Shown: positions 1 to 64,000 of the stretch, piece after piece
Layout of the letters: every line of letters begins with the position of its first letter
How positions within the stretch are numbered: position 1 is the stretch's first letter
Assembly (NCBI RefSeq): GCF_004010195.1
Contig: NC_057749.1
Location: 16,496,524 to 16,560,523, forward strand
Source: Chiloscyllium plagiosum
Taxonomy: Eukaryota
DNA: 64,000 nucleotides
Reading direction: 5' to 3'
Program-made: the position numbers and the translations under genes
The notes under the pieces: model-generated
What the model was told of the DNA's origin: nothing
Seen by the model: only the letters and a program-made list of their open reading frames with translations
Database searches by the model: none

Positions 1-489
1 GGAATGGTGCATTGTAAAGGCATTTCTTCAACAGACGATCAAGATATAGATACCATGGAGCTTAGAATCAGTAAATGGAAGCAAACATTGGCAAGGTATT
101 TTTAAAATTAATTCATGAAATATGGGGGTCACATGACATTTGTCCTTTCCAAATTGCCCAGATGCTGTTAAGAGTCAACCACATTGCTGTGGATCTCGAG
201 TTATATATAGGCCAAACTGGATGGAAGATTTCCTTCACTAAAGGGCATGATTGAACCAAATGGGTTTTTAATAACAATTAATAGTGGTCACATGATTACC
301 ACTAGACTTGCTTTTTATTCCAGATTTTTCCTGAAGTCAAATTTCACCAGTTGCTATGGTGAGATTTGAACCTCTGTCCAGGTCATTTGCCTAGGGTGCT
401 GGGTCACCTAGTCTCTTCATATTACCACTACACCACCCCTCTCCCTTCTTCACAGAACATCAAACTGTTGAGTTCTCACTGGGCATGCT

Positions 490-1340
490 ATAAATCAGGG
501 GATTGGCGATGCTGGTCACATGGTTATACAATAATAATGGACAACTTCAAATTGCATATAGTCTGGTTTCACCAAGTCAGTGCTAATGCTTTGGGAAGTG
601 AATTCCTGGAGCATGTATGAGATGGGTTCCTGGAACAGTATGTTGAGAAGCCAATTAAAGATCAAGTTGAATTTGGTGTTTTGTAATGAGAAAGGGCTTA
701 TTAAAAACTTTGCAGGAAGGTAGTCTATCGTCATTAGTGACAATAATGTGACAGGATTTTACGTGAAGTTTGAATGTGACATAGTTCAGTCTGAAACTAA
801 GATCTTAATTCTGAGCAAAGAAAACTATGAGGGTCTGAGAGGCAAAGTGGCTAGGTTGAATTGGGAAAATCTTTGAATAATTTTGATGGCAGCCAAACAA
901 TGGCTAGTATTTAAAGAAACACCAAATGGTCTGTAACAGATATGCACTCCTCTAAGTCACATACACCCAAAGGGAAATTAACTCAACTATGGTTAACAAA
1001 ACACATCAAGATGCACTGGACCAAAGGAAGTGGCTTACAGGAATGTCAAAATAGGGTAAACCAAAGGATCAGGAACAATTCATGACTGAGCAAAGGATGA
1101 CCAAGAAACTGATAAGGAGAATATGAATATATGCTAGTGAGAAACACAAAGGCAAACTGTAAAAGCTTCTATCAATATATTAATGGGAAAACATTAGCAA
1201 GGATAAAGTATGGGCTAATTGCAGGCGGGGACTGGAGAATTTATAATGGAGAACAAACAATTACTTTGTGTTTGTCTGCTCAGAAGAAGATGCAGAAAAT
1301 GTCCCAGAAATTCTATGCGACCAAGGAATCTGTGTGACTG
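490..1340 (+). mobile_element. Degenerate CR1-clade LINE ORF2 fragment
   Basis: EFLEHV*DGFLEQYVEKP...LVFCNEKGLI...NTKANCKSFYQYINGK. Confidence 0.7.
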
Positions 1341-1366
1341 AAAACTTTTTTTAAAAATTAGGTGAA

Positions 1367-1530
1367 GTGAGGGCTGCAGATGCTGGAGCTTCGAATCAAG
1401 AGTGCGGTGCTGGAAAAGCACAGCAGGTCAGGCAGCATCCAAGGAGCAGGAGAATCGACATTTCTGGCTTAAGCCCTTCATTCCTGATGAGGGACTTATG
1501 CCCAAAACATCGATACCTGTTCCTTGGACA
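1367..1530. mobile_element. Penelope-like pLTR repeat (family A), inverted pair, degenerate hammerhead
   Basis: gctggaaaagcacagcaggtcaggcagcatcc..., followed by its reverse complement; CTGATGA at 1484. Confidence 0.7.
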
Positions 1531-1669
1531 CTTTTTGACTGTAAAAATCCAGGAGCTAATTAGCAGTAATTAATTGCACATGGGGTAAGTGTTCAAAGGG
1601 ACCATTTTCATGGCTGCAGTGGAATATTGGCTTTTATATAACACAGCACTGACCCAGGTGCTGCGTGGT

Positions 1670-1720
1670 GCTGGGTAACACTGTGGTTAGCACTGCTGCC
1701 TCACAGCACCAGGGACCCAG
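1670..1720 (+). mobile_element. tRNA-derived SINE (HE1-like), 5' part, split by the LTR element
   Basis: gtggttagcactgctgcctcacagcaccagggacccag joins gttcaattcc (B box) at 8575. Confidence 0.8.
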
Positions 1721-2648
1721 TGTCACAAAGCCAGTTCCTTTTTTCTAAAAGCTGTCCCTTTTCTCAGGGATACTATGCCCTTGGTTTTTTTCAGAGGGGT
1801 TGTAAATCACTCCCGGTGCTGATTAGACTGGTTTGGTACAGAGATTAAAGGGTATTGAGAGGCCTGTTTGTTTATATATTTGGGGTGGCATGGTGATTCA
1901 GTGGTTAACACTGCTGCCTTACAATGCCAGACACCTGAGTTCGATTCCAGCCTCGGATGACAGTGTGAAGTTTGCATATTCTTCCCGTGTCTGCGTGGGT
2001 TACTTCCCACAGTGACAAAGATGTGCAGGTCAGGTGGATTGGCTATGCTAAATTGCCCATAGTGTTAGGTGCATTAGTCAGAAGGAAATGGGTCTGGGTA
2101 GGTTACTCTTCAGAGGGATTGGTGTGGACCTGTTGGGCTGAAGGGCCTGTTTCCACACTGTAGGGAATCTAAAAAGATGAGCCTTCAGGCCAAAGTGGTC
2201 ACATTTTAGAAGAGACCTGTATAATGAAAGGGGTGCGGTCAGCTCTCTAGCTGAGCAGTTCAGTCCAGAACTAGTTGCAAGTTCAACAGTGAGCTGTGTA
2301 GAAATTCTCTCTCTCTTTCTGCTCTCCTAACTTCAACCTGTAAGCATCTGTTCCATTTTTAACTGTGTTTTAAGGGGGGTTTGTTTATTGGGACTGTTGT
2401 GTATATTTGGAACAGCATAATTAAGTCTAGTTTGGATAGATAGAACTCTGTAGGGGTTCTTTATCCTGGTCTTTGTTTTCATTGTGAAATTTTGTGAATA
2501 CATTTCTGTCTGTTTTAAAACCTAGTAGTCAACCTAGCTAGCTTTCTCCAGGTAATTTTCACTGTACACTTACCAAAACAAATTGCAAAGTTATGGTTTG
2601 GGTTGCCTGCTCAAGAATGTTTTGAGTGGTCTGGCCTGGTCCATAACA
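1721..2648 (+). repeat. 5' LTR (~638 bp plus a ~290 bp SINE insertion)
   Basis: Colinear with 7936-8570 except for 1881-2170. Confidence 0.92.
1881..2170 (+). mobile_element. tRNA-derived SINE (HE1-like) inserted in the 5' LTR
   Basis: A/B boxes (tggtgattcagtgg, gagttcgattcc), CR1-like tail; absent from the 3' LTR. Confidence 0.85.
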
Positions 2649-2651
2649 GAT

Positions 2652-2673
2652 TCGGGGCTATTTGCGGGATTTT
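2652..2673 (+). promoter_or_regulatory. Degenerate primer-binding site, probably tRNA-Pro
   Basis: tcggggctatttgcgggattt just after the 5' LTR resembles TGGGGGCTCGTCCGGGATTT, the complement of the tRNA-Pro 3' end. Confidence 0.6.
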
Positions 2674-2748
2674 AAACAGCGAGTGGTTGGTGCTAGTGTC
2701 TTTATTTTGGGTGTAGGTTTCGTTGGGTAGACAAAGCTTGGGATAGGA

Positions 2749-5700
2749 ATGGCTCTTTCAGTCGCCAAACGTTGAATGTTGATGTGTTGACTTTGGAAGT
2801 TTTGCAAAGGGTGAATAAGACCAAGCTGCAGGAATTAGCATACGAGCTGGAATTGGAACTGCCTGCTTCTGTGAGGAAAGAAGAGATAATTACAGCAGTA
2901 GCTCAGCATTTAAACTTGCTGAAGAAACGAATAAAATCTATGGAGGTGGTAAGAATTCGATTGCAAATGAAGCAGCTCGAGTTAAAGGCGAGAGATAAGG
3001 AAAGAGCAGCAGAAATGAAATAGTTTGAGTTACAATTAAAAGCAGAAGAGAGGGAACAAGAGAGAAGAGCAGAAGAGAAAGAGAGGGCTTTTGAACTTCA
3101 AAAACTGACACTTAAAAAGGAAAGTCAGTTTAAAAGGCTGGAGATAAAGGCTGAGGGGATGCTTAGTGAGAAAGACTGTGAGGAGGAGCAAGCCCCTGGT
3201 AGTCAGAAGCCGAGTGAGAAACTGTTTAAGTATGTTCAAGCATTGCTTAAATTTGATGAGTTGGATATGAAAGCCTTTATCATCTCATTTGAAAAGGTGG
3301 CTAAACAAATGCAGTGGCCAGTGGCAATGTGGTTTTTGTTGATCCAAACAAAACTTGTAGGTAGGACTAGTGAGGTATTCACATCACTATCAGAGGAGGT
3401 ATCTGGGGAATATGAGGAGTGAAAAAAGCCATTTTAAGAGCTTGTACCAGAAGCCTATGGACAATGTTTCAGGAATCTAAGGAGGGACCCTGGTTAAACC
3501 TATTTGAGTTTGAAAGGATCAAAACAGTAATTTTGATAGATGGATAAGAGCTTTAAAAGTCAAGCAAACCTATGATGTCCTTAGAGAGGTAATTTGTTTG
3601 GAGGAATTCAAAAATTCACTGCCTGAAATAGTGCAAACTCATATGGAAGAGCAGAGAGTTAAAACAGCAAGGTTAGCAGCTGAAGGGGCTGACGATTATG
3701 AGCTGGTCCATATAACACGGTTTGGCTTCCAGAATCAATTTTAGTCCATGAGGGATAGAAACTGGGTCAAAGAGAGATCCTCACCTGGAAAGGTGGATGT
3801 CCTCACGTTCTCCTGGATCATAAGGAGAACTTACCACAGGGTAAAAAAAGAAACCCTTGAGGGGGACAAAGAAGTTAAAAAGCTCTGGTGTTTTAATTGT
3901 AATAAAGTGGGTCACACGAAACCAGTGTTGGTGGGCTAAGAGAAAACCAGAAGTAGGAAAACTGGACAAACCTGGGAGTTTTGTTAGACTAGTAACAAAA
4001 AGCACAAGTGAAGTTAGACAACTGCCTCGGAATGTATAAGAGGATTAGAGGTTGGTTAAGGAGAAAGTGCCAGATCTGCTTAAAAATATATATATGCAAG
4101 AGTAAAGTTTATTCACATAGGTCAGGAGTAGCAGGTAAAGAGCTTATAATATTGAGGGACACAGGATCCTCTCAGTTTGTAATGCTGAAGGATGAGGAGA
4201 TATGTACTCCTGAGGGACTATTGCCAGAAAAGGTATTCGTAACAGAAATTCATGGTGAGACAAAAAACACTCAATTATGTAAAGTGAGGCTAGAGGAGAG
4301 TCCAGAGAAGAGTGGAGAATTTGTGGTAGGAGTATTTTGGACAAACTCTCAGCCCCAGGAATACAATTTGTTCTTGCAAATGATATCGCTGATTCACTGG
4401 TAGACGTGCTGCTTACTTTAGTTGAAAAGCCGGTGGAGACACAAGCCACTGAAGACATGAAGGATGTTTATCCAGGAATTTTTACTGATTATGTGATCAC
4501 AAGATCACAGAGGCACAAGTTGAAGAAGGAGAGATCAAAAGGCACAGAAAAGGAAGCCAACATAGCATTATCGGAGACTTTTTTTGATCAGATAAGTGAC
4601 ACAGAGCAGGAGTAAATAGGTAAACACGCCAATATCTTTAGCCCTATTAAGCTGATTGAATTACAGCAGAAAGATGAGAATTTAAAACAGTTATATCAAA
4701 ACACATTTACAGAGAAGGAGAATGAATGCATCCCTGTGTGTTATTACTTAACAAATGATGTCTTAATGGAGAAACGGAGACCATCACACATTCAAACAGA
4801 TGCGAAATAGGCAGAGATTCATCAAATTGTTTTGTCATTAGGGTATAGAAAGGAGGTGCTGCAAGTTGCGCATGAGCTACCACTTGGAGGTCTTTTAGGG
4901 AAGAGGAAAACACAGGCTAAAATACAAAGATGTTTTTACTGGCCTGGACTACATAAGGATGGAGTTGAATTTTGCCAGATGTATCATACGTGTCAGCTAA
5001 TTGGAAAACCACAGGCAGTAATAAACTTGCACCTTTAATACCTATTTCAGCATTTGAGGAACCTTTCACAAGAGTCTTGATTGATTGCATAGGTCCCCTA
5101 CCTCAAACAAAAAGTGGCAATAAGTATTTATTAACAATGTGTAGACTAGATTTCCAGAGGCAATTCCATGATGCAACATCACAGCTAAAAGGGTTGTAGA
5201 AGAATTACTTAATTTTTTTTACTAGATACGGACTATCGATAGAGATCCAGTCAGATCAAGGATCAAACTTCACACCCAAATTATTCAAGAAGATTATGGA
5301 TAACTTGAGAATAATACAATTCAAATCTACTGTATACCATCCAGATTTGCAGGGAGCGCTAAAGAGATGGCATCAAACACTAAAGACCATGTGAAGGGCT
5401 TATGGTCAGGACTATCTGGATGACTGGGATAAGGGAGTTCCATTCGTACTTTGTGCGATCAGAGATGCACCAAATGAATTGATCAAATTCAGTCTATTTG
5501 AATTATTTTTTGGCATGAAGTAAGAGGACCGTTAAAATTGATGAAGGAGAAGTTAATAAGTCAGAATTCAGAGACCACCCATTTGGACTATGTGTCAAAT
5601 TTTAGAGAATGATTAAATAGAGCTGGAGAGTAGGCTAGACAGCATTTAAAAATATCACAGCATACAATGAAACAGGAAGCAGATAAGAAATCACAAATTC

Positions 5701-7761
5701 GTAATTTTGCAATTGGGGATAAGGTAACAGTAACAGGTAAACCTTTAAAAGCAAGGTTTAATTGACCTTATCAAATCGAAAGGAAATTGAGTGAGGTGGA
5801 CTACTTGGTAAGGACTCCAGACAAGAAGAAATCTCACAGAGTGTGTCATGTGAATATGCTCAAAAGGTATTTTGATTGGGAAGGAAAGCAAGAGGAGAAG
5901 GTGTTAATGATTACAGCACAGAAGGAAGAACCAAGCTCAGAGGATTCTGAATTGGACATTCCTCAAATCAAATTGGACAATGTGGAAGTTGTCAAAAATT
6001 GGGATAACTTATTGAGTTACCTTCCACAAGAAAATCAAAATGACATGAAAGAATTATTACTATCACATGGGGAGATATGCGGAAATAAACTGGGAAGTAT
6101 GAACCTAATTGTGCATGACGTAGGTATAGGAGATGCTGTTCCAATTAAACAACCTCCTTATAGGCATAACCCTGTAAAGTTGGCACAGGTTCAGAAGGAG
6201 ATAGAGTGCATGCTCCAAGATGGCATAATTGAAGTGAGTTAAAGTGACAGGAGCTCACCTATAGACATAGTGCCAAAGCCAGATGGTACCCAACAGTTAT
6301 ATGTGGACTATCGCAAAGTCAACGCTGTTACAAAGATTTAAGCATATCCAATTCCATGGTTGGAGGACTGTGTTGAAAAAGTGGAATAAGCAACTTACAT
6401 TTCTAAGTTGGACTTGTGCAGAGGCTACTGGCAAGTATCTCTGTCAGAGAGCAAAGGCAATTTCAGCTTTCGTAAAGCCAAATGGACTATGTCAGTTCAA
6501 AGTCATGCCATTTGGTATGAAAAACATTCCAGCCACATTTCAGAGACTGACTAATAAGGTCATTTCTGGATTACCCAACTGTGAGGTACATATTGATGAC
6601 CTGGTGATTTTTAGTCACACATGGAAGGAACATTTACAGCATTTATCGGACTCTTCGATCAACTTCGGAAGGCAGGCTTGGTGATAAACCTAGCTACAAA
6701 TGAATTTGCCAAAGCCCAAGTCACCTTCCTGGGCCATGTTATTGGACACGGAAGAATGCCCTCATGGGATGCAAAAATGAAAGTAATTGGGGAATTCCCC
6801 GCACCGTCTACAAAAAAAAGCAGTATTACGGTTCCTGGGGTTGAGTGGATTTTACTGAAAGTTTGACTTTAGCAGTGTGGCTGCTCCACTCACCGAATTG
6901 TTAAAAAAGGGCAAAAAATTTCAGTGGACAGTGGACTGTCAAAAGACAGTCTAAAAACTATGTTAACCACTTCCCCAGTATTAACCACACCAGATTACAC
7001 AAAGCCTTTCAAAGTGGCTATCGATATGGGTGTCAGTGCTGTGCTCCTGCAGGAGGATGATGAGAGAATAGGAAGACACCTCAGGCATTTTTCCAGGAAG
7101 TTGACATTCATCAACAGAAATATTCAATGGTGGGGAAAGAGACTTTAAGCTTGGTGTTGGCATTACAGCATTTCAGTGTTTATATAATCAGCAATGCATC
7201 TGAAAAAATGAGGAAACTAGTTCGAGGGTTGGGACTGAGACAGGGTGGGGGGAGGGGAAATGAGGAAACTCCCCCCACCCTGTCTCAGTCCCAACCCTCG
7301 AACTCAGCACCACCTTCCTAACCTGCAATCTTCTTCCTGACCTCTCCGCCCCCACCCCCACTCCGACCTATCACCCTCACCTTATCACCCTCACCTTAAC
7401 CTCCTTCCAACAGTCGCATTTCCAACGCCCCACCCCCAAGTCCCTCCTCCCTACCTTTTATCTTAGCCTGCTTGGCACACCCTCCTCATTCCTGAAGAAG
7501 GGCTCATGCCCGAAACATCGATTCTCCTGTTCCTTGGATGCTGCCTGACTTGCTGCGCTTTTCCAGCAACACATTTTCAGCAATGCATCTGAGACAATCG
7601 TAAACACTGATCATAACCCATTGACATTTGTGGAAGAATTTAAGGATGAAAATGCCAGACTGTTTAGATGGAGCTTGTTGTTGCAGCCGTTCACTTTGAT
7701 AATTGTGCAGGTGACAGGTCGCGGAAACGTGATTGCTGATGCGTTATCGAGACTTGAATGA
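2749..7761 (+). pseudogene. Decayed gag-pol: SCAN-like capsid (~3230-3710), Zn knuckle (~3890), protease (~4155), integrase (~4850-5500), RT (~6140-6850), RNase H (~7000-7761)
   Basis: CFNCNKVGH; LRDTGSSQ; HELPLGG..FYWPGL..C..CQ; IDCIGPLP; SDQGSNF; VDYRKVN; KLDLCRGYWQ; MPFGMKN; HIDDLVIFS; TDHNPL; NVIADALSR. Confidence 0.9.
7204..7580 (+). mobile_element. Penelope-like pLTR fragment with 5' inversion, inserted in RNase H
   Basis: 16-bp TSD tcagcaatgcatctga (7188-7203 / 7577-7592); hairpin at ~7219-7305; hammerhead core at 7488-7524. Confidence 0.8.
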
Positions 7762-7935
7762 GGCATTTGGTGGTGGGTGTGGTGCAGTCTGAATTTGCAT
7801 GTAGCTGTGCATGTTTGCATGTTTATAGTTAGTGTAGTGTATATGTGTGTATAGACTACTAACTGGGTTTTTGAAAGGCTTTAAAAATGAAGCCCTCTTT
7901 TGCTATTGATGGTTAATTTTTTTTATGGTGGGAGC

Positions 7936-8570
7936 TGTCACAAAACTGGGTTTCCTTTTTCTAAAAGCTGTTCCTTTTCTCAAGGATACGATGTCCTTGT
8001 TTGTTTGTCAAAGGGGTTATAAACCATTCCTGGTGCTGATTAGACTGGTTTGGTACAGAGATTAAAAGGTATTGAGAAGATTTTTTGTTTATATGTAAAC
8101 AGATGAGACTTCAGGCCAAAGTGGTCATGTTTTAGAAAAGACCTGTATAATGAAAGGGGAGTGGTCAGCTCTCTAGCTGAGCAGTTCAGTTCAGAACTAG
8201 TTGAGAGTTCAACAGTGAGCTGTGAGGAAACTCTCTCGTTCTGTGCTTCTAACTTCAACCTGTAAGCTTGTGTTCCATTTTTAAACTGTGTTTTAAGGGG
8301 GGTTAGCTTATTGGGACTGTTGTGTATATTTGGAACAGCATAATTAAGTCTAGTTTGGATAGACTGAGTTCTGTAGGTATTCTTTATTCTGGTATTTGTG
8401 TTTCATTGTATAATTTTGTGAATAAATTTATCTGTTTTAAAACCTAGTTGTCAACCTAGCTAGCTTTCTCTGAGTAATTTTCACTGTATACTTACTGAAA
8501 CAAATTGCAAAGTTATAGTCTGGGTTGCCTGTTTAATAATGTTTTGAGTGGTCTGGCCTAGTCCATAACA
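7936..8570 (+). repeat. 3' LTR (635 bp), preceded by a degenerate PPT (atggtgggagc)
   Basis: Direct repeat of the 5' LTR; TG...CA ends; contains AATAAA. Confidence 0.92.
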
Positions 8571-8574
8571 CCAC

Positions 8575-8862
8575 GTTCAATTCCAATGTGTGGAGTTTGC
8601 ACATTCTCCCTGTGTGTGTGTGTGAGTTTCCTCCAGGCCCTCTGGTTTCTCCAACAGTCCATGAGGAGCAGGTTAGGGTGGATTGGCCATGCTAAATTAT
8701 CTATAGTGTGCAAGGATGTGCAGGCTAGGTGGGTTAGTCATGGGAAATGCAGGATCACAGGGATAGGGTATGGGGCTGCGACTAGATGGGATGCTCTTCA
8801 AAGGGTTGGTGTGGAATCAATGGGCAAAATGGCTTGTTTCCATACTGCAGGATTTCTATGAA
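8575..8862 (+). mobile_element. tRNA-derived SINE (HE1-like), 3' part
   Basis: B box, then tgtggagtttgcacattctcc...ggattggccatgctaaatt...; homologous to 1881-2170. Confidence 0.8.
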
Positions 8863-9789
8863 GTGGTCTTCTACATTAAAGCATTACAGATTAGAATGAA
8901 GCAAAAAGCTCCTATCTTTCTAAGCCTAATGTATCATTATTTCAACCATCTAGGAACTGAAAGACAGCAACTCATTTTATTTTCCTTTCTGCCTTGTGGC
9001 CTTACACAGCTTCCCCTTTATCGATGGAATAATCATCATGGCTTATCTCTGTCAATATTTAAAGTGACTGATAACAGGGATGCACTATCTCCAGAATAAG
9101 ATAAATTAATAAATAAATGTTGCTGTAGTTACATACTGGTTGCACAGAATCTGAAGTGACACAAAGTGTGTGAAAAATCATTTTTCATTCTTTCATCTGT
9201 AGTAATTTGTACAATATCATCTTGAAATTCTACCATCATAATCACCAAATTTACAGAATGTATATTGAAAGAGTTGATGTTTGTTTGGCTCAGTTTGTGA
9301 CACTCTTACCCCTTTGGTTGATGAAACAGAGTTTGAGCCCCACTTCCCAAACACAATAAGATGCAACACTGAGGGAGGATTGCTCTGTCAGAGGTGTCAT
9401 GCTTCAGTTGTGCTGATGAGCTTGGGGCACCAATTGCTTGGTTCTGGGTTTGACTAGAGCTTAAAGGACATCAAAAACAACTCAACAGGGCTCTTCAGAT
9501 AGCATTGTCCAAACTTGTAACAATTTCCATCTGGAAGGACAAGGGGAGCAGATACAGGGGAACACCACCCCCTACAAGTACCCCTCCGAGCCACTCACTG
9601 ACTTAGAAATATATCACTGTTCCTTCAGTGTGGCTGGCTTCAAATCCTGGAATTCCCTTCCTAAGGGCATTGTGGGTCAATGCTCAGCAGTTCAAGAGGG
9701 CACCTCATCCCCATCTTCTCAAGGGGCAACTAGGAACAGACAATAAATGCTGGCCAGCCAGTGACACCCACAGCTTCTGACTGACTTTT

Positions 9790-10080
9790 CAACTTCATTG
9801 CTCAGACCTTTGAGTACAGGAGTTGGGACGTCATGTTGAGGTTTTACAGGACGTTGGTGAGGCCTCTTCTGGAATACTGTATCCAGTTCTGGTCGCCCTG
9901 TTACAGGACGGATGTTATTAAGCTGGAGAAGGTTCAGAAAATATTTACCAGGATGTTGCCAGGGATGAAAAGTTTGAGTTGTAAGGAGAGGCTGAATAGA
10001 CTGGGACTTTTTTCACTGGAGCATAGGAGGTTGAGGGTGACCTTATATAAAATCATGAGGGGCATAGTTTAGGTGAACTT
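9790..10080 (+). mobile_element. CR1-clade LINE fragment
   Basis: YRTLVRPLLEYCIQFWSP...LEKVQKIFTRMLPG...LGLFSLEHRRLR. Confidence 0.85.
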
Positions 10081-10744
10081 CCAAGCCAGAGGGAGTAAAT
10101 TAGGGAATGTGCACAATTAGTTGGTTTAATCAGCAAGCATAAAAAGCCATTCATTGCAGGTCTCTGCTTCCTCAGTGTCCTGCAAGTGGCTTGCGGAGGT
10201 GCCATGATGGTTGTGAAGACAGATATTGGATGCCAATGCACCATGGACAAGGGGCACATACGTCTAATGCCTGTGGATCATGTCCTGAGATGCTGCTTGC
10301 TGCTGAGCAGCATGGAGGCTGGTCACAGCCAATGGTGACCTGAACACGCTAGGCGCTCACTCTGACTTCCATGTTGAGATTTCTCAATACCTAGCCTGTT
10401 TGATAAAATAGAAAGCTGAATATAAATGAGATGAGTTGTGGCATTAATAAAGTTTTTAACAAGCAGTAATCCCCCTTAATTGATAACTCTACTCTGCCTT
10501 GTGAGAAACTCCCCAAGCCACTCATCAGAAACATGAATTACATGGAATGAGATGTTCATGGTATAGGGAGAGACCTCGCTGGACTTCTCATCCAGTTTTA
10601 TCACAAATCCTCCATCATCCACATCGCTTAGATCCCTATAAGATTGGTCCCTTATACCTGTCTTATGTATAAGCCATTGGCTAGTGTATGTTGCATGGTC
10701 TGATTCATTCTTTGCTCTTCTGATCCAGCACTGAAAACTTTGGT

Positions 10745-10995
10745 CAAAAGAAGGGACTAACGGGCAACATTTTCACACAAAGGGTGGTGTGATTATGGAA
10801 TGAGCTGCCAAAGGAAGTGGTGGACACTGGTATAAATACAACATTCAAAAGGCAGCTGAATGAGTGTATGAATAGGAAGGGTTTAGACAGATATGGGCCA
10901 AGTGCTACTAAATGGGAATAGATTAATTTAGGATATCTGGTCAGCATGGATGAGTTGGACTGAAGGGTTTGTTTCCATGCTGTACAGGTCTATGT
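10745..10995 (+). mobile_element. CR1-clade LINE 3' end
   Basis: GNIFTQRVV..WNELP...TFKRQL motif plus family 3' tail. Confidence 0.75.
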
Positions 10996-11098
10996 CAAAA
11001 GGGGTAATTTTCTGGTCAGCATCACCAGGGGGATTACTCCAGCATCTAGTGTTTCTGCCCAGTCACAATCTATAGCCAACAGCCACTTCTCTGCATGT

Positions 11099-11478
11099 AA
11101 CCATTGTCCCAGCAATCACCATTGATTCAGTGATGACCATTGACTCAGTAATTATTGACTCAGTGATGACCATTATCCCATGATGACCATTGACTCAGTG
11201 ATGACCATTGTCCCAACGATGACCATTGACTCAGCGATGATCATTGTTCCAGTGATGATCATTGACTCAGTGATGACCATTGTCCCAGCGATGACCATTG
11301 TCCCAGTGATGACCATTGATTTAGTGATGATGATGATCCCATGATGACCATTGACTCAGTGATGACCATTGTCCCAGCGATGACCATTGTCCCAGCGATG
11401 ACCATTGATTTAGTGATGATGATGATCCCGTGATGACCATTGACTCAGTGATGACCATTGCGCCGGTGATGACCAGTT
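11099..11478. repeat. 18-bp minisatellite with an 89-bp higher-order repeat
   Basis: Units cagtgatgaccattgact / cagcgatgaccattgtcc; 11253-11341 is repeated at 11342-11430. Confidence 0.9.
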
Positions 11479-14069
11479 ATGATAGCCCTCACCTCTGGGT
11501 TGTGTCTGACCTTGTTTTTTTGTGGTCACCATTGCAACATTCACAGAGACACTGGAGAGGCTGGAACCACCAGGGATTGTCCCTGTTTAGTGTATAGTAA
11601 TGAAGCAGGTCTGTCAACAACAGGGCCACAACACAGAGACTGTACACAAAGATCACAGCCATTGATCCGTAATTACTGGGGATGAGGGGAGAAAAGACAA
11701 GACACATATCAGCGATTAGTGATTAACAGACAGAGCACCTGTAATAGTGAGTTAGGGAATGTTACCAACACATTTTCAAACACACAGTCAATCAACAATG
11801 AAGCAATCTTTCCTATTAGAGCATCTATTTAGTGCAATGTTGGAGATCTTATGTTGCATTGGTAGCCTTCCTATCTCTGAGCCAGAAACTTCAGGTTCAA
11901 GTCCCATTCCAAGACTTGGTGGCCAAGAATGTTGTGTTTATGACACAGACAAGGTTGAGGATCAACTTGCAAGTCCTTACAATTCACACTGCAGTTTTGG
12001 GAGGTAAAAGTGGGAGAGATTCTTGGTCAGCTGTGTGACGGAAAAATCATTGCAGCCTCCACCAGCACCATCCAGAGTGCAACATGTGAAGGTGTATGTT
12101 GCTACAAAGACTCAGGTCTCTTGGGGCAGCCAGTTGGCTGGTACCAGTCAGTTCAGTGTCAACAGCACAGGGCTCATTCCCAGTTCCAGCCTGGGCTGGA
12201 TATTGGATCTGCCCATGATGGAGGTCATGGCACTCAGCATTGGACCTGCCTTTGTGCAGAGAACTGAAGAAAATCCTGCAATTGCTACTCTTACCCCTGG
12301 AAGGTAGAGGGGCTTGCTCTGGTCTGTGCTTTATCCAGTGACCTCAGCTATGGCAATAAAGGCAAGATATTTGAAAGTCTATGCTCCAGGATTACAGATA
12401 GATCCTTCCCTCCTCACACTTCCATGCCCAACACACATCTCAAGGTTTACAGGGCAACATACAGAAATGGGGACATTGACTGAATTCCACCATTTGCTGT
12501 CTCCGGCTGCCATTCTGAGGGTCACTAAACCCGAAGCATTAACTCTAATTTCTATCCACAGATGTTGTCAGACCCACTGAGCTTTCCCAGCAATCTCTGT
12601 TTTTGTGTCAGCAATTGACTGTCCCCACCAAGACAATGATCATCCTCTAGCCCACTATTGTTACACCTCACTTGCCAATCATTAAATTTAAGAAAACCCA
12701 TTTTCCTTTCAACTGGCTCTGTGGGAGGTCCATTGTCTCCACAATGAGGATACCCCATGTCAAAGCGATCACTAGTTCAACAGCTGTCCTGCTAACCTGC
12801 CCTATTCCCCCCTCACCTGCAGAAACACTGGTCCCATTTTCATACGTACACAGATCTCCTGGTCTGAGCTGACGTGTTCATTTTCATTGTACTCTGAAAT
12901 TCAGTCTCATTGCAGCAATATTTCAAGGTTTGGTTGCTTTGACGGCAACAGTGGGTTTGTCCCTGATCTTCATTAAGCCGCGGACAGTAGAATCCGGAAT
13001 GGTACCTTTTTGCGGTGTCCAGGTACGGCTCACAGATCCTGTACTTAGAAGCAGAAACTGGAGAACAAGAGGTTATTGTCGAGTCATCATGTTATGGCAC
13101 CAACAGAGGCACAGTGTAACTGGGATACAGGACAATAACACAACATACTGAGGACTGTGAATATTTTCAGAAAACAGGGCCACCAGATGGCAGATATAGT
13201 TTGATAATCCGTAAATAGTCAGGAATAAAACTTTATTTTGTTCTTTTCCTGCTTCTTTGAAAACCTCCCTTCCTTAACACGTTGCCCCAGTTTGTGCACA
13301 GTCCTACTCTAGTATTTTACCCAAGCGACTCTTTTCAATGCAATAATATAATCAGCAAGTAGCAACAAATTTCTGACTTGTCAAGGAAATCAGCAATGGC
13401 CCTATTTTGTCCTGACTCGTTACCAAACTAACAGTATCAACAAATGGACAGAGGTGAGCAGGACAACAAGTGCCACACATGGCTCAATGGTCATGCTCTT
13501 ACTTTGAGTCAGGAGGTTAGAGTCTGGATTAACACTCCAAGTGCACTATGAAAGAGTCATCTGTAAGGTGGAGACATTAACTGAAACCCTGATTACATTC
13601 TCAGTTAAACAGTAAAAGATCTCATGAGGCTATCTAAACAAAATTAAAGAAGTTCTGACCAGGATCCTGATGCTTAACTGTGTATTAATTATGTTTAATT
13701 AAATGCAATTGGTGGTCATTGACTGGTGATTTACCTAGATCCATGTTGACACGGACCGAAACTGTATTTGTTGTGTTAGAAGCTGCATGCTTATAATATG
13801 GAACTCTGTAAATATAGATAAAACTGTGTAAAGATTGGTGCAGATCTATCTGCCTTTCTGGATTAAAACATAGGCCTGTACCTCCCCTTAATGAACTTTA
13901 CTAAAACAGATGATATGGTTGAGAGTTTGTTCTGTGGAAATTAGCTGCTGCACTTCCTCCATTGTCACAGTAACTACACTTCAAAAAGTTCTTATTGTCT
14001 GTACAGCACATTGGAACCTGAGGTTGCTGAAGAGTCTATACACATGCAATTTCTTTCTTTACATTAGGG

Positions 14070-14595
14070 AGGAGCAAATTACGGCCGATGCTGGAATCTG
14101 TACTGAAAACAAAAAGTGCTGGAAATCACAGTGGGTCAGGCAACATCCATCAGCTCTGATGATGAGTCACCTAGACTCAAAACGTTAGCTTGCTCTCAGT
14201 CTTTTTTCACAGGGCTGGAGAATCAAGGATTAGAGGTCATCAGGTTAAGGATAGAGGGGAAAGAATAAAAGGGAACCTGAGGGGCAACTTTTTTACACAG
14301 AGTGTGGTATACATATGGAATGAGCTGCCAGGAGAAGTGGTTGAGGTGGGTGCATTAACAACATTTAAAAGGAATTTGGACAAATACACGGATAGGAAAG
14401 GTTTAGAAGAATATGGGCCAAGTGCAGGGAAATGGGATTACCGTGGATGGACATTTTGGTTTGCAAGGACCATTTGGGCCAAAGGGCCTGTCTCTGCTGT
14501 AGGATGTGATGACTGTATGACTCTATGACTGTATGACTCTCTCTCCATGGATGCTGCCTGACCCACTATGATCTCCAGCATATTTTGTTTTCAGT
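14070..14595. mobile_element. Penelope-like inverted repeat with hammerhead-like core (14152-14190), interrupted by a CR1 3' end (~14198-14540)
   Basis: agct CTGATGA tgagtc accta gactc AAAA cg TT agct; arms ~14090-14145 / ~14550-14595. Confidence 0.65.
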
Positions 14596-14756
14596 TCTTT
14601 TTTCACATACCTGTTCCCAGTAATTCACACAGCAGCAGTGAAGTCAGGAGTTGACAGAAGCGTGACATGGCGACATCCAAAGCCTGGATCTCTAATTGTC
14701 ATCCTAAAGGATCGTGCTGGTGCCTTAAAACAAAGTACATCATTTACTTGAAAAAG

Positions 14757-14992
14757 TCCGAAAGAACTGCAGATGCTGGAAATCTGAAACAAAAACAGAA
14801 ATTGTTGGAAAAGCTCAGCAGGTCTGACAACATATATGGAGAGAAATCAAAAGTTAATGTTTCAGGTCCAGTGATCCTTCTTCAGAACCAGTTCTATTCT
14901 TCAGTTCTACCGTTATAAAACGTTAACTCTGATTTCTCTCCATAAATGCTGCCAGACTTGCTGAGATTTTCCAGCAACTTCTGCTTTTGTTA
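14757..14992. mobile_element. Penelope-like pLTR repeat (family B), inverted pair
   Basis: Minus-strand core gtt CTGAAGA..GAAA ca TT aac at 14853-14888; inverted arms. Confidence 0.65.
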
Positions 14993-16000
14993 CACCATTA
15001 ATTCCTGTCCAAAGCCTCACCTCTTCAGTTTTTGCTTGTACCTGCACGTTGCTGCTATCCCTTACTTGGCCAGACGCTCCCATTGACCAAAGTCATACAG
15101 ACAAAGAGAAGGAGAGGAGTAAAGAGACACAAAGAGAGAGAGGGATGAAAATAGAATTCTGAGAAAGGTGGGGATGGGGTGTAAAAAAAGGGGAAAGATC
15201 AGGAAGGTGGAGGAACACCTGAAGGAGATTGAGGAAGAGAGAAAAAACATTAAAAAGATAATTTTTTCCCTTCCAACCTAGTAAAATAGCCTTTCAATAA
15301 TCACAGTTTCAGTTCACATGAAAAAAATGGATGTTGGGAGAGAAGGAGAAGGCTAATGTCCAGAGAATGTACTCAAGTAAATAGTATAACTTGGGGAAAA
15401 TGGGGGTGAAAGGGAATCATGTGTTTTACTATTGATGCAGAGTCTGTAGAGCTTTCTATTACATTCCAGACCAATGATAATTTTAGTTTACATCAGAATT
15501 TTCCAAAAATGGGGGTTGGGAACCCAAGTGAGGTTTCAAATTGAAACATTGGTGTCCTGAACTCTGAGGTAGCAATGGGTGCTATGGGGGGCTCTGACCG
15601 AGTTATAACTTGTGTGTTTTACTAATCTGGCCCCCTTTTTAAATCAGCCTTTGCCCTCATTGCCTCCTGACCCCACTGCCTCAGTTCTTACTGAGGAGAT
15701 CACAACAGTTCTCAAGCCTTGATTGTCTGGCCACAGTCATAACAGGTTTGAAAAGCAGTGGTATATCACTTGTTGATCTCTCACGTTATTCCTTATAGTC
15801 TGTATTTGTTGAGGTGAGGGACCAATACATCATTAGACAAGGGCATGTAGATATAATTCACTTTAAAGTCTTTTGATAAATCTTTATTTTTAATATTTAT
15901 GTTAATATAAATTATTGTTTCAACTGTAAATTCTTACTTTTCTAATAGAAACTACTTGTGTAAATATTCTAGATATAGACTCCACTCCTTCCCCTCCTTC

Positions 16001-16056
16001 TCCCCCCCCCCCCCCCCCCCCCGCCACACACACACACACAAACACATACACACCCC
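16001..16056. repeat. poly-C + (CA)n microsatellite
   Basis: Seen directly. Confidence 0.9.
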
Positions 16057-17399
16057 ACAACCACCTGGAACTGTAACATCTCCCCTGGGGCCGACTTTTA
16101 TTCAGTAGGACGTGTTTACATCAGCAATTTCCATTGTTAATGTGAACAGGAACCTGAGAATTACTTCAGAAGGAGTGTTTCTTTTGTAAGTAAACCAAGC
16201 AATTTCCATGCCAACTGAACCTGTCACTATTTAAGTTTGAAAGTTCTGACACAAAGCCAAACCCTAAAACCATTTTAAAAATAGACCTCGATTAACGTGA
16301 TTCAGATTGGGTGAAATTCCCAACGTAACAGAGTTCATTTCAGAATCGGCTGCTGAAAAGATCTCTGGTGCCAAACAGCAGCAATAAGGAAAGTTAATTA
16401 TGTTTTTAAGAAATATAAATAGAATAACAGAGAGGGGAAAGAAAAGCATTTGTGCATTTGGATTGTATGTAGTTGGGAACTCCAAATGAAAAGATTTAGT
16501 TCACTGAAGAATATGAGGGGAAGAAGTTAAAGGAATTAAAATTTAAAATTTAGGACAAAGCCAATTTCAACTGACCAATCACTACAAAAGAATGCGTGCG
16601 TGGTGGATGCTATTCGACTTGAGAAACATCACAGCCCCCACCACTTTCCACATCCAAGATTATCTCCCAGCAGAATCCCGGGATCAGGAACGGACATTTT
16701 AGACCATAGATATTTTCTGGGCAGCCTTTGGTTCGAATCCTGACAAAGCCTCGCCAGGATTTTGTTTTAAATAGACCTTAGGGTCACGGCGATCCCCGTC
16801 ACTCCAGTTAAAGGTTTAACATTTTACAATGAACCTGAAAACTTAAATCAAGACGCGGGTTCTTGCCGTGTCATCGAACAGATATGGACAAAATTCACCT
16901 AATTCATGTCTAGGGTGATGAAGAAAGACACCCAAGAGGGAGCAGAGGGGGTGAAATGACGTGCTGGCGGGTTCAGCAGAGGTGGAACTTACCTGCAGTT
17001 CTGCTCAGCAGCATCCACCTGAGAAAACGCATTTTGGTTTTTATTCGATGGTTTTGTTTGTCTCAGCACTGCTCCACGTAACTGAATATCACCTTTCCAT
17101 TTTCTCACACTCTGCCTTAACTCTGGAAATGTGCAATTTCTGAATTCTGCAGATGCGCACTGTTTCTGCCCCCTTGGAGCTTGTTTCGATTTGTTGTTCT
17201 GGGTTCAGATCACTGATCCAACTGCGTGCACCAAGCAACGAGGCTGGGCAATTTTGTTTTTAATTTATCGTGATGTTCAGTTGAAAGAGCCCTCCGGGAG
17301 GGTGCGTTCCTATCACCTTACTCCCTTGTCAGCTATTACACAGCGACGCCTCTCTGCCAGCAATGTCCCAATCCTTTCCATGAACAAATCTACTTTTTG

Positions 17400-18010
17400 C
17401 TGCAAGTCTGGCAACGTCTGTGGAGAGAGATATAGAGTTAACGTTTCAGGTCCAGTGATGCTTCTTCAGAACTGCTGTAGCTAGGTTAAGATTGGTACAT
17501 AAGACTGGGAGTGGGGATTTGGGCTGAGAGAAGGGAGTAAGTGATAGGTGGAGATACAGCCCAGAGAGAGAGAGGAGACAGCTGTTGGACAAAGGGCGGG
17601 TAATGGTGAGCCTGGGAGATAGAAAAGCTGCTAATGGGGACTATCAGTGAGGGAACATGAGTTAGCTGCAATGAAGGCAGCCCGTGTGATGACATGGCCA
17701 GGGATGTACGAGTGAGTAAACGTCAGGGTCTGAAATTATTGACTCCAAAGCAGAAATTGCTGGAAAAGATCAGCAGATCTGGCAGCCTCTGTGGAGAGAA
17801 ATCAAAGTTATTCACAGATGCTGCCAGACCTGAATCTGCTTTGGTTCGGTTTTCGCTGTGGTTTACATCATTTTCGGTTCTTTCTGTGTTTATCTAAAAT
17901 GATTGAACTCAATATTGAGCCCCGAAGGTTGTAGGAGTCCCCAAGTGGATAATAAAATGCTGTTCTTCCAGATTGCACTGAGCCTCAGTAAGCCCAAGAA
18001 TGAAACATTG
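17400..18010 (-). mobile_element. Penelope-like element 3' end (GIY-YIG C-terminus + pLTR, family B)
   Basis: Minus frame EAQCNLEEQHFIIHLGT resembles PLE endonuclease C-termini; hammerhead core at 17436-17473. Confidence 0.65.
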
Positions 18011-19474
18011 GCCAGGGAATATGTTCATTCCAACCCTGTCTCTTTGATGGGCCCCTTCACACTGGTAAATGCATGGATACATTGCACCCATTCAAGGAGA
18101 CAGATTTCACGCAATGAAAGAATTGAGACAGCCTCTACCTAAGCCTCACATTTTCTTATCCTTCAGCTACAGTGGGAATTCAACTTCAATAAAAGTCAAA
18201 TCCACCATTCTGTAGTTCCACTTCTCTCCATCAATTTCACAAGCATCAGTCACTCCCTTCCCTTCCAGCCCAGATGATCCCTTTCTTCAGTCACTCAATA
18301 TCACACTTTCCAGCAAATGAGAGGTGCCTAAGTGCAAATAAATCAGGAATGGGGACCCTGGGTGATATTTCTGATTCATAACTCAGATGTCTTGTCATTG
18401 ATCTATCCTGTACCCGCCCAATGGTTTGTTGCTACCTGTGTTTGGATCAGCAAATAGAGAAATCTTGCTAAAACTATACAAGGCAGAAGTTGGACTGTTT
18501 TGAAAGGCTTTGGGCCTCTTATCTAGGGAAAGATAGACTGGCATTGGAAGCAGTCCAGAGAAGATTCTGAGGAAGGGTTATTGGACCAGAAACGTTAATT
18601 CCGATTTCTCTTCCAGACCTGCTGAGCTTTTCTGCAATTTCTTTTCTTGTTTCTGATTTACAGCAACTGCAGTCATTTGGTTTTTATTCTGACTAAAACG
18701 TTGTCTATTTCAGCTTTGTATATACTTAACAACCCAGCCATCAACAGTCCTGTGCTGTAAACAATTCCACAAATTGCCTACCTGCTGAAAGAAAATGTGA
18801 AGAGCAGTGATCTCCTGGTTCAATGGCCCTCCCACAATGAGCACCAACAAAAGGCTGCTTGGTTATTCATCACATTGAGTTGTCACCAATGAAGAATGGG
18901 TGCTGTTTGTTTTTACAAATAATTACACTTCAGAAAGAAATTCATTATTAAAGAAAATACAATCAGTATTTATATCATGCTTTCCACCAATACCATTCAT
19001 CTAAAATCACTCCACAGCCAATGGTTGAGTAACTGTGACTTAGAAAACATGGCAATTTGAACACCTTAGATTCCCACAAATAACAAGGAATAATGATGTA
19101 GATCCTGGATTATTCCTCTACTCTTCAAAATAGTATGATGGGATCTCTGACATTTACTTGAGGGGACAGAAAAGATCGCTGTTTAATGTCTCTTTCGAAA
19201 GACAGACAACATAGCAACACTTCCTCAGTGCAAATGCAGAGTTGAAAATGTGTTGCTGGAAAAGCGCAGCAGGTCAGGCAGCAATCAAGGAACAGGAGAA
19301 TCGACGTTTCGGGCATAAGCCCTTCTAATGCAAAGTGTCAGGATAGACTGTGATATTCAAGTCTTGGTGTGAAACTTGAATCAAAAGTGCTACCAAGCTG
19401 ACTCTGATATGATAAAACATGTTGAATTGTTAAACAATGTGGCAGGTCATTGAAATGAAAACCTGACACCTGAA

Positions 19475-20320
19475 GTCATAGAGTCATAGAGATGTACAGC
19501 ATGGAAACAGACCCTTTGGTCCAACCCATCCATGCCGACCAGATATCCCAACCCAATCTAATCCCACCTGCCAGCACCCGGCCCATATCCCTCCAAACCC
19601 TTCCTATTCATATACCCATCCAAATGCCTCTTAAATGTTGCNNNNNNNNNNNNNNNNNNNNNNNNNNNNNNNNNNNNNNNNNNNNNNNNNNNNNNNNNNN
19701 NNNNNNNNNNNNNNNNNNNNNNNNNNNNNNNNNNNNNNNNNNNNNNNNNNNNNNNNNNNNNNNNNNNNNNNNNNNNNNNNNNNNNNNNNNNNNNNNNNNN
19801 NNNNNNNNNNNNNNNNNNNNNNNNNNNNNNNNNNNNNNNNNNNNNNNNNNNNNNNNNNNNNNNNNNNNNNNNNNNNNNNNNNNNNNNNNNNNNNNNNNNN
19901 NNNNNNNNNNNNNNNNNNNNNNNNNNNNNNNNNNNNNNNNNNNNNNNNNNNNNNNNNNNNNNNNNNNNNNNNNNNNNNNNNNNNNNNNNNNNNNNNNNNN
20001 NNNNNNNNNNNNNNNNNNNNNNNNNNNNNNNNNNNNNNNNNNNNNNNNNNNNNNNNNNNNNNNNNNNNNNNNNNNNNNNNNNNNNNNNNNNNNNNNNNNN
20101 NNNNNNNNNNNNNNNNNNNNNNNNNNNNNNNNNNNNNNNNNNNNNNNNNNNNNCCCAGCACCGATCCTTGTGGCACTCCACTGGTCATAGGCCTCCAGTC
20201 TGGAAAACAATCCTCCACCACCACCCTCTGTCTTCTACCTTTGAGCCAGTTCTGTATCCAAATGGCTAGTTCTCCCTGTATTCCATGAGATCTAACCTTG
20301 CTAATCAGTCTCCCATGGGT
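19475..20320 (-). mobile_element. CR1-clade LINE spanning the assembly gap
   Basis: WIQNWLKGRRQRVVV...SGVPQGSVL; tail repeat gtcataga. Confidence 0.85.
19642..20153. other. Assembly gap (512 N)
   Basis: Run of N. Confidence 0.99.
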
Positions 20321-20954
20321 CTTTAAAGTTGTGGAAGGGTTCAATAAAGCAAAGGTACAGATATTTCCACTTGTTTTCCTTTTTGTTGTACTTGGTCACA
20401 TCACTAATAGGTCAAAAAATTTAAGAGGAATGTTTTTTAACAGAGGAAGTGGTGAGAATGTGAGACTTTCTGTCACATGGAATGGTTAAAGCAGTTACTG
20501 TGGAAGGAAATGAAATACATACAGAAAGGAATAGAGAGATAAGGGACTGTTGAGGGAGGTAGTAATGTGTGGACAGAATCTTTTGTTGTGTATTAACACT
20601 GGCACGAATTGTTTGGACTGAATAGTTCACTTACATATGTAGATTCTATGTAACACACACAAGTACTCTTTAGAAACCCACATCCTTAATTTTCCTGAGA
20701 GAATTTCAGCTCATTATTAAATGTCTGCCTAATCCATTGCAATGACCCAATTTATAAGTTAAAATGGTTCACAGTATAGCTGCTGCTTTACAACAGAGAA
20801 ATTAGATTTATGTTATGTATTTCTTTTAACTGCAGGTTCAAACAAAATATCACAGATGACTACCTCCTTTATATTGTTAGTTATTTTGAGCAAATGTTGG
20901 ATCATTTGCTAGGATTTGAGAAGTTGTATGGGCTACTGTTCCTACTTCTTATGT

Positions 20955-21143
20955 TAAACAAATCACACATCAGGTTATAGTCCAACAGGTTTATTTGGAA
21001 ACACTAGCTTTCAAAGGTTTCTTGAGGAAGAAGCAGTGCTTCGAAAGCTAGTGTTTCCAAATAAAACTGTTGGACTATAACCTGACGTTGTGTGATTTTT
21101 AACTTTGTCCATCCAGTTCAACACGGTCACCTCCAAGTCATGG
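20955..21143. mobile_element. Palindromic Penelope-like repeat (family C)
   Basis: 13-bp TSD ctacttcttatgt (20942-20954 / 21144-21156); long inverted arms; core ...GAGGA agaagc agt gcttc GAAA gc TA gtg. Confidence 0.7.
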
Positions 21144-21579
21144 CTACTTCTTATGTACTCACTTTCAAAAGGGAATGGATAAGGACTTGAATGGAAGCAA
21201 AGCTACAAAGTCACAACAGAATAGAACATCTTTATTGTCAGTTGTATTCCATTGTAGAAATACAGTGAAAAGCCTTTACAAAGTCTGCCTCTGATTTTTA
21301 GTTACAAGTATGTAGTACAAATCTTGGATACAAAAGTGAAATAAAAAGTAGTTGCATTACTTTACAGAGTTTAAAAAGTAAGTTAGAAATAAGACATTGT
21401 TAAATGATTGACATTAGAGTCAGGTAAAAAATTTCAAATAAACATTGCGTTTTAGCAGCTCAGCACAGGGCCTCCACATGTTTTCTGACCAACCACACCA
21501 GACCTCAGTCCAACAGCCGTCCCCCCTCTGTGATCCAAGCCTCCGGTCAGCTCTGTACTAGCGCTCAGCTGCTCCAAGG

Positions 21580-22086
21580 TAAGTTTGAAGGAAAGACATT
21601 TACAGGTGCACCATAGAAAGCATACTAGCCAGGTGCGTGGTATGGCAACTGTTCTGCCCACGACTGTAAGAAACTACAGAAAGTTGTGTGCACAGCACAG
21701 ACCATCACAGAAGCCAACCTCCCATCCATGGACTCCATTTGCACATCTGAATGCTGCGGAAAAGCTGCCAACCTCATTCAAGACCCTTCCCACCCCGGTA
21801 ATGCTCTCTGACAACTCCTTCTGTCAGGCAGAAGGTAGAGGTTTGAACACAGGCATCAGCAGTTTCAAGAGCAGCTTCTTCCCGGCTATTAGACTGATGA
21901 ATTGACTTACTCCAAATAATGTTGATCTTGTTAATGTTGATCTTGCTTTGTGCACCTCCTTTGCAGCTGTAACCCTGTATGCCTCACTCTGTCAAAGCAC
22001 CCTATGATCTGCCTGTAATGCTTGCAAACAAAGTTTTACACTGTACTTAGGTACACATGACAATAAATCAAAACAATCAAATCAAG
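21580..22086 (+). mobile_element. Rex1/Babar-like LINE 3' end
   Basis: TIESIL..WYGNCSA..KKLQKVV..LPSMDSI..FKSSFFPAIRLMN; aataaa + (aatca)n tail. Confidence 0.65.
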
Positions 22087-24749
22087 ATTTGATTTCAGAA
22101 GTGGTTTCTTTTTCTAGAAGACTTTCATCATCATGGATCTTTCCTCCACACATCAGACACATATCTCCCTCTTTTGTCACTGCTGTTCTCACTGGGCAGA
22201 TTCTCCAGATGTTTACCCAAACGGTAATCATTGATAGACGATGCAAGACAGTGAGGGTCAGGATATTCCATCTTGGCAGTACAGCAAAGGCCAACCCTAT
22301 TAAAGGAACAGAAAAGATACACTACTGCAGGCCGCTCAGCCCATTGCTCCCGTCGTGACTATTTGCTACACACGCATACTCTTTCCTTGTGCCTTTGTAA
22401 CTTTGCTTCCCTTCAAGTCCTTATCAAATTCCCTTTTGAAAGCAAGTACATAATAGGAAAAGTAGCCGGACTACTCCTCAAGCTTGCTCCACCATCCAAT
22501 GGTCATGGCTGATCGTTTGCATGAGCACATTCTTGTGCCATCTCATAAGTTCTCGACTTTTTTAGTACCCAAAAAGCTCATCAATTTTGGTTTTGAAAAC
22601 ACTCAGTGACGGAGTACTCATTGCCCTCTAGACTAAATGGTTCAAAAAATTCAGTCTCGTGGACAGATTGCTCGACTCGGTCTTAAATAGCCAATCCCTC
22701 ATTCTTACAAAATGTTCCATCCTTCTGGAAGCCCCGGATAGGGAAGCAGTTACTGGTGAACCTGCTTCTGCTGCTATTTCAGGCAATGTTGTCCAGATTG
22801 TAATAACTTGGGTGTAAAACTATTTTCTCCAAATCTATCGAAGCCTCCACTCTGAACAAATGCAGTGTTAAAAATAATTCATGCTACCTCTGTATCACTT
22901 GCCAATGACTGTAAACCTCTAACACCTGGTTACCACAGCTTTCAGTACCTTATTGCCCTCAGCAAACACACGCTCCCACATAGGAACTAGACTAGGAAAC
23001 CTAAATGATTTGTTCCCTCCTAATAATCCAATCAACCCTATAGGGCCCTGATGTCAGGTAACTCAGTAGATGCTAAAAATAGGGAATTTCCTGGGTCAGT
23101 AATGGTGCACACAATGGAGAAAATTGTAAAGAAATATGCATACAGCAAACTTCATAAATTTTTGGACATGGAACAATACCAGCATTCCTTCATCATCACT
23201 GGATTAAAATGCTGGAGCATTGAGATCATACCTGCACTGTACAGACTGCAGGAATTCACATAGAGAGACTCATCTCAATCTTGTCAAGAGGAAGCAAGTA
23301 TGGGTAATAGATTCCAGCTTTGACAGAGATACCCTAACCTATGAATGAATCCAAAACAAAATTCTCATGGAGGTGGCTGTTTATCAACCTGCATTCCTAA
23401 ATTTCCCCATTCAACAAAAGCAATGGAGATACAGTGGATTTTTTCACCCAACGATGCTTTGTGTGCATGTCTGTGTGTGGGTGTGTAGCAACACTTGGGA
23501 TTTCAACATGTGCAAAGTAAGTTTCTTCACTTTTTAAAAGAGTTGGATAAGTCTCTCAGCTAATAACAGTGTGAACAGAGACTGAAACTAATGGGTGGAA
23601 GATGCAGCTAGGCTATCAGAAGAATCATCCCAAGGGTAAATAAGCATCATTGAATATGGGAAGAGGGAAATGCAAAGCCATTCAGGAGCAATAAAACAAA
23701 GTGCTGGAGGAAATATTCAATAGGTCAGGCATCAATGGACAGGAGCAATGGTGTTTTCAGAGAATAGATTCCAAATAAGATTTACAAAAAGCTAAAATCT
23801 ATTCCTATTGGCATTTGCTCGTTTGCTGTAAAACACCACCAGTTATATGGTGTAACTATTTATGGGTAGAGGTGCAAAACAGTCAAGTGCTGCTCAAAAT
23901 GAGCAGTACTGTCCCAACATAAATGCTGGAATTTATTGAGTTAAGGGCTCGATCAGGGCCACTAATCAGGGATATCATCATCCTGGGTTCTGCAGCTCAT
24001 TGATATGCAGTGAACATGGATACAAGTCAGAGAGATGGATGAAAATTTTAGCCAATATATCAGCACCGACGCAGGGCTGTCAGATATAGTACACAATGCT
24101 GACGTTTTGTTTTTAAGTTTGCATGGGGATATGTTCCAACGTTGAGTTGATTAAACTACTGTCCTTAATGCCCAATAAATCACGAGGGATTAAGAACAAG
24201 AAGCTGGCAATCATCTCGACGCTGAGAAATATTTCAGGCAGGATCCATAAATATTAATCTGGTACTACACTGGTTCTTGATTTGCTTACTGCAAACATTG
24301 AAAATGGATATTAATTTTATAGATGACAATTACAAAAGCATAAAGCAGTCAGCAAAAATCAGTTTATGCCTGAATATTCACCAATAAATGAAATATTAGC
24401 AAACTAGATTTATGCTGTCTTCAATTTTTCACCTATTCATTCTTTTGTGAGATGTGGGTTTCACTGGCAAGGCCAGCATTCATTTCCCATTCTTAAGCGT
24501 CCCCTGAACTGAGTGGGTTTCTAGGCCATTTCAGAGGACAGTTAAGAGTCAAACACGTCACTGCAAGACTGTAGTCACATGTAGAACAGACTTGGCAAAG
24601 ATAGCAGATTTCCTTCACCAAGGACACCATTGAACGGGATAGGCTTTTATGATGATCAATGAAAATTGTCACACTTTCAATTCCAGATTTTTAACAAATT
24701 CATCGAGCACCTGATAGGCGTACGCGTGAGAGAGGTTTGATGAACCCAT

Positions 24750-25705
24750 GTCATAGAGTCAGAGAAGTACAACACAGAAACAGACCCTTCGGTCCAATGC
24801 ATCCATGCCGACCAAATATCCCAACCCAATCTAGTCCCACCTGCCTACACCTGGCCCATATCCCTCCAAACCCTTCCCATTCATATACTCATCCAGTTGC
24901 CTTTTAAATGTTACAATTGTACTAGCCTCCACCACTTCCTCTGGCAGCTCATTCCATACATGTACCACCCTCTTCGTGAAAACGTTGCTCCCTTGGGTCT
25001 CTTTCATCTTTCCCCTCTTACCCTAAACCTATGCTCTCTAGTTCTGGACTCCCCCCAACCGAGGGAAAAGACGTTCTATTTATCGTATCCATGCCCCTCA
25101 AATTTTATAAACCTCTATAAAGATTGCTCTTCAGCCTCCGATGCTCGGGGAAATTAGCCCTGGCCTATTCAACCTCTCCCTAAAGCTCAAATCCTCCAAC
25201 CCTAGCAACATCCTTGCAAATCTTTTCTGAACACTTTAAAGTTTCACAACATCTTTGTGATAGGTGAGAGACCAGAATTGCATGCAATATTTCAACAGTG
25301 GCCTAACCAATGTCCTGTACAGCCGCAACACGTCGTCCCAACATGACCAATAAAGGAAAGCATACCAAATGCCTTCTTCACTATCCTGTCTACCTGCGGC
25401 TCTACTTTCAAGGAGGTATGAATCTGCACTCCAAGGTCTCTTTGTTCAGCAACACTCCCTAGGACCTTACCATTAATTGTATAAGTCCTGCTAAGATTTG
25501 CTTTCCCAAAATGCAGCACCCGCATTTATCTAAATTAAACTCCATCTGCTACTTCTCAGCCCATTGGCCCATCTGGTCAAGATCCTGTTGTAATCTGAGG
25601 TGACCTTCTTTGCTGTCCACTACACGTCCAATTTTGGTGTCATCTGCAAATTTACTAACTATACCTCTTATGCTCACACCCAAACCATTTATATAAATGA
25701 TGAAA
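24750..25705 (-). mobile_element. CR1-clade LINE 3' portion
   Basis: KFADDTKIG...VLHFGKAN...EQRDLGVQIHTSLKV; same tail as 19475. Confidence 0.85.
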
Positions 25706-26321
25706 GATGTCCCCAGGGCTCCCAGATTATTAGAACAGTGACATTACCACTATGCTAATACTACTGCCTCCCACTGTGTCCATTCGCCAATGCTTGCAGT
25801 GGAAGTGGTGCAATTAAACTGAAGCCCATTTTTGCTCGACAGGCAAATAGATAGATTTCAATAGGTTGCTGGATAACGAGCACAAGCAATGCCAGCTGAT
25901 TTCCTCCACCCTCCCATTATGGGAAATAAGGGAGACAATAGTTGGGCTGCATTTGGTGTCAGCTAACAGAATAGATTGGGATGCAGTTCAGCCCCTTTCC
26001 TGATCTGTGTATGTAAAAGAACTGCATGATAAGTTACTCCAACGACAACAAACACAAAATGCTGTCAATGCTCAACAGATCAGACAACCTCTGTGGAGAA
26101 AGTGGTCAGTAACCTTTCATCAGCAATTGTAACCATTAGCTGTCTCCCTCTGCACAGGAACTGCCCAATATGCTGAATATTCCCAGCATTTTCTGGTTTC
26201 ATTAGAGTTCCAGCACCTGCAGTATTTCACTTTTATATTCAAGTAGCTGCTCTAAGGACCTCCAAACGTGCACACAGAACAGAAGCTTACAATTTACAAC
26301 AGAGGTCAGTTTCTGTAATGT

Positions 26322-26327
26322 TTTATT
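26322..26327 (-). terminator. Candidate MAN2A2 polyadenylation signal (AATAAA), giving a ~2.2 kb 3'UTR
   Basis: tttatt on + strand at the end of a repeat-poor stretch downstream of the stop codon. Confidence 0.45.
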
Positions 26328-28541
26328 TGATGACTTTGTGTTTAGAATTTACAGCAGTTGAGTTTTTCTCCCCCTCTTAACAGAAATTTTGATATCTGAC
26401 AAGTGGACAATTCTTCAATCTTAATGCGGTAGGGCACAGACTGAAGACATGCCAGGTCTAATCAGTATCATGAAACCTTTTACATATAGACAAAAGGTGA
26501 ACCTGATATAGGTCAGGAGCATATACTATTAAACACAGTTTTAGATTTCTGTAAAATAATCCCTATAACTAAAGGATGTCACAATAATAACAAATGACAA
26601 TAGCAAACAGTCTGCAAATGTTTATACATTGAATGCATAGTGTCATGGCAGCACATAATTACAGGTATTTTCCTAATCAACTTATTCAGAGATGTCATGA
26701 CACAGCTCTGGTGCAGATGGGATTTGAGCCACCTACCTAGCCCAATGCTAGAGCACTACCAGTGCCACAAGACCTTGGTAGCCAAATCTTAATTCATAAC
26801 CTGCTTGCTACACCTGTGACAGCCCTGCTGCCCCTTTCCTCATGTACCACCACAGTGCTATATAACTCATACGTCCCCTAAACATCACGTCCACCTGGAG
26901 AGGTTGAGTCCCTGGCTCATTGGTATTTTCCCCCATAGTTCAAGTAGGTATGTCACAACTGCTCACACCTACTACTAACCTTAATTAACAGTTATGATCA
27001 GTGCATGGAAAAAGTTGTTTCACATTGCTGGATTAAATTAATTTCAAGAATACACAGGTGCGTTTTGACACTGACGTTTTACTCAGAATATGATAACTTT
27101 ACAATGCAAAAAAATCTGTTCAACAGTAGTTTTAATTTCAGGTCTAAATTATTTCCATGATATTTCCAAAATGTTCACAGAATTTTTCTTCATTTTATGC
27201 TGGTAATTTCCAACAGTCAGTTATCCAAATGTTCCACGGTAGCTGTCAACATTCTTTTTAAGACAACCAACTGATCACTTCCAAAACATTCAAATCCCTT
27301 TTGTTGTAAAAGGCAGACCTTCAAAAATGTTGATTTCAGGGCTACTGCACAAGGACAAGAGAGATGAATTGATCACATTGCACTAAAAGAAGAATGCCTG
27401 AATGTTGAAAACCAGACATAGAAATGCTGAAAGCACAAAGTGAATCCTTCAACATTCTGAAGGAAAGTTTCAGTTGGAGAACTTTGATAGCAGTGGCACA
27501 GCCATTCCAGAACACCGACTTGCATTCCCTCAATCAGGTCAGTGGTTGCATTTTCTACTTTGGTCTCCACTCACATTTCTGCAGATCATTACTCTCCAAT
27601 GCAAATATTTCAAAGCGACTCTTTCCGCCACTAAGTTCGGAACACGCAGCAAAACTAGAGATTATTGCACAAATACCCTAAGAAATGTGTATGAATGAAG
27701 CCAACGTGTTTAAGTGTTCCAGAACAGTTACAGGTTCAGTCAAATCTCAGGGGACAATTCTTAAAAGGAATAACTAAATGTTAACGGCATATTGCATTGG
27801 CTCCAAAATATTTACACAAAATACATGAGAAAGCAAGAGTCTCTGGCTAATAAGGAGTTTAAGTTCAGTTGCTGTTACATCTATCTGCAACAGAAAAAAT
27901 ACTTTAAAAAGACCACCCTGTCTTGCTTTCAAGTGTTATGATTCTTCATTGAGAAGTCCATTGCCAGCCTTGTTGTGATGTTTAACTGCATATTAGTCAG
28001 ATCTGAATACAGGTTTTCTTTGCCTGCTCAGGTTGGTTTGCAGACTTGGCCATTGAATGATTATGAATACGCAGACTGCCTCAAAGCCTTTGCACACCAG
28101 TGTTACATTCACACTCATCTTTGTTCTGGATTGCTTGGTTTTTGCATTACAAGCAAAGCCCCTGCTCCTTTCAGATGCCAAAGATTCTATTTTGTCATTT
28201 TTAAGGTTGAGTTGACAATGAAATCAGGGTTGCTTATATACCATTGTAGTGGTATATGCACAAATTGTACCTACACCTTTTTTTCTTTTAAAAGTGCATT
28301 GATAATGGGGTATCATTGCTGTGCTTTCACTGCACATGCAATCTGAAGTCCATGAGTCACAAATTCAGATGCCAGTAAATCTGTCCTCAGTTCCACATTT
28401 TGTAGCGCTAACCACATCAGCCCCACCACTCCGTCATCCTCCCTCCCCCAGGGGTTTATGGATTGAAGGACCAACAGTTTGTGTTGCAGCTGGTTGGTAT
28501 CTTATTTCCTAGCTTTAAGTATGGAAGCGCTGGACTGTTAT

Positions 28542-28691
28542 TCAAACCAGCCGGATGCGAAATGTGGAAATCTCCATCGGCCTCATGGAGACGAAGCTGT
28601 TGTTGAAGGGCTCAGTGGGGTACAGGAGGGACAAAGACACTGGCTGCACGCTCTGAATATCCAAGCCCTGAAAGAGACCCTCCAGTGATAG
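28542..28691 (-). CDS. MAN2A2: MAN2A2 coding exon 22 (terminal)
   Basis: [10 protein letters not shown]...[14 protein letters not shown], then TGA at 28544-28542. Confidence 0.94.
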   Translation of the reverse strand, partial: LSLEGLFQGLDIQSVQPVSLSLLYPTEPFNNSFVSMRPMEISTFRIRLV

Positions 28692-31600
28692 CTGCAGCAG
28701 AAAGAGAAGAGGCATGTAAGGTTGCAATCAACTTTTCCTTCAAGTCAAGCATCCAGTCAGAAATTATATTGAGTGACGTGAACCAAACAAAATGTACTGG
28801 TAAGGTTTTATAAGTTGCAAGACTCCCTCAAAAATTCTCTCTCTATTGTTCATGACAGGACCAGCACCCACCCATCAATTTCATATCAAGCTGAGACACA
28901 TGCACTGGAGTAGATGTTGTTGTCAGCTGAAATCCCATGGATGCCCATTGTTAAGTAGCAGAACTGACATGTGGGGAGCAGGAAGCTCTGGTTAATTATT
29001 TTTCTCAACTCCAGTATCCTTATTAGGCTGAGGGGACACGGGAGAATGGAGGAGAGAATGAGACACATTGGATTGCTACAGAGAGCTGTCAGATTTAATG
29101 GTCTGAATGGCCTCCATGCATAAAACTGAATCTTAACCAACCCATGTCATAAAAACAAATATTACCTAAAGTAGAGTGAAAAGCTCAGTATCAGGTGTTT
29201 CATACCTTGCCCTGGGTGGTACTGCAATTGAAACCCAGGTTCTTGGCCTCCAGCCCACAGTCAAATCCTTTCCGATGTAGAATTAGCGCCAACTCTAACC
29301 CGGGAGCAGAAATCACCTGCAACATAAATGACAGAGAGAATCATACAGCAACTGACTCACATTTCAAATCACAGCAGCCTGAGATCTGTTGCAAATTTGA
29401 AGTCAATTTTGTTCCACTGCTGCAGAGCTTAACAGCACTTGACAAAATCACAAACCCAGATAGCCAGGGTCTGGTGTTGAACGTAACTGCATCTTAGGAG
29501 GACAAAAGCTCCAAATTTCCAATCTGCAGAACCAACACTGCTCAGTGCTATTGGGAAAAAAAGAGAAATTAGTTAAGTTGCAGCACTGACGGCCGTTGCC
29601 AATCCACCATAACCTCTCACCTCAGACTGTAAGGTCCTCATATTAAGCATGTGGAAGTCACAGGGTATAGGAGCTGCAAGTGGACGCCAGCTTCTGATGG
29701 GTGGAACAGTCTGTGGCCTTGGAGTAACTGGCATCGCCAGAACCTCATGGTTCAGGTGCATCAAGGTCATGTGACTTAGCAGGGAGGGAAAGCTCACAGG
29801 CTGACTATCCTGAACCTGTAGAAATAGAAATAAGCCAGCCTCAGTTTGCTGTTGATCTGAGATTACCTGGTTATGCAAGAGGCTGACATAAAAGTGAGCC
29901 TGAGAGACTTAACATTTCACAAGTGCTTCAACAAATTCCCCCCTTAGTCCATCAGTGCAGGTCTCTCGGGAGACAAATGGTTCCATGGGTTAAATCATTC
30001 ACTTGGTCATCTGAGCATGAGTCCAGGCCTAAGTTTTGAGCTTCAAGATGGATTTGGGACAGTTTTACTCAAGCTAAAGTATCAGGGCAGACAACTTATA
30101 AAATAAAAATTAATCATGCTCCCATCAATTTTCAGATTTACAAGTTGCTGACACTAAGATGTCAGAGTTCTGATTTTAAGCTTTACCTCTTAATGAGGAA
30201 ACACCAAGAATCTACATGTATGAAATTCCAAAGCTTTAAACAGAACAAACCAGACAGTAAGAGATAATGATAGGGGATGGAATAGCTGAAATTTTGATGT
30301 CTAGATGGACAGGTCTGATGGGTCACAACATGGCTCACTGACATAGTTAACACTCAAATAAATGCCAAAAGGCTTTTAAACATGGCCACCACCAATCTCT
30401 CCTTCATTCAATATCCACATACAATACATAGGATAGAGTTCAAGAGGAGAAGCCACAACTGATGTTTTACCTTCCCTCAGCTCAAAAGGACACAGAACTA
30501 ATTATAGTAAGCGAAGCAATAACAGACTAAGATCATGTTACCTATTGTGGTATTGAGAGAAACAAATACATCTGCCTTTTGAATAAATCAGGTACCAGAA
30601 CAGAAAACCAGCCAGTTCCAATCAAAGAGAATGGGTACTTTATTAGGCTGGAATTTGGCTCAAAGTAGGGCATACTCAATAGAAACTAAATGACGTAGCA
30701 TGGACTCTGACTAGCATAGTCTATTTGAAAGAACTGTTCAGTATATAAGGCAGATTTATTGTTGTCAGGCATTGTGCCATAACACAGACCAGTTCAGAGC
30801 CTTACTTTGAGCACTGATGGACCTGCTCACTCATGATGCTCTGGGCCAGAGAACAAGCAGTAACGTAGTACTATTGCAGACCTACCCCTAAATAACCCCT
30901 CTGAAAAAACCCTTTGTTCTTCTGTAGCTTCCTTGCCTGGATCTCATCTAACGTGCTCCATCAACTCCAAAAACATGGGCAGCAGGGAATCAGAAGTGGA
31001 TAAGAAGCAGTGTGCACTGAGACAATATATAAACAGCTTGAGTTACAGAATGTACTGTGAGGTGCTTAATTTTTGTTAGCGTTTTCACCTCATTAATGGC
31101 TCATTATTCTGGGTCAGCAGTGCCCACTGATCAATAAGATGTGAACACTCTCAGTCTAGATCACAGATGAGCCAACTAATGTTATCAGGCGAGGACTACA
31201 GATGCTGGAGATCAGACTGGTGCTAGAAAAGCACAGCAGGTCAGACAGCATCCGAGGAGCAGGAAAATCGACGTTTCGGGCAAAAGTCCTTCATCCGGAA
31301 TGATAGCTCTCATTCCTGATGAAGGGCTCTTGCCCGAAACGTCGATTTTCCTGCTCCTTGGATGCTACCTGACCTGCTGTGCTTTTCCAGCACCACTCTA
31401 ATCTAGACTCTCATGTTCTTATCAGTCTCTCTCGCTCTCTCTCACATACTTTTCAGGAAGTTCCTGAACAGCAATCAGAGACTAGAAGACTGCAACCCTG
31501 GTTGATTTAAGCACATAAGCCCAGATGAGCTCCTGGTTAACAAATGAAACAAGACAGTTTATAGAGCGCTCACACAGATAGACAGCGACAACTACGAGCT

Positions 31601-34600
31601 ACATTTCATACTGCAGCTATGACTCACAGCACAGAGGTGGTCAAAGTTAATTTACAGATTACACTTTGACCCGGCCTCCTCTCTAAAAGGTTACCTCATG
31701 GGTGCTGGTCCTGCAAAGGATGGAAGCTGAGAGTGCCTGCAAGATGGAGTGCAGCCTTGACAGAAAGCCAATGTGCTGAAGAGGAGCAATGGGAATGGAG
31801 AAAACGATGAACATGAAGGAATGGGCAAGTATAACCATCTATTTATAACCCACAGACATGGAATAATTACACATGTACACTAGCATAAAAATACTACAGG
31901 TACCACACATTGCAAGCCCACACACATTTCTCAGCTTACAATCTGCATGGACACTATACCACAGATACGGCACTACACCAACACTAAGCAGGAGTGTACA
32001 CTGCAGCACACAGACACACACTTGCCTCACAAATACACCCCACCCCACCAGATGCTCATCAGCCACTCACCCTACAGATGAGATCATTTATATGCTCACA
32101 CTTGAATACAAACAGCACTGGTATCACATATGCACATACATGCAACTCATCACAAGACTCTCATGTTCCCACTCCCTGCAAACTTCCTTGCCAGTCCTGC
32201 TGACCACAAACCAGGCTACCCACTCCACAGGTTAAGAAAGTAACAAGCACAGGGTCGAAGCATCCGCAGACACACTGGGTACCATCCCAATCTCTACAGG
32301 TGCATACACACATAGCGCATCATAAATATACACACACCACTGCATGTCTCCCCACCAGCCAATACATCGACACTGTGCACTGCACAACTCAGCCTCTCGT
32401 GCGCATGCACACATACCCACATCAACATAAAAACGACCTTCCTTATCCACCCTACCCCTCATTCACCAATGTCCACAGTTAGTCCTGTTGATTCTTGCTG
32501 TGGAAGTTTAATGGGTATCTCAGCCCTCTGGAATCTTGCAAGCATCAGTGCTCAGTAAGGGCAGGCTATCTGGTTGTAAGCAGGCATACAGTTAAACCCA
32601 ATTTTGTCCTCACCTGAAATGCAAACTTTCCCATGGGAGTCACTGGAAGGGAAGTGCTGGCTATATCATTCCTGAAGAAGGGCCTGTGCCCGAAACGTCG
32701 AATCTCCTGTTCCCTGGATGCTGCCTGACCTGCTGTGCTGTTCCAGCAATAAAGTTTCAACTATATTATTTCACCCCTTTACAATCTGGACCAATGATGC
32801 CCTAAGCTGAGATCTGCTAATTTATCCCAGAACTTGGTTTCGACCCAAGATCTCTGGGCTGCAGTGGTGAAACAGCAAATCCAATGGTGCCTTCAACTGG
32901 ACTGCCACTGCAAATAAAACCACTCCTCTAGTATGTAAATCATAGACTAAGATCACATACAAGCAGGGGTTAAAAACAATTTAGTACTTTGTTTGATGCT
33001 GATCTCTTCTCCAGCAAGATACGGAATCTGTTGCAGGTCACTTTGTTGTCTTTTAGTCCTTGTCCCAAGCCCCGGTTGTCATCCTGCATGAGACGACGAT
33101 CCAGAATGACCTCCAATTCACCTGGGAATGACAGGACAAGAGATCCATTCAGCATTAAGGAGGAGTGAATGAAGGCGGTGTTTCTTTCTCAACTATAGTT
33201 TCTAGCCTCAGGGCTTGTCATCCATGTTCTCCATAGGACTCCTTACTTTTAACCCCAACAGCAGTGTCACTCTCACTAAAATCCCCCCACCCTGATGGTT
33301 ATTATCCACAAACTGATTCCTTGGGTCTCGACGAGTACAGGAGATGGAGAATTTGGGGGTTTCCACAGGTCCAATCCTGCTGTTACTCAATATCCAACCA
33401 GACACACTCTCACAACCAAGTCACTGGCAAGCAGGAAGCCTGTAACATTCTACAGAGAATTCTTTTTGTTACATCTTTGCTTTGCTCAGCCATGGCTGAA
33501 ATCAGATGGAAACTGCAGCCTGTGGTCCAGAGGAGGTGGTTGCTGGCAAGAAGTGCTGAGTCAGTAGAAACTAAAACTGATCACCTCTCCCCAAAATGTT
33601 CCAGTCTGTTTCACCTTGAGCCCCTCCCAAGACAGAAATAACTTTCCAAAATAAAACATGTCAGTTAAAGTCTAAATTATAAATTTGTAGAATCAAGGTC
33701 TAATTAGAAATAACCCCAAACCCCATGATTAGAAGAAATGAGGAGAATAGAATGCCCTGTTAACTTCCTCTGACATTCACTGGGCTGCTATTTCCATTCA
33801 CAGAGTAATGCTGGATTTGCGAGGATTGCATTTATCATGTTGCTGTGGGGCTGGAGAACAACAATTACTCTAAGAGGCACTGCCAGCAAATCAATTAGGA
33901 TACAACCAGTTTGCTCACCATTGTGAATACTCGACACACCCAGAGACTGTGCAGCATGTAGTGTCAGGCGGAATCGATCATCCTGAATGTAGGCCATGGT
34001 TGACATCGGGTAGAAGTTGGCCTGAAGGGGCAACTTCTGAAAATATTTTCTCGCTTGAATCTACAGGAAGCAATAAAAAAGCTTAAGAACAAGTTGAGAT
34101 CGATCCACAGTGCTGCAGAAAGATGACCTTGTTTTAAGTATAAGCACATTTTCCAAGACCAAACACAAGCAAATGAAATGGGAACAGATGGCCATTTGGC
34201 CCCCGAACCTGATCTGCCATTTAGTAAGATCTGGCTGATCTGTTTGTTTTGAATTCCACATTTCCATCAGCACAGATAACCTCAGCTTCCCTGATTAACA
34301 AGAATTTACTCACTTCTGCCTTCAGAGTCAAGAGAAATTAGGAACTTAAGGCTTATGCCTGAAACGTCGATTTCCCTGTTCTTCGGATGCTGCCTAACCT
34401 GCTGTGCTTTTCCAGCACCAGACTCTCAACTCTGATCTCCAGTGCCTGCAGTCTTCACTTTCTCCCACCCCTGCCTTCACGATAATTAATGACCCATCCT
34501 CCTTCACCTGGACGCAGAGAGTTTCAAATTGGCTCAAAGATTCACCTCAGCTGTCCTAAAAGGACTAGCTCCAGTTTTAAAACAGTGCCATCCCCCACCC

Positions 34601-37600
34601 TGATACTGGACTCAAACTAGAGGAAACACCCTTTCCATTTTCACTTTGTCAAGATCATTCAGAATCATATACACTTCGACCAAGTCACCCTTAAACACTT
34701 CTAAGCTCAAGTTGAAACAAACTCAATCTGTCCAACCTTTCCTCATAAGATAACACACTTACTCCAGATATTAACCTAGCAAGTTTCCCTCCAACCACCT
34801 CCATTTACATCTTCCCATGAATAAGGATGCCAAAACTTCAGCCAGGTGTGATTTCACTGATGCATGGTATAAATCCAAAAATGCTTAGCTTCAGTTATGT
34901 TTAATCCCTCTCATTGTGAAGGGCAGCATTCTATTAACATTCTTGATTACCATTTGTATTAAATGTATTAACATTTTGTCACTCATGCACTAGAACATGA
35001 AGATCTTTCTGATCCTCAGGCCAACTTCTACCCGATGTCAACCATGGCCTACATTCAGGATGATCGATTCCGCCTGACACTACATGCTGCACAGTCTCTG
35101 GGTGCTCACTTAAAATTTTCTACAAATGTGAACTTCATATTTTCCCCCATTATAGAACATCTGCCAGAATGGTGCCCAATGGCTCAACATATCTAGGTGT
35201 GCCTGCAAACTATTCTTCATTGTAGTTTATTTGCCTACCTATCTTGACGTTGTACATGCACTTAGTTCCGTGCTTTTGTTTCACTTATACCATATATTAT
35301 ATCTTAATACTCCCTAAAAACTGATGCATTAAAGAAATGCTCCAAATAGCATTACCAATCCCGTTCCACCCCCCCGCTTCAAAACACAAATTTTAACTTC
35401 AGAAATCAGAAGACCTTTCAATGCAAAACACCACCAGGGCCCTGTCAGGTAACATGGTGGATGTGTGGATATTATAGTGGGTGAAGATACTGGGTGAGGT
35501 GCAAATGGGAGATAGAGGTTGGGTGTCATTGATACACCGTGGCCACAAAATGTAGATTTAGGTCAGTGTATTCAGGACATTGTGAAGAGATGTTTTAATC
35601 ACATTGTTTGTTTATGTTCAGTAGTGATTATCACTCCCAATCAGCAAGAATTGCATGGTTTACAACCCTCTCCAAGACTTGATATTTCTGATTTACCAAT
35701 ATGATCTGGTCCAGGTGTACAATGGATAACATTTACTGTGCATTATTAGTGAAAAAGTTGTGTATCTGGAAGACAAAAACTCTAATTTTTGATTTTTAGT
35801 TCTGACTTCAGCTCCCAACTTCCCCCACCCCATTCCCCAAACCCTCATCTCTGCCATTATTTTGACCCGAATTTATCCTGCTCCACCCCACCATTTCCAA
35901 TCCTTTCTAATATGCAGCCAGAGATGACTCAACAGATTAACAGCATGATCAAAGACTGATGTGCACAGGACAAAGTCAATTGTTATACCAATGTTTAAAT
36001 ATTCTGTCATACATTTTAAACAATTGTGTGCTTTCCTTTTTCATGTCCACGTGAACTAATTATGCTGCATTTATATACTCCCTAAAATTACTGGGATGTA
36101 ATTACTGGGCAACAAGTTGAAAACCACCAATTTCCATTGTAAATGTGAACAAAAGAAATTGGCAATGGAATAATCGAAGACCAAAACTGAACAAATTTAA
36201 TAAAAGGCTTGTTATGGCCAAGAGACTTTACCAATAATTTCCAACACTACTTCTCCCATGTACCACACCTAAGCAATGGATATACCCATGCTGTGGAGGC
36301 AGTAAGGCTCAGTTTAGCGAGATTGAGATTGCCTCTCATTCCAAGAGTCAATTATTTTCTGAAGGAGACAGTCAGGGTTGTCTTCCCTGTCCAAAGAATC
36401 TGGAACATGGAGGCACAGCTTCAGGGTAAGGTGCCAAACATTTAGGGCTGAGGTGAAATTCATTCACTCTGAAATGAGTGACTTGGAACTCTCCACCCCA
36501 ACAGTTGCTGATATAACAAAATTTTTCAATGTTCTCAGTCTCAGCCCTGATCTCTCAGAATCAAAAAAGGAATGAGGGGCAGGCGGGAAAGTGGAATCAA
36601 ATCAGTTATTAATCAGATGTCATCAATGGTAGAGCAGGCTCAAGTGGCCACATGATCTACCCTTGCTGCTATTTCTTACACCCTTATCAATCTTGACATA
36701 AGAGATCCACTACAAAATAATGACTACACTTGGATATATGTAACAAGTTACCACATATCAATGCCTCAATGATTTGAGTGAACACGTAAGCCCCAAATAG
36801 CAGCAAGACGAGCAAATGGTTTGTGTGCTTTTAGTATTATTGGTTAATAATGTCCACGAAAGCAGAAGACTGTCCAATAATCTAACAGGCAGGCTGATCC
36901 ACAATTTAATGCATCCTCGAAGAGGTCATTGCACAGGAGACTTTAAATATTACCCTCTATCCCTTCCTACACTGAACTTCCAAGGAGGGGCGAGAATGTG
37001 TAACCATTTGTATAGTAATTTTACACCAAGTTACCTGAAACCCATTCAAATCTGTGTAGAATGTGTCTCCACTTTCAATATTGGTGGACAGCCTCATTGC
37101 CAGCTCTCGGTTTATCTGGTCATGAATGTCAACAACAACGGAAACATCCAACGAAAGCCCCTCAACTCCTGCCAGCACAAGAACACACGAGTAGATTATC
37201 ACTGCACCACATTTAACACTTTGCGAACAATTCACTGGAATCACTTATTTTTGTTATATTCTGTTCTAATGCCAGTGGATATCAGTTAACTTGGCACTGA
37301 CAGTGCAGGACTGTTGGACTGGATGACTCAGTACCAGAATGGATCCACATTTATTCACCAAGTGAGAGCAATGAAAGTTTTAACCAGCAAAGCCCTTTTC
37401 CAGAGCAGACCACTGGAATCACATTTCCACCCAAATTCACTTCCTACCGTCAGTATTTCATTAGATATATACAGCACTAGAAGAGGATCACCATAGTGAA
37501 TTTAACTGTCTGCCATGATAACACACAGCAATTGTTACTTTTGTACATTAGCTTTCATATGGGACCTTTAACATTAATTCTTTACAATTCCCACCTCCCA

Positions 37601-40600
37601 TTGACAACAGTGGCTTTAAAACTGTCCCCTTCTGCACTGTGCAGCTATTCAGAACCTGTTGCAGACAGGGGTCCAAGTAAATGTCAAAATGTAACAGGTC
37701 AACCTAAGTAGTGAAAAGTCTGCTGTGTTGAGGTCATGGTGCTTTGCTAAACCAATCCATGAAACAAAATTGCAAGTATTTGACAATTAAAAAATTACCA
37801 CAAAAGATGCCTGACTGAAAACTGATGTGTTTAACTTTGTTCTTCAGTGAAAGGAACTTGCCACCCTAACTGAAGTGTAGCGCATAAGATTTTAGGGATC
37901 TTGTAAAACACTTACTGACATGATCGAACAAGCTAAGTCATCAAATCAACACAAGATAGACATCAAGTACTGGATTACACCTCAACATAACACATCAAAA
38001 TAATACATAAACAGGTACACATTATATTGCACACTAGGCAGCAGAGTGGCAAACAGATTTCAATCTGGAGATTCAATCCTAATTCCCTTCCTAAGTGCAT
38101 TGTGGGTCAACCCACAGCAGGTGGACAATAGCAGTTCAAGAAATCATCTCACCACCACCTTCAAAGGCAACTAGGGACAGACAATAAATGCTGGCCAGCC
38201 AATGACATCCACATCCCACAAATAAATAAAACAAAATGGTCAAAGGTATTGGAGAATAAATGGGAGGTTTGAGTGGGGAAGAAGAGAGAAGCCTTGAAGT
38301 GTACAACCACAGGTCTCTGAAAATGGTAGAACAGGTAGATAAGGTGGTAAAGGCAGCACATGGGATACTTTCCTTCATTGGGCAAGGTAATGAAGATAAC
38401 AGCAGGGATGTAATGGGGTATTATTTTGATTCTGGTTAGGTCATGGCTGGAGTTTTGTGGACAGTTCTGATTGGTCAGAAAGGTCAGAATTGTTTGAGAG
38501 CAGAAAGAGTACAGAGGCGATTTACAAGAATGTTGCCAGGGTTTGAAAATTGCAGCTAAGATTGGAAAAGCTACCACTGTTTTCCTTACAACAGATGCTC
38601 AAGGATTGACTTGATTGAGATGCATAAAATAATGGGAGACTTCGATAGAATGGAGGGGGAAAAACCTGTTTCCCCCTAATGGGGGAGTAAATTACCAGGG
38701 GCCACAGAAAACTTATGATTGACAGAAAAATCTGATGGAACATGAGGTTAAGTTTTTTCAATCAGAAGGTGGTGAGTGTCTGCATTTCACTGACCAGCAC
38801 AGTTGAAACGGAAACCCTCAACTCATTTAAAAGGAATTTGAATCTGCATCTGAGAGCTTCTCGCCGGAAAGGCGAATGACCAGATGCTAGAAAATGTGAT
38901 TAGAACAGGCAGTAAGGTTTCTTCAGCTGCCATGGACATAATGGGTTGTATGGCCGCCTTCTGTACTGTAACTATTCTATGTTGCCACCATGGTTAAATT
39001 ATAGAGTGGGGGATGGGAGAAAATTAACAATAAAACATGAAAAGCCTAGATATAAATGACAGTGCAAAGTAAACTGTAATGTCACACATTATTACCTCAA
39101 GACTGAGCATTAACATACACATGATATTGATTACTGTGCAAGTTTTTTTAAATCACTTGTTTATTGCAAAGGTTATGGGTCAGAATGCTTCACTTGCTGA
39201 ATTAACCTCACCCCTGCCTCCGAAATCCTCAGACCCACATACTCCCTCCTTTATCCTCTTAAGGAAGATTCATCACTCCAGCTCCCCCTTCAACTCATTC
39301 TCTCTCGTCAGGCACACTACAGATTTTTAAACACCACAGTTGACGTTACCTAAACGGTTTCTTGATTTTATCTTTAATTTTTATATGACGTGACAGTGCA
39401 GTTCAACAGCAACCCTTTCACCAGTCAACAAACATTCAAAGTGTACTAAAGGATATTAGTACATAACTTAAGCAGGAGGTGCCGTTCTTCAGTTGAAATG
39501 TTAAAGCCCAATTCATGAGTGAGATCAAAAGATGCCAGTGCATTGTTAAAGAGGAAATAGTTCTCCCTGTGTTCTGGCCAACATTCCTCCATCAGCCAAT
39601 CCCACATAAAACACACTAACCAGCTATTTATATTGCTTGCTGCTAATGGAACATTGAGCAAATCGATATTCATGTTTCCCTACAAAATAAAGTGACCGTA
39701 ATATGAGAGTAGAATAATGCACGATTTCCTAACTTAGTGCAATATTACATCTGCAACTTTTAAATTAAAGTACATACCAGAATACAAGGACATGGCAGAG
39801 ATTGGAGAGGTGTTTAGTGTACGGTGCGTTTCATTTCACCATGCTGCTGTCTTCAGAACACAGGAAGGAATGTCTTTGGAAATCAATCAATGGCTATTTT
39901 ATCTAGAGCAAGAACTATCATTCATGTCTGCTTAGACAGTTCCATCTAAAGGCTATGGGGGGCACCCAATACCTGACAGCCATGATCACGCTGCTTTTTA
40001 AATGTTTACAAACAAAAAGACTTGCATTCCTGTAGCACCTCATGCCATCAAGAAAATCCTAAGGCACCTTAGCGCTTCTTTAAACATGGCATCTTTAAAA
40101 TAGTCACCGCTGTACTGTAGCTGAGGAGAAAGTGAGGTCTGCAGATGCTGGAGATCAGAGATGGAAATGTGTTGCTGGAAAAGCGCAGTAGGTCAGGCAG
40201 CATCTAGGGAACAGGAGAATCGACGCTTCGGGCATCAGCCCTTCCTCAGGCCATTCTCCTGTTCCCTAGATGCTGCCTGACCTGCTGCGCTTTTCCAGCA
40301 ACACATTTCCATCGCTGTACTGTAGCTGCCAAACTGTGCACAGCATGCTCTTACAAGCAGTGACATGATAACGGCGAGGTAACTTGTTTGAGCTATGGGG
40401 AGGTGAGTGATAAATACTGTTCAGGACATCAGCAAAAACCCCCGTATTTTCTTCAACATTGACATCTGACGAAGGGGCTGACCAGATGTCTGTTTAATGC
40501 TTCATCCAAAGGATGGCATCTCTAAAAGTGCAGCATGCCCTCAATACTGCACTGTAAGCATGTCAGGTTTCCATGGCAAGGTCCTTTGAATGGGGCTCGC

Positions 40601-43600
40601 ACCCACAATATTCTAATTCAAGAGAGGGTGCTATCCATTGAACAGCGGTTGGCTCCTGAATTTGTGAGCACACAGTACAGAGTGAAACTGACTAGGCTGA
40701 GAGCAATTATCTCACTTACCAGTAGAGAGAAAAAAATTTGCATTCATACAGCAACATGCAATTCCCTGATGTTTCATACTCAATGAATTATTCTTGAAGT
40801 GAAGCCACTGTTGGTGTGTAGATCTTCAAACTGCAATTCTAATAATGCTTTAATTATTAGAAGTGTCAAACTCAGTAAGAATCTCAGCATGTAGCGACAT
40901 ATTGAATAGAAAAAGGTGGTGAAAGCCTGATTATCTGATAGTCAAGAATCCACAGGTGGAGCTGTGTACTATCTTCCAAGTCCAGCCTTGCTTATTCTGC
41001 TGAGCTTTAATACATCTATTTCAAACCCTAAACATCAAATCCTTCTACTGTCAACAATGGAATTCTGAACCCATCCACTGTTGCATCAACTCTAACATTC
41101 TGCAAGTCTGCCCATGTTCCTCACTGCTCTACCAGTGCAGAGGTCAGTCTTGCATTGGGAAATTCTCATCCTCAAGTATCATGGTTCAGTACCACTTCCC
41201 TTTCATCTAGAGTCTGATGAAGAATGTAGTCAGTAGCTTCCTGCTCAGTATTCACTGCTCTTCCACCACAAGTGCATTCTGGAGGGCTTTTGACATGACT
41301 GTTACCCAAGGGCAAGAAAAACTGCTGTTACCTGGTAGATTGTAGAGACGAACTATCTGGTGGAAGTGTTGATAGAAAGTAACAACTTCAGAGAACAATG
41401 GACCTTTGGTAATGCGGGTGATCGCAGCCTGTTTGGAAACATAGGCCTGAAAACAAACGTGCAGTCACTTAATGATACAAATTACACAAAATATGAATAT
41501 TACAATACCTTGTGTATTTTCCAGCTCTTTAAAGTATTATTCTGTACACGACTTAGCATAATGCTGTAGTTTTGCACTTCCTTATATAAAAAAAAGGGGA
41601 AATATTCACACATTCTTTCCACCAAATCTCTTCACAATTCCAGTAGCTTTCCCATTAAGCAAAGCACAGGACCTGACTAAGTGAGGGAGACTATTGAAGT
41701 GAGCAGCATACCAGCTGGTGCACACCTTTCATTATTAAAGAAGGTAGCCACAAGGTTTCTGCCTTTTAACTCTGGCTGCCACAAAGGCGAACAAGTTCAA
41801 AGTATACACAGAAGGGACAACCTTGTAGCTTATATGCCACACAGACCCATAAACATATGTTGCAGGGCAGAGAGAAGGGTGCTGTTGCTGGACTAGAGTT
41901 ACTATAGTTATTGTATAGGTTACAGGTATAATTTCCTGCTAAGGCAGGCCTTACGGAACCTAATGCTGATTTCAGAACTTCACACCCTGACTTAAATGTT
42001 GAGACGTTTTGGAACACGACTATAACTTTGAGTCAAGACTTCTGTATTAAGGAAGGAACATGAACTTTCTTTTCTACAGTTTTCAAACTTCCTCTAGAAT
42101 CTATTAAAACATGAGCTTTCTGTCCATTGAACGTGAAATTACACTTGATAGCATTTTTATATTAAGTAAAAACCTGCTTCCGAAATTATGGCAGCGTTCT
42201 GTTCTTGGTAGGGAACAGTTTTGCCCAGGTTTTGGATAGGAGATCTCCTACGTGCAAATATCCTAGCAAGTGCAAAAGCCTCCACCACCTGTCCAACACA
42301 GTAGGGTTTGAAAGTTGTTGCTTTAAATTCTCATACTTTAGCTTCACCATCAGGAAGGAAGAGATATGCGCCACTCTTATCCTTAAATGACCGTGTCCCG
42401 TACCACATGAACTCCATCCGCACCTTCTGCTTCTGCTGGTCATCTTTCCGCTTGATGGTCTGAAAGTAAACAGCAATTACTGAGCAAAATAAGGAGGCAG
42501 ATAAACTAATGGTTACATTCTAACCAATACCAGAAAAGGAGGGAATAACATGTACCTGAATAAAAGTTACTCAAAAAAAAGTTTAAACATTAAAATTACA
42601 AATTATACAATGGTTCAACCTTATTCCCAACCCAAATCTGTCCATAAGTTGCAACTGTGTGAACCTGTCATTTCCTATCTTTTTAGGCAAGCTCTGTAAC
42701 ATAAGCTGTACTATGTACCATCAATATAACTTTGATTGGAGGAAATAATGGTTGCTTGCACTTTTTAATCCAAGTAAAATGGACCAAACGCTTTCAGCGA
42801 TTCTCAACAAGTCTCTCTATTTATAAGTAGGACATAGGTAGGTCAGACTGTTCTTTGGTAACTTGTGCCAGTCCTATTGACATTCTTACCTCCATTAATC
42901 CTGTCACTCCATTAAACCACACTTGCATGTGCTGATTTTCGATAAAGAAATCATCAGTTGATGACTCCAAGATCTTTACACTGAATGGCTCCTTCTTACT
43001 CACAGTCACATCTCTGTTGCGCAGATAGATGACCACATTGGATTTTACCGTTGCTCGGTAATTAAATGATTCAGTCAGCTGAAACACAGCAAGACTCAGG
43101 GCAGAGAGTCGAGAAACAAAGGAGATCTGTGATGGAGGGGAGAATGGATATCAAAGCAGGGATTATTTGGAGAAAAGAATTCATGCTACACTGAATAAAG
43201 GAGCATATTCATAACTTTTGAGAGTTGACTTTACGCTTTATAGTGTAAGTACTCAGTGGTGTCACTGAAATCTTTAGTGCATTAGTACCAATCGGTCACG
43301 TTCAGAGAACAGGGAGAGAAGGAAGGAACATATTTGTGGCATAAACTAACATTGATTTCTGAACTAATGCTGCGATAGACAAATTCAAAAAAAAGAGTAA
43401 GCTTGCATCTTTATTATGTATTATGCCTTCAGTACATCCCAAAGCACTCCACAGTCAAGTAATTGCTTCTGGTGCATAATTATGTTGGCAATTAACACAC
43501 AGCAAGGCTTCACAAACACTAGATAAAACTGATGAGATAATCTGTTTATAGCACAGTTGGTTGAGGGATGAACATCCGATCATGCCTCCAGGAGAACACT

Positions 43601-46600
43601 CTACTCTTCTGCAAGTACTGCCACGGGTTTTTTTTAAACGATTCATCCAAAAAGAAAGAGTAGTTCTGAGCTAAAGGTTTCTTGGATAATGTAATGTAAT
43701 TTTCTTCCTGTGCTGAAATGCATCAGCCTTAATAACATGCTCAAATCTGGCAGGGAGGTTGAAAACTCCTGACTTTTACTCATGAGTGACAGAAGCTGCA
43801 AGAGAATTGCATTGAGAAGTCCTTTGCCCCATTACCAATGCAGAATCCCTTGAATCTGAGGTTGGAAGGGTGGAATCAATAGCTGTATGTCTATGCCCAA
43901 ATAGACAACACAAAGATTTCACATCTCAGACATTATACTTTACTGAAATTCTTCCGTCAATCCAGAATTGGATTCAAATTCATGTGGACCAAAATTCAGT
44001 TCAGTACCTGATATATGTCAGTTACCATATCTGTTGGGGATTTCCACACAGCGCTGACCTGCGTGGGAAGAATGTTTCCATCGATTAATGTAACCCTGAC
44101 CTGGGGAGAGGTAGCAAGAACAGAAATAACACAGGGGCGTTCTTGCTCAACAGGATTAAATACAACCACATATCTGCAAAAAAAAAAGACAAGGAAGATA
44201 CATCATGAACACTATTTTAACATACAAGAACAGGAGATCTCATTGGGTGAATTACTGTAAAAATTGATATACCTGGGAAGAGACTCCAGCTTTATCACCA
44301 CCTTCTCTGGTAATGTATCATGATTTTGCCGTTTATCATCCTGAAATTAACATTGAAACAATATAATTCATTAACAAGCTAAGTCTAATAATCGCTAACT
44401 ATGACTAAATAAATACATGAAATATCAGGCTATCCAATAACTAGAAATGTCCAAAACCAGACATTTTCTCTCAGCACAGAGCATGAAGAACAGAGAGAAA
44501 AATTATAAACCCTTTCCAATACATGTTTTGTGAGCAATTACATAAATCACATCTTTGAAATCACTATTACCCACTGCCCAACAGTTTTGATGCCTTCATA
44601 TTGAGCCCTGGATATTCTGTACATGATTAAATTAAATAAATTTGTCTCAGAGTATCCTGTGGGTCAAACCAATTGCCCAGGAGAGATTGTCGACCTCAGA
44701 CAAAAGACGGAACAATCCAGAAGTTGAAAATTATTTGCTTGCACTCATCACCTGCCTGCTTTCATCTGATCTGGCCAGTAACGATATTCAAGTGCCACAC
44801 CTGCCTCTTGCACATTGTAATAAACCCAGACTCCAGCCCAGGTAGCCTCTGAACAGAAGTCAGTTTAGCAGTGTGCACAAAATTACTATGCTGTTTTGAA
44901 GAATCAGATCATGTAAAAGCATTGAAGCATTTCAAATTCTTACGACTAATCTGCATTGAATTCTAAGGCACTGCAATTAGCCTAAGAATGGTAATATATT
45001 GGCTAGAGGACAGACCCCTGCAACTCAGTTCTGAGCTTAAAAATATGTTCATCTTAGTTTTGGTTTTAAGAGAGAAAATTATACTTCATAAAGATCAAAA
45101 GATAACTTACCATGTGCAGCAGAAGTGATGACTGGTCATATTTGTAGTCTCTTTTGTCCCGAAGTATTAAGAAGTGAGCTGCATTAATTATCACTCGTTT
45201 CAAGTTCATAAGGGAGTGAAACAATCTGAAAAAGGGGGTGGAAAAAAGAATGTCTGGTTTACACCACATCCATTACAGCTTCTGAAAATTTACATTCATA
45301 TGATGTCCCCCAGTCCCTAAAAACAGAGTATTTATTATAAAGATCTATCATTTTATCTTAGCATTCCTGACTGTGGACTAAAACAGGAAAAAAAGGAAGT
45401 TCAAAATTAAGTGCCATGAAAAGAATTGCTGCACTTGAAAATAAGCTACTGAAACACATCAAGAACATAAGAAATAGGAGAAGTAGTCCATCAAGTCTAT
45501 TCCGCCATTCAATCAACATGGATGATCTGGTAACCCTCAAATCCACTTTCCAGCCTTTTCCCTATACCTTTTGATTCTCTGATTAAAAATATGTCTTTGT
45601 CTTGAATATACTTAATGACCTAACTGTGACAGTAAAGTTGTGACACTTGACAGTGGTGTTTACACTGACTGCTGCTTTGTTGAGTGGTGGTGAGGAGAGA
45701 AAATATGTTTGGAAACGGCACTCTACTGCCATGAGCATAGAGCAACATTTTCCAGCTATAAGTAGCTGACTGGTTTCTGCAAATGCAACAATGCTTGGAC
45801 GCGAAAGGTCATCAGCCTGATAACAAATTTATGGGCAGCTGAACACCTTGCGGTTATGAATGAAACACAGAAGTGTTTTGTGCACACGCAAATCTTGCTC
45901 TCTCCGCACAGTAAAGGTACCTGAAGCATGAAGGAATCCAATTATAAGCATAAGGAACATCATGAACTGTGTGGATCAACGCTACTGAATCGATTCCCCC
46001 CCAATTTTGTCCCCCCGGCAAGTGAGCAACACCAATTTTTCTGTTGGTCTGTATGAGATATTAGTGTTTTGAAAAGGGAGTTAGAGTTTGAACTAGAACT
46101 ATATTTTGATAGCTCACAGCTGTTAACTTGTTATTTCAATTTACTTATATGTATTACATAGAAATTCTTGTTAAGTACAGAAACCAGGTCAGTGTCTCTT
46201 GTTAACTTGATTCCAACAGATAAATCAGAGTTTTGGGCTTGAGAATCAGCGCACGTTCTTAATTAGGTTGTAACCTTACACAATGCCCCATCACAGTCTC
46301 AGAAAGCAAGTTTTGAGAAGATTTGTAGCTCAGATGGAGGTTCTGGATGCACAGAATACCGTGCAATGTCTGTAACAAACAATACATTAGACAAACAGGC
46401 AGAAAACTAGCCACAAAATAACATGACCCTCTCTCACTAGTATCCTTACGTACAGATGAGGAAGGACACCACTTCGACTGGGACAACACATCCACCCAAG
46501 GACAAGCAAAACAGAAACACGCACGAGAATTCCTAGAAGCATGGCATTCCAACCGGAACTCTAACAACAAAAACACATTGACTTGGATCGCATTTACCAC

Positions 46601-49600
46601 CCTCTGAGAAAAAGAACAGGAAATGACATCACTACCCCAAAGAAAGGCAAACATATAAAATAGAAAGCAGGAATCATCAGCAGTGCTTTGTCCAGAGGCT
46701 CACTGAAGATGTTACCTAGTATAGTGACGAAATGTCGAAAACGAACCTTCCAGCTCAGTGAGCAAATCAATATATACACACAGTCTCAGAAAACCTAGCA
46801 TTTATACAAAATTCTATCTCAGCTCATAAATGTCATGTGATCCCAAGGGTTACAATCACAGAGGAGAAAGTGAGGACTGCAGATGCTAGAGATCAGAGCC
46901 GAAAATGTGTTGCTGGAAAAGCGCAGCAGGTCAGGCAGCATCCAAGGAGCAGGAGAATCAACGTTTCGGGCATAAGCCCTTCTTCAGGAATCCCCATGCC
47001 TGACCTGCTGCGCTTTTCCAGCAACACATTTTCAGTTACAATTACAGATAAAGGAAAGGCCATTTAAGACTGAGGAGGAGAGATTTCTTCAGCCAGATAG
47101 CGGTGAGCCTGTGGAATTCTCAGCCACAGAGTGGTTGAGGCCACTGAATGCTCTCAAGGAGAGAGATAGAGTTCTTCGGGCTAAAGGGGTCAAAGAGGAC
47201 AAGGATGGAGGGCCAGGAACAGAATACCGATTTAGATAACTAGCCACGATCTCACAGAATGGCAGAGCAGGCTCAAAGGACTGAATGCTCCTATTCCTGC
47301 TCCTACATCTCTCCAGGCTTTCCATTTTAGCATGAGAAGCAGGAACATTAGCTTTGTTTACTTGGCGGCATTAAGCTGCTAAAACTGAAGTTCAGTGTTC
47401 TTCATAAATCACAATAACTTTGGTATTGTTTGGCACAGAAACATTCATATGAAAATTAAAAGTAAAAGATTTGTTTTAAATTTGGAGGTCCTCAACCTTC
47501 AGCATTTGCAAACCTGTCTTGCTCACTCCATACTAGACAAGCAGTGACCTAGTTTATATGGATTTCTTGGTTAAGTTAAAGTTATACTAAAAGATAATTA
47601 TTTGGCAAACATAAAATGGAAGTTTATTTCATTTCACAGAGGTGCACAGTGACACGTACCGGATTCCATAGTCAACAACCACCACTTCTTTTGAGGTGCC
47701 AGTAATGGCATCATGGTGCTGGAACAAGCCTATGTTCCGGCGAGCTTCTGTTAGTGAGCTATAATCAGAAACTGGGTATTTACTGTCTGCACCAAAGCGG
47801 CGAGCGTGATTTAAGGCCAAGCTGTAGAGGATCTCAGCTGCTCTGGAATAAAATTAAAGGCTTTTTATTTAAGGCTCACGAATTATTTAATAAAAATGCC
47901 AGTGCACATTTATTGACACAGAATTTTATAGAAGGAAGACATTCAGCTCAATGTAATTCAGCCAGTTCAGAGCTTAATCCCAATCCCTTATACTCGCCCC
48001 ATTTAGCTTAAACATCACCCTTTGTAATACATTTATCCATTTTCTTATTTGAAAGTTACTCTGCTTCCACCATTCTAAAAGTCCTCTGCTTTTTTTTAAA
48101 AAAGCATCTCCTTTTGTTCTATAGAAAGGAGCCCAAGTTTCCATACCTTCTTCTGAACTAAAATCTCCCACCGATAAAGCTTCCCTGCATCCTTTCAATG
48201 AGCTGATGTAGTTCCTAAAGTTCAGAGCCCAAATTCCTATTGTTTGTTTAGCAAAACCTATCTTATTCTCCGTATTTCACTAACACTATCTATCACTCCA
48301 GGTCCACCCATCTCTGTCCTCTTAGATTCTTGTCTCTCCCTCCAAGACTCAATTATTAATTAGTAATATCTTTTAACACTCTTTTTACTCTTTTCTACCA
48401 CATTAGAAAAAAGAACTTTAAATACAACTGCTTACAAACATAGCCCCTTACCTGAGGTGTGATTCCAGGACTCTGTCTAGATTCTTATAAAAGGGTCGGG
48501 AGGTAAAATATCCACTCCAATAATGGTCCTCACGGTCAGCATAGGTGAAGAAGTCTCCACTGAGGATAGGGTAGGATGGAGGCTTGCTACCTGGGCTAAC
48601 ACCGTATTTTTTATAGACAGCATCAAAGTACTCAGATAGCGTTCCAAACTGCACCTGGTAAATAAATGGACATTCAGAACAAAGCAAAGACAGACACCTA
48701 CATATTGGAGACACAGTTTCTCTAAAAATTCCCAACCCCCAAGACATTTCCATCTATCAACTTAGGTGCATTTTATCACAGATACACTTTCAACACCTTT
48801 CCCAGCAAACTTCATTTGCATGAGAATCTGACATTCAAATTTGGAAGACATCGCAGCTAAGCCAAATTTGCTCAAGCTTCCAGGTATGCCCAGAAACCTC
48901 AGAACCTCTCCTTGCCTAAGCTGCTACAATCAACTGTTTCCTCTCGGTTGCCCTGCCTGGCGAGCTAGATAGCTCAGTAGATGGCTCATCAAAGCAGAGA
49001 TCTGCCTGCTCTGTACAACTGGTAAACTGCTGGAATCCAGACAGCTAGTCAAAGTCTGTGAGAAGATTTGTAGCTTGGGTGCTCGTGGTTGTGGTTCTGT
49101 TCACCGAGCTGGGAATTTGTGTTGCAGACGTTTCGTCCCCTGTCTAGGTGACATCCTCAGTGCTTGGGAGCCTCCTGTGAAGCGCTTCTGTGATCTTTCC
49201 TCCAGCATTTGTAGTGGTTTGAATCTGCCGCTTCCGGTTGTCAGTTCCAGTGGTCGGTATATTGGGTCCAGGTCGATGTGCTTATTGATTGAATCTATGG
49301 ATGAGTGCCATACCTCTAGGAATTCCCACTTATTATCTCCCACTTATTAGGGCAAATTTGCTTTTGGATCAATACCGGAAAAAGTCCAAGTTGTTCTCTA
49401 TTCGGCTTGTCCTATTATAGTAGTGTTGTCCAGTCGAATTCATGTTGCTTGTCATCTGCGTGTGGCTACTAAGGATATCTGGTCGTGTCGTTTCGTGGCT
49501 AGTTGGTGTTCAGCTATCCTTAGTAGCCACACACGCAGATGACAAGCAACATGAATTCGACTGGGACAACACTACTATTATAGGACAAGCCAAACAGAGA

Positions 49601-52600
49601 ACAGCCAGGGAATTCCTAGAGGCATGGCACTCATCCACAGATTCAATCAATAAACACATCAACCTGGACCCAATATACCGAGCACTGCAACGGACAGCTG
49701 GAACTGACAACCGGAAGCGACAGATTCAAACCACTACAAATGCCGGAGGAAAGATCACAGAAGCGCTTCACAGGAGGCTCCCAAGCACTGGAGGATGTCA
49801 CCTAGACAGGGGACGAAACGTCTGCAACACAAATTCCTAGCTCAGCGAACAGATCCAGACAGCTATATTTCTCCCTTGACAGAGACACTTACTTGCACAT
49901 GAAGCTCAGGGTGAGAGTTCATGTAGTCAAAAAGTTTTGCATAATTCTGGAATTGCTGGTCCCACTCCAGAGCATTGTCATAACGAAAGTCATCTCCAAC
50001 TGGAATCAGGACCACTTTGCTCTTGAACAACTTGGACTTTTTCCGGTATTGATCCAAAAGCAAATTTGCCCTAATAAGTGGGAGATAAGAATCTGCACTG
50101 AGAATGTAACAAACACATGTGGAAGGAAGACAAGAACAAGCGTTAGCATGCTTTCTTATCAGTAATAAGAAAATGATACTGTCAATTCACTGAACATTTC
50201 CTCTTAGGAAAGTAAAATTACTTCCAGAAAGCAGCACCATGGGATATGAAAATGAGGAGTAAGCAACCTCGTTAAACAAATCAAAATGAGATGTTATAAA
50301 TACATCTGCACAGACTTCTTTCAACCTTTCCCATTATAAATTGCCCAGTTCATTGTTACTACATATATAAATGTCACATGGTAAATATTTCCCACTAGTG
50401 GAGGTGCTATAGTGTGACCAGCATCAACAGCAAGTCATCAAAGTTGGACAAATTTAGACAGATTATTTCCAAGGTGACAGTGTATGTGGAAATTTATAAT
50501 GGAAGCAGATATAGATAAAATCCAGGACATTAAAACAGCAACTAAATAATACTTGCACAACTTGTTCTAATTATGTATGCCCTCTAACAAATTTATTTTC
50601 ACTGAAATGCAGAGAAGTTGCAATACAGAATTTGCCATTTAACTCAACCAGCCATGTCAACCTTTACCCTTCTCGTGGGAACATTGCTATAATCATATTT
50701 CAATACATTCTTACCACGATGTATTTTCTTTCATCCACCTAACCAATACCATCTTTAAGACTGATTTTTGCCTGAATCACCAACTGAATTTCACAGGTTT
50801 GTAACTCAAGAAACTTCAAGCGCATCTTCCTATTTCCAGTGCTCCCTTATCCCAGAACCCTCAATCACTTATAATAATCTGCTATCTATCCGACCCCACT
50901 TTCTTTTAAAAGCACTTCAATCATGTTGCCCCATAATCTGCTATGTTCAGGCCATTTTTTTTTTAATTCCATTTTTTTTTATATACTATGTTTAAACCTT
51001 CAACTGCCTATATATTAAAAAAAAGGAGTCGCGACAGCATGCCTGGAGATGTTTGAACTGAACAACTAGTGCAGTCATGGCGAGATTGCTTAACACCCAG
51101 TACATCAGCCAACCAAAAAGAGAAAATACAAGACCACAATGAGTAAATGTTACCTGGGGCAGAAAGATTCCAGATCTGATGTTTCTACGTGGAATTAGCT
51201 GATTTGAACTAGATAGCAGAATCCAGCTCATTAGTAATCTGTTACCTTTTGTTTTTACCTGTCTCTGGGCCCCATCTCCACATAATCTATTCACTGGCAC
51301 AACCCCCCTATCATCAGTATAAAAATGATCTTTTTCAGATATTCAGTTCTGACGAAGGGTCACTTAAAACATCTTCTCTGTAGATGCTACCATACCTGCT
51401 GAATTTTTTCATCACTTTTTGTAGCGGAATTCTACAACTGGTATAAAAAAAACTTGGTGGATTTAAATCAAGAAGAATAATCAATAACCAAGTTGCAATT
51501 CTACTTAAGGTTTTTAAATCAATGGTGGCAAATAGGAAAACTGCACAAGAAAGACACCCTAAGCCAACTATTCTAGCACAACGATCAAGAATTCAGGCAG
51601 TCCATCACAACATCCAACTGGCTCTTCAATTATTGCAGGGAATTTCACTTCCAATATCATCCTTTCCTGCCTCCAACATACCTGTTTCACAAGTTGATCG
51701 CATGAAGAACTTCCGACAACAGTAGGGTATGAACCAACAGCATGGAAATTCAACAGAAGATGTGGAGATTTTCAAACAAAATAAATTTTGAACAAAAAAG
51801 CAGTGCTCTCGTGATGACTGCACAAAACTGACCAAACAACCATTCAGTCCAGGATCTGGATTAGTGGTGCTGGAAGAGCACAGCAATTCAGGCAGCATCC
51901 GAGGACAGGCAAAATCGACGTTTCGGGCAAAAGCCCTTCATCAGGAATAAAGGCAGAGAGCCTGAAGCATGGAGAGATAAGCTAGAGGAGGGGGGGGGTG
52001 GGGAGAGAGTAGCATAGAGTACAATAGGTCAGTGGTTCTTGTAGAGAGAGGAGGAAAACTTCTTCAAGGCAGGCATCCTTGCAAGAGGATTCGCAGTAGG
52101 GTTAAAATCAACGAGGTAAAAACAATGACTGCAGATGCTGGAAACCAGATTCTGGATCAGTGGTGCTGGAAGAGCACAGCAATTCAGGCAGCATCCGAGG
52201 ACAGGCAAAATCGACGTTTCGGGCAAAAGCCCTCCATCAGGAATAAAGGCAGAGAGCCTGAAACATGGAGAGATAAGCTAGAGGAGGGGGGGGGGGGGGA
52301 GAGAGTAGCATAGATTTTACAGTTCCTGCGGTGGCAGGGGAAAGTGCCAGGATGGGAGGGTGGGTCGTAGGGGGGCGTGGACCTGTGCCAGGATGGGAGG
52401 GTGGGTCGTAGGGGGGCGTGGACCTGAACCATCAAACTCCAACCAATTATAGCCTCGTGAAAATGGATAGACTGGTGTTCATAGCTACAAGTCAAGTAAT
52501 GGCGAAAATACACATACCAGTTAATGCTGACTAGTTGGGATGAAGATTAAGCATTTCCCTCAAAAGATAAAATTAAAGCTTTATCCTATGAGTAACAAGA

Positions 52601-55600
52601 AAGAGCAAAATAAGAGAAGAGGAGAGAGACAGATCAGTACAGTTGTCCATTTGGTTAGTACCTACCTCTCTGCTACATTGATATTGGTTATTGGTTTTGG
52701 TGGGATTTTCCACGGACAGCTGATTCGCCCTCCAGGGAGGCGCCTGAAGTCAAACTGGCAGCAGATTTTAGGATCAGGTCCACAAGTATGAGGGACATCA
52801 TAACTGTAGAACGGCATTAGATGACAGAAGATATCTGTGCTTGAGTCAGTGTCTGAAACAAGATGTGGAGAATAAACCAAAATGCTCACTTTATACAGAA
52901 ATTGATTTTTAAAATATAAAACATTTAAAAAAAACATTAACAGGATGGCTCCAGCTCCCACAAATTGTGCAACTTTGTAGAGATAAAGTAAAGATTGTTG
53001 GAAGTGCATAGGGGCAAATGAAAGAGATAGCCCCTTTCTCAGAAGCTCTGGCCCCTGTGTGTGTTTCCAGTTGTGGGGGGTTATTTCAAATTATCATTCA
53101 CAGAACTTCCTTACAACGCTGCTTTCACCTACCCCAAGTCTGCCTCCACATGAATTCCAAATTTTTGGTGGCTGAAAAGTGTTTTTTGATGGAGTAATGT
53201 ACTCGTTGGATCAGCATACTGGTTAGGTTCGCTCGCTTGAGCAGATAAGACATGGTTGAGCTGTGTCCAAAAGGATCAATCGCCCAGCCAGATTTGGGAA
53301 TCACTCCTGCAAATACAAAGTATAGGAACATCTGATTAGGATGAACATGCTAACAAAAAGGTGATTCAAGATAATTTAGACACGCGGAGTGAGTGGACAA
53401 ATATATCATGCAGTTATAGGCAAAACAAAAGGCAGAATACACTTAACGGTGATAGATTGAGAAATGTTTATGTATAAAAAGACCTGGGATCCTTGTACAC
53501 CAATCACTGAATGCAAGAATTTACTCGCAGCAAGAGTCAACAAGGCAAATAGTCTGTTGGTCTTCACTGCAAGAGAATTTGAGTACACAAGCAAAGGTAG
53601 TCTCTGGGCTGTACAGAGCCTTGTTGAAACCAAATCTGGGAGTACTGTACAGAGGTTTGGTCTCCTTACTCAAGGAAACATGTGCTCTCCATTGATGGAG
53701 TACATCAAAGATTCACCAGACAAATTTCTAGGATTGCAGATTTGTTGAATGAGGAGAGATTGGATTAACTATATTTGTTTTCTTTGGAGTTCATAAGGAG
53801 ATAGGATTCCATTGAAACATATAAAATTCTGACAGGGCCAGACACACTTGTTAGGATTAGGATCCTAGCCGAAAGAACACGGTCTCTGGATGCAGAGTAG
53901 ACCATTTAGAACTGAAAAATTTCTTCAGTTTTGTGAGCCTGTGAAATTTGCAACACCAATAAGATGGTGGAGACCAAGTCACTGAATACATTTAAGGAAG
54001 AAATGGACAGATTGCTAGGGACTAAATGCTTCGGGGAGATGGGGAAGAGTACGGAGCACAGCATGGAAAGGATCAGCCATGATCATATTCTACAGTGGAG
54101 CAGGCTCAATGGCCAAATGGCCTACTCTTGCCCCTATTTTCGAAATATTTAACTTGTGCTGTAACTGTTCCAGCAGTGTTTATGGAGGGTGCTGTAGAGG
54201 AAGCTTTAACTTTGTACTGAACCCCAAGCCATATGTTTTCTAGGAGTACTTAATGGGGACAGTGTAGAGGGAGGTTTCTGGATCTAACCCCACATTATTC
54301 CTGCCCACTCACTGTTTGATGGGACCATGCAGTGAGTTCTATTGGCAACACTTTACCATGTAAAGATCAGTGGTGACAATGGGAAACATTTCAGGATTAA
54401 CACCCCATAACATGTGCAAAATTCACACCAAAAAGTCTCAAGTCCATAAAAGTACTGCTATGTCAACTGCACAACTCATCAGCATGGACTCGTACCAATG
54501 TTTTTCTCCATCCACTGATGTCCTTCGATTAGCTGGTCAATCATTGCAAAATAGTGCGCATTGGCTTCATCTGTCATGACCCAACCTCCTGTCACAAACT
54601 CCAACTGACCATTAGCTGCCAATCTGGTGACCAAACCAAATAACACATATTCAAATAAATGTCCATCTAGTGAGCAGCATATATTAAACTCAAGTTATTA
54701 CTCAAAAACAGCCCAATACAAGTGAATTAATTCTCAGAAGCTTGCTGCTGAGATTAAACACCATCAATACCCATTTCACTTCAGCAAAGTAACAGACTAA
54801 TAATGCTTCTATCGAATTAATTCTGATTACAATTGGCCCCAGCACCCAGGAAATGAGATGAGGAAAAGAATGCAAAAATTTGCATCAGCCTCCAGCAACC
54901 TCTGCTGGGGCAGGACCCAGGTGATCTACGATGCTTCTGTAAATCAAGAGCCTGCCACTTGATCTTGGCTTGATGATTGCTTGTCTAGGTAAACTCTGGG
55001 AGGGGGCACTCAGGCCTGTGGAACCCTTGCAAGCATATCAGTGCCTTCATCCAAAAGAATTAATTTAAGCATAGCCAAATGCCAGATTGTACCTGCGGAC
55101 AGCAGCCCTTTTCTGAGTGTCGATGTTGTCCCACCATTTGGAGAAGAATGAGATTTCTGCCCAGATGAAACGGCGCTTTGGGTCCTCCTGTAGTTTCAGC
55201 AGCATGTTATTCAGAATATGCTGTGTCTGGTCCTGGTAATATTTGTCAAATGTTTTTATCCAGCCTATTCAGAAATAAGAGTTTTGACTATCAGGTTCTT
55301 GTTGCTTTTTCAAATCATTCAGAAATAATCCTGAGTATTTTACATGCAGTGCTACTTCAGAGTGCAACAATGTTGCTATAACATAGCACTTGCAACCCAC
55401 TTGCAAACAAAATCCTGTAAACTACAAATAGATGAATGATAAGGTAATCCGTAACGGCCCAGGTATCAGAACTGGTTGCTTTAGCCCTTCCATACTCAAT
55501 AATGAAACATCTGACACCTACTCTAACCAGAGGAGGCAGAGACACCCTCAGTTTAATTTCTTAGCTAAAAGACCAGCAGCGCAGCACACCCTCACATGGC

Positions 55601-58600
55601 ATTGGCCTGACTGCAGACATTGTGCGGAGATCTTGAAATGGGATTTGGATCCAGGAACTTTGATGCAGGAAAAGGTCAAAAAGAAACAGGTCTCCCCAGC
55701 AACTAGCTGCTGTGAATGTAGTAGATAAAGGCTTGTATTACCAGCAATATGACAGAACAACAGAAGTAAGATCAATACGTAAGTTGCAGATACACATGCC
55801 AACCGACTGCAAAATATATAGGTCACAAGTCAAACTTAAAGATAATAGAAAGAATTAGCCAGGTTCCAGTAGTTTTTTTTCATATAATACCAACAACTAC
55901 ATTACAAAGCAAAGCCACAGTCAGTTTGCCACAAAACCTGTTCAGTCTTGAAGTCTATTCCCACCCCAACCCACCCTCCCCCACAACAATGACATGAGTT
56001 TGCAGTGTTCCACTCACCGGGATCGTTGTGAGAATGGGGGACAACATAAACCTGTAATGGGTCATTATCCCATTCGTGCGCATCGTATGTGATCTCAAAG
56101 CCCTGCTTCCAAGCACCACCATCCACATTATCAAACTTCAAAAGTGAGTACACATCCAGCATCTGTCAGAGTAAAACAGCAAGAATTTGCTAAGGATCTT
56201 AAAAAAAAATGGAGGCAAGTTTGGGCTACTACCAAACTTAGAAACAGTCGACTGCAGAACTCTGCACTGCATCATTTGCTCTAGCTTCAAGTCATAAGTT
56301 CCAGCAGGATCCAGTTATTGAGTGAACATATTAACCCCAATTATCAGTATGATTATATGTCCTTTGAACACTGCAAGGTTGGCTTTAATTGTGTTTATTT
56401 AGAAGGCATATTTCAAACATACACAGAGATAACTCCAAATAAAAGCTGTACCCAGAAGGCAGCACTAATGACAACTTAAAATGAAAAAGTTTGAGCAGTT
56501 TTGCAGATTTCACCTCCCCAAGGACACATTCACAGTACTCTGGATTATTAGTCTTATCTTGAGCTTGTCATTAATGAACACATTTCACATTCTATAAATT
56601 TTTTTAAAAATTAAAGCAACTCATATTGGTAAAAGACAATTGCACAACCTCAGCTGAACTGGTTACACACTGAAGGGCACATTCGGAATATATAGGATTG
56701 ACAACTTTTATTTTAGATGTTCTGCACTTAACCTTATTTATTTTAAATTACTACTGACAGAAATATAAAGTGAATAATACTTCAGTAAATATGGATACAC
56801 TTTACGATGCGGAACTTCAAACCACAAACCCAGATTTCACAAGAACAGTAACCAGACGAAACATTACAGATCTGAAGAGCAAGTCATATAGAGATTACAT
56901 CATTTGAATCAGGTATCTGGTTACAAACCAACCACAAAAGGTTGCTTCCGAGTGCTGGGTTATCAAGGTTCCTTTAATCTGCATTAGTGCCTATATACTC
57001 AAGTACCTGACCAAGAGAGCAGGTTACTCAGATGACGTTCAATGTAATTGATAACACATTATATGCATTCATATTATCACAAAATACATGTGCACCAGGA
57101 AAGCAGTCTTCATCAGAAAGAACGAACTAACAGTTCATCCCAACAAATCCCAGCTATTATATTTAGTTTTGTAAATAGATTTGTGGTGGATGTTGAGAGA
57201 TACTGGTGAGGCTACTTTTATTGGAGAAAGGCAGGAGGAGTGGTGACAAGCTGTCTTCCTGAACTTCCCAAAGCCCTGAGGTATGGAGCTGCTGCAGTGA
57301 TATTAGGAATGAATTTCCAAGTATTGATGCAGTGATGAATGAATGGTGAAGTACAGATCAGCATGGTGCAGGACTGGGAACTGAGTTTCAAGGTGATGGT
57401 ATTGCCATGACATTGCTGCTTCTCACTGATGCAGCTTGGAACAGGACATCTATTTTATTGATCCAATTATCTCCTTCACACATCTTCAGGCCCTCTGCAT
57501 ATACCAGAAGATATTGGGAGTATTTCCAAGAACAAACTTTTATTAATATATAATTTGTCATGTTCTCAATGTGCTTTACAACCAGAACTTTAACCACTTA
57601 CGTAAATAAATATAGCAGCCATATCACAACAAGGAGGGTTCCACAAAGAGCACTACTAATCAGTTAGAGAATGTTAATTAGGAGAACATAACCACACTCT
57701 TCAAACATTTCTATTGGAGCTTTTATGCACAACTTAAGTAGTAGACAGGACCTAAATGAAAAACATCTCCAAAAGTGTAACATCACCTCAGTATTACACT
57801 GAAATGCCAGTCTTGATTGGGTCCAAGTCCTAGAGTGGGGATTGAATCCATGACGTTCAATAAATTAAATCGCAACCAACTGCACCCAGCTGGCATTTAA
57901 GGTTCCCACCCAAAACTTTGCATGCAACATGATTTCTTGCATTTTCACAAAACTGACATTCACCATTTCATCTGCTGCAGAGTGGCTGATTGCCAGGGAC
58001 TGGGGGTGCCTGAACCAGAAAACTGCATGGCATGTAGCATTAATCAAACCTCAGGGAAGGCCTAAGTGGGGTTGGGTAGTGGTGGTTTGGCAATGGTAGT
58101 GGTAAAGGGGTGGTGAAGTGGAGGAAATCTTAAAGGATTATGACACCTGGATGAAAAATTGCAGTCATGGTGAAAGCTGTCAGTCTTACATTAAGATGAT
58201 TCTTTCTTTTGTCACAATAGGAATTGCATCATGTCAGAAGGGGTTTAATTAAGACAATGTCATTGATCCATGCAGATTAGTAAATACAATCCAAAAGAAA
58301 TATGTTGCCCCAATGCTTTATCATGTTTTCTTACCTGCAGGTCTGTTTGTTGTCCTTTATTCCCAAGAGCTAACTGACAATCCTGTGGCAACACAGTCAG
58401 AAAGGTTGGGTGATTGCCTCCAGGAAAAGCCCAGGAGCCATTTCCTTGGTAAGCAAGCAGGCCAGCGAAACCACCGGCATTTTCTGTCAGCTCCAGCACA
58501 GAGTCCTTAATGTGACTGATTATCTGGTGATTTTCTTCCAAAAGCTGCTCCAACTGCTCAATGCGATTCTGCAGCACTGAAATTTGACTCTGCATTGGAA

Positions 58601-61600
58601 ACCAAAACAAAAAGTCAAGAAAAGATTACTCGGGGATTTGACATATATTTTACTCTCCCAGCTTGGTACCATTTAGAATGGTTGAAAAGAAAACCTATTG
58701 GACAACTACCCAAAATGTTCCAACAATAGTCATTGGACTCAGGCCCCTGAGCTATGAGATGTTGGAGAAGTAAGCGACTCAGCCCATCAAGTATATCCCA
58801 CCTTCAATGAGATAATGACTGACCAGAAAATCCTCAACTCCACTTTCCTGCTTTATCCCATGATCCTTAATTTACTTAGTGATTTAAAATCTCGGTCTTG
58901 AATATACTTAACTGCAAAGTCTATGGATCCAAGAAAGAATACTGGAGAGAATATTCTGTGGCAGAACTCTATACAACTGTCAGTTCACAGCAAAAATCTA
59001 ATATGGCACGTCTAAAAATCAGACAAGATACTCAATTAAATTTCCAAGCATTCTACCTATACACTTCATGTGCAGTAGGTCCCAGCTAGTACCTGAAATT
59101 CACAAGCTTTTCCCAACCTACTGTTTATTTCACCAGAGGTAACTAAACTCCAAATGACCTGCCACTCTTTACATCAATTAAACTCTGTTGCCTTAAAATG
59201 TCATTTGTCTACTTCATCAAAATACACCATGATATGACATATCACCATCCTCAACTTCATCCAATATCCTCTCCTATTCAGTACTTCACCAAAAATGATT
59301 CAATGCAGGAACTGTTTAGTTGATTTGTTTTAAAATTTTAAGCGTGATATTCGTCCCCCATCCTCCATCACTTTTAGAATTCACCAAGGTCCAAAATTAC
59401 CACATATACATTTTTTTTGACCTGGAGAAACATCTATGTCTAGGTAGTTTTTGCAATAAACCATCCACCTTAAAATGAAAATTTATTCAATGTGACTACA
59501 CAAATTTATTTCAAAAAATCTGACACTTAATTGATTTGTTGTTAACAGATTTTAGAATTAGTCACACTGACAGCTGAACGCAGTGTAATCGCTCATGTCC
59601 ATGTAAACCATGTCAGCACCCTGACAATTTCAAGGTCTTAAAATAAAAGAGTAAAGTGTCATTGGCTGACACTTGGCAATAGGCCACAATTAGCACTGAA
59701 AGCATCTACAGTTCAAAATGCAGAAGACAAAAGGTACGGTTTTAATCACAGAAGCCTGCTAATACAGAACACCTTGGCTGCATGGTTGTTATTCATCGAT
59801 TTCTGCACTGGTGGGACAGCTTGTATTATGGGAATGCTAACTGAACCTCAATGACTACAGCACAGAGTAACCTACACCATGATCAGTACCTTCTTCCAAT
59901 CCCTCCCTCAAACTTGCTATGCTCCAAACATTTTTGCATTTCATATTAGCTCACTCACCCACTGTGGCTAAAATGCTTCATCTTGCTACAACCCTCCCAT
60001 TGGCATTTAGCTATTCTGAACATCTACTTTTAATTACCCTTTGCACTATGGGCATTGGCTCATCAACTCAGCTAATTGCACAGCGCTTTTAGGCACAAAA
60101 GGGCCTCCTGTGCTGTATCATTCTGATTCAGTAAGTGGGTAGTACTTTGAAGAACACTGAATCTGTTAGCTATGAATACAAATGAAAGGTCAGACGTACT
60201 TCCCTGGAGAGGAAAATTAGAAGTAGGTGTTCCAAAGGAAGGACGGACAATACAGATCACAGAACTTTGAGAGAGGTCTACATAGATGAAGATGTGTTCC
60301 AGCTGACTGACAAGTTTCAATTTGTGAATAATTCTGGTCCATTTAACAGACAGCATGAGGGACAGCTACATTAACTAATCTCTTACCTTTCCTATACATT
60401 ATCCACAGCAATTTGCTACGTTAAAAAAAATCAGCAGTGTGATTATTCAGACTCTCAAACAAACATTTAATTACACAAAGCCAGTACAGTATGAAAATTG
60501 GATATCGGCTCCACTGCATGAAGAGTAAATTCATTAGGGTGAACACCAGGACAACAAAATGCTGAACCTGGAATATAATAATGGACATCAGCATCAACAC
60601 CTGATTCGTAAAGTCATGCTTGGTGCAGCACAAACAATACGGGCTGGAACACAACTCAGTTCCTGGATTGTGATGCATCAATCTGATATGAAAACTAGCC
60701 TCAGCGCACATTAGGTAAAATTAGTTACGCAGTAACTCCCAAGTCGTAATACCTCCTACTCAGTCCGTTGAAATTTACTGTCAGATCACACAGTGTTCAC
60801 ATAGACAAAGTATAGGAGGGTGGAAGGTGGGTGAAAATTGTCTGAGAATTGGTGACAGTTGGAAACTTGAGGCTCATCATGCATTATTACAGTGTGATAA
60901 TGGGTGTACAAATCTATATCAGAAACACTGAAGGCAAGAGTGTTTTTACAACTGTTAAAGTACAACCATTTTTATTTAAGGACATCCTGTACTAACAGAT
61001 TTATTGAAGTGCCACTGTTTGTGTCATTACATTAGCGAAGGACCAACTGTTTTGTTAATACAGTGCACCTTTGCAACTGTGTTGCTAAGGTTCAAGGATA
61101 AATGGCCCACATAATGAAGCACTGAGTCACACTCATTTCAAATCTTATGTGATCTTGTCAGATGCCATGGACAGATATGTATACATAACACACCTAAGTC
61201 AACAAGTAAAAGCAGCCCAATACTCTACAGCAAGCTGGGGCCCATACACAATGCCCGCAAGGCTCAGAGTTATAAGAGAATCAGCACTTGGACAGTTTTA
61301 TTAGGTGTATTATCTCATTCTAAACTTCAGGGAAAGGCAAAACAAAAAGAAAATAAATGGGGAAAGAAGAAATATTTTCCTTTATCTGAGGAATACTGCA
61401 ATGATACTGCGTATGCCATCATTCCTTTGCTTTCCTCAAGTTTTAATTAGAGTTCAGAATTGTTTTACACTCCTGGTGAAATGAGCTGTCTTACAGCATT
61501 TGCAACTTTGGTTTAAAAGGTAAGAAATTGCTACTGGCGATGCACTAATCAGATAACAATATTTACAAACTTCATCTGTTTACTCTCTCAATAAGAAAGA

Positions 61601-62943
61601 CTTTGCACTATAAACATACCAAATATTGCATTGCAAGAATGATACAGCACAGGAACTACTTCAGTCCACCAGGTCCTGCCAGCTCAGAGCCAAAAATTCC
61701 ACTTGGCCTTTTCCCATTGCCAGAGAAAGTTTTCCACATCAACTATTAATCCAAACCTTTTGTACTACTGAACCTGTGCCAGAGTGCCTTTTAGGCAGAG
61801 CAATGTTAATCACAACAGGTTGCTATACAAAATATTGTTGACATATTTAAGCAGTTGATTAATATTAAAAACATGTAAAAAAAACCACACTTTAATTATG
61901 TTATTCAACACTGGCCTCCATGGAGACTTACTGCAAACTGCTGCTGAAAACATTCCTAATGCTGAGCCAGTCCTGCTCCCAAATACATCCTGGGATACTG
62001 TGACAGAGTCTTAGATCTCCATGTCCCATTTTTCCCCAAGGTCTCCTTGCTATCTCACCACACTGCAGCCATGCTGGTTTCTCAGGAGAGAAGGTACAGA
62101 AGCCTGAACACATACACCAGACGGTTTCGTAACAGTTTCTACCCTAATGTTGTAAGAATACAGAATGGTCTCATAAACTCTTAACATTTGCCTGTACCTG
62201 TGTTTTTGTTTTTACCGCTGTTTACCTATTATTTACTATCTACGCTACTTAACTATGTGATCTACCTGTATTGCTCGCAAGACAAAGCTTTTCATTGTGC
62301 CTCGGTACACGTGACAATAAATTCAACTCAATTCATGTCCTTACATTCATCCCTATATCTCCAATCCCATCCAGCCTAGATCTCCCTCGCTCCTTTCTCT
62401 GTGACATTCCCCTTCCAAACTCCGTAACTCTCTCAGCATCTCCTTTTTTCACATCCTCCCTGCTGACGGTGGTCTGATTTCTTTACCACACCGCCCGAGA
62501 GGAGGCTGTGGGGGGGAGGATCTCACTCACACTCTGGCTCTCAGCTCCAGGAACAATCTTTCCCTCATCCTGAAGATACTTCTTCGTCTCTTCTCCCGGG
62601 GTCTTGTCACCTTTCCCACTCCTGCTCCGCTGCTCCCTGCCCTCTTGGGGGCGGGGGGGGTCTTCATCCTCTCCTTCCCCTGAGGGTTTCCCTCCACTCC
62701 CTCCCGACTCCAACATCCCCATCACAGGTCGCCCTCTCCTACTCTTTCTCGGGGGGTGGGAAGTCTCCTCCCTCCCCCTGGGGGAGGGGGCGGGAGAAAG
62801 GTCGTTCTTACCCTGGGGAAGCTGACTCCGCTCTGCCGCCGCTCCGGTTCGTGCTGTACGCGGTCCAGCATCAGGTAAAGCGAGAAAACGGCCACGCAGA
62901 AAATGGCGCCGCCGCACACCGTCACCTGCTTCTTCAGCTTCAT
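28542..62943 (-). CDS. MAN2A2: Alpha-mannosidase IIx (GH38), whole spliced CDS, 22 coding exons, 3447 nt = 1148 aa + stop
   Basis: N-terminus [31 protein letters not shown]...[24 protein letters not shown] matches vertebrate MAN2A2 as recalled. GH38 motifs [22 protein letters not shown] and QHHDAITGT are present. All introns are GT-AG with consistent phases. Confidence 0.96.
29206..29316 (-). CDS. MAN2A2: MAN2A2 coding exon 21
   Basis: [37 protein letters not shown]; 111 nt. Confidence 0.95.
29621..29815 (-). CDS. MAN2A2: MAN2A2 coding exon 20
   Basis: [15 protein letters not shown]...[17 protein letters not shown]; 195 nt. Confidence 0.94.
31190..31412. mobile_element. Penelope-like pLTR repeat (family A), tail-to-tail inverted pair
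   Basis: ~110-bp inverted arms; intact + strand core CTGATGA a GGGC tctt GCCC GAAA cg TC at 31316-31343. Confidence 0.8.
31695..31775 (-). CDS. MAN2A2: Probable MAN2A2 alternative cassette exon (27 aa, phase 0-0)
   Basis: Pyrimidine tract ...ttctccattcccattgctcctcttcag| then [27 protein letters not shown] |gtaac; 81 nt, frame-preserving, between exons 19 and 20. Confidence 0.7.
32668..32703 (+). ncRNA. Minimal type I hammerhead ribozyme motif (best-formed copy)
   Basis: ATTC CTGAAGA A GGGC ctgt GCCC GAAA CG TC GAAT: stem I 4 bp, stem II 4 bp, palindromic ACGT in place of stem III; lies in a family A repeat (32667-32760). Confidence 0.75.
32988..33121 (-). CDS. MAN2A2: MAN2A2 coding exon 19
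   Basis: [26 protein letters not shown]...SASNK; 134 nt. Confidence 0.95.
33919..34060 (-). CDS. MAN2A2: MAN2A2 coding exon 18
   Basis: [19 protein letters not shown]...[11 protein letters not shown]; 142 nt. Confidence 0.95.
35016..35104 (+). repeat. Perfect inverted copy of MAN2A2 exon 18 sequence (33937-34025)
   Basis: 89/89 nt reverse-complement match read by eye. Confidence 0.92.
37035..37168 (-). CDS. MAN2A2: MAN2A2 coding exon 17
   Basis: [14 protein letters not shown]...FYTDLNGFQ; 134 nt. Confidence 0.95.
38240..38980 (+). mobile_element. Old CR1-clade LINE fragment
   Basis: Degenerate homology to the CR1 copies above. Confidence 0.6.
40124..40312. mobile_element. Penelope-like pLTR repeat (family A), inverted
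   Basis: 16-bp TSD cgctgtactgtagctg (40108-40123 / 40313-40328). Confidence 0.8.
40330..40640 (-). mobile_element. Ancient Deu-domain-type SINE remnant; similar pieces near 19000-19400, 39450-39680, 43400-43760 and 57650-57860
   Basis: tttaatgcttcatccaaaggatggcatctct...gtgcagcatgccctcaatactgcactg recurs degenerately across the window. Confidence 0.45.
41332..41446 (-). CDS. MAN2A2: MAN2A2 coding exon 16
   Basis: AYVSKQ...[25 protein letters not shown]; 115 nt. Confidence 0.94.
42337..42459 (-). CDS. MAN2A2: MAN2A2 coding exon 15
   Basis: TIKRKDD...[22 protein letters not shown]; 123 nt. Confidence 0.95.
42890..43126 (-). CDS. MAN2A2: MAN2A2 coding exon 14
   Basis: [17 protein letters not shown]...[17 protein letters not shown]; 237 nt. 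Confidence 0.93.
44008..44173 (-). CDS. MAN2A2: MAN2A2 coding exon 13
   Basis: [18 protein letters not shown]...PTQVSAVW...DIYQ; 166 nt. Confidence 0.93.
44273..44340 (-). CDS. MAN2A2: MAN2A2 coding exon 12
   Basis: [23 protein letters not shown]; 68 nt. Confidence 0.92.
45111..45225 (-). CDS. MAN2A2: MAN2A2 coding exon 11
   Basis: [21 protein letters not shown]...LLHM; 115 nt. Confidence 0.93.
46306..46778 (+). mobile_element. 5'-truncated Penelope-like element (GIY-YIG remnant + pLTR hammerhead)
   Basis: [20 protein letters not shown]...HHFDWDNT...[10 protein letters not shown]; 14-bp TSD cacagtctcagaaa (46292-46305 / 46779-46792); core at 46703-46736. Confidence 0.8.
46863..47034. mobile_element. 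Penelope-like pLTR repeat (family A), inverted, with intact minus-strand hammerhead core
   Basis: TSD gttacaatcacaga / gttacaattacaga; core at 46956-46991. Confidence 0.8.
47660..47842 (-). CDS. MAN2A2: MAN2A2 coding exon 10
   Basis: AAEILYSLA...[24 protein letters not shown]; 183 nt. Confidence 0.95.
48452..48654 (-). CDS. MAN2A2: MAN2A2 coding exon 9
   Basis: [10 protein letters not shown]...[27 protein letters not shown]...HLR; 203 nt. Confidence 0.95.
49048..49852. mobile_element. Penelope-like element (family D), large inverted duplication with GIY-YIG C-terminus in both arms
   Basis: [28 protein letters not shown]; 13-bp TSD atccagacagcta (49035-49047 / 49853-49865); cores at 49124-49163 (-) and 49785-49825 (+). 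Confidence 0.85.
49333..49396 (+). repeat. Perfect inverted copy of the MAN2A2 exon 8 acceptor region (50025-50088)
   Basis: 64/64 nt reverse-complement match read by eye. Confidence 0.92.
49893..50070 (-). CDS. MAN2A2: MAN2A2 coding exon 8
   Basis: [12 protein letters not shown]...PVGDDFRYD...PELHVQ; 178 nt. Confidence 0.95.
51850..52425 (-). mobile_element. Penelope-like element fragment with tandem pLTRs (296-nt period)
   Basis: Two direct copies with hammerhead cores at 51913-51948 and 52209-52244; upstream [12 protein letters not shown]ys linker; ~41-bp tandem duplication at 52344-52425. Confidence 0.8.
52666..52852 (-). CDS. MAN2A2: MAN2A2 coding exon 7
   Basis: [35 protein letters not shown]...NVAER; 187 nt. 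Confidence 0.95.
53133..53306 (-). CDS. MAN2A2: MAN2A2 coding exon 6 (nucleophile Asp motif)
   Basis: [15 protein letters not shown]...FMWRQTW; 174 nt. Confidence 0.95.
53340..54140 (+). mobile_element. Old CR1-clade LINE fragment
   Basis: [17 protein letters not shown]...; [13 protein letters not shown]. Confidence 0.65.
54496..54623 (-). CDS. MAN2A2: MAN2A2 coding exon 5
   Basis: [42 protein letters not shown]; 128 nt. Confidence 0.95.
55093..55264 (-). CDS. MAN2A2: MAN2A2 coding exon 4
   Basis: tag|(G)[20 protein letters not shown]...[25 protein letters not shown]; 172 nt; not in ORF track. Confidence 0.95.
56018..56162 (-). CDS. MAN2A2: MAN2A2 coding exon 3
   Basis: cag|[21 protein letters not shown]...VPHSHNDP G|gtgag; 145 nt. 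Confidence 0.95.
58335..58589 (-). CDS. MAN2A2: MAN2A2 coding exon 2
   Basis: cag|SQISVLQNR...QQTDLQ|gtaag; 255 nt. Confidence 0.95.
62105..62336 (+). mobile_element. Rex1-like LINE 3' tail
   Basis: [10 protein letters not shown]...; tail shared with 22020-22085 (caaag.tttt.a.tgt..ct.ggtacac.tgacaataaat). Confidence 0.55.
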
Positions 62944-63330
62944 CCTGCGGGTGTCCCGGCTTCCCGCACTCCCGCCGCCGCCGCCTCCACCCCGCGGGCC
63001 CGGTCTCAACGGCCGCATACCAGCACCCAGCCTCGCAGCAGCATGGTTTCCCCCCCGCAAGCCCCAGAGGCTCCCCTACAGCTCGAGGCCAGGCCACCAG
63101 GCTGCTCCCTGTGTCACCGCGCCCGGGCTCAGGACAGACGCGGTCTCGAGGCCTGGAGACACGGACACCCCGTCACCTCAGCGACGCGACTTCTGTTGGG
63201 GCCGGCACCGAGACTGCGTACTAAGAACCCAGCCTCGCGCCCCTATCGGTTTGCAGGAGATGCTCTTTAACTGACAGGACTTGCATTTACCTAACGCCGC
63301 GCACCATCCCGGGCTATCTCGAAGGATAAG
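62490..63330 (-). promoter_or_regulatory. CpG island / promoter and 5'UTR of MAN2A2
   Basis: Only strongly GC- and CpG-rich segment in the window; spans the start codon. Confidence 0.8.
62812..62943 (-). CDS. MAN2A2: MAN2A2 coding exon 1 (cytoplasmic tail + type II TM anchor)
   Basis: ATG at 62943; MKLKKQ...GVSFPR; AGG|gtaag donor; 132 nt. Confidence 0.95.
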
Positions 63331-63692
63331 ACTGCTAATAGAAGTTTTTTTTTTCGATTATGTAATTATTATAGCAAACGAAATGGCCGATCTACGTACA
63401 GCGAATTTCACAACAATCAAACGAAAAATGACCAGGTAATTCTTTTAATATAGTTTCCTGGGAAGATAATTACGGGCAGGCCACAAGGAAGAACTCAGCA
63501 TTGATAACAGTACCATGGACAATCACAAGCAATTGGAGTCTCAGTTCCGTGTCTCAGCGAAAAGATGGCACTTCTGACAGTACAACACCCCCTTCGTAAC
63601 CTCATCGGGAATATTTTCTGTCCTTGTTTCTGACCTACGATCAGTCCGAACTGAGGAGCAGGAATCTTACCCACTGAACCTTGGTTAATGCC

Positions 63693-63922
63693 GGTCATGA
63701 TTTGGAGATGCCGGTGTTGGACGGGGGTGTACAAAGTTTTTGTAAAAAATCACACAATACCAGGTTATAGTCCAACTGGTTTAATTGGAAGCACTAGCTT
63801 TCACAGCACTGCTCCTTCGTCACGTCGTTATCACACTCCTGATGTAGGAACAGCACTCCGAAAGCTAGTGCTTCCAATTAAAACTGTTGAACTATAACCT
63901 GGTGTTGTGTGATTTTTACCTT
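63693..63922. mobile_element. Palindromic Penelope-like repeat (family C), second copy
   Basis: Same arms as 20955-21143; degenerate core CTGATGT...GAAAGCTAGTG. Confidence 0.7.
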
Positions 63923-64000
63923 TGGCTAATGCCCATTATGTAGGATAGAGTTAATCAGTAGCTGTCCCTCAGTCTAGGTTTGAGCTATAGGGGGAGGCTG

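Follow-up and report, generated by a model that had tools for sequence, protein, structure and literature searches.

The window analysed here, 64,000 nucleotides of Chiloscyllium plagiosum contig NC_057749.1, is strewn with short repeats that carry a minimal hammerhead motif (Table 1). Twenty whole motif regions are recognisable, 17 by a covariance model (R1) and three decayed family C copies by blastn, in agreement with the roughly 20 intact or decayed cores of the original prediction. A hammerhead-like motif lies at each position it had named, and the copies sort into families A, B/B2, C and D, where it had counted at least four. Its family assignments and stem sequences also stand, with two refinements: the copy at 14152 belongs to a separate, rare sub-family, B2, whose pattern has only 2 genomic matches, and the family C stem GAAGC/GCUUC is a compensated variant of a main genomic form, GGAGC/GCUCC. 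Its interpretation of the repeats as derived from Penelope-like elements (PLEs) is supported by stem covariation, linkage to ORFs and a counted genomic load. We conclude that the hammerhead-bearing repeats of the window are very probably the 3'-terminal (pseudo-LTR) parts of several endonuclease-positive PLE lineages, each with a minimal type I hammerhead motif.

Table 1. Hammerhead-bearing repeats and associated PLE remnants in the window (L numbers are sampled loci; RT, reverse transcriptase; EN, endonuclease).
Feature	Position (strand)	Details	Support
Family A head-to-head pair	1403..1540	left arm 1403-1479 (-), cut inside motif, within core	blastn; R1 E=0.0017 and 0.28 for the pair
Right arm of this pair	1478-1540 (+)	decayed hammerhead 1479-1516; G12 to A; CATC	
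5'-truncated PLE 3' end	7283..7590 (+)	last codons of putative RT-EN ORF, then hammerhead, then 3' terminal region; 91.6% identity over 299 nt to L031 ORF tail plus hammerhead	tblastn
Family A hammerhead	7487-7524 (+)	helix III palindrome spoiled, CATC in its place	R1 E=1.9e-10
Family B2 head-to-head pair	14078..14197	hammerhead 14151-14191 (+); G12 to A	blastn; R1 E=7.5e-9
Family B/B2 head-to-head pair	14766..14994	hammerhead 14851-14890 (-); CpG decay weakening helix II	blastn; R1 E=3.5e-8
Family B hammerhead	17435..17474 (-)	helix II decayed	blastn; R1 E=4.8e-7
Family B hammerhead	18562..18601 (+)	decayed	blastn; R1 E=8.3e-7
Family A copy	19240..19331 (-)	cut inside motif, 5' end within core	blastn; R1 E=1.3e-4
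Family C head-to-head pair	20953..21141	left arm 20953-21012 (-), cut inside motif, begins at GAAA	blastn; sub-threshold miRNA-model hairpin match
Right arm of this pair	21023-21141 (+)	hammerhead with C3 to U; helix II GAAGC/GCUUC	
Family A head-to-head pair	31218..31396	left hammerhead 31265-31302 (-), decayed, U4 to G	blastn; R1 E=2.9e-7
Right hammerhead of this pair	31311-31348 (+)	intact	R1 E=3.1e-12; strict descriptor
Solo family A unit, CTGT-loop sub-family	32662..32775 (+)		blastn; R1 E=2.1e-10
Hammerhead of this unit	32667-32704 (+)	intact; helix I 4 bp; minimum-free-energy fold is the hammerhead secondary structure, -7.7 kcal/mol	strict descriptor
Family A copy	34348..34438 (+)	cut inside motif, within helix II	blastn; R1 partial E=0.044
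Family A head-to-head pair	40152..40311	hammerhead 40217-40254 (-), A15.1 to G; right arm begins ~1 nt past predicted cleavage site	blastn; R1 E=1.6e-4
Family D2 copy	46347..46773 (+)	decayed GIY-YIG EN remnant 46347-46703, then hammerhead 46698-46741	R1 E=1.1e-6; remnant: tblastn 51% identity, E=2.9e-34, and blastn match to L017
Family A TTAT-loop unit	46862..47038 (-)	hammerhead 46955-46992, intact core, U17; unit borders 46862 and 46991 marked by loose ends of sequencing reads	blastn; R1 E=5.7e-12
Short inverted arm of this unit	46997-47038 (+)		blastn
Family D1 head-to-head pair of 5'-truncated PLE copies	49040..49857		
D1 left arm	(-)	EN remnant 49520-49230; hammerhead 49122-49165, the commonest family form	tblastn E=1e-25; R1 E=1.7e-8
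D1 right arm	(+)	EN remnant 49514-49708; hammerhead 49783-49827, 1-nt core insertion	tblastn E=4e-15; R1 E=1.6e-5
Direct (pLTR-like) pair of family A TTTT-loop copies	51830..52384 (-)	spacing 296 nt	blastn; tblastn
First hammerhead of direct pair	51912-51949 (-)	intact	R1 E=4.6e-12
Second hammerhead of direct pair	52208-52245 (-)	A9 to G	R1 E=8.7e-10
ORF remnant beside direct pair	52307-52384 (-)		
Family C head-to-head pair	63697..63924	both hammerheads decayed: left, C3 to G and spoiled helix II; right, A9 to U	blastn

Model R1 was trained on 19 copies of families A, B, B2 and D, four of them from the window, where it gives 17 matches at E<=0.0017 plus one partial match at E=0.044. Built without family C, it recovers none of that family's copies at E<=0.01; these were counted by blastn with the family C unit, which recovers the three decayed copies that R1 misses (21023+, 63697-63829- and 63838+). 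Four copies are cut inside the motif. The loose pattern CTGANGA-N6-30-GAAA matches the window 18 times against 6.7 expected, a number that none of 100 shuffles reaches. The Rfam hammerhead models, which the original prediction had put forward as a check, share the catalytic core with the window copies; the curated models expect a helix III, and they match nothing in the window, whether the cut is the gathering score or E<=10. Only five to seven window copies have an intact core. A strict descriptor (full core, at least four contiguous helix II pairs, paired 15.2/16.2, U16.1 and H17) is passed by only five (31316+, 32672+, 46703+, 46987- and 51944-), and 49131- is identical to the commonest form of its family, D1, which has an A.G mismatch in helix II. 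Each remaining copy has at least one core or stem change, many of them CpG transitions. Most window copies are dead relics, and cleavage in vivo by any of these copies is putative.

Intact copies of every family carry the full core, C3 U4 G5 A6 N7 G8 A9 ... G12 A13 A14 A15.1 ... U16.1 H17. The families, whose helices are wholly different, all retain the 11 invariant core positions, obey the H17 rule and have a palindromic 15.1-16.1. In every family an extra base is left unpaired after A9, ahead of 10.1; it is A in A, B and C and U in D and B2, and a MAFFT alignment (A1, in which family C is shifted by one column) has A or U there in 47 of 47 rows. The length of helix II is 4-6 bp, and its closing pair, 10.1-11.1, is GC in 13, GU in 4 and AU in 2 copies of a 19-copy alignment, the A-U pairs being two rare variants. 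Helix III consists only of a palindrome, ACGU in A, B, B2 and D and AGCU in C, which could pair two copies and which CpG decay has ruined in many old ones. The bulge base, G10.1-C11.1 and the palindrome all lay outside the search patterns used. Helix I is open (type I) and weak, at 2-5 bp with 64-66% of cells paired.

Helices I and II covary between families. The 19-copy alignment (A2) was hand-picked from the 47 rows, one per distinct stem variant, by dropping the eight family C rows and 20 near-duplicates or rows lacking their family's own upstream flank. In it 82.2% of cells are paired, compared with 63.7% in shuffles (none of 500 reaching the observed value), and both sides have changed in 39 cells, compared with 13.5. 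Helix II pairing in this set is partly by construction, the sequences having been pre-selected by descriptor. Helix I played no part in sequence selection; its three inner pairs show three to four standard pair types each, and four of its five pairs have changed on both sides. Among 44 model matches from loci not selected for hammerheads, 77% of cells are paired against 68.4% when shuffled (again 0 of 500), and slid-alignment controls pair at most 53.5% of cells. The covariation on which the original prediction was staked is therefore present in both sets. One repeat consensus that contained CUGANGA...GAAA by chance could have been amplified by its copy number, and the core is short, with loose matches also in non-repeat DNA (13148, 26441, 31776, 39829 and 42937). 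However, we regard a chance resemblance as hardly credible in the face of at least five sequence-unrelated families that have the full architecture, compensatory helix changes and the same position relative to the GIY-YIG ORF.

That position was established at 20 loci whose sole selection criterion was a GIY-YIG match above the Pfam cut-off: in 12 of them a same-strand motif lies 48-609 nt downstream of the ORF, the linkage to PLE ORFs whose absence would have spoken against the original prediction. Twelve of 22 model matches fall in the same-strand downstream zone, which makes up 12.4% of strand-bases (p=2.6e-6). Linkage to RT is drawn from fragments matched by tblastn and from relatives among collected proteins, and a single ORF with RT ahead of a C-terminal GIY-YIG endonuclease, as in endonuclease-positive PLEs, is putative for this genome. 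The 429-aa ORF of L031 has 36 longer relatives, with RVT_1 in 27, GIY-YIG in 11 and both in 9 according to precomputed Pfam lists, and tblastn detects RT or EN homology, upstream and on the same strand, in one or more loci of every family (L041 for B; L050 and L053 for C; L059, L060 and L029 for D; several for A), including RT-homologous fragments upstream at L001 and L059. A 1407-aa open frame (C9) was set aside as an artefact of an N stretch. In the window itself, Pfam finds no PLE domain in any of the 74 stop-to-stop ORFs of at least 90 aa because the EN remnants are too broken; tblastn with the locus ORF later found them, directly upstream of family D hammerheads (46347-46703 and 49230-49708). 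The family A copy at 7492 is preceded by a PLE ORF tail.

Across the 3.56 Gb genome, exact patterns for the four families match 104,915 times (A, 80,723; B, 938; C, 16,867; D, 6,387), with 0 matches for each of the four reversed-pattern controls, so the very large genomic ribozyme load that had been foreseen is borne out by count. An arbitrarily chosen 40-kb sample holds six model matches, which suggests ~0.5 million recognisable copies (Poisson ~0.2-1.2 million). Of the family A copies counted, 53% (80,723/153,184) have kept all three CpGs. Family D contains a young, nearly uniform sub-family, with about two-thirds of the first 100 matches listed identical over 34 nt in a hand count. In every insertion the motif lies only ~95-130 nt from a fixed 3' end, and because of this short distance it is retained in nearly all 5'-truncated copies, hence the huge copy number.

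Target-site duplications (TSDs) of 7-15 bp flank eight of 27 sampled family A copies, and a 35-nt tail is present in 10 of these 27, absent in 16 and classed as other in one. L074 has the tail on one arm alone, and L085 has an inverted tail at its 5' side, within a 15-bp TSD. Pairs in the window are head-to-head in nine cases, tail-to-tail in one and direct in one; partial tandems occur at L033 and at window 51830-52384. The TSDs, the optional 35-nt tail and the head-to-head inverted arms fit published PLE anatomy, for which PMC8557442 gives 5' truncation, partial tandems, an inverted 5' copy and a 30-40 bp tail. By analogy with published PLE work, target-primed reverse transcription would begin at an internal RNA site downstream of the hammerhead, and priming on both target strands would produce head-to-head arms; PMC11167929 reports that RT starts internally, downstream of the hammerhead, and that both strands are cleaved and extended. 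Three sub-threshold matches to miRNA models (7219-7304, 20960-21096 and 14788-14992) are long hairpins of inverted PLE arms and not miRNA genes.

The short units, a hammerhead plus 95-130 nt, might instead be a SINE-like or retrozyme-like non-autonomous element and not mere truncation products. Their RNA would start at the hammerhead's first base, through the pseudo-LTR's own transcription start or through processing, and would be copied in trans by the PLE reverse transcriptase from the internal initiation site. Such an origin would suit 52 family A copies, of which a script assigned 22 to abutting an inverted arm, 20 to unrelated flank at the hammerhead 5' edge and 10 to continuing into the element body (~23, 14 and 15, respectively, after the rows were read); ~70% of the 52 end ~0-10 nt from the hammerhead's first base. 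TSDs flank units that begin 0-2 nt before CUGA (L003, L067, L068, L070, L079 and L081), and both arms stop at the hammerhead edge at L074 and L078 and in family C pairs 47-51 nt apart, as expected of a short template with a fixed 5' end. The edge sequence, TCATTCC or TTATTCC, is one that we take to resemble an initiator element. Animal retrozymes, moreover, are derived from PLE pseudo-LTRs according to a preprint (10.64898/2026.07.22.740005). However, copies extending into the ORF-bearing body occur in each sampled sub-family as well (L069, L071, L076, L077 and L080), and there is therefore no separate short-only lineage; family D1 has no such pile-up, and its head-to-head spacings range from 80 to 807 nt. 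Head-to-tail tandem arrays, which define retrozymes, are rare, with one direct pair in the window, and full-length RNA with RT starting at an upstream copy of the initiation site could give the same pattern. On balance we find a separate short template possible but doubtful. We are similarly tentative, and inclined to disbelief, about a larger proposal: that this genome holds the largest vertebrate hammerhead complement reported and that the bulk of it is a 'pseudo-LTR-only' parasite that propagates itself on the PLE machinery. The templates would then be short RNAs that begin at the hammerhead's first base and are copied from the internal RT start on both target strands, yielding TSD-flanked units of 95-130 nt and perfect head-to-head hairpins. 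[quoted passage not shown]

If the repeats are, as we prefer, the 3' ends of PLEs, published work on these elements suggests that a hammerhead lacking its own helix III would be active only through ACGU or AGCU pairing between two copies or through an element protein, and that a cut after H17 would trim the element RNA out of longer transcripts. Dimer cleavage is credited to Lunse et al. 2016 in a review (PMC6765202). When two 38-nt copies were cofolded, they swapped helix II and formed no textbook dimer, under an energy model that ignores tertiary structure. Seven truncated arms in the window have scattered start points, one of the seven near the predicted cleavage site; cut RNA is therefore not the usual template. 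Sequencing runs X1 and X15 are DNA-like, with even depth over unique sequence.

The hairpin and core could also be kept as a binding site or fold for an element protein, or as an ORF stop/start region, and not be self-cleaving in this animal. The X19 RNA reads, from a poly-A single-cell library ill suited to RNA ends, cover the repeats on both strands and nowhere show a pile-up of molecule ends, the cleavage site included, where truncation points are not concentrated either. The ORF stop lies inside the CUGA box at L017, L023 and window 46701-46703, the UGA of the box being the stop codon, so the core is partly coding-constrained. Published work leans the same way: the hammerhead of the Anolis element needs the protein, and insertion in vitro can do without it (PMC11167929), PLE clades without hammerheads proliferate well (PMC8557442), and minimal hammerheads cleave poorly in vitro (PMC4209133). 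However, the PLE hammerheads of fungi and plants cut well (PMC4209133), and 11 invariant core positions, the H17 rule and a palindrome that persist while the helices differ would be unexpected of a mere protein site. We therefore consider it unlikely that protein binding or coding constraint accounts for the motif.

PLE hammerheads, known since 2014, show poor cutting in vitro, and insertion does without them in one reconstituted system. More than 100,000 intact-looking copies that match an exact pattern provide material for asking what the hammerhead does in vivo, at a density that suits sequencing of RNA ends (5'-OH and cyclic-phosphate), mapping of transcription starts at the hammerhead edge and tests of whether a dimer or the protein assists cutting. 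In annotation, these anonymous repeats deserve a PLE-derived label. Their frequent head-to-head pairs form 40-bp perfect hairpins, which can be mistaken for microRNA precursors and may trouble assemblies.

Among known systems, PAc, the Poseidon PLE of Anolis carolinensis (Frangieh et al. 2024, PMC11167929), resembles the shark elements in having a hammerhead between successive ORF copies, an insertion 3' end ~100-200 nt downstream of the hammerhead and a tail signature. Its priming on both strands would explain the head-to-head arms seen here, and two of eight TSDs here end in ATT beside the insert, which recalls its ATT cleavage preference. The PAc ORF starts at helix II, whereas here an ATG occurs in loop II in some sub-families only; as an ORF start this ATG was rejected, its frame closing after 26 codons. 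The biochemistry is known for PAc, whereas the present case is argued from sequence.

Sm-alpha and Sj-alpha of schistosomes (PMC6765202), which are SINE-like, are likewise short, abundant and non-coding, with a hammerhead near the 5' end, but their hammerheads are canonical, with contacts between loops, and they carry a polymerase III-type promoter, whereas the shark repeats are PLE pieces with a minimal motif. Animal non-LTR retrozymes (PMC7229834 and Li et al. 2026, 10.64898/2026.07.22.740005) are, like these repeats, non-coding type I hammerhead repeats related to PLE pseudo-LTRs, and the preprint places such retrozymes in its one chondrichthyan genome. Retrozymes form head-to-tail arrays with a hammerhead per unit and give circular RNAs, whereas the shark copies are dispersed, TSD-flanked and mostly solo or head-to-head. 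In the window the sole direct pair, 51830-52250, encloses element body, all others being solo or head-to-head. Unlike retrozymes, ~29% of the copies here continue into an ORF-bearing element body.

The closest counterparts are the minimal hammerheads of metazoan PLEs (PMC4209133), which are also type I, with the full core, a bulge after A9, G10.1-C11.1, a palindromic helix III and a short helix I. They too fall into many consensus families per genome with compensatory changes, and they are mostly solo or in opposite-strand pairs ('dual min-HHRs ... in opposite strands'), few lying beside PLE ORFs. Helix II is 4-6 bp here and 7-8 bp in the schistosome families of that study. Cartilaginous fish are absent from its text and from the one supplement file searched. 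Our search of the literature on sharks and PLE hammerheads found no description, and the supplements of the 2026 preprint may name its chondrichthyan species and counts. In a rough comparison, made with differing descriptors, ~105,000 exact-pattern copies here stand against ~4,000 in coelacanth and ~9,000 in Xenopus (PMC4209133). The kind of motif was already known (Cervera and De la Pena 2014, PMC4209133); what is new here is the host group and the scale.

The window was predicted to hold roughly 20 hammerhead copies, and this estimate held: 20 whole hammerhead regions are present, together with four copies cut inside the motif, and every position singled out in the original prediction is hammerhead-like. 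The loose pattern CTGANGA-N6-30-GAAA matches the window 18 times against 6.7 expected, a count reached in 0 of 100 shuffles. R1, our covariance model for minimal type I hammerheads (trained on 19 copies from families A, B, B2 and D, four of them from the window), gave 17 matches at E<=0.0017, plus a partial one at E=0.044; three family C copies, all decayed, escaped it and were found by blastn with a family C unit. The Rfam hammerhead models, which had been proposed for detection, matched 0 copies in the window, even at E<=10. Only five window copies (31316+, 32672+, 46703+, 46987- and 51944-) pass a strict descriptor, and that at 49131- is identical to the commonest form of its own family; the remainder are altered in the core or the stems, often through CpG transitions. 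A 512-N run at 19642-20153, which is a gap or withheld sequence, has repeats on both sides.

All families share features that were absent from the search patterns: a single unpaired base 3' of A9, a 10.1-11.1 pair that is G-C (G-U after CpG decay, A-U in two compensated variants), a palindromic 15.1-16.1 region (ACGU or AGCU), a position 17 that is never G, and family-specific helix I pairs (AUUC/GAAU, AGUU/AACU, CCAC/GUGG, UCA/UGA, GCA/UGC, AGCU/AGCU). The asserted stem covariation is borne out in a hand-picked alignment of 19 representatives (A2), where 82.2% of cells are paired versus 63.7% in shuffles and 39 cells are changed on both sides versus 13.5, neither value being reached in 500 shuffles; slid registers are at most 47.6% paired. 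Helix II pairing in A2 is partly built in, because its rows were pre-selected by descriptor. Helix I was not used in that selection, and four of its five pairs have both-side changes. A second set comprises 44 R1 matches at 34 loci (26 GIY-YIG and eight family C loci), chosen without regard to the hammerheads of families A, B and D, which are those that R1 detects; its alignment, fitted to R1 and so biased towards R1's structure, is 77.0% paired versus 68.4% shuffled, with 36 versus 13.5 both-side changes. The minimum free energy fold of the 38-nt copy at 32667-32704 is exactly helix I plus helix II. Head-to-head transcripts, from inverted copies of one family joined at their 5' ends, are predicted at 46860-47040 and 20950-21100 to form near-perfect ~40 bp hairpins (-91 to -95 kcal/mol); in the former, the predicted fold keeps the hammerhead in its apical part, the long stem being an extended helix I.

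The expected linkage to Penelope-like element (PLE) ORFs was found. A genome search with the Pfam GIY-YIG endonuclease model, in which 150 of 14,403 candidates were scored, yielded 47 matches and returned 20 loci, 12 of which have a same-strand R1 match 48-609 nt downstream of the domain. This zone, 12.4% of strand-bases, contains 12 of the 22 R1 matches at these loci (p=2.6e-6), and for every family tblastn found same-strand reverse transcriptase or endonuclease homology upstream at one or more loci. At L031, elsewhere in the genome, a 429-aa ORF ends 155 nt 5' of a family A hammerhead; among 36 longer relatives of this ORF, the reverse transcriptase domain RVT_1 is listed in 27, GIY-YIG in 11 and both in 9, a pairing that is the PLE domain order. 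In the window itself, the L031 ORF tail plus hammerhead recurs at 7283-7581 with 91.6% identity, and the D1 pair at 49040-49857 is made up of two 5'-truncated copies in inverted orientation, both with endonuclease remnants. A broken endonuclease frame at 46347-46703 (51% identity to the L017 ORF, E=2.9e-34) stops at the UGA (46701-46703) of the CUGA box of a D2 hammerhead. Endonuclease ORFs also stop inside this box at L017:1921-1923 and L023:1747-1749, that is, at two of the 12 GIY-YIG loci with a downstream hammerhead; in the others the frames have drifted. CUGAUGA at an ORF end gives two in-frame stops.

Other sequences accompany these copies. Four sites, 10829-10918, 14346-14438, 19561-19641 and 24834-24926, match the C-terminal 31 residues of the L032 ORF at 57-70% identity, and the end of this ORF is apparently overlapped by a different repeat. 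A decayed Ty3/gypsy-type pol (integrase C-terminal, RVT_1, RNase H-like) at 5766-7145, plus strand, has no kinship to the PLE copies. Minus-strand ORF fragments at 33791-50186 match the N-terminal, middle and C-terminal domains of glycosyl hydrolase family 38 (alpha-mannosidase), and the hammerhead repeats at 34-50 kb therefore lie in introns of this one host gene.

The supposition of a very large genomic load proved correct: in the 3.56-Gb assembly, the four main patterns (A, B, C and D) total 104,915 intact-core copies, and the reversed-pattern control was 0 for each exact pattern. In a 40-kb sample, taken at an arbitrary coordinate on each of eight contigs, R1 found 6 matches at E<=0.01, about 150 per Mb, beside which the window's 266 per Mb is unexceptional; extrapolated to the whole genome, this sample implies around 0.5 million recognisable copies, the Poisson range being wide.

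Hammerhead repeat families, their helix II and their matches in the genome (exact-pattern, except where CpG transitions are permitted)
A	A-GGGC/GCCC	80,723
A, CpG transitions permitted at its three CpGs	A-GGGC/GCCC	153,184
B	A-GGGUC/GACCY	938
B2	U-GAGUC/GACUC	2
C	A-GGAGC/GCUCC, plus GAAGC/GCUUC variants	16,867
D	U-GUYACC/GGKGAC	6,387

Insertion anatomy was read from 27 family A copies chosen by hammerhead pattern only. Target-site duplications of 7-15 bp are clear in eight, and a 35-nt extra tail ends 10 copies, is absent from 16, and one is cut elsewhere. L074 has the tail on one arm only, and at L085 it is inverted, on the 5' side, within the target-site duplication. Pairs of one family in the window are head-to-head in nine cases versus one tail-to-tail and one direct, and genomic match lists contain many further head-to-head pairs. 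Most copies of families A and C stop at the hammerhead 5' edge, as do both arms of some head-to-head pairs; family D1 did not show this pattern. A script sorted 52 family A copies into 22 that abut an inverted arm, 20 whose flank at the hammerhead 5' edge is unrelated sequence, and 10 that continue into the element body (about 23, 14 and 15 when read by eye). In families A and C, such endings would be accounted for by a short template RNA that starts with the hammerhead. At 7219-7304, the right arm of a perfect GC-rich inverted repeat (~36 bp per arm; 56 bits, sub-threshold, with a miRNA model) seems to form the start of a 5'-truncated PLE copy at 7283-7590, and so the repeat is probably a further head-to-head junction.

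One raw-read run, from a poly-A single-cell library, showed no RNA end pile-up; its reads fall on both strands of the repeats and derive for the most part from other copies. Truncated arms in the window show no preference for the predicted cleavage site, where one of seven starts. Published PLE-type hammerheads have weak dimer activity, and in the available text of PMC11167929 the hammerhead of the Anolis element depends on protein for its activity and is not needed for insertion in vitro. On the most cautious view, active source elements retain a hammerhead under selection, self-cutting here being putative, while the genomic copies are mostly inert relics, as are roughly three quarters of the window's own.

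In runs X2-X14, labelled as three other organisms, 13-23% of sampled words of 46300-52400 are present; the words found there presumably stem from the repeats, in which case related species would have these hammerhead families too. The minimal PLE hammerhead is an already known kind (PMC4209133). Our literature search for PLE hammerheads in cartilaginous fishes found no description save one 2026 preprint (10.64898/2026.07.22.740005), whose available text reports retrozymes in tandem arrangement from one chondrichthyan genome. Copy number in the present genome exceeds the printed coelacanth and Xenopus counts (PMC4209133), which used different descriptors, by one to two orders of magnitude. The tails, target-site duplications, truncations and pairs correspond to PLE insertions as described in the accessible part of PMC8557442. 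Target-site duplications at L003 and L079 end in ATT (L067: AAT) directly beside the insert 5' end, recalling, in too few cases, the reported ATT cleavage preference of the Anolis PLE endonuclease. For the Anolis element, the available text of PMC11167929 has reverse transcription beginning at an internal RNA site 3' of the hammerhead, with both target strands extended, and the insertion anatomy seen here is consistent with the biochemistry given there.

What the first reader, a model, noticed from the sequence alone, without database searches (positions are those of the whole stretch)
33937..35104. Perfect 89-nt antisense copy of MAN2A2 exon 18 in the upstream intron
Seen: 35016-35104 is the exact reverse complement of coding sequence 33937-34025, ~1 kb away, embedded in old LINE-like sequence. 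Inference: this is a recent locally templated inverted insertion (template switch or end-joining repair). In the pre-mRNA it could form an 89-bp duplex with the exon, i.e. a ready-made editing-complementary sequence for ADAR or an exon-skipping element. Skipping the 142-nt exon would frameshift.
Basis: partly seen in the sequence, partly recalled or inferred. Interest (0 to 1): 0.72.

Follow-up and report, generated by a model that had tools for sequence, protein, structure and literature searches.

The report
Backwards exon copy in shark intron
In some individuals of this shark, a mannosidase gene has 84 bases of one of its own exons copied backwards into the neighbouring intron; it looks like an ordinary DNA-repair scar, though it would let the gene's RNA fold back onto that exon.

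Summary
Window 35016-35104 is the exact reverse complement of 33937-34025 (89 nt), which lies inside a 142-nt exon of alpha-mannosidase 2x (MAN2A2, minus strand).

It is not an assembly error. A contig of run X5 carries the left junction without a mismatch. Contigs of two other runs of the same organism (X3, X13) carry an empty allele, with 12 nt (AAACTCTACAGC) where the window has 84 nt. So this is a segregating replacement-insertion: 12 nt of an old repeat were replaced by 84 templated nt, with microhomology TCA and TG at the junctions.

That is the signature of microhomology-mediated templated insertion (template switching or snap-back end joining), a known kind of mutation.

A second event of the same type lies in the same gene. 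At 49328-49391, 4 nt of a palindromic repeat were replaced by 64 nt copied backwards from the intron/exon boundary at 50025-50091. About 251 kb of control sequence held no such pair.

The ADAR or exon-skipping idea is untested. The 89-bp duplex is predicted (-192 kcal/mol), but spliced contigs in X5, which holds the insertion allele, include the exon. The scan has noted similar backwards exon copies in other genomes.

The parts
33919..34060 (-).
   Evidence: Open frame and peptide; tblastn with a shark ortholog; spliced RNA contigs with a joint at 33117->33915 (cut +4, CT..AC), which places the downstream intron at 33122-33918
33937..34025 (-). Template arm: exon nt 36-124, the source of the copy
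35016..35104 (+). The 89-nt stretch identical to the exon sense sequence but lying on the plus strand, so antisense within the pre-mRNA of the upstream intron
35019..35102 (+). The 84 nt actually inserted; the empty allele has AAACTCTACAGC here instead
   Evidence: tables 5, 5c and 8: X3 record 21 and X13 record 7 join 35018 to 35103
35016..35018 (.). Left-junction microhomology TCA, shared by the empty allele, the insertion allele and the exon
35103..35104 (.). Right-junction microhomology TG, shared by the empty allele, the insertion allele and the exon
34608..35196 (.). Old interspersed repeat copy that hosts the insertion; paralogs match both flanks
   Evidence: alignment A1
49328..49391 (+). 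Second event: a 64-nt block in one arm of a palindromic repeat. 59 nt are copied backwards from the intron/exon boundary, plus 5 nt (ACTTA) that look like a re-priming stutter
49392..49396 (.). Second event: microhomology TGTTC at the junction that faces the template
   Evidence: Alignment A2
50025..50091 (-). Template of the second event: the last 19 nt of the intron (with the acceptor AG) plus the first 48 nt of the exon at 49869-50072
49092..49857 (.). Nested palindrome of an abundant repeat family, host of the second event; its right arm lacks the block

Best explanation
This is a recent germline mutation that still segregates in the species. A break or stalled fork arose in an old repeat within the MAN2A2 intron. 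It was repaired by DNA synthesis primed on a few bases of microhomology, using a nearby stretch of the same chromosome as template. The template was the exon about 1 kb away, read on the opposite strand. 84 nt were copied and 12 original nt were lost, leaving TCA and TG microhomology at the two junctions. The simplest geometry is snap-back: the resected 3' tail on the template's side of the break folds back, pairs through TCA, is extended, and then joins the other end through TG. A replication template switch (MMBIR or TSM type) would leave the same scar. A second, independent event of the same type sits 15 kb away in the same gene. As a by-product, the pre-mRNA of the insertion allele can form an 89-bp perfect duplex between the intron and the exon. 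The most likely outcome is that this is neutral or mildly harmful rather than a working regulator. Shown: the two alleles, the junctions, the template and the second event. Inferred: the repair pathway and the lack of function.
For: Perfect 89-nt inverted identity that occurs only twice in the genome. Empty allele: X3 record 21 (3621 nt) and X13 record 7 (384 nt) join 35018 to 35103, and table 5c lists 12 other letters between the two sides for X3; X13's letters are not listed, but 49 further letters with a side of 37 fit the same 12. Insertion allele: X5 record 27 (276 nt, 0 differences) runs 34770-35045 and ends exactly where a 31-word graph must break. X5 record 28 reaches 8 nt into the block from the right. 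The 12 letters match the repeat-family consensus from A1 at 8 of 12 positions by my own reading, so the empty allele is ancestral. The host repeat is only 66-85% like its paralogs while the block is 100% identical to its source, so the block is much younger than the repeat. Second event: a 64-nt block replaces 4 nt, with TGTTC microhomology on the template-facing side and CCC plus an 8-nt stutter on the other. I count at least 21 paralogous arms with the two flanks exactly 4 nt apart, and none of the 120 listed matches other than the window itself covers the block. Its template crosses the intron/exon boundary, so it was not spliced mRNA. The published signature of microhomology-mediated templated insertion is an inverted copy of a nearby template flanked by microhomology (PMC8421209, passages read). 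Reiterated priming, and reverse-complement inserts from snap-back, are described for polymerase theta (PMC5068794, passages read).
Against: The template is 990 nt away and the insert is 84 nt. Polymerase-theta inserts in C. elegans are mostly under 25 bp, and about 85% are primed within 10 bp of the break. MMBSearch looks only within 100 bp. X5 record 27 has 27-30 letters beyond the junction, just under the tool's 31-letter rule for 'bridging', and record 28 has only 8. The sequence cannot tell break repair from replication switching, or a DNA template from an RNA template. Two events in one 34-kb gene, both templated on exon-bearing sequence, against 0 in about 251 kb of control, is more clustering than a uniform random process predicts. 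By my arithmetic P is about 0.015 for location and about 0.013 for the exon templates (from the 11.3% exon fraction). Both figures are post hoc.
Confidence: 0.85

Rival explanations
1. Assembly artefact: the block was stitched in by a chimeric read or a polishing error and does not exist in the animal.
For: A short perfect inverted duplicate is something mis-assembly can produce. X3, from the same study as the best holder, shows only the empty form in its contigs.
Against: X5, from another study and holding spliced RNA-derived contigs, has a 276-nt contig with 0 differences that runs from the unique flank 27-30 nt into the block. Every 31-nt word across the junction must therefore occur in its reads. 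A second event of the same anatomy is supported by the repeat's own other arm and by at least 21 paralogs.
Confidence: 0.02
2. RNA-templated repair: the nascent MAN2A2 pre-mRNA, tethered at the gene, served as template for a repair polymerase or reverse transcriptase at an intronic break. This would explain why both templates carry exon sequence.
For: Both of the 2 local inverted pairs in the window have exon-bearing templates, although exons make up 11.3% of the gene. Both copies put the sense sequence on the same (plus) strand, which fits priming of the minus strand on sense RNA from the right-hand end in both cases. Nascent RNA is by nature local.
Against: The second template includes 19 nt of intron, so mature mRNA is excluded. 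There is no poly(A) and no target-site duplication. An RNA template predicts either orientation, while snap-back predicts inversion, and both events are inverted. In both events the longer microhomology lies at the junction facing the template, as snap-back predicts. n = 2.
Confidence: 0.08
3. Working cis-antisense element: the copy is kept because its duplex with the exon recruits ADAR (recoding) or tunes exon inclusion, and skipping causes a frameshift.
For: The pre-mRNA fold closes the full 89-bp helix, with duplex energy -191.6 kcal/mol. The exon arm has 20 adenosines, 15 of them recoding if edited, and 142 mod 3 = 1. X5 contigs show that the intron stretch carrying the copy is present in an RNA-holding run. 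Inverted intronic repeats are reported to promote exon skipping (PMC13019027, PMC2533698; search listings and abstract starts only).
Against: The element is polymorphic, and the empty allele occurs in 2 of the 3 organism-A runs laid, so it is not a conserved feature. Spliced contigs in X5 join this exon to both neighbours (records 22 and 25). Among the 40 of 63 rows of differing letters that were shown, none lies in the exon for X5 or X13, although contigs drop minor variants. No Rfam family lies in the gene.
Confidence: 0.05
4. Capture by a mobile element: a transposon picked up the exon fragment while moving, as Pack-MULE or Helitron elements do.
For: Both copies lie inside repeats.
Against: The empty allele contains the same repeat copy at the same place. 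The host repeat of event 1 is 66-85% like its paralogs while the block is 100% identical to its source. In event 2, none of the listed paralogs carries the block.
Confidence: 0.01

Closest known systems
Microhomology-mediated templated insertions (MMB-TI, MMBIR/FoSTeS-type template switching)
   Same: An inverted copy of a nearby template, microhomology at both junctions, replacement of a few original bases, and occurrence as a germline polymorphism (PMC8421209, passages read).
   Different: The template is 990 nt (event 1) and 628 nt (event 2) away, beyond the 100-bp search radius of that study. Here the template is a coding exon of the same gene.
Short template-switch mutations (TSM) that create perfect hairpins, including new miRNA stems
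   Same: One mutational step makes a perfect reverse-complement repeat that can fold as RNA (PMC8794818, passages read; PMC10710096 and PMC5453318, search listing and abstract starts).
   Different: The events described there are short and close: the largest pattern mentioned in PMC8794818 is 59 bp, with source and target a few bp apart in their rRNA set. Here the stem is 89 bp with a 990-nt loop, and one arm is coding.
Polymerase-theta end joining with templated inserts / SD-MMEJ snap-back synthesis
   Same: Deletion plus templated insert (delins), priming on minimal homology, reiterated priming (the stutter in event 2), and reverse-complement inserts from snap-back (PMC5068794, passages read; PMC5728401 and PMC2943611, search listing only).
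   Different: Typical inserts are under 25 bp and primed within 10 bp of the break, and snap-back is a minor class in that data set. Dependence on the enzyme cannot be tested here.
Intronic editing-complementary sequences (ECS) of ADAR targets
   Same: An intronic stretch complementary to an exon of the same pre-mRNA. This description is recalled textbook knowledge, not taken from any call.
   Different: Known ECS are conserved and imperfect, and they direct site-selective editing. This one is perfect, polymorphic, 89 bp long, and no editing has been shown.
Inverted intronic Alu pairs that loop out exons or sequester splicing signals
   Same: Long intramolecular pre-mRNA duplexes that can change exon inclusion (PMC13019027, PMC2533698, PMC2077896; search listing and abstract starts only).
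   Different: In those cases both arms are intronic repeats flanking an exon. Here one arm is 63% of the exon itself (event 1), or the 3' splice site plus the start of the exon (event 2).

Membership tests
Microhomology-mediated templated insertion (MMB-TI / template-switch mutation) | The inserted sequence is the reverse complement of a nearby template on the same chromosome | tested here: met
   89 of 89 nt at 990 nt distance; event 2 has 64 of 64 nt at about 630 nt distance
Microhomology-mediated templated insertion (MMB-TI / template-switch mutation) | Microhomology between template flank and target at both junctions | tested here: met
   TCA and TG, from comparing the empty allele with the window and the exon; TGTTC and CCC in event 2
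Microhomology-mediated templated insertion (MMB-TI / template-switch mutation) | A pre-insertion allele exists, so the change is a single mutational step | tested here: met
   X3 record 21 and X13 record 7. For event 2 the evidence is the other arm and at least 21 paralogs, with no read data
Microhomology-mediated templated insertion (MMB-TI / template-switch mutation) | Template within about 100 bp (the operational limit of MMBSearch, not a mechanistic rule) | tested here: not met
   990 nt and 628 nt between the arms; limit quoted from PMC8421209
Polymerase-theta-mediated end joining scar | Delins whose insert is identical to flanking sequence, with signs of reiterated priming | tested here: met
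   12 nt replaced by 84 nt; 4 nt replaced by 64 nt, with an ACTTATTA stutter
Polymerase-theta-mediated end joining scar | Small insert (mostly under 25 bp) primed close to the break (about 85% within 10 bp) | tested here: not met
   84 nt copied from about 1 kb away, against the figures in PMC5068794
Polymerase-theta-mediated end joining scar | Dependence on POLQ | not testable with these tools
   Needs genetics
ADAR editing-complementary sequence | Intronic sequence that base-pairs with the edited exon | tested here: met
   The MFE fold contains the full helix; duplex energy -191.6 kcal/mol
ADAR editing-complementary sequence | A-to-I changes observed at the paired exon | tested here: inconclusive
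   Among the 40 of 63 rows shown, none lies in the exon for X5 or X13, but contigs drop minor variants and no raw RNA reads were laid
ADAR editing-complementary sequence | Conservation of the pairing element | tested here: not met
   The empty allele is present in 2 of the 3 organism-A runs laid
Retro-copied gene fragment (LINE-mediated or spliced-cDNA insertion) | Poly(A) tail, target-site duplication, or exon-exon junctions in the copy | tested here: not met
   No poly(A) or duplication; 12 nt are lost instead. The event 2 copy contains 19 nt of intron

The most novel reading that the evidence does not exclude
MAN2A2 in this shark may be a hotspot of a transcription-linked repair process that repeatedly writes exon-bearing pre-mRNA or sense-strand sequence backwards into neighbouring introns. 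That would create ready-made cis-antisense elements: an 89-bp duplex over 63% of one exon, and a 64-bp duplex over the 3' splice site of another. The segregating insertion and empty alleles would then be a natural experiment on how a new ADAR or splicing-control element is born.
Probability: 0.08. Interest if true: 0.7.

Novelty: new member of a known kind. Interest (0 to 1): 0.38.

Why it matters
As a mutation it is ordinary. It is a clean, fully resolved example of a microhomology-mediated templated insertion, with both alleles, both junctions and the template in hand. It comes from a cartilaginous fish and is larger and longer-range than the textbook cases.

Three things make it worth a note:
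- One step created a perfect 89-bp intron-exon duplex in a housekeeping glycosylation gene, and the allele still segregates. Carriers and non-carriers can therefore be compared directly for hyper-editing, exon skipping or nuclear retention.
- A second event of the same kind lies in the same gene, also templated on exon-bearing sequence, while about 251 kb of control sequence has none. This raises the question of whether templates are chosen at random.
- For annotation, such blocks can mislead gene finders, which may call spurious antisense exon hits, and short-read assemblers, whose contigs break at the shared words.

Tried and rejected
1. From paralogs of the host repeat I first estimated that about 31 nt had been deleted. 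I aligned 8 of the 17 loci then held. I left out L001, L002 and L011, which are the window's own locus, and L004-L008, L014 and L016, whose matches did not reach or straddle the site. The empty-allele contigs supersede this estimate: 12 nt were replaced.

2. I considered a second template switch to explain TGCTCAC next to the block, because the same 7-mer lies at the exon's donor site. I rejected it because the empty allele already has TGCTCAC at that position.

3. No RNA holder was listed by the look-up of sequencing runs. The lay itself later showed spliced joints in X13 and X5.

4. Organism B (X14): no contig covers the block. The flanking contigs stop at 35005 and 35105, with 23 and 48 further letters that do not fit the window, and no joint is listed. 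This is a part without cover, so I cannot say whether the relative has or lacks the insertion.

5. Editing and skipping could not be judged. All four runs are contigs, and 23 rows of differing letters were not shown.

6. A larger base-rate control was not possible. A 30-kb request passed. The loci could not be cut, so I used only its table.

7. Rfam gave 0 families in 28000-63500. Pfam gave no hit in the 4 ORFs scanned around the copy, so 'LINE-like' is neither shown nor excluded.

8. A whole-genome protein search with the shark ortholog (run with a stricter first look) listed 40 matches. On C40, 22 are on the gene's strand and 1 is opposite, which is the 89-nt copy. All 15 matches at the paralogous locus on C2 are on one strand, and 2 matches lie on a small contig. 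No further stray exon copy appeared, but the event 2 copy was itself missed, so sensitivity is limited.

9. The search of earlier findings returned no notes for this genome.

10. A 15-nt inverted match (31699-31713 against 28856-28870, E 0.007 for one of 22 queries) was treated as chance.
Full report
**Observation.** The window holds a perfect inverted repeat with arms 33937-34025 and 35016-35104: 89 nt, 100% complementary, 990 nt apart. A 30-nt word from it occurs twice in the window, against none in 100 shuffles. A DNA search of the 3.56-Gb assembly finds the block only at these two places.

The lower arm lies in a 142-nt minus-strand exon at 33919-34060, which has an open frame. The closest named relatives of its peptide are shark alpha-mannosidase 2x proteins at 85-89% identity, and the peptide gives a weak, sub-threshold Glyco_hydro_38C match. 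tblastn with a shark ortholog maps 22 coding exons between 62970 and 28545, all on the minus strand. This exon is the 17th of them, so the copy lies in the upstream intron as transcribed. The labels 'exon 18' and 'LINE-like' are unverified.

**What hosts the copy.** Both flanks of the block belong to one old interspersed repeat. Genome searches with the left and right flanks return many paralogs at 66-87% identity, and several paralogs match both flanks. An alignment of 8 of them shows that the family sequence is interrupted in the window exactly at the block.

**Is it real? The read test.** I laid contigs of four coded public runs on 32900-35900.

- X3 (organism A): one 3621-nt contig lies on 34413-35018 and 35103-35900, with 12 letters (AAACTCTACAGC) between the two parts.
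- X13 (organism A, another study): a 384-nt contig makes the same joint.
- These two runs therefore hold an empty allele.
- X5 (organism A, a third study): a 276-nt contig with no differences runs 34770-35045, from the unique flank 27-30 nt into the block. It ends exactly at the last 31-nt word that is unique.
- X5 also has a second, thin contig that reaches 8 nt into the block from the right.

The 27-30 letters fall just short of the tool's 31-letter rule for 'bridging'. Even so, neither the exon context nor the empty allele can supply those words, so reads of X5 must contain the junction. The assembly-chimera reading is thus refuted, and the block is a segregating variant. Contigs show presence only, so I make no claim about which animals are homozygous. 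By my own reading, the 12 letters agree with the repeat-family consensus at 8 of 12 positions, which marks the empty allele as ancestral.

**Anatomy of the mutation.** The ancestral site reads CCTCA-[12 nt]-TGCTCAC, and the derived site reads CCTCA-[84 nt, 35019-35102]-TGCTCAC. In the exon the same 84 nt are preceded by TCA and followed by TG. The junctions therefore carry 3 and 2 nt of microhomology, which accounts for the 89 nt of identity. There is no target-site duplication and no poly(A).

**A second event.** The tblastn map also showed a plus-strand hit at 49349-49417.

- Window 49330-49396 is 99% complementary to 50025-50091; 64 nt of this are exact.
- The template is the last 19 nt of an intron, including its acceptor, plus the first 48 nt of the exon at 49869-50072. 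It was therefore not spliced mRNA.
- The copy sits in the left arm of a nested palindrome at 49092-49857. The right arm has TGGC where the left arm has the 64-nt block 49328-49391.
- A genome search with the left arm returns an abundant family (2549 candidates, 40 scored, 120 matches). I count at least 21 paralogous arms in which the two flanks lie exactly 4 nt apart, and no match other than the window itself covers the block.
- The junctions show TGTTC on the template-facing side and CCC on the far side.
- An 8-nt string, ACTTATTA, repeats a string that lies a few nt further into the copied stretch. I read this as one round of re-priming, which is an inference.

**How common is this?** The same blastn scan (at least 93% identity, at least 35 nt, no more than 5 kb apart) finds 2 inverted pairs in the window, both of them the exon-templated ones. 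It finds none in 23 ten-kb stretches flanking the window (221,778 non-N bases) or in the 29 kb of the window outside the gene. Under a uniform rate, both events would fall in the 34.4-kb gene with P about 0.015. Exons make up 11.3% of the gene, so two exon-bearing templates have a rough probability of 0.013. Both figures are post hoc and rest on two events. A sensitive exon-against-window search found no further copies. A whole-genome protein search showed no opposite-strand exon hit at the paralogous locus on C2: 15 of 15 matches there are on one strand (limited sensitivity).

**Mechanism.** An inverted copy of a nearby template, microhomology at both junctions and loss of a few original bases together form the published signature of microhomology-mediated templated insertion (PMC8421209, passages read). 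They are also the signature of short template-switch mutations that create perfect hairpins (PMC8794818, passages read). Polymerase-theta scars show the same delins logic, reiterated priming, and reverse-complement inserts from snap-back, but they are mostly under 25 bp and primed within 10 bp of the break (PMC5068794, passages read).

In both events here, the longer microhomology lies at the junction facing the template. That fits snap-back of the resected 3' tail on that side. It is equally compatible with a replication switch, and with priming on sense RNA from the other end. I put the generic reading (microhomology-primed copying of a nearby template during break or fork repair) at 0.85, and an RNA template at about 0.08.

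**Consequence for the RNA.** Folding the pre-mRNA stretch 35140-33880 closes the whole 89-bp helix, and the duplex alone is -191.6 kcal/mol. It covers exon nt 36-124 and encloses the 3' splice site in a 990-nt loop. The exon arm has 20 adenosines, 15 of which would recode if edited, and skipping the exon shifts the frame.

The evidence bearing on function is thin and leans against a strong effect. X13 and X5 hold spliced contigs, with a joint at 33117->33915. In X5, which holds the insertion allele, contigs join this exon to both neighbouring exons. No differing letter is listed in the exon for X5 or X13 among the 40 of 63 rows shown. Contigs cannot show minor edited or skipped forms. The element is polymorphic, not conserved, and no Rfam family lies in the gene.

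**Comparison and novelty.** This is a new member of a known kind of mutation, larger and longer-range than the cases those studies were designed to catch. Earlier notes of this scan describe similar backwards exon copies in introns of other genomes, judged to be ordinary (not tested here). The unexplained residue is the clustering of two exon-templated events in one gene.

Noticed in passing
window 49328-49396 and 50025-50091: A second backwards copy in the same gene. 64 nt replace 4 nt in one arm of a palindromic repeat, templated on the intron/exon boundary of another MAN2A2 exon. In the pre-mRNA it is complementary to that exon's 3' splice site.
   Followed up: yes
window 49092-49857: A nested palindrome of about 766 nt (arms 90-100% complementary), belonging to an abundant family (2549 first-look candidates, paralogs up to 95% identical). 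Similar hairpin-shaped repeat copies occur at 7219-7304, 14785-14994, 20953-21103, 31209-31404, 40156-40317, 46901-47033 and 63745-63917.
   Followed up: partly
window 34314-34515 (also 32681-32762, 31191-31404, 40125-40317): A very high-copy short repeat containing GAAACGTCGA. Summed word depth reaches millions in three runs and tens of thousands in X13, including the related organism B. It is probably a SINE-like element and was not classified.
   Followed up: no
window 51849-52018 and 52145-52314: A direct duplicate of 170 nt at 96.5% identity, 127 nt apart, in another MAN2A2 intron. It is related at 78-86% to 46846-46991. Possibly two adjacent repeat copies or a local duplication.
   Followed up: no
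window 19642-20153: A run of 512 N (an assembly gap or a withheld stretch). Several control stretches on the same contig also contain N runs.
   Followed up: no
window 32986-33121: RNA contigs place the end of the downstream exon at about 33121 (intron 33122-33918). The tblastn hit ran on to 33170, so the protein alignment over-extended into the intron.
   Followed up: partly
window 33975: The organism-B run X14 reads T for C here, inside the exon and inside the template arm. By my reading this changes an arginine codon to glutamine on the sense strand. Its contigs break at this site, as at a heterozygous position.
   Followed up: no
G000:C2:60506069-60700021: The paralogous alpha-mannosidase II locus (presumably MAN2A1) spans about 194 kb on another chromosome. 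15 exon matches are listed, all on one strand.
   Followed up: no

Follow-up and report, generated by a model that had tools for sequence, protein, structure and literature searches.

Repair-mediated duplications were described by Pace et al. (2009; PMC2671141) as insertions of at least 50 bp that interrupt a transposon, and 824 of the 1,136 donors reported there lie within 5 kb. According to Table 1 of that work, microhomology plus a deletion, with or without filler, is found in 19 of 39 proximal repair-mediated duplications and represents the commonest breakpoint classes. Coding-exon sequence occurs in only 8 of the 824 human donors; partial exon/intron donors are included, and ACSBG2 provides an inverted exon copy located in its own intron. 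Complex multi-switch insertions with microhomology are also reported from the human germline (Osia et al. 2021, PMC8421209). The insertions made by polymerase theta are 3–30 bp long and copied from a template within about 50 bp, distal templates accounting for less than 0.1% of polymerase-theta repair (Carvajal-Garcia et al. 2020, PMC7165422).

An inverted exon 8 acceptor copy within a Penelope-like foldback

The window, that is, the whole stretch of DNA that we analysed, extends over 64,000 nt and includes a MAN2A2-like Golgi alpha-mannosidase gene on the minus strand, MAN2A2 being the name that we take to apply. Exon 8 of this gene (49893..50070, minus strand) is 178 nt long and bounded by AG/GT, while exons 1–7, upstream of it, were assigned by reading frame. 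The GDDF encoded by exon 8 aligns with residues 339–342 of fly mannosidase II chain 1qwn, within which D341 presumably plays a catalytic role. In the assembly sequence, positions 49333..49396 (plus strand) are the exact reverse complement of 50025..50088 (minus strand), with 64 of 64 bases identical and a copy-to-donor distance of 628 nt; a chance match is excluded. Since the edge of exon 8 lies at 50070, the copy contains the final 18 nt of intron 7, with the pyrimidine tract and the AG, and the initial 46 nt of exon 8, and in the pre-mRNA it is complementary to the acceptor of exon 8. A previous sequence-only reading had claimed both the exact inverted copy and this division into intron and exon, and our results agree; its proposal that the template was DNA or unspliced RNA is likewise supported by a donor that crosses the exon–intron border. 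The search of the 3.56-Gb assembly with this stretch gave at least two matches, and among the matches listed only the stretch itself and exon 8 appear.

After repeat filtering, two perfect non-repeat inverted pairs remain in the 64-kb window and no others: this 64-nt exon copy and an 89-nt one in the same gene (35016..35104, plus strand), the latter located in the intron on the upstream side of the exon that supplied it. The donor of the latter (33937..34025, minus strand) is situated within a coding exon and gives a weak Glyco_hydro_38C match (E 0.0014). The pairs 21151–21216/22387–22453 (90%) and 14102–14150/14547–14595 resemble old repeat remnants and were left uncounted.

The 64-nt copy resides in the left arm of a Penelope-like foldback element. 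This arm (minus strand) is split into an outer part (49092..49327), with 4 substitutions over 232 aligned nt relative to the family majority, and an inner part (49392..49481), which is followed by a 29-nt spacer (49482..49510) and an uninterrupted right arm (49511..49857, plus strand; 7 differences over 347 columns from the family majority) carrying the C-terminal end of the element reading frame. The family shows this arrangement of inverted 5'-truncated copies in 21 inverted pairs in 30 loci, and the spacer here is among the shortest of them. A 13-nt direct repeat flanks the foldback (left copy 49035..49047, right copy 49853..49865, both plus strand) and is a likely target-site duplication. 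The family-type tail is seen, by eye, on the left side only, a one-sided tail as in Penelope-like elements. A separate 13-nt deletion site between two CAG words is present in the left arm (49248..49250, plus strand). The encoded C-terminal end showed no match in Pfam or PDB; Atlas look-alikes at 0.94 have GIY-YIG in 18–27% of members, a lead only, and the reading of a GIY-YIG motif in this frame is our assumption. Rfam matches to the inner hairpin were sub-threshold and were discarded.

As demonstrated by comparison of the two arms, 64 non-element bases (49328..49391, plus strand) stand where the left arm would have the 4 nt TGGC, which makes it longer by 60 nt net, and three ordered joints of 3–5 nt fit within 73 nt. 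A short templated piece (49324..49335, plus strand), which matches donor positions 50072–50083 and goes no further, starts with a 4-nt element microhomology, TCCC (49324–49327), and ends in a 3-nt overlap, TTA (49333–49335), with the long piece; the back-slip on the donor between the two pieces is 14 nt. The right joint comprises the 5 nt TGTTC (49392..49396, plus strand), common to the donor end and the inner arm of the element. The insert has no poly(A/T) tail. The uninterrupted state of the insertion site is observed in the other arm of the same foldback and, among 50 arms at 29 other loci, in all 39 that extend across the site. These data, established at the assembly level together with the copy itself, bear out the 4-nt replacement, the left and right microhomologies and the short re-primed piece proposed from the sequence alone, and add the TTA joint between the pieces. 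Five matches with +14 to +44 nt at the exact insertion site were considered as a hot spot and rejected, being listed as tandem, rearranged or N-gap types.

Related captures in the family and their expected frequency

A genome-wide family scan of about 1.1 Mb (1.09 Mb) of Penelope-like repeat sequence revealed 38 matches lengthened by insertions (+40 to +101 nt), compared with 2,605 and 5,769 of normal length. Flanks were retrieved for seven of eight foreign inserts, two of the seven flank sets having large N gaps; a local donor was identified for two of the seven, both inverted, and no donor within about 2 kb was found for the other five. One of the two (L075/L080) is a perfect (100%) 86-nt inverted copy, with 5-nt microhomology, filler and deletion at its joints, and its donor, 632 nt away, has no Pfam match and is apparently non-coding. 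The other (L071/L082) is an 82-nt inverted copy with 95% identity to a donor about 0.8 kb away in a repeat, and this divergence indicates that such copies persist and age. Three further inserts are inverted copies from inside the element, and one 73-nt foreign insert is present in the two arms at one locus and again at another locus. Larger inserts of +102 to +132 nt (seven matches, six retrieved) lie outside the rate estimate below and consist of three nested terminal modules, one LINE-like tail, one tandem and one element-internal inverted copy. As the family scan indicates, young Penelope-like arms are usable as traps with a known empty state.

The background control comprised 30 myosin-centred loci and 29 repeat loci, in total 193 kb, which is too small for an exon-enrichment test. 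The exons of the 30 myosin-centred loci (L033–L062, some overlapping) yielded no inverted exon copy. Perfect inverted control pairs of 53 nt (gap 75) and 41 nt (gap 92) were set aside as hairpin-like or element-internal.

In the family scan, 2 to 5 inverted captures of local sequence occur per 1.09 Mb, a rate at which two or more captures in the 34-kb gene have P = 0.002–0.011 (upper bounds 0.02–0.05). Requiring both donors to touch exons adds a further factor of about 0.01–0.015, by hand arithmetic with a coding share of about 10% and a protein length that we assumed. This low joint probability is absorbed only by selection among many windows, and we take the exon donors to reflect chance plus ascertainment. 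Two exon donors in one gene are somewhat unlikely; the view that two exon copies here are unexpected holds insofar as they are improbable at the measured rate, but the class recurs elsewhere with donors that look non-exonic. If the insert is as old as the arms, the probability that it shows no change is 0.10–0.27; dating by perfect identity is therefore not significant and does not place the insert after the element.

Pre-mRNA folding and alternative origins

An antisense copy within the same pre-mRNA might mask the 3' splice site of exon 8, as had been suggested. In the predicted fold of the full intron, the foldback reaches −717 kcal/mol against −454 kcal/mol for the insert–exon duplex, an equilibrium advantage of about 260 kcal/mol, so that the insert would be looped out. 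Masking is thus disfavoured at equilibrium, whereas it is favoured co-transcriptionally in a nascent-length window of about 55 nt: the 64-bp duplex, worth −113 kcal/mol, is the predicted structure of minimum energy as long as the nascent 3' end is within 49333–49280, which could allow kinetic trapping. The copy could then be a retained regulatory element that pairs with the exon 8 acceptor and, by skipping or by use of an upstream AG, tunes the enzyme level. Alternative AGs are available 22 and 27 nt upstream of the acceptor, a paralogue with 79% identity over exon 8 could buffer the loss, and an inverted intragenic duplication of 13.1 kb in MANBA illustrates that such structures can cause skipping (PMC6549551). 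We nevertheless regard a regulatory role as highly improbable, as the outer element stem (−453 kcal/mol) is predicted to win from 49260 onward, the acceptor is transcribed about 680 nt before the copy, skipping of the 178-nt exon would shift the frame, and the copy is unique and undiverged, lies inside a young repeat and bears no sign of conservation. The fold of the element itself probably keeps the insert from blocking splicing, and the effect on splicing is taken as small. If the insert allele did lower exon 8 inclusion, it would offer a natural way to test co-transcriptional trapping when a thermodynamically stronger fold competes.

The origin of the copy might also be technical, a gap in the near-palindromic element having been filled from nearby reads during assembly or library preparation. 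The assembly is fragmented (101,977 contigs), N runs occur near other family copies, such inverted structures often trouble short-read assemblies (PMC8557442), the identity is 100%, and this copy and L075/L080 lie at near-equal donor distances (628 and 632 nt) on the scale of a library insert. An artefact is unlikely, however, because three ordered joints of 3–5 nt within 73 nt require a molecule that already contains them, positions 48000–51500 are free of N, and one event of this type has diverged (95%). Overlaps of 3–5 nt are far below usual assembly word sizes. Part of 47600–50400 is included in 20 of 24 listed runs, none of them on record as RNA, with a share of at most 0.79, a measure too coarse for the approximately 65 junction words. 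More improbable still is a template jump by the element's enzyme during foldback insertion, onto the flanking plus-strand DNA and back. The age of the insert is inseparable from that of the arms, the family carries and spreads captured sequence, as the 73-nt insert illustrates, and, among 17, the GGAATTCC site or its vicinity harbours two nested insertions and one foreign insert, although this clustering is weak (P about 0.15, hand calculation). Against such a jump, the insert is found in one arm only, no second copy appears among the matches listed, and resuming in register with 4 nt lost is a repair pattern. Moreover, the element sense is plus in the right arm, so the left-arm cDNA is the plus strand, on which the insert reads as pre-mRNA sense instead of complementary to the host RNA. 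The pre-mRNA therefore cannot have templated first-strand synthesis, which weakens the suggested reverse-transcriptase template switching.

A transcription-coupled capture would have used unspliced pre-mRNA or the displaced sense strand as template, copied from a minus-strand end by a repair polymerase or by the element reverse transcriptase at a break, and would bias donors to exons and splice sites. Both perfect copies in the gene have exon donors, improbable at the measured rate, and the insert's minus strand, being antisense to the pre-mRNA, can be cDNA. RNA-templated break repair has been reported (PMC12065846), and Penelope-like elements keep introns and have mobilized host genes that contain introns (PMC8557442). 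RNA templating is formally possible for every inverted copy, so that orientation does not discriminate, and we hold this origin to be unlikely: the two local donors found regardless of genes look non-exonic, the 30 exon-centred loci lack any exon copy, the human donor counts given in PMC2671141 bear no sign of an exon excess, and exon donors are kept unchanged by selection and are the ones readers notice. The broader proposition, that local inverted captures come preferentially from exons or splice-site edges of a transcribed gene, templated by the unspliced transcript or displaced sense strand and possibly made by the Penelope enzyme at foldback breaks, also seems to us improbable. If true, it would mean that a germline process places antisense exon copies in the pre-mRNA of the donor gene itself, where they could trap splice sites during transcription, and that the repeat family now and then disseminates what has been captured. 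Were donors exon-biased throughout the genome, this would testify, in a natural germline setting, to transcript-coupled templating during break repair.

A probable repair or replication scar and its relation to known classes

We consider the insert to be probably a germline repair-mediated duplication or microhomology-mediated template switch, formed in place during or after the foldback insertion. We infer that the left arm broke or that a fork stalled there, perhaps owing to the short-spacer foldback or to the element's own endonuclease, which would have left a free 3' end; the predicted folding energy of the foldback DNA, −367 kcal/mol, is only suggestive as a sign of fork stalling or breakage. 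In the simplest path, a minus-strand end would pair over 5 nt with a part of the same strand in exon 8, at a distance of about 630 nt; the presumed polymerase would copy 59 nt across the exon–intron border, slip back by 14 nt on the donor and copy a few more bases, before the other end was rejoined through 4 nt at the cost of 4 element nucleotides. Starting from the left end, the mirror-image order would fit equally well.

The attribution to polymerase theta, called typical in the sequence-only reading, is weakened by 64 nt copied from 628 nt away, against 3–30 bp within about 50 bp (PMC7165422). The two have in common repeated microhomology annealing, aborted synthesis and inverse repeats by intramolecular priming, and only the 14-nt slip is on the scale of that enzyme. 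With size and distance outside this range, a repair-mediated duplication (PMC2671141) or an MMBIR-type switch fits better. The insert resembles MMBIR/FoSTeS-type MMB-TI (PMC8421209) in its inverted template, several switches and germline occurrence, with microhomology at every switch (4, 3 and 5 nt) and a switch back onto the original template; the yeast signature of MMB-TI has templates within 100 bp, compared with 628 nt here. The locus has the structure of Penelope-like insertions, an inverted pair with a tail on one side (PMC8557442), a likeness that concerns the element and not the insert, and the locus holds only the 3' end of the element. MANBA (PMC6549551) likewise has a microhomology-joined inverted copy inside the same gene, with pre-mRNA pairing possible, but the copy there is 13.1 kb, whereas the one here is 64 nt and set in a stronger competing foldback.

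The closest counterpart is the class of Pace et al. (PMC2671141). As in that class, an insertion of at least 50 bp interrupts a transposon: 64 nt replace 4 nt, with consensus positions within 30 bp and 39 of 39 other spanning arms uninterrupted. The donor is single-copy among the matches listed and lies 628 nt away, between the class limits of 50 bp and 5 kb, and the joints show microhomology, deletion and filler without a poly(A/T) tail. Our literature searches listed no report of this mutational process in a shark-type lineage. The insert is a well-resolved example of an already known mutational process, differing from the class of PMC2671141 in that it occurs in a shark-type genome, outside the species surveyed there, its acceptor is a foldback element, its size falls at the lower end of the range, and its filler is a resolved back-slip.

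A 64-base inverted copy of an exon boundary

The insert at 49333-49396 is an exact reverse complement of 50025-50088 over 64 bases, as sequence comparison within the window confirms for the sequence-only reading, and the copied stretch takes in 18 intronic nt plus the first 46 nt of exon 8. Across the 3.56-Gb assembly, this stretch matches two places, the insert and exon 8 themselves, in a search whose counts are lower bounds. The donor exon (50070-49893, minus strand, 178 nt) belongs to a mannosidase gene, which we take to be MAN2A2, traced on the minus strand as reading frames with AG/GT ends; seven exons defined in this way lie upstream of exon 8. In protein searches, exon 8 hits Golgi mannosidase II of the fly (E 5e-14) and, weakly, Glyco_hydro_38N, and a paralogous exon with 79% identity is located on a separate contig. 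Downstream of the gene, cysteine-rich reading frames (~12550-13090, minus) suggest a putative Shisa-like gene. Decayed frames resembling an LTR retrotransposon, gag/pol-like by eye, occupy ~2700-7760 (plus).

Along the plus strand, the element runs through TCCC, common with the donor, into a short piece copied from 50072-50083, then through TTA into the long piece, and through TGTTC back into the element. Specifically, TTA is common to the end of the short piece and the start of the long piece, with a 14-nt backward step on the donor, while TGTTC is common to the long piece and the element at the right joint; 64 foreign bases replace TGGC of the element. The joints thus read bear out the claimed microhomologies, four-nucleotide replacement and short re-primed piece. 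For an inverted copy to arise, the template must have the polarity opposite to the one that ordinary fill-in uses. In the simplest path, a minus-strand 3' end would fold back on its own strand, 628 nt away, copy the exon 8 donor, slip once and rejoin the element; the mirror-image order of copying would be equally compatible with the joints. The template switching by reverse transcriptase suggested earlier is excluded in the form of first-strand synthesis on pre-mRNA, because left-arm cDNA would be the plus strand, where the insert reads in pre-mRNA sense.

The interrupted foldback and its repeat family

The foldback consists of a left arm (49092-49481) containing the insert and a right arm (49511-49857), separated by a 29-nt spacer, and a 13-nt direct repeat stands on either side (49035-49047 and 49853-49865). 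Inverted pairs are the normal form of this family (21 in 30 loci, one locus counted twice), and PMC8557442 describes them for Penelope-like elements. The family is large: one search yielded 2,291 candidates, and another found 5,769 places that match both anchors exactly. Its protein frame has no match in Pfam or PDB, and GIY-YIG occurs in 18-27% of the members of its Atlas look-alikes; at the protein level, proof of the Penelope-like label is weak.

Compared with the majority sequence of the family, the two arms carry differences at 7/318 and 7/342 positions. The insertion point is uninterrupted in all 39 other arms spanning it (50 arms examined); among 53 arm matches, the insert is the sole insertion, alongside four deletions (11-13 nt each), including one in the left arm itself. 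At 49248-49250 this arm bears, as another scar, a 13-nt deletion bounded by two CAG words, and most indels of the foldback sit in this arm, breaking the palindrome. Elsewhere in the window, an assembly gap (a run of ~512 N) lies at 19642-20153.

Captures elsewhere and the rival explanations

The repeat family, whose empty state is known, served as a trap for similar insertions. Interval 1 (172 nt) gave 17 longer matches (+40 to +101 nt) versus 2,605 of normal length, all 17 sorted by eye into seven nested terminal modules, six tandem or element-internal direct inserts, one N gap and three foreign inserts. Interval 2 (112 nt) gave 21 versus 5,769; 19 were sorted, an N gap and a previously encountered event being set aside, into 11 direct element-like, three inverted from within the element and five foreign. 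Donors were sought for seven of the eight foreign inserts in flanks of ~2 kb, some limited by N gaps; two had a local donor, both inverted, and five had none in that range. One of the two (L080:2504-2589) is an 86-nt perfect inverted copy inside a family arm, with its donor 632 nt away (L080:1786-1871) and joints showing 5-nt microhomology, short filler and a deletion. That donor, which comes after a repeat tail, lacks any Pfam match; the locus is a twin of the 64-nt insert with an apparently non-exonic donor. The other (L071/L082) is an 82-nt inverted copy, 95% identical, of a repeat ~0.8 kb away. In 1.09 Mb of the family there are 2 to 5 local inverted captures, a rate that would give some thousands across the genome.

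A 73-nt foreign insert occupies both arms of one foldback (L094/L103, 1900-2136 and 2882-3118) and recurs on another contig (L083); the genome has three copies of it, and no donor was found. The captured sequence was apparently carried along and spread by an active element. Nested terminal modules recur at one AT-rich arm site (five cases: L073, L076, L106, L109, L111) and near the GGAATTCC site adjoining the break of the 64-nt insert (two cases: L065, L067), possibly reflecting endonuclease preference. An older inverted pair in the window (21151-21216 / 22387-22453; 67 nt, 90%, 1,170 nt apart), without a match elsewhere in the sample of loci, appears to consist of two remnants from a repeat tail. 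Near a myosin exon, an intron holds a hairpin-like element (L044:718-891) whose 41-nt arms are perfect, with additional pairing inside.

That the insert is an assembly artefact is improbable. Penelope-like foldbacks are known to trouble short-read assemblies, and the donor distances of the insert and its twin are alike (628 and 632 nt); against this stand three short joints in order, the lack of N in its vicinity and an aged event of the same type. The insert, known here from the assembly, looks like a real variant. The two exon copies in one gene, called unexpected before, are improbable at the scan rate: the probability of at least two captures in 34 kb is 0.002-0.011 (upper bounds 0.02-0.05), and both donors touching exons adds, by hand arithmetic, a further factor of ~0.01-0.015. 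This residual improbability favours a special mechanism directed at exons, which we nevertheless consider improbable, as a reader singled this gene out among many windows, exonic donors remain unchanged, 30 myosin-centred loci (a small sample) show no exon copy, and PMC2671141 reports coding-exon sequence in only 8/824 human donors. The twin's apparently non-exonic donor also weakens the claim.

Predicted splicing effect and known insertion classes

In computed folds, the insert-exon duplex reaches -113 kcal/mol, against -453 for the outer arms, and the two are unable to nest. When the whole sequence is folded, the insert is looped out (-717 versus -454 when the duplex is forced), which goes against the suggested masking of the 3' splice site; masking would be favoured for nascent ends between 49333 and 49280, where alone the duplex is the minimum-energy form, the foldback being ahead by 49260. 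Kinetic trapping of the exon 8 acceptor would be possible in this model. Skipping of exon 8 would shift the frame and lose the GDDF segment. Alternative AGs at 50093-50099 (minus), which precede the acceptor by 22 and 27 nt, lie outside the duplex, and use of that at -27 would keep the frame open and add nine codons. Exon skipping in MANBA from a much larger inverted duplication is described in PMC6549551.

The literature searched contained no shark report of such capture events, which is not proof of absence. The pattern had been called typical of polymerase-theta insertions; the insert falls outside their size and distance definition in PMC7165422, but has the anneal-extend-slip logic in common with them. 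It agrees with repair-mediated duplication in the features compared with PMC2671141, and resembles complex germline MMB-TI events (PMC8421209). The 64-nt insert looks like a real member of an already known mutational class.

Follow-up and report, generated by a model that had tools for sequence, protein, structure and literature searches.

A tandem pair of minimal hammerhead motifs in an alpha-mannosidase 2x intron of Chiloscyllium plagiosum is probably a passenger of a Penelope-like element insertion

Introduction

Minimal hammerheads borne by Penelope-like elements (PLEs), together with derivatives of these elements that have no open reading frame, have been known since 2014. These minimal hammerhead ribozymes (min-HHRs) are thought to act as dimers only and, according to the sections of the original report that we drew on, show low activity in vitro even as dimers (Cervera and De la Pena 2014, PMC4209133). 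Of nine Xenopus dimers described more recently, one was cleaved (Li, Clavereau and Pollet 2026, bioRxiv 10.64898/2026.07.22.740005). The same authors derive retrozymes from PLE terminal sequences, and found such elements in one sampled Chondrichthyes genome, with a mean consensus of 363 bp. PLEs themselves are characterised in the relevant parts of Craig et al. (2021, PMC8557442) by partial-tandem pLTRs, by copies that are often truncated at the 5' side, by an inverted, 5'-truncated copy at the 5' end and by a tail of 30-40 bp.

Here we analyse two hammerhead motifs in a 64,000-nt stretch of the genome of the elasmobranch Chiloscyllium plagiosum (assembly GCF_004010195.1, contig NC_057749.1). 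This whole stretch is called the window below, and coordinates are counted from its first nucleotide. A first-pass annotation had described the motifs as a retrozyme-like cassette. Our analysis indicates that the region is very probably a single, fairly young insertion of a high-copy PLE family in an intron of the alpha-mannosidase 2x gene, and that the hammerhead pair is a likely passenger. Comparisons with PMC4209133, PMC7229834 and PMC8557442 refer throughout to the parts of these papers that were covered.

Results and Discussion

Sequence and predicted structure of the hammerhead motifs

Both motifs lie on the minus strand within a direct repeat whose copies, at 51849-52018 and 52145-52314, are 96% identical, in line with the two direct repeat copies of the first-pass annotation. 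The downstream, intact minimal core (51944-51917) reads CTGATGA-A-GGGC-TTTT-GCCC-GAAA-CG-TC, and the upstream core (52240-52213) reads CTGATGG-A-GGGC-TTTT-GCCC-GAAACGTC. The ranges given earlier for the intact and the changed core, 51948-51913 and 52244-52209, comprise these cores with 4 nt on each side, and the one core change reported, CTGATGG, was confirmed. Cleavage after GTC is predicted at 51917/51916 and 52213/52212, and the minus-strand sequence bears out the earlier figure of 296 nt between these sites. A relaxed core pattern matched the window eight times against 0.46 matches expected, and eight or more matches occurred in none of 100 shuffles, indicating that the hammerhead motifs are not due to chance.

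The boxes C3 U4 G5 A6 N7 G8 A9 and G12 A13 A14 around helix II are complete in the downstream copy, while in the upstream copy A9 is replaced by G, so that one invariant position is altered. A9 is an invariant position of the hammerhead core, and its change to G would impair the core; a literature search for this effect found nothing relevant. Helix II (GGGC-UUUU-GCCC) has 4 bp, is closed by the G10.1-C11.1 pair and was predicted in every fold. It is invariant across subfamilies and therefore offers no covariation to count. An extra unpaired A stands between A9 and G10.1 (CTGATGA-A-GGGC); in the genome listing almost every copy has A at this position, and a few have G. A15.1, U16.1 and C17 (an H17 that is not G) are present in the GAA-A-CG-U-C of both copies. 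Helix III and loop 3 are absent, and a palindromic A-C-G-U (15.2-16.2) replaces stem III in both repeats, as the annotation of minimal hammerheads with a palindromic stem III had it. Because just 2 nt separate A15.1 from U16.1 within one copy, this pair could form only between two copies. The contiguous pairs of helix I are G1.1-C2.1 and A1.2-U2.2 alone, followed by U.U and by more distant complementarity (CAGGC/GCCUG and UUCAGGC/GCCUGAA), and the G1.1-to-A changes seen in family copies are uncompensated.

Judged by their sequence, the two motifs are identifiable as PLE-type min-HHRs, with the catalytic boxes, a 4-bp helix II, no helix III and a very weak helix I. They resemble the min-HHRs of PMC4209133 in the CUGAUGA and GAAA boxes, the one unpaired nucleotide between A9 and G10.1, the G10.1-C11.1 pair, the lack of helix III and loop 3, the palindromic 15.2-16.2 and the short, poorly defined helix I. 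They differ in helix II, which has 4 bp and a UUUU loop here but 7-8 bp in the Schistosoma families, and in their host, a cartilaginous fish, which goes unnamed in the parts of that text covered. Similar to these motifs are the avocado sunblotch viroid and newt satellite 2 RNAs (Forster et al. 1988, as referenced in the parts of PMC4209133 covered), in which an absent or unstable helix III is replaced by an inter-unit or intermolecular helix, giving two composite active sites. Unlike the present motifs, which are known from sequence, they possess a helix III of 2 bp together with a better helix I, and experiments have demonstrated their cleavage.

Some of the structural results would also fit a reading in which the hammerhead-like strings never were ribozymes but reflect chance or the structure of the repeat alone. 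The Rfam hammerhead models (Hammerhead_1, Hammerhead_3, HH9 and HH10) gave no match at the gathering score across the whole window and none at E<=10 over 51400-52900, which is expected for a motif without helix III. Minimum-free-energy folds recovered helix II alone, without the hammerhead junction, and a cofold of both hammerhead regions gave no ACGU dimer helix, nearest-neighbour energies being unable to model or judge a hammerhead core; helix I, moreover, is weak. However, the motif has every invariant core position, the recurrent subfamily changes hit loop 2 and the free N7, and the motif matches the class published for the terminal repeats of all PLEs examined (PMC4209133, parts covered). 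In addition, the exact intact-core pattern occurred at least 21,435 times in the 3.56-Gb genome, against 0 occurrences of the reversed-pattern control. We therefore regard the view that the motifs were never ribozymes as very improbable. Six weak Rfam matches to snoRNA and lncRNA models (E 2.5-6.5) were rejected as chance.

Host gene and anatomy of the insertion

A tblastn search with the protein P0005 placed its residues 14-1170 between 62970 and 28545 of the minus strand. Shark proteins named alpha-mannosidase 2x match the exon at 52668-52853(-) with 94% identity. The placement of the motifs in intron 7, sense to the MAN2A2 pre-mRNA, thus holds, with numbering by coding exons. The insertion starts ~240 nt into the intron between coding exon 7, which ends at 52665, and coding exon 8, which starts at 50072. 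Its parts are listed in Table 1.

Table 1. Coordinates of the insertion, its parts and the flanking coding exons in the window
Feature	Position	Strand	Basis or remark
MAN2A2 coding exon 7	52665..52853	-	followed by GTAGGT 5' splice site
Whole insertion: 5'-truncated, internally deleted, more-than-unit PLE copy	51849..52427	-	~579 bp; unit mapping; upstream part homologous to the PLE ORF regions in L029, L005 and L018
PLE ORF remnant, endonuclease-linker region	52315..52427	-	96-100% DNA matches to L029 and L005
Upstream partial unit (unit positions 195-296), ending with core variant CTGATGG	52213..52314	-	core 52240-52213, predicted cut 52213/52212
Complete ORF-less unit (296 nt between the predicted cuts), ending with intact core	51917..52212	-	core 51944-51917, predicted cut 51917/51916
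3' tail, unit positions 1-68, short-tail class, end ..ATCCAGA	51849..51916	-	unit mapping
3' boundary of insertion	51849	-	repeat extent and comparison with other copies
MAN2A2 coding exon 8, downstream end of host intron	49869..50072	-	tblastn

Read 5' to 3', the insertion opens with a remnant of the endonuclease-linker ORF, which is followed by the first hammerhead, the 296-nt ORF-less unit, the second hammerhead and a short tail. In the related loci L029 and L005, the stretch matching 52315-52427 runs on into a GIY-YIG-type ORF. The remnant in the window holds an exact 41-nt tandem duplication (52344-52425) and ends at a deletion junction, 52315/52314, which removed the GIY-YIG domain and most of the 3' UTR. 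The full unit is likewise an internally deleted PLE, with its junction at 177|178, where other copies carry 96-400 nt. A target-site duplication, sought by eye between the 5' flank (..ACTGTAAAA) and the 3' flank (ACTGAATGG..), was undefinable, the 5' stretch being PLE ORF sequence.

Related copies carry a GIY-YIG ORF tail just 5' of the same hammerhead module. In one of them, L016, the translation of positions 1540-1872 upstream of the module, read with X at one stop, matched Pfam GIY-YIG (PF01541) at E 1.6e-5, its 25.6 bits exceeding the cut-off of 22.6. Further upstream, beyond the endonuclease region, the examined loci read N, and the reverse-transcriptase part was unseen there. A genome search with Pfam GIY-YIG gave one weak, uninformative match among the 150 scored of 14,403 candidates. 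The PLE hallmarks of partial-tandem pLTRs, 5' truncation, inverted 5' copies and a 30-40-bp tail are all present in the family. It shares with the Neptune/Poseidon-type PLEs (Craig et al. 2021, PMC8557442, parts covered) a C-terminal GIY-YIG ORF tail with a Cys-rich linker, pLTRs, 5' truncation, the inverted 5' copy, the tail and a hammerhead near the 3' end, and with the min-HHRs of PMC4209133 (parts covered) the location of the motif in the pLTR or 3' end of a PLE that encodes GIY-YIG. In contrast to the Neptune/Poseidon-type elements, the window copy is non-autonomous and the family is known here without its reverse-transcriptase part. With the GIY-YIG tail in L016 and the linker remnant in the window insertion, the first-pass annotation was right as to kind, a PLE pLTR or retrozyme-like sequence. 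The cassette is not distinctive, however, being one of more than 21,000 core copies, and its architecture of partial upstream copy, full unit and tail is the standard form of a PLE insertion.

Copy number, decay and conservation of the family

Two contig runs showed this repeat in great abundance. A query of 301 nt, window 51850-52150, which takes in most of the unit, yielded 2,213 first-look candidates in the genome, of which the 40 that were scored were 91-98% identical, and an internal 40-mer gave 2,049 genome matches with up to two mismatches. Truncation at the 5' side would lead one to expect this tenfold excess of 3' parts. In 30 unselected intact-core loci the extent of 5' truncation varied, the 3' ends fell into two classes separated by ~35 nt, and inverted 5' copies occurred head-to-head. 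When the 3' ends of 38 sampled intact-core copies were placed by eye, about one third lay at unit positions ~57-68 and most others near 98-100; the ~35-nt difference between the classes fits the 30-40-bp PLE 'tail' described in the parts of Craig et al. (2021, PMC8557442) covered. The number of units per copy in the samples was 1.3-2.3, arranged head-to-tail.

Thousands of mostly solitary, truncated copies, some close by on opposite strands, are also a feature of the min-HHRs in the sections of PMC4209133 covered, although the at least 21,435 intact cores found here exceed the ~4,000 of coelacanth and ~9,000 of Xenopus given there. The animal non-LTR retrozymes, as described in the parts of PMC7229834 covered, are alike in having a ~300-nt ORF-less unit and a head-to-tail arrangement. 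The likeness extends only in part to their one type I hammerhead per unit, as one of the two hammerheads in the window is A9G. Their hammerheads, moreover, are canonical, with loop-loop contacts or a short helix III, and occur in long arrays expressed as circRNAs, whereas the present family has a minimal PLE variant in arrays of at most ~2 units in the samples and was recognised from its sequence. The 2026 preprint (10.64898/2026.07.22.740005) calls an element 'active' when every unit has a hammerhead, and the window copy would fall outside this definition if A9G is not counted as one.

Diverged subfamilies, compared within the window and among the fetched loci, show recurrent changes at loop 2 (TTTT, TTAT, CTGT, TCAT or TCTT) and the free position N7 (T or A), and single decayed copies are also altered at core and helix II positions. 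Among 81 tail-anchored copies, which were not selected for the core, the core was recognisable in 40 and intact in 18. In the 25 of these that retain the upstream 32 nt as well, 15% of the CpG sites differ from the reference copy. Non-CpG differences amounted to 7/575 in the core against 26/750 in the upstream 32 nt, and the core is thus somewhat better conserved. Family copies decay after insertion. Copies starting exactly at the predicted cut site were also seen (5 of 8 examined loci with A at position -1, a count without positional control), and such 5' ends are what reverse transcription of self-cleaved RNA would leave. A repeated 5' border at unit position 210 was considered as a fixed element start and rejected; those loci read N beyond it.

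Origin of the CTGATGG variant

All 11 relatives that were fetched have CTGATGG and two linked variants in the upstream hammerhead, and no two share a 3' flank; the linked markers of CTGATGG, a C14 run and CCATGTTTCAGG, are shared with L070-L080. The downstream core is CTGATGA in 10 of the 11 relatives. Since the variant and its markers are common to all relatives despite unrelated 3' flanks, CTGATGG was inherited from the source element, and its origin in place at the MAN2A2 locus is ruled out by the shared markers. The choice between selected and neutral inactivation that had been put forward for the core mutation does not, therefore, arise at this locus. In the genome as a whole, A9G (196 counts) was no commoner than the comparator A6G at core position 6 (229).

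A further rival reading is an exapted, host-selected intronic ribozyme that regulates MAN2A2 processing, like the conserved intronic hammerheads of amniotes. Such a role is favoured only by the integrity of the downstream core and by a sense position in the intron, close to its 5' splice site. The 91-98% identity to many dispersed copies implies a young insertion, the variants at the locus are those of a mobile subfamily, and no Rfam hammerhead family matches, the conserved intronic ones included. Taken together, these points make exaptation extremely unlikely.

Predicted cleavage and its consequences

The first-pass annotation had suggested that host-gene transcription could cleave the intron or release an RNA. 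In the fullest form of this proposal, the transcribed MAN2A2 intron folds into a double hammerhead, which then cuts the intron and/or sets free a ~296-nt RNA that is circularised by tRNA ligase, with possible effects on MAN2A2 expression. The sense orientation close to the 5' splice site, the tandem min-HHRs carrying ACGU palindromes and the family copies with a 5' end exactly at the cut site are consistent with a working retrozyme-like cassette, as is the unit length of 296 nt, animal retrozyme circRNAs measuring 170-400 nt (Cervera and De la Pena 2020, PMC7229834, parts covered). However, one core carries A9G and each core serves the other unit's site, so that two efficient cuts are unlikely. 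Helix I has two contiguous pairs, and the junction was not recovered in folds. Published min-HHRs cleave poorly (PMC4209133, parts covered), and 8 of 9 Xenopus dimers remained uncleaved (Li et al. 2026, 10.64898/2026.07.22.740005). Furthermore, every more-than-unit genomic copy, that of the window included, was copied from an RNA spanning an uncut internal site, and sense cores are not depleted in MAN2A2 (4 sense vs 2 antisense, a tiny sample). A working cassette is therefore quite improbable.

We conclude instead that the pair is most likely a passenger at this locus. The hammerheads would serve the element's own RNA processing and not the host gene, and the more-than-unit form may have arisen when a PLE reverse transcriptase copied a multimeric or circular template, as the literature proposes. 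As one passenger among tens of thousands of copies, the locus itself matters little.

Several observations count against the passenger view. Two same-strand min-HHRs per transcript, an intact downstream core and an ACGU intact in both copies are the requirements of a dimer. Axolotl dimers (PMC7229834, parts covered) and one Xenopus REP4 dimer cleave well. Family copies that start at the predicted cut site, and a core better conserved than the upstream 32 nt at non-CpG positions, point the same way.

Reads from one single-cell polyA RNA run (~2% read) gave 552 matches, of which 548 lay just partly on the stretch; 98% ran into unlike sequence, and thus came from other copies, and none reached unique flanks. 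There were no end pile-ups at the cut sites and no backward joints among 15 listed of 30, but a library of this type is unsuited to showing cut-site ends, and its reads do not bear on cleavage at the locus. Reads across the unit junction are, in any case, indistinguishable from transcripts of tandem DNA.

A broader proposal, which we consider unlikely, is that PLE min-HHRs in this elasmobranch may act in vivo as inter-unit dimers, with the family spreading via self-cleaved, possibly circular, unit-length RNAs and sense intronic pairs nicking host pre-mRNAs. If so, self-cleaved unit-length RNAs would explain both the copies that start at the cut site and the more-than-unit insertions, and the MAN2A2 pre-mRNA would be cut at 52213/52212, ~450 nt into the intron. 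The family offers a natural data set for asking whether PLE hammerheads cut in vivo, and for what, as it combines its at least 21,435 intact cores with a traceable subfamily that kept transposing with one A9G core and with copies whose 5' end lies at the predicted cut. Were sense-strand intronic pairs cleaved, thousands of host introns would be affected, and the orientation bias of intact compared with decayed cores would provide a genome-wide readout of ribozyme activity.

In the sense pre-mRNA of MAN2A2, the two motifs could pair into a double hammerhead. Its activity is expected to be low because of the weak helix I, the poor cleavage of published min-HHRs and the A9-to-G change in the upstream core. 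In the published topology of double hammerheads, each core cuts the other unit's site. The mutation in the upstream core would thus be expected to hamper cutting at 51917/51916, and cutting at 52213/52212 would rely on the core that is intact. If a cut occurs, the dimer topology thus predicts it at 52213/52212 and not at 51917/51916, which would make a clean release of the 296-nt RNA unlikely. The site predicted to be impaired, 51917/51916, is the one at which the first-pass annotation had proposed looking for RNA ends.

Hammerhead motifs on the minus strand

We read two hammerhead cores on the minus strand, one intact and one CTGATGG, with predicted cuts 296 nt apart, as the first-pass annotation had reported. 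The downstream core is CTGATGA-A-GGGC-TTTT-GCCC-GAAA-CG-TC (51944-51917), and 52240-52213 carries the identical string except for CTGATGG. The cuts, predicted after GTC, fall at 51917/51916 and 52213/52212, and both are located inside direct repeats 170 nt long with 96% identity. A relaxed core pattern matched the window 8 times against 0.46 expected, and at least 8 matches were seen in none of 100 shuffles. Rfam hammerhead models gave no match in the window at the gathering score and none at E<=10 over 51400-52900, as expected for a motif that lacks helix III, which these models require. The hammerhead observation is real.

The minimal hammerhead (min-HHR) of Penelope-like elements (PLEs) is described by Cervera and De la Pena 2014 (PMC4209133) as having two catalytic boxes, a G10.1-C11.1 pair and palindromic positions 15.2-16.2, with helix III missing and helix I short and poorly defined; each of the sequence features is found in the window motif. 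Its helix I is weak, the only contiguous pairs being G1.1-C2.1 and A1.2-U2.2. Minimum-free-energy folds of either copy, the pair or the whole tandem recovered helix II alone, and one such fold pairs UGAUG with CGUCG, sequestering it.

A copy of a large Penelope-like family

The locus belongs to a very large family of copies. In the 3.56-Gb genome, exact matches to CTGATGA-N-GGGC-NNNN-GCCC-GAAACGTC number 21,435 (10,655 + 10,780), and the reversed pattern, our control, has 0 occurrences genome-wide. A search with 301 nt of the window (51850-52150), which include most of the 296-nt unit, gave 2,213 first-look candidates, of which 40 were scored and showed 91-98% identity. An internal 40-mer with up to 2 mismatches gave 2,049 genome matches. 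Hammerhead-bearing 3' parts are thus ~10x commoner than internal parts. We examined the first 30 intact-core loci of contig 1 in genome order and a further 30 loci retrieved through the internal 40-mer. Across both samples, 5' truncation was variable and frequently immediately 5' of ATTC-CTGATGA, 3' ends fell into two classes (near unit positions 57-68 and 98-100), inverted 5' copies lay head-to-head, and more-than-unit copies reached a maximum of 2.3 units. PLE insertions, as described by Craig et al. 2021, form partial tandems that make up pseudo-LTRs, are 5'-truncated, may carry at their 5' end a truncated copy in inverted orientation, and have a 30-40-bp tail and a hammerhead near the 3' end; the sampled copies show the same features.

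Copies in which homology to the unit begins at position 178 have additional upstream sequence in common. In one such locus, L016, this reads as an ORF tail (..NIIYCIRCSRCGLLYIGETGRLLAERFREH..) that matched Pfam GIY-YIG with 25.6 bits (curated cut-off 22.6; E 1.6e-5; one stop as X). Window 52427-52315 shows 96-100% identity to stretches of two other loci, L029 and L005, that run on into the same ORF, and it reads as the Cys-rich linker located 5' of the GIY-YIG domain in L029. Judged from these likenesses the family is Penelope-like. No reverse-transcriptase part was seen in the loci examined, whose sequence farther upstream reads N.

The interval that had been annotated, 51850-52425, corresponds very nearly to the whole insertion. 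Unit positions 177 and 178 are separated in other copies by 96 to ~400 nt of PLE sequence, and by this comparison the unit represents a PLE with an internal deletion of its own. The retrozyme-like cassette of the first-pass annotation is not distinctive: its core is shared by more than 21,000 copies and its anatomy is the PLE insertion form. Min-HHRs of PLEs (2014), animal non-LTR retrozymes (Cervera and De la Pena 2020, PMC7229834) and the derivation of the latter from PLE pseudo-LTRs (Li et al. 2026, bioRxiv 10.64898/2026.07.22.740005) are already in print. In Li et al. 2026, one Chondrichthyes genome was sampled and 1 of 9 Xenopus dimers cleaved. Literature joining hammerhead ribozyme, shark and Penelope amounted to a 2017 review in the sources searched. 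Judged by its sequence, the locus is most likely an unremarkable passenger, one more copy of an element type already known, with putative hammerhead activity.

Coordinates of the insertion and of related features in the window
Feature	Position	Strand	Remark
ORF remnant	52427-52315	-	exact 41-nt tandem duplication at 52344-52425
Deletion junction	52315/52314	-	PLE 3' UTR here in three related copies
Unit positions 195-296, ending in CTGATGG hammerhead	52314-52213	-	
Full 296-nt ORF-less unit, ending in intact hammerhead	52212-51917	-	
First 68 nt of unit repeated (short-tail form)	51916-51849	-	
MAN2A2 coding exon upstream of insertion	52853-52665	-	ends at GTAGGT splice site
Inverted pair, core	31273-31297	-	CGGATGA, GGAC
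Inverted pair, core	31316-31340	+	intact

In many copies (L007, L010, L017, L021, L023, L027, L031, L033, L073-L080) N runs adjoin a C-rich stretch (unit positions ~210-228) or span the ORF side, as assembly gaps at the homopolymer or as withheld sequence. These runs made unit position 210 look like a constant 5' border, which it is not. In one element copy (L060:1567-2300) a nested insertion (..LPGPDGIYSRILWEGREEIAEPLALI..) splits the unit at position 177; its sequence resembles a LINE reverse transcriptase.

Inheritance of the CTGATGG core

The first-pass annotation had suggested that CTGATGG may be a selected or a neutral inactivation. We compared 11 relatives, a chosen and not a random set, taken from the 301-nt search as rows with an upstream partial unit. 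The upstream hammerhead was CTGATGG in 11/11, each with 13-14 consecutive C lacking the A and with CCATGTTTCAGG, as in the upstream copy of the window, and the downstream hammerhead was CTGATGA in 10/11. Their 3' flanks all differ, which indicates independent insertions, and 3 extend upstream into the PLE 3' UTR that is deleted in the window copy. The comparison shows that the variant, with its linked markers, was inherited, which replaces the earlier reading. Genome-wide, CTGATGG in an otherwise intact core was counted 196 times, against 21,435 intact cores and 229 cores with a comparator change, A-to-G at core position 6, so that the variant is neither enriched nor depleted. CTGATGG is also seen on other backgrounds, namely a second lineage (L002, L004, L053) and L056.

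Among 81 tail-anchored copies, unselected on the core, 40 had a recognisable core and 18 an intact one. We compared 25 that keep a recognisable core and the upstream 32 nt with a reference copy. Non-CpG differences numbered 7/575 positions in the core and 26/750 in the upstream 32 nt, the latter largely at two subfamily-diagnostic sites, while CpG sites differed at 27/175. Copies therefore decay after insertion, fastest at three CpGs within the core. Recurrent subfamily-specific changes fell in loop 2 and at free position N7; other core and helix II positions were changed too in individual decayed copies.

Predicted cleavage and RNA evidence

Cervera and De la Pena 2014 argue that min-HHRs are able to act only as dimers, and report that single motifs did not cleave and that dimers and trimers cleaved little. 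Under the topology published for double hammerheads (Forster et al. 1988; Fig. 1A of PMC4209133), unit A would supply the boxes and A15.1, unit B would supply U16.1 and C17, and helix I would form between the 5' strand of A and the 3' strand of B. In the window's transcript, the intact downstream core would by this topology serve the upstream site (52213/52212) and the A9G upstream core the downstream site (51917/51916). Release of the 296-nt unit would need both cuts. A9 is an invariant hammerhead core position; we found no quantitative source on its change in the literature. All copies keep 60-100 nt past the last cut site, and the template RNA of every more-than-unit copy spanned an uncut internal site, so the reverse-transcribed RNAs were cleaved incompletely at best.

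Genome occurrences of the 30 nt that follow the cut have C at -1 in 5,111 cases and another base in 716. Among the first 100 entries listed, A stands at -1 in 8 loci, which we inspected. A direct copy begins exactly at +1 in 5 of them, these starts adjoining unrelated flank or a truncated copy in inverted orientation; of the remaining 3, one has a point mutation, one a 17-nt internal duplication and one an inverted junction. If self-cleaved RNA were reverse-transcribed, exactly this +1 boundary would be left, and the boundary may be such a footprint. Boundaries also occur at ~+12 to +17, -19 to -25 and -32 to -37 in a small tail-anchored sample. Loci with a direct part starting at +1 are L081-L084, L088 and L055. 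The non-C base before +1 was mostly G (~60 of the first 100 listed), and these tails probably form a subfamily with a 17-nt internal duplication (..GCCTGTCCTCG / GATTTTGCCTGTCCTCG..), which was read in two examples, L024 and L085.

Four runs were aligned to 51600-52700; the one raw-read RNA run with reads was single-cell polyA, ~2% of it read. It gave 552 reads, 548 only partly on the stretch and continuing into unlike sequence, and these must stem from other copies, on both strands. In this fraction of the run there were 0 reads on the unique flanks, no end pile-up and no backward joint among the joints listed. Loose read ends cluster at 51948/51949, a common 5'-truncation point, and at 52114, the long-tail 3' terminus of other copies. 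In runs X2-X14, labelled as three other organisms (B, C and D), 12-30% of sampled words of 51600-52700 were found, consistent with a repeat family common to related species at near-identity.

Host gene and other copies in the window

Exons of the GH38 N-domain flank the region on both sides on the minus strand. The exon upstream of the insertion shares 94% identity with shark proteins called alpha-mannosidase 2x, the name on every best named vertebrate match. In tblastn, residues 14-1170 of the alpha-mannosidase 2x protein P0005 (1170 aa) map to the minus strand from 62970 to 28545, which places the insertion in the intron that runs from coding exon 7 (52665) to coding exon 8 (50072). Its placement in sense orientation in MAN2A2 intron 7 holds, numbered by coding exons.

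Further family copies lie in the window. At 31199-31397, inside MAN2A2, two copies of this hammerhead-plus-tail module stand head to head in opposite orientation, as is typical of PLE insertions with an inverted, 5'-truncated copy. A sense copy of a diverged subfamily, also inside the gene (46846-46991, minus strand), reads CTGAAGA-A-GGGC-TTAT-GCCC-GAAACGT then T, so that GUU replaces GUC at the cleavage triplet. Other core-like or tail-only copies are at 1374-1508, 7492-7572, 32668-32748, 34371-34453 and 40139-40304.

Past the last mapped MAN2A2 coding exon, which ends at 28545, there is a downstream stretch of 512 N (19642-20153). Two antisense tblastn matches to MAN2A2, residues 420-442 (74%; 49349-49417, plus strand) and 940-981 (64%; 35017-35142, plus strand), are short, each near the real exon for the same residues, and look like small inverted exon-fragment duplicates within introns.
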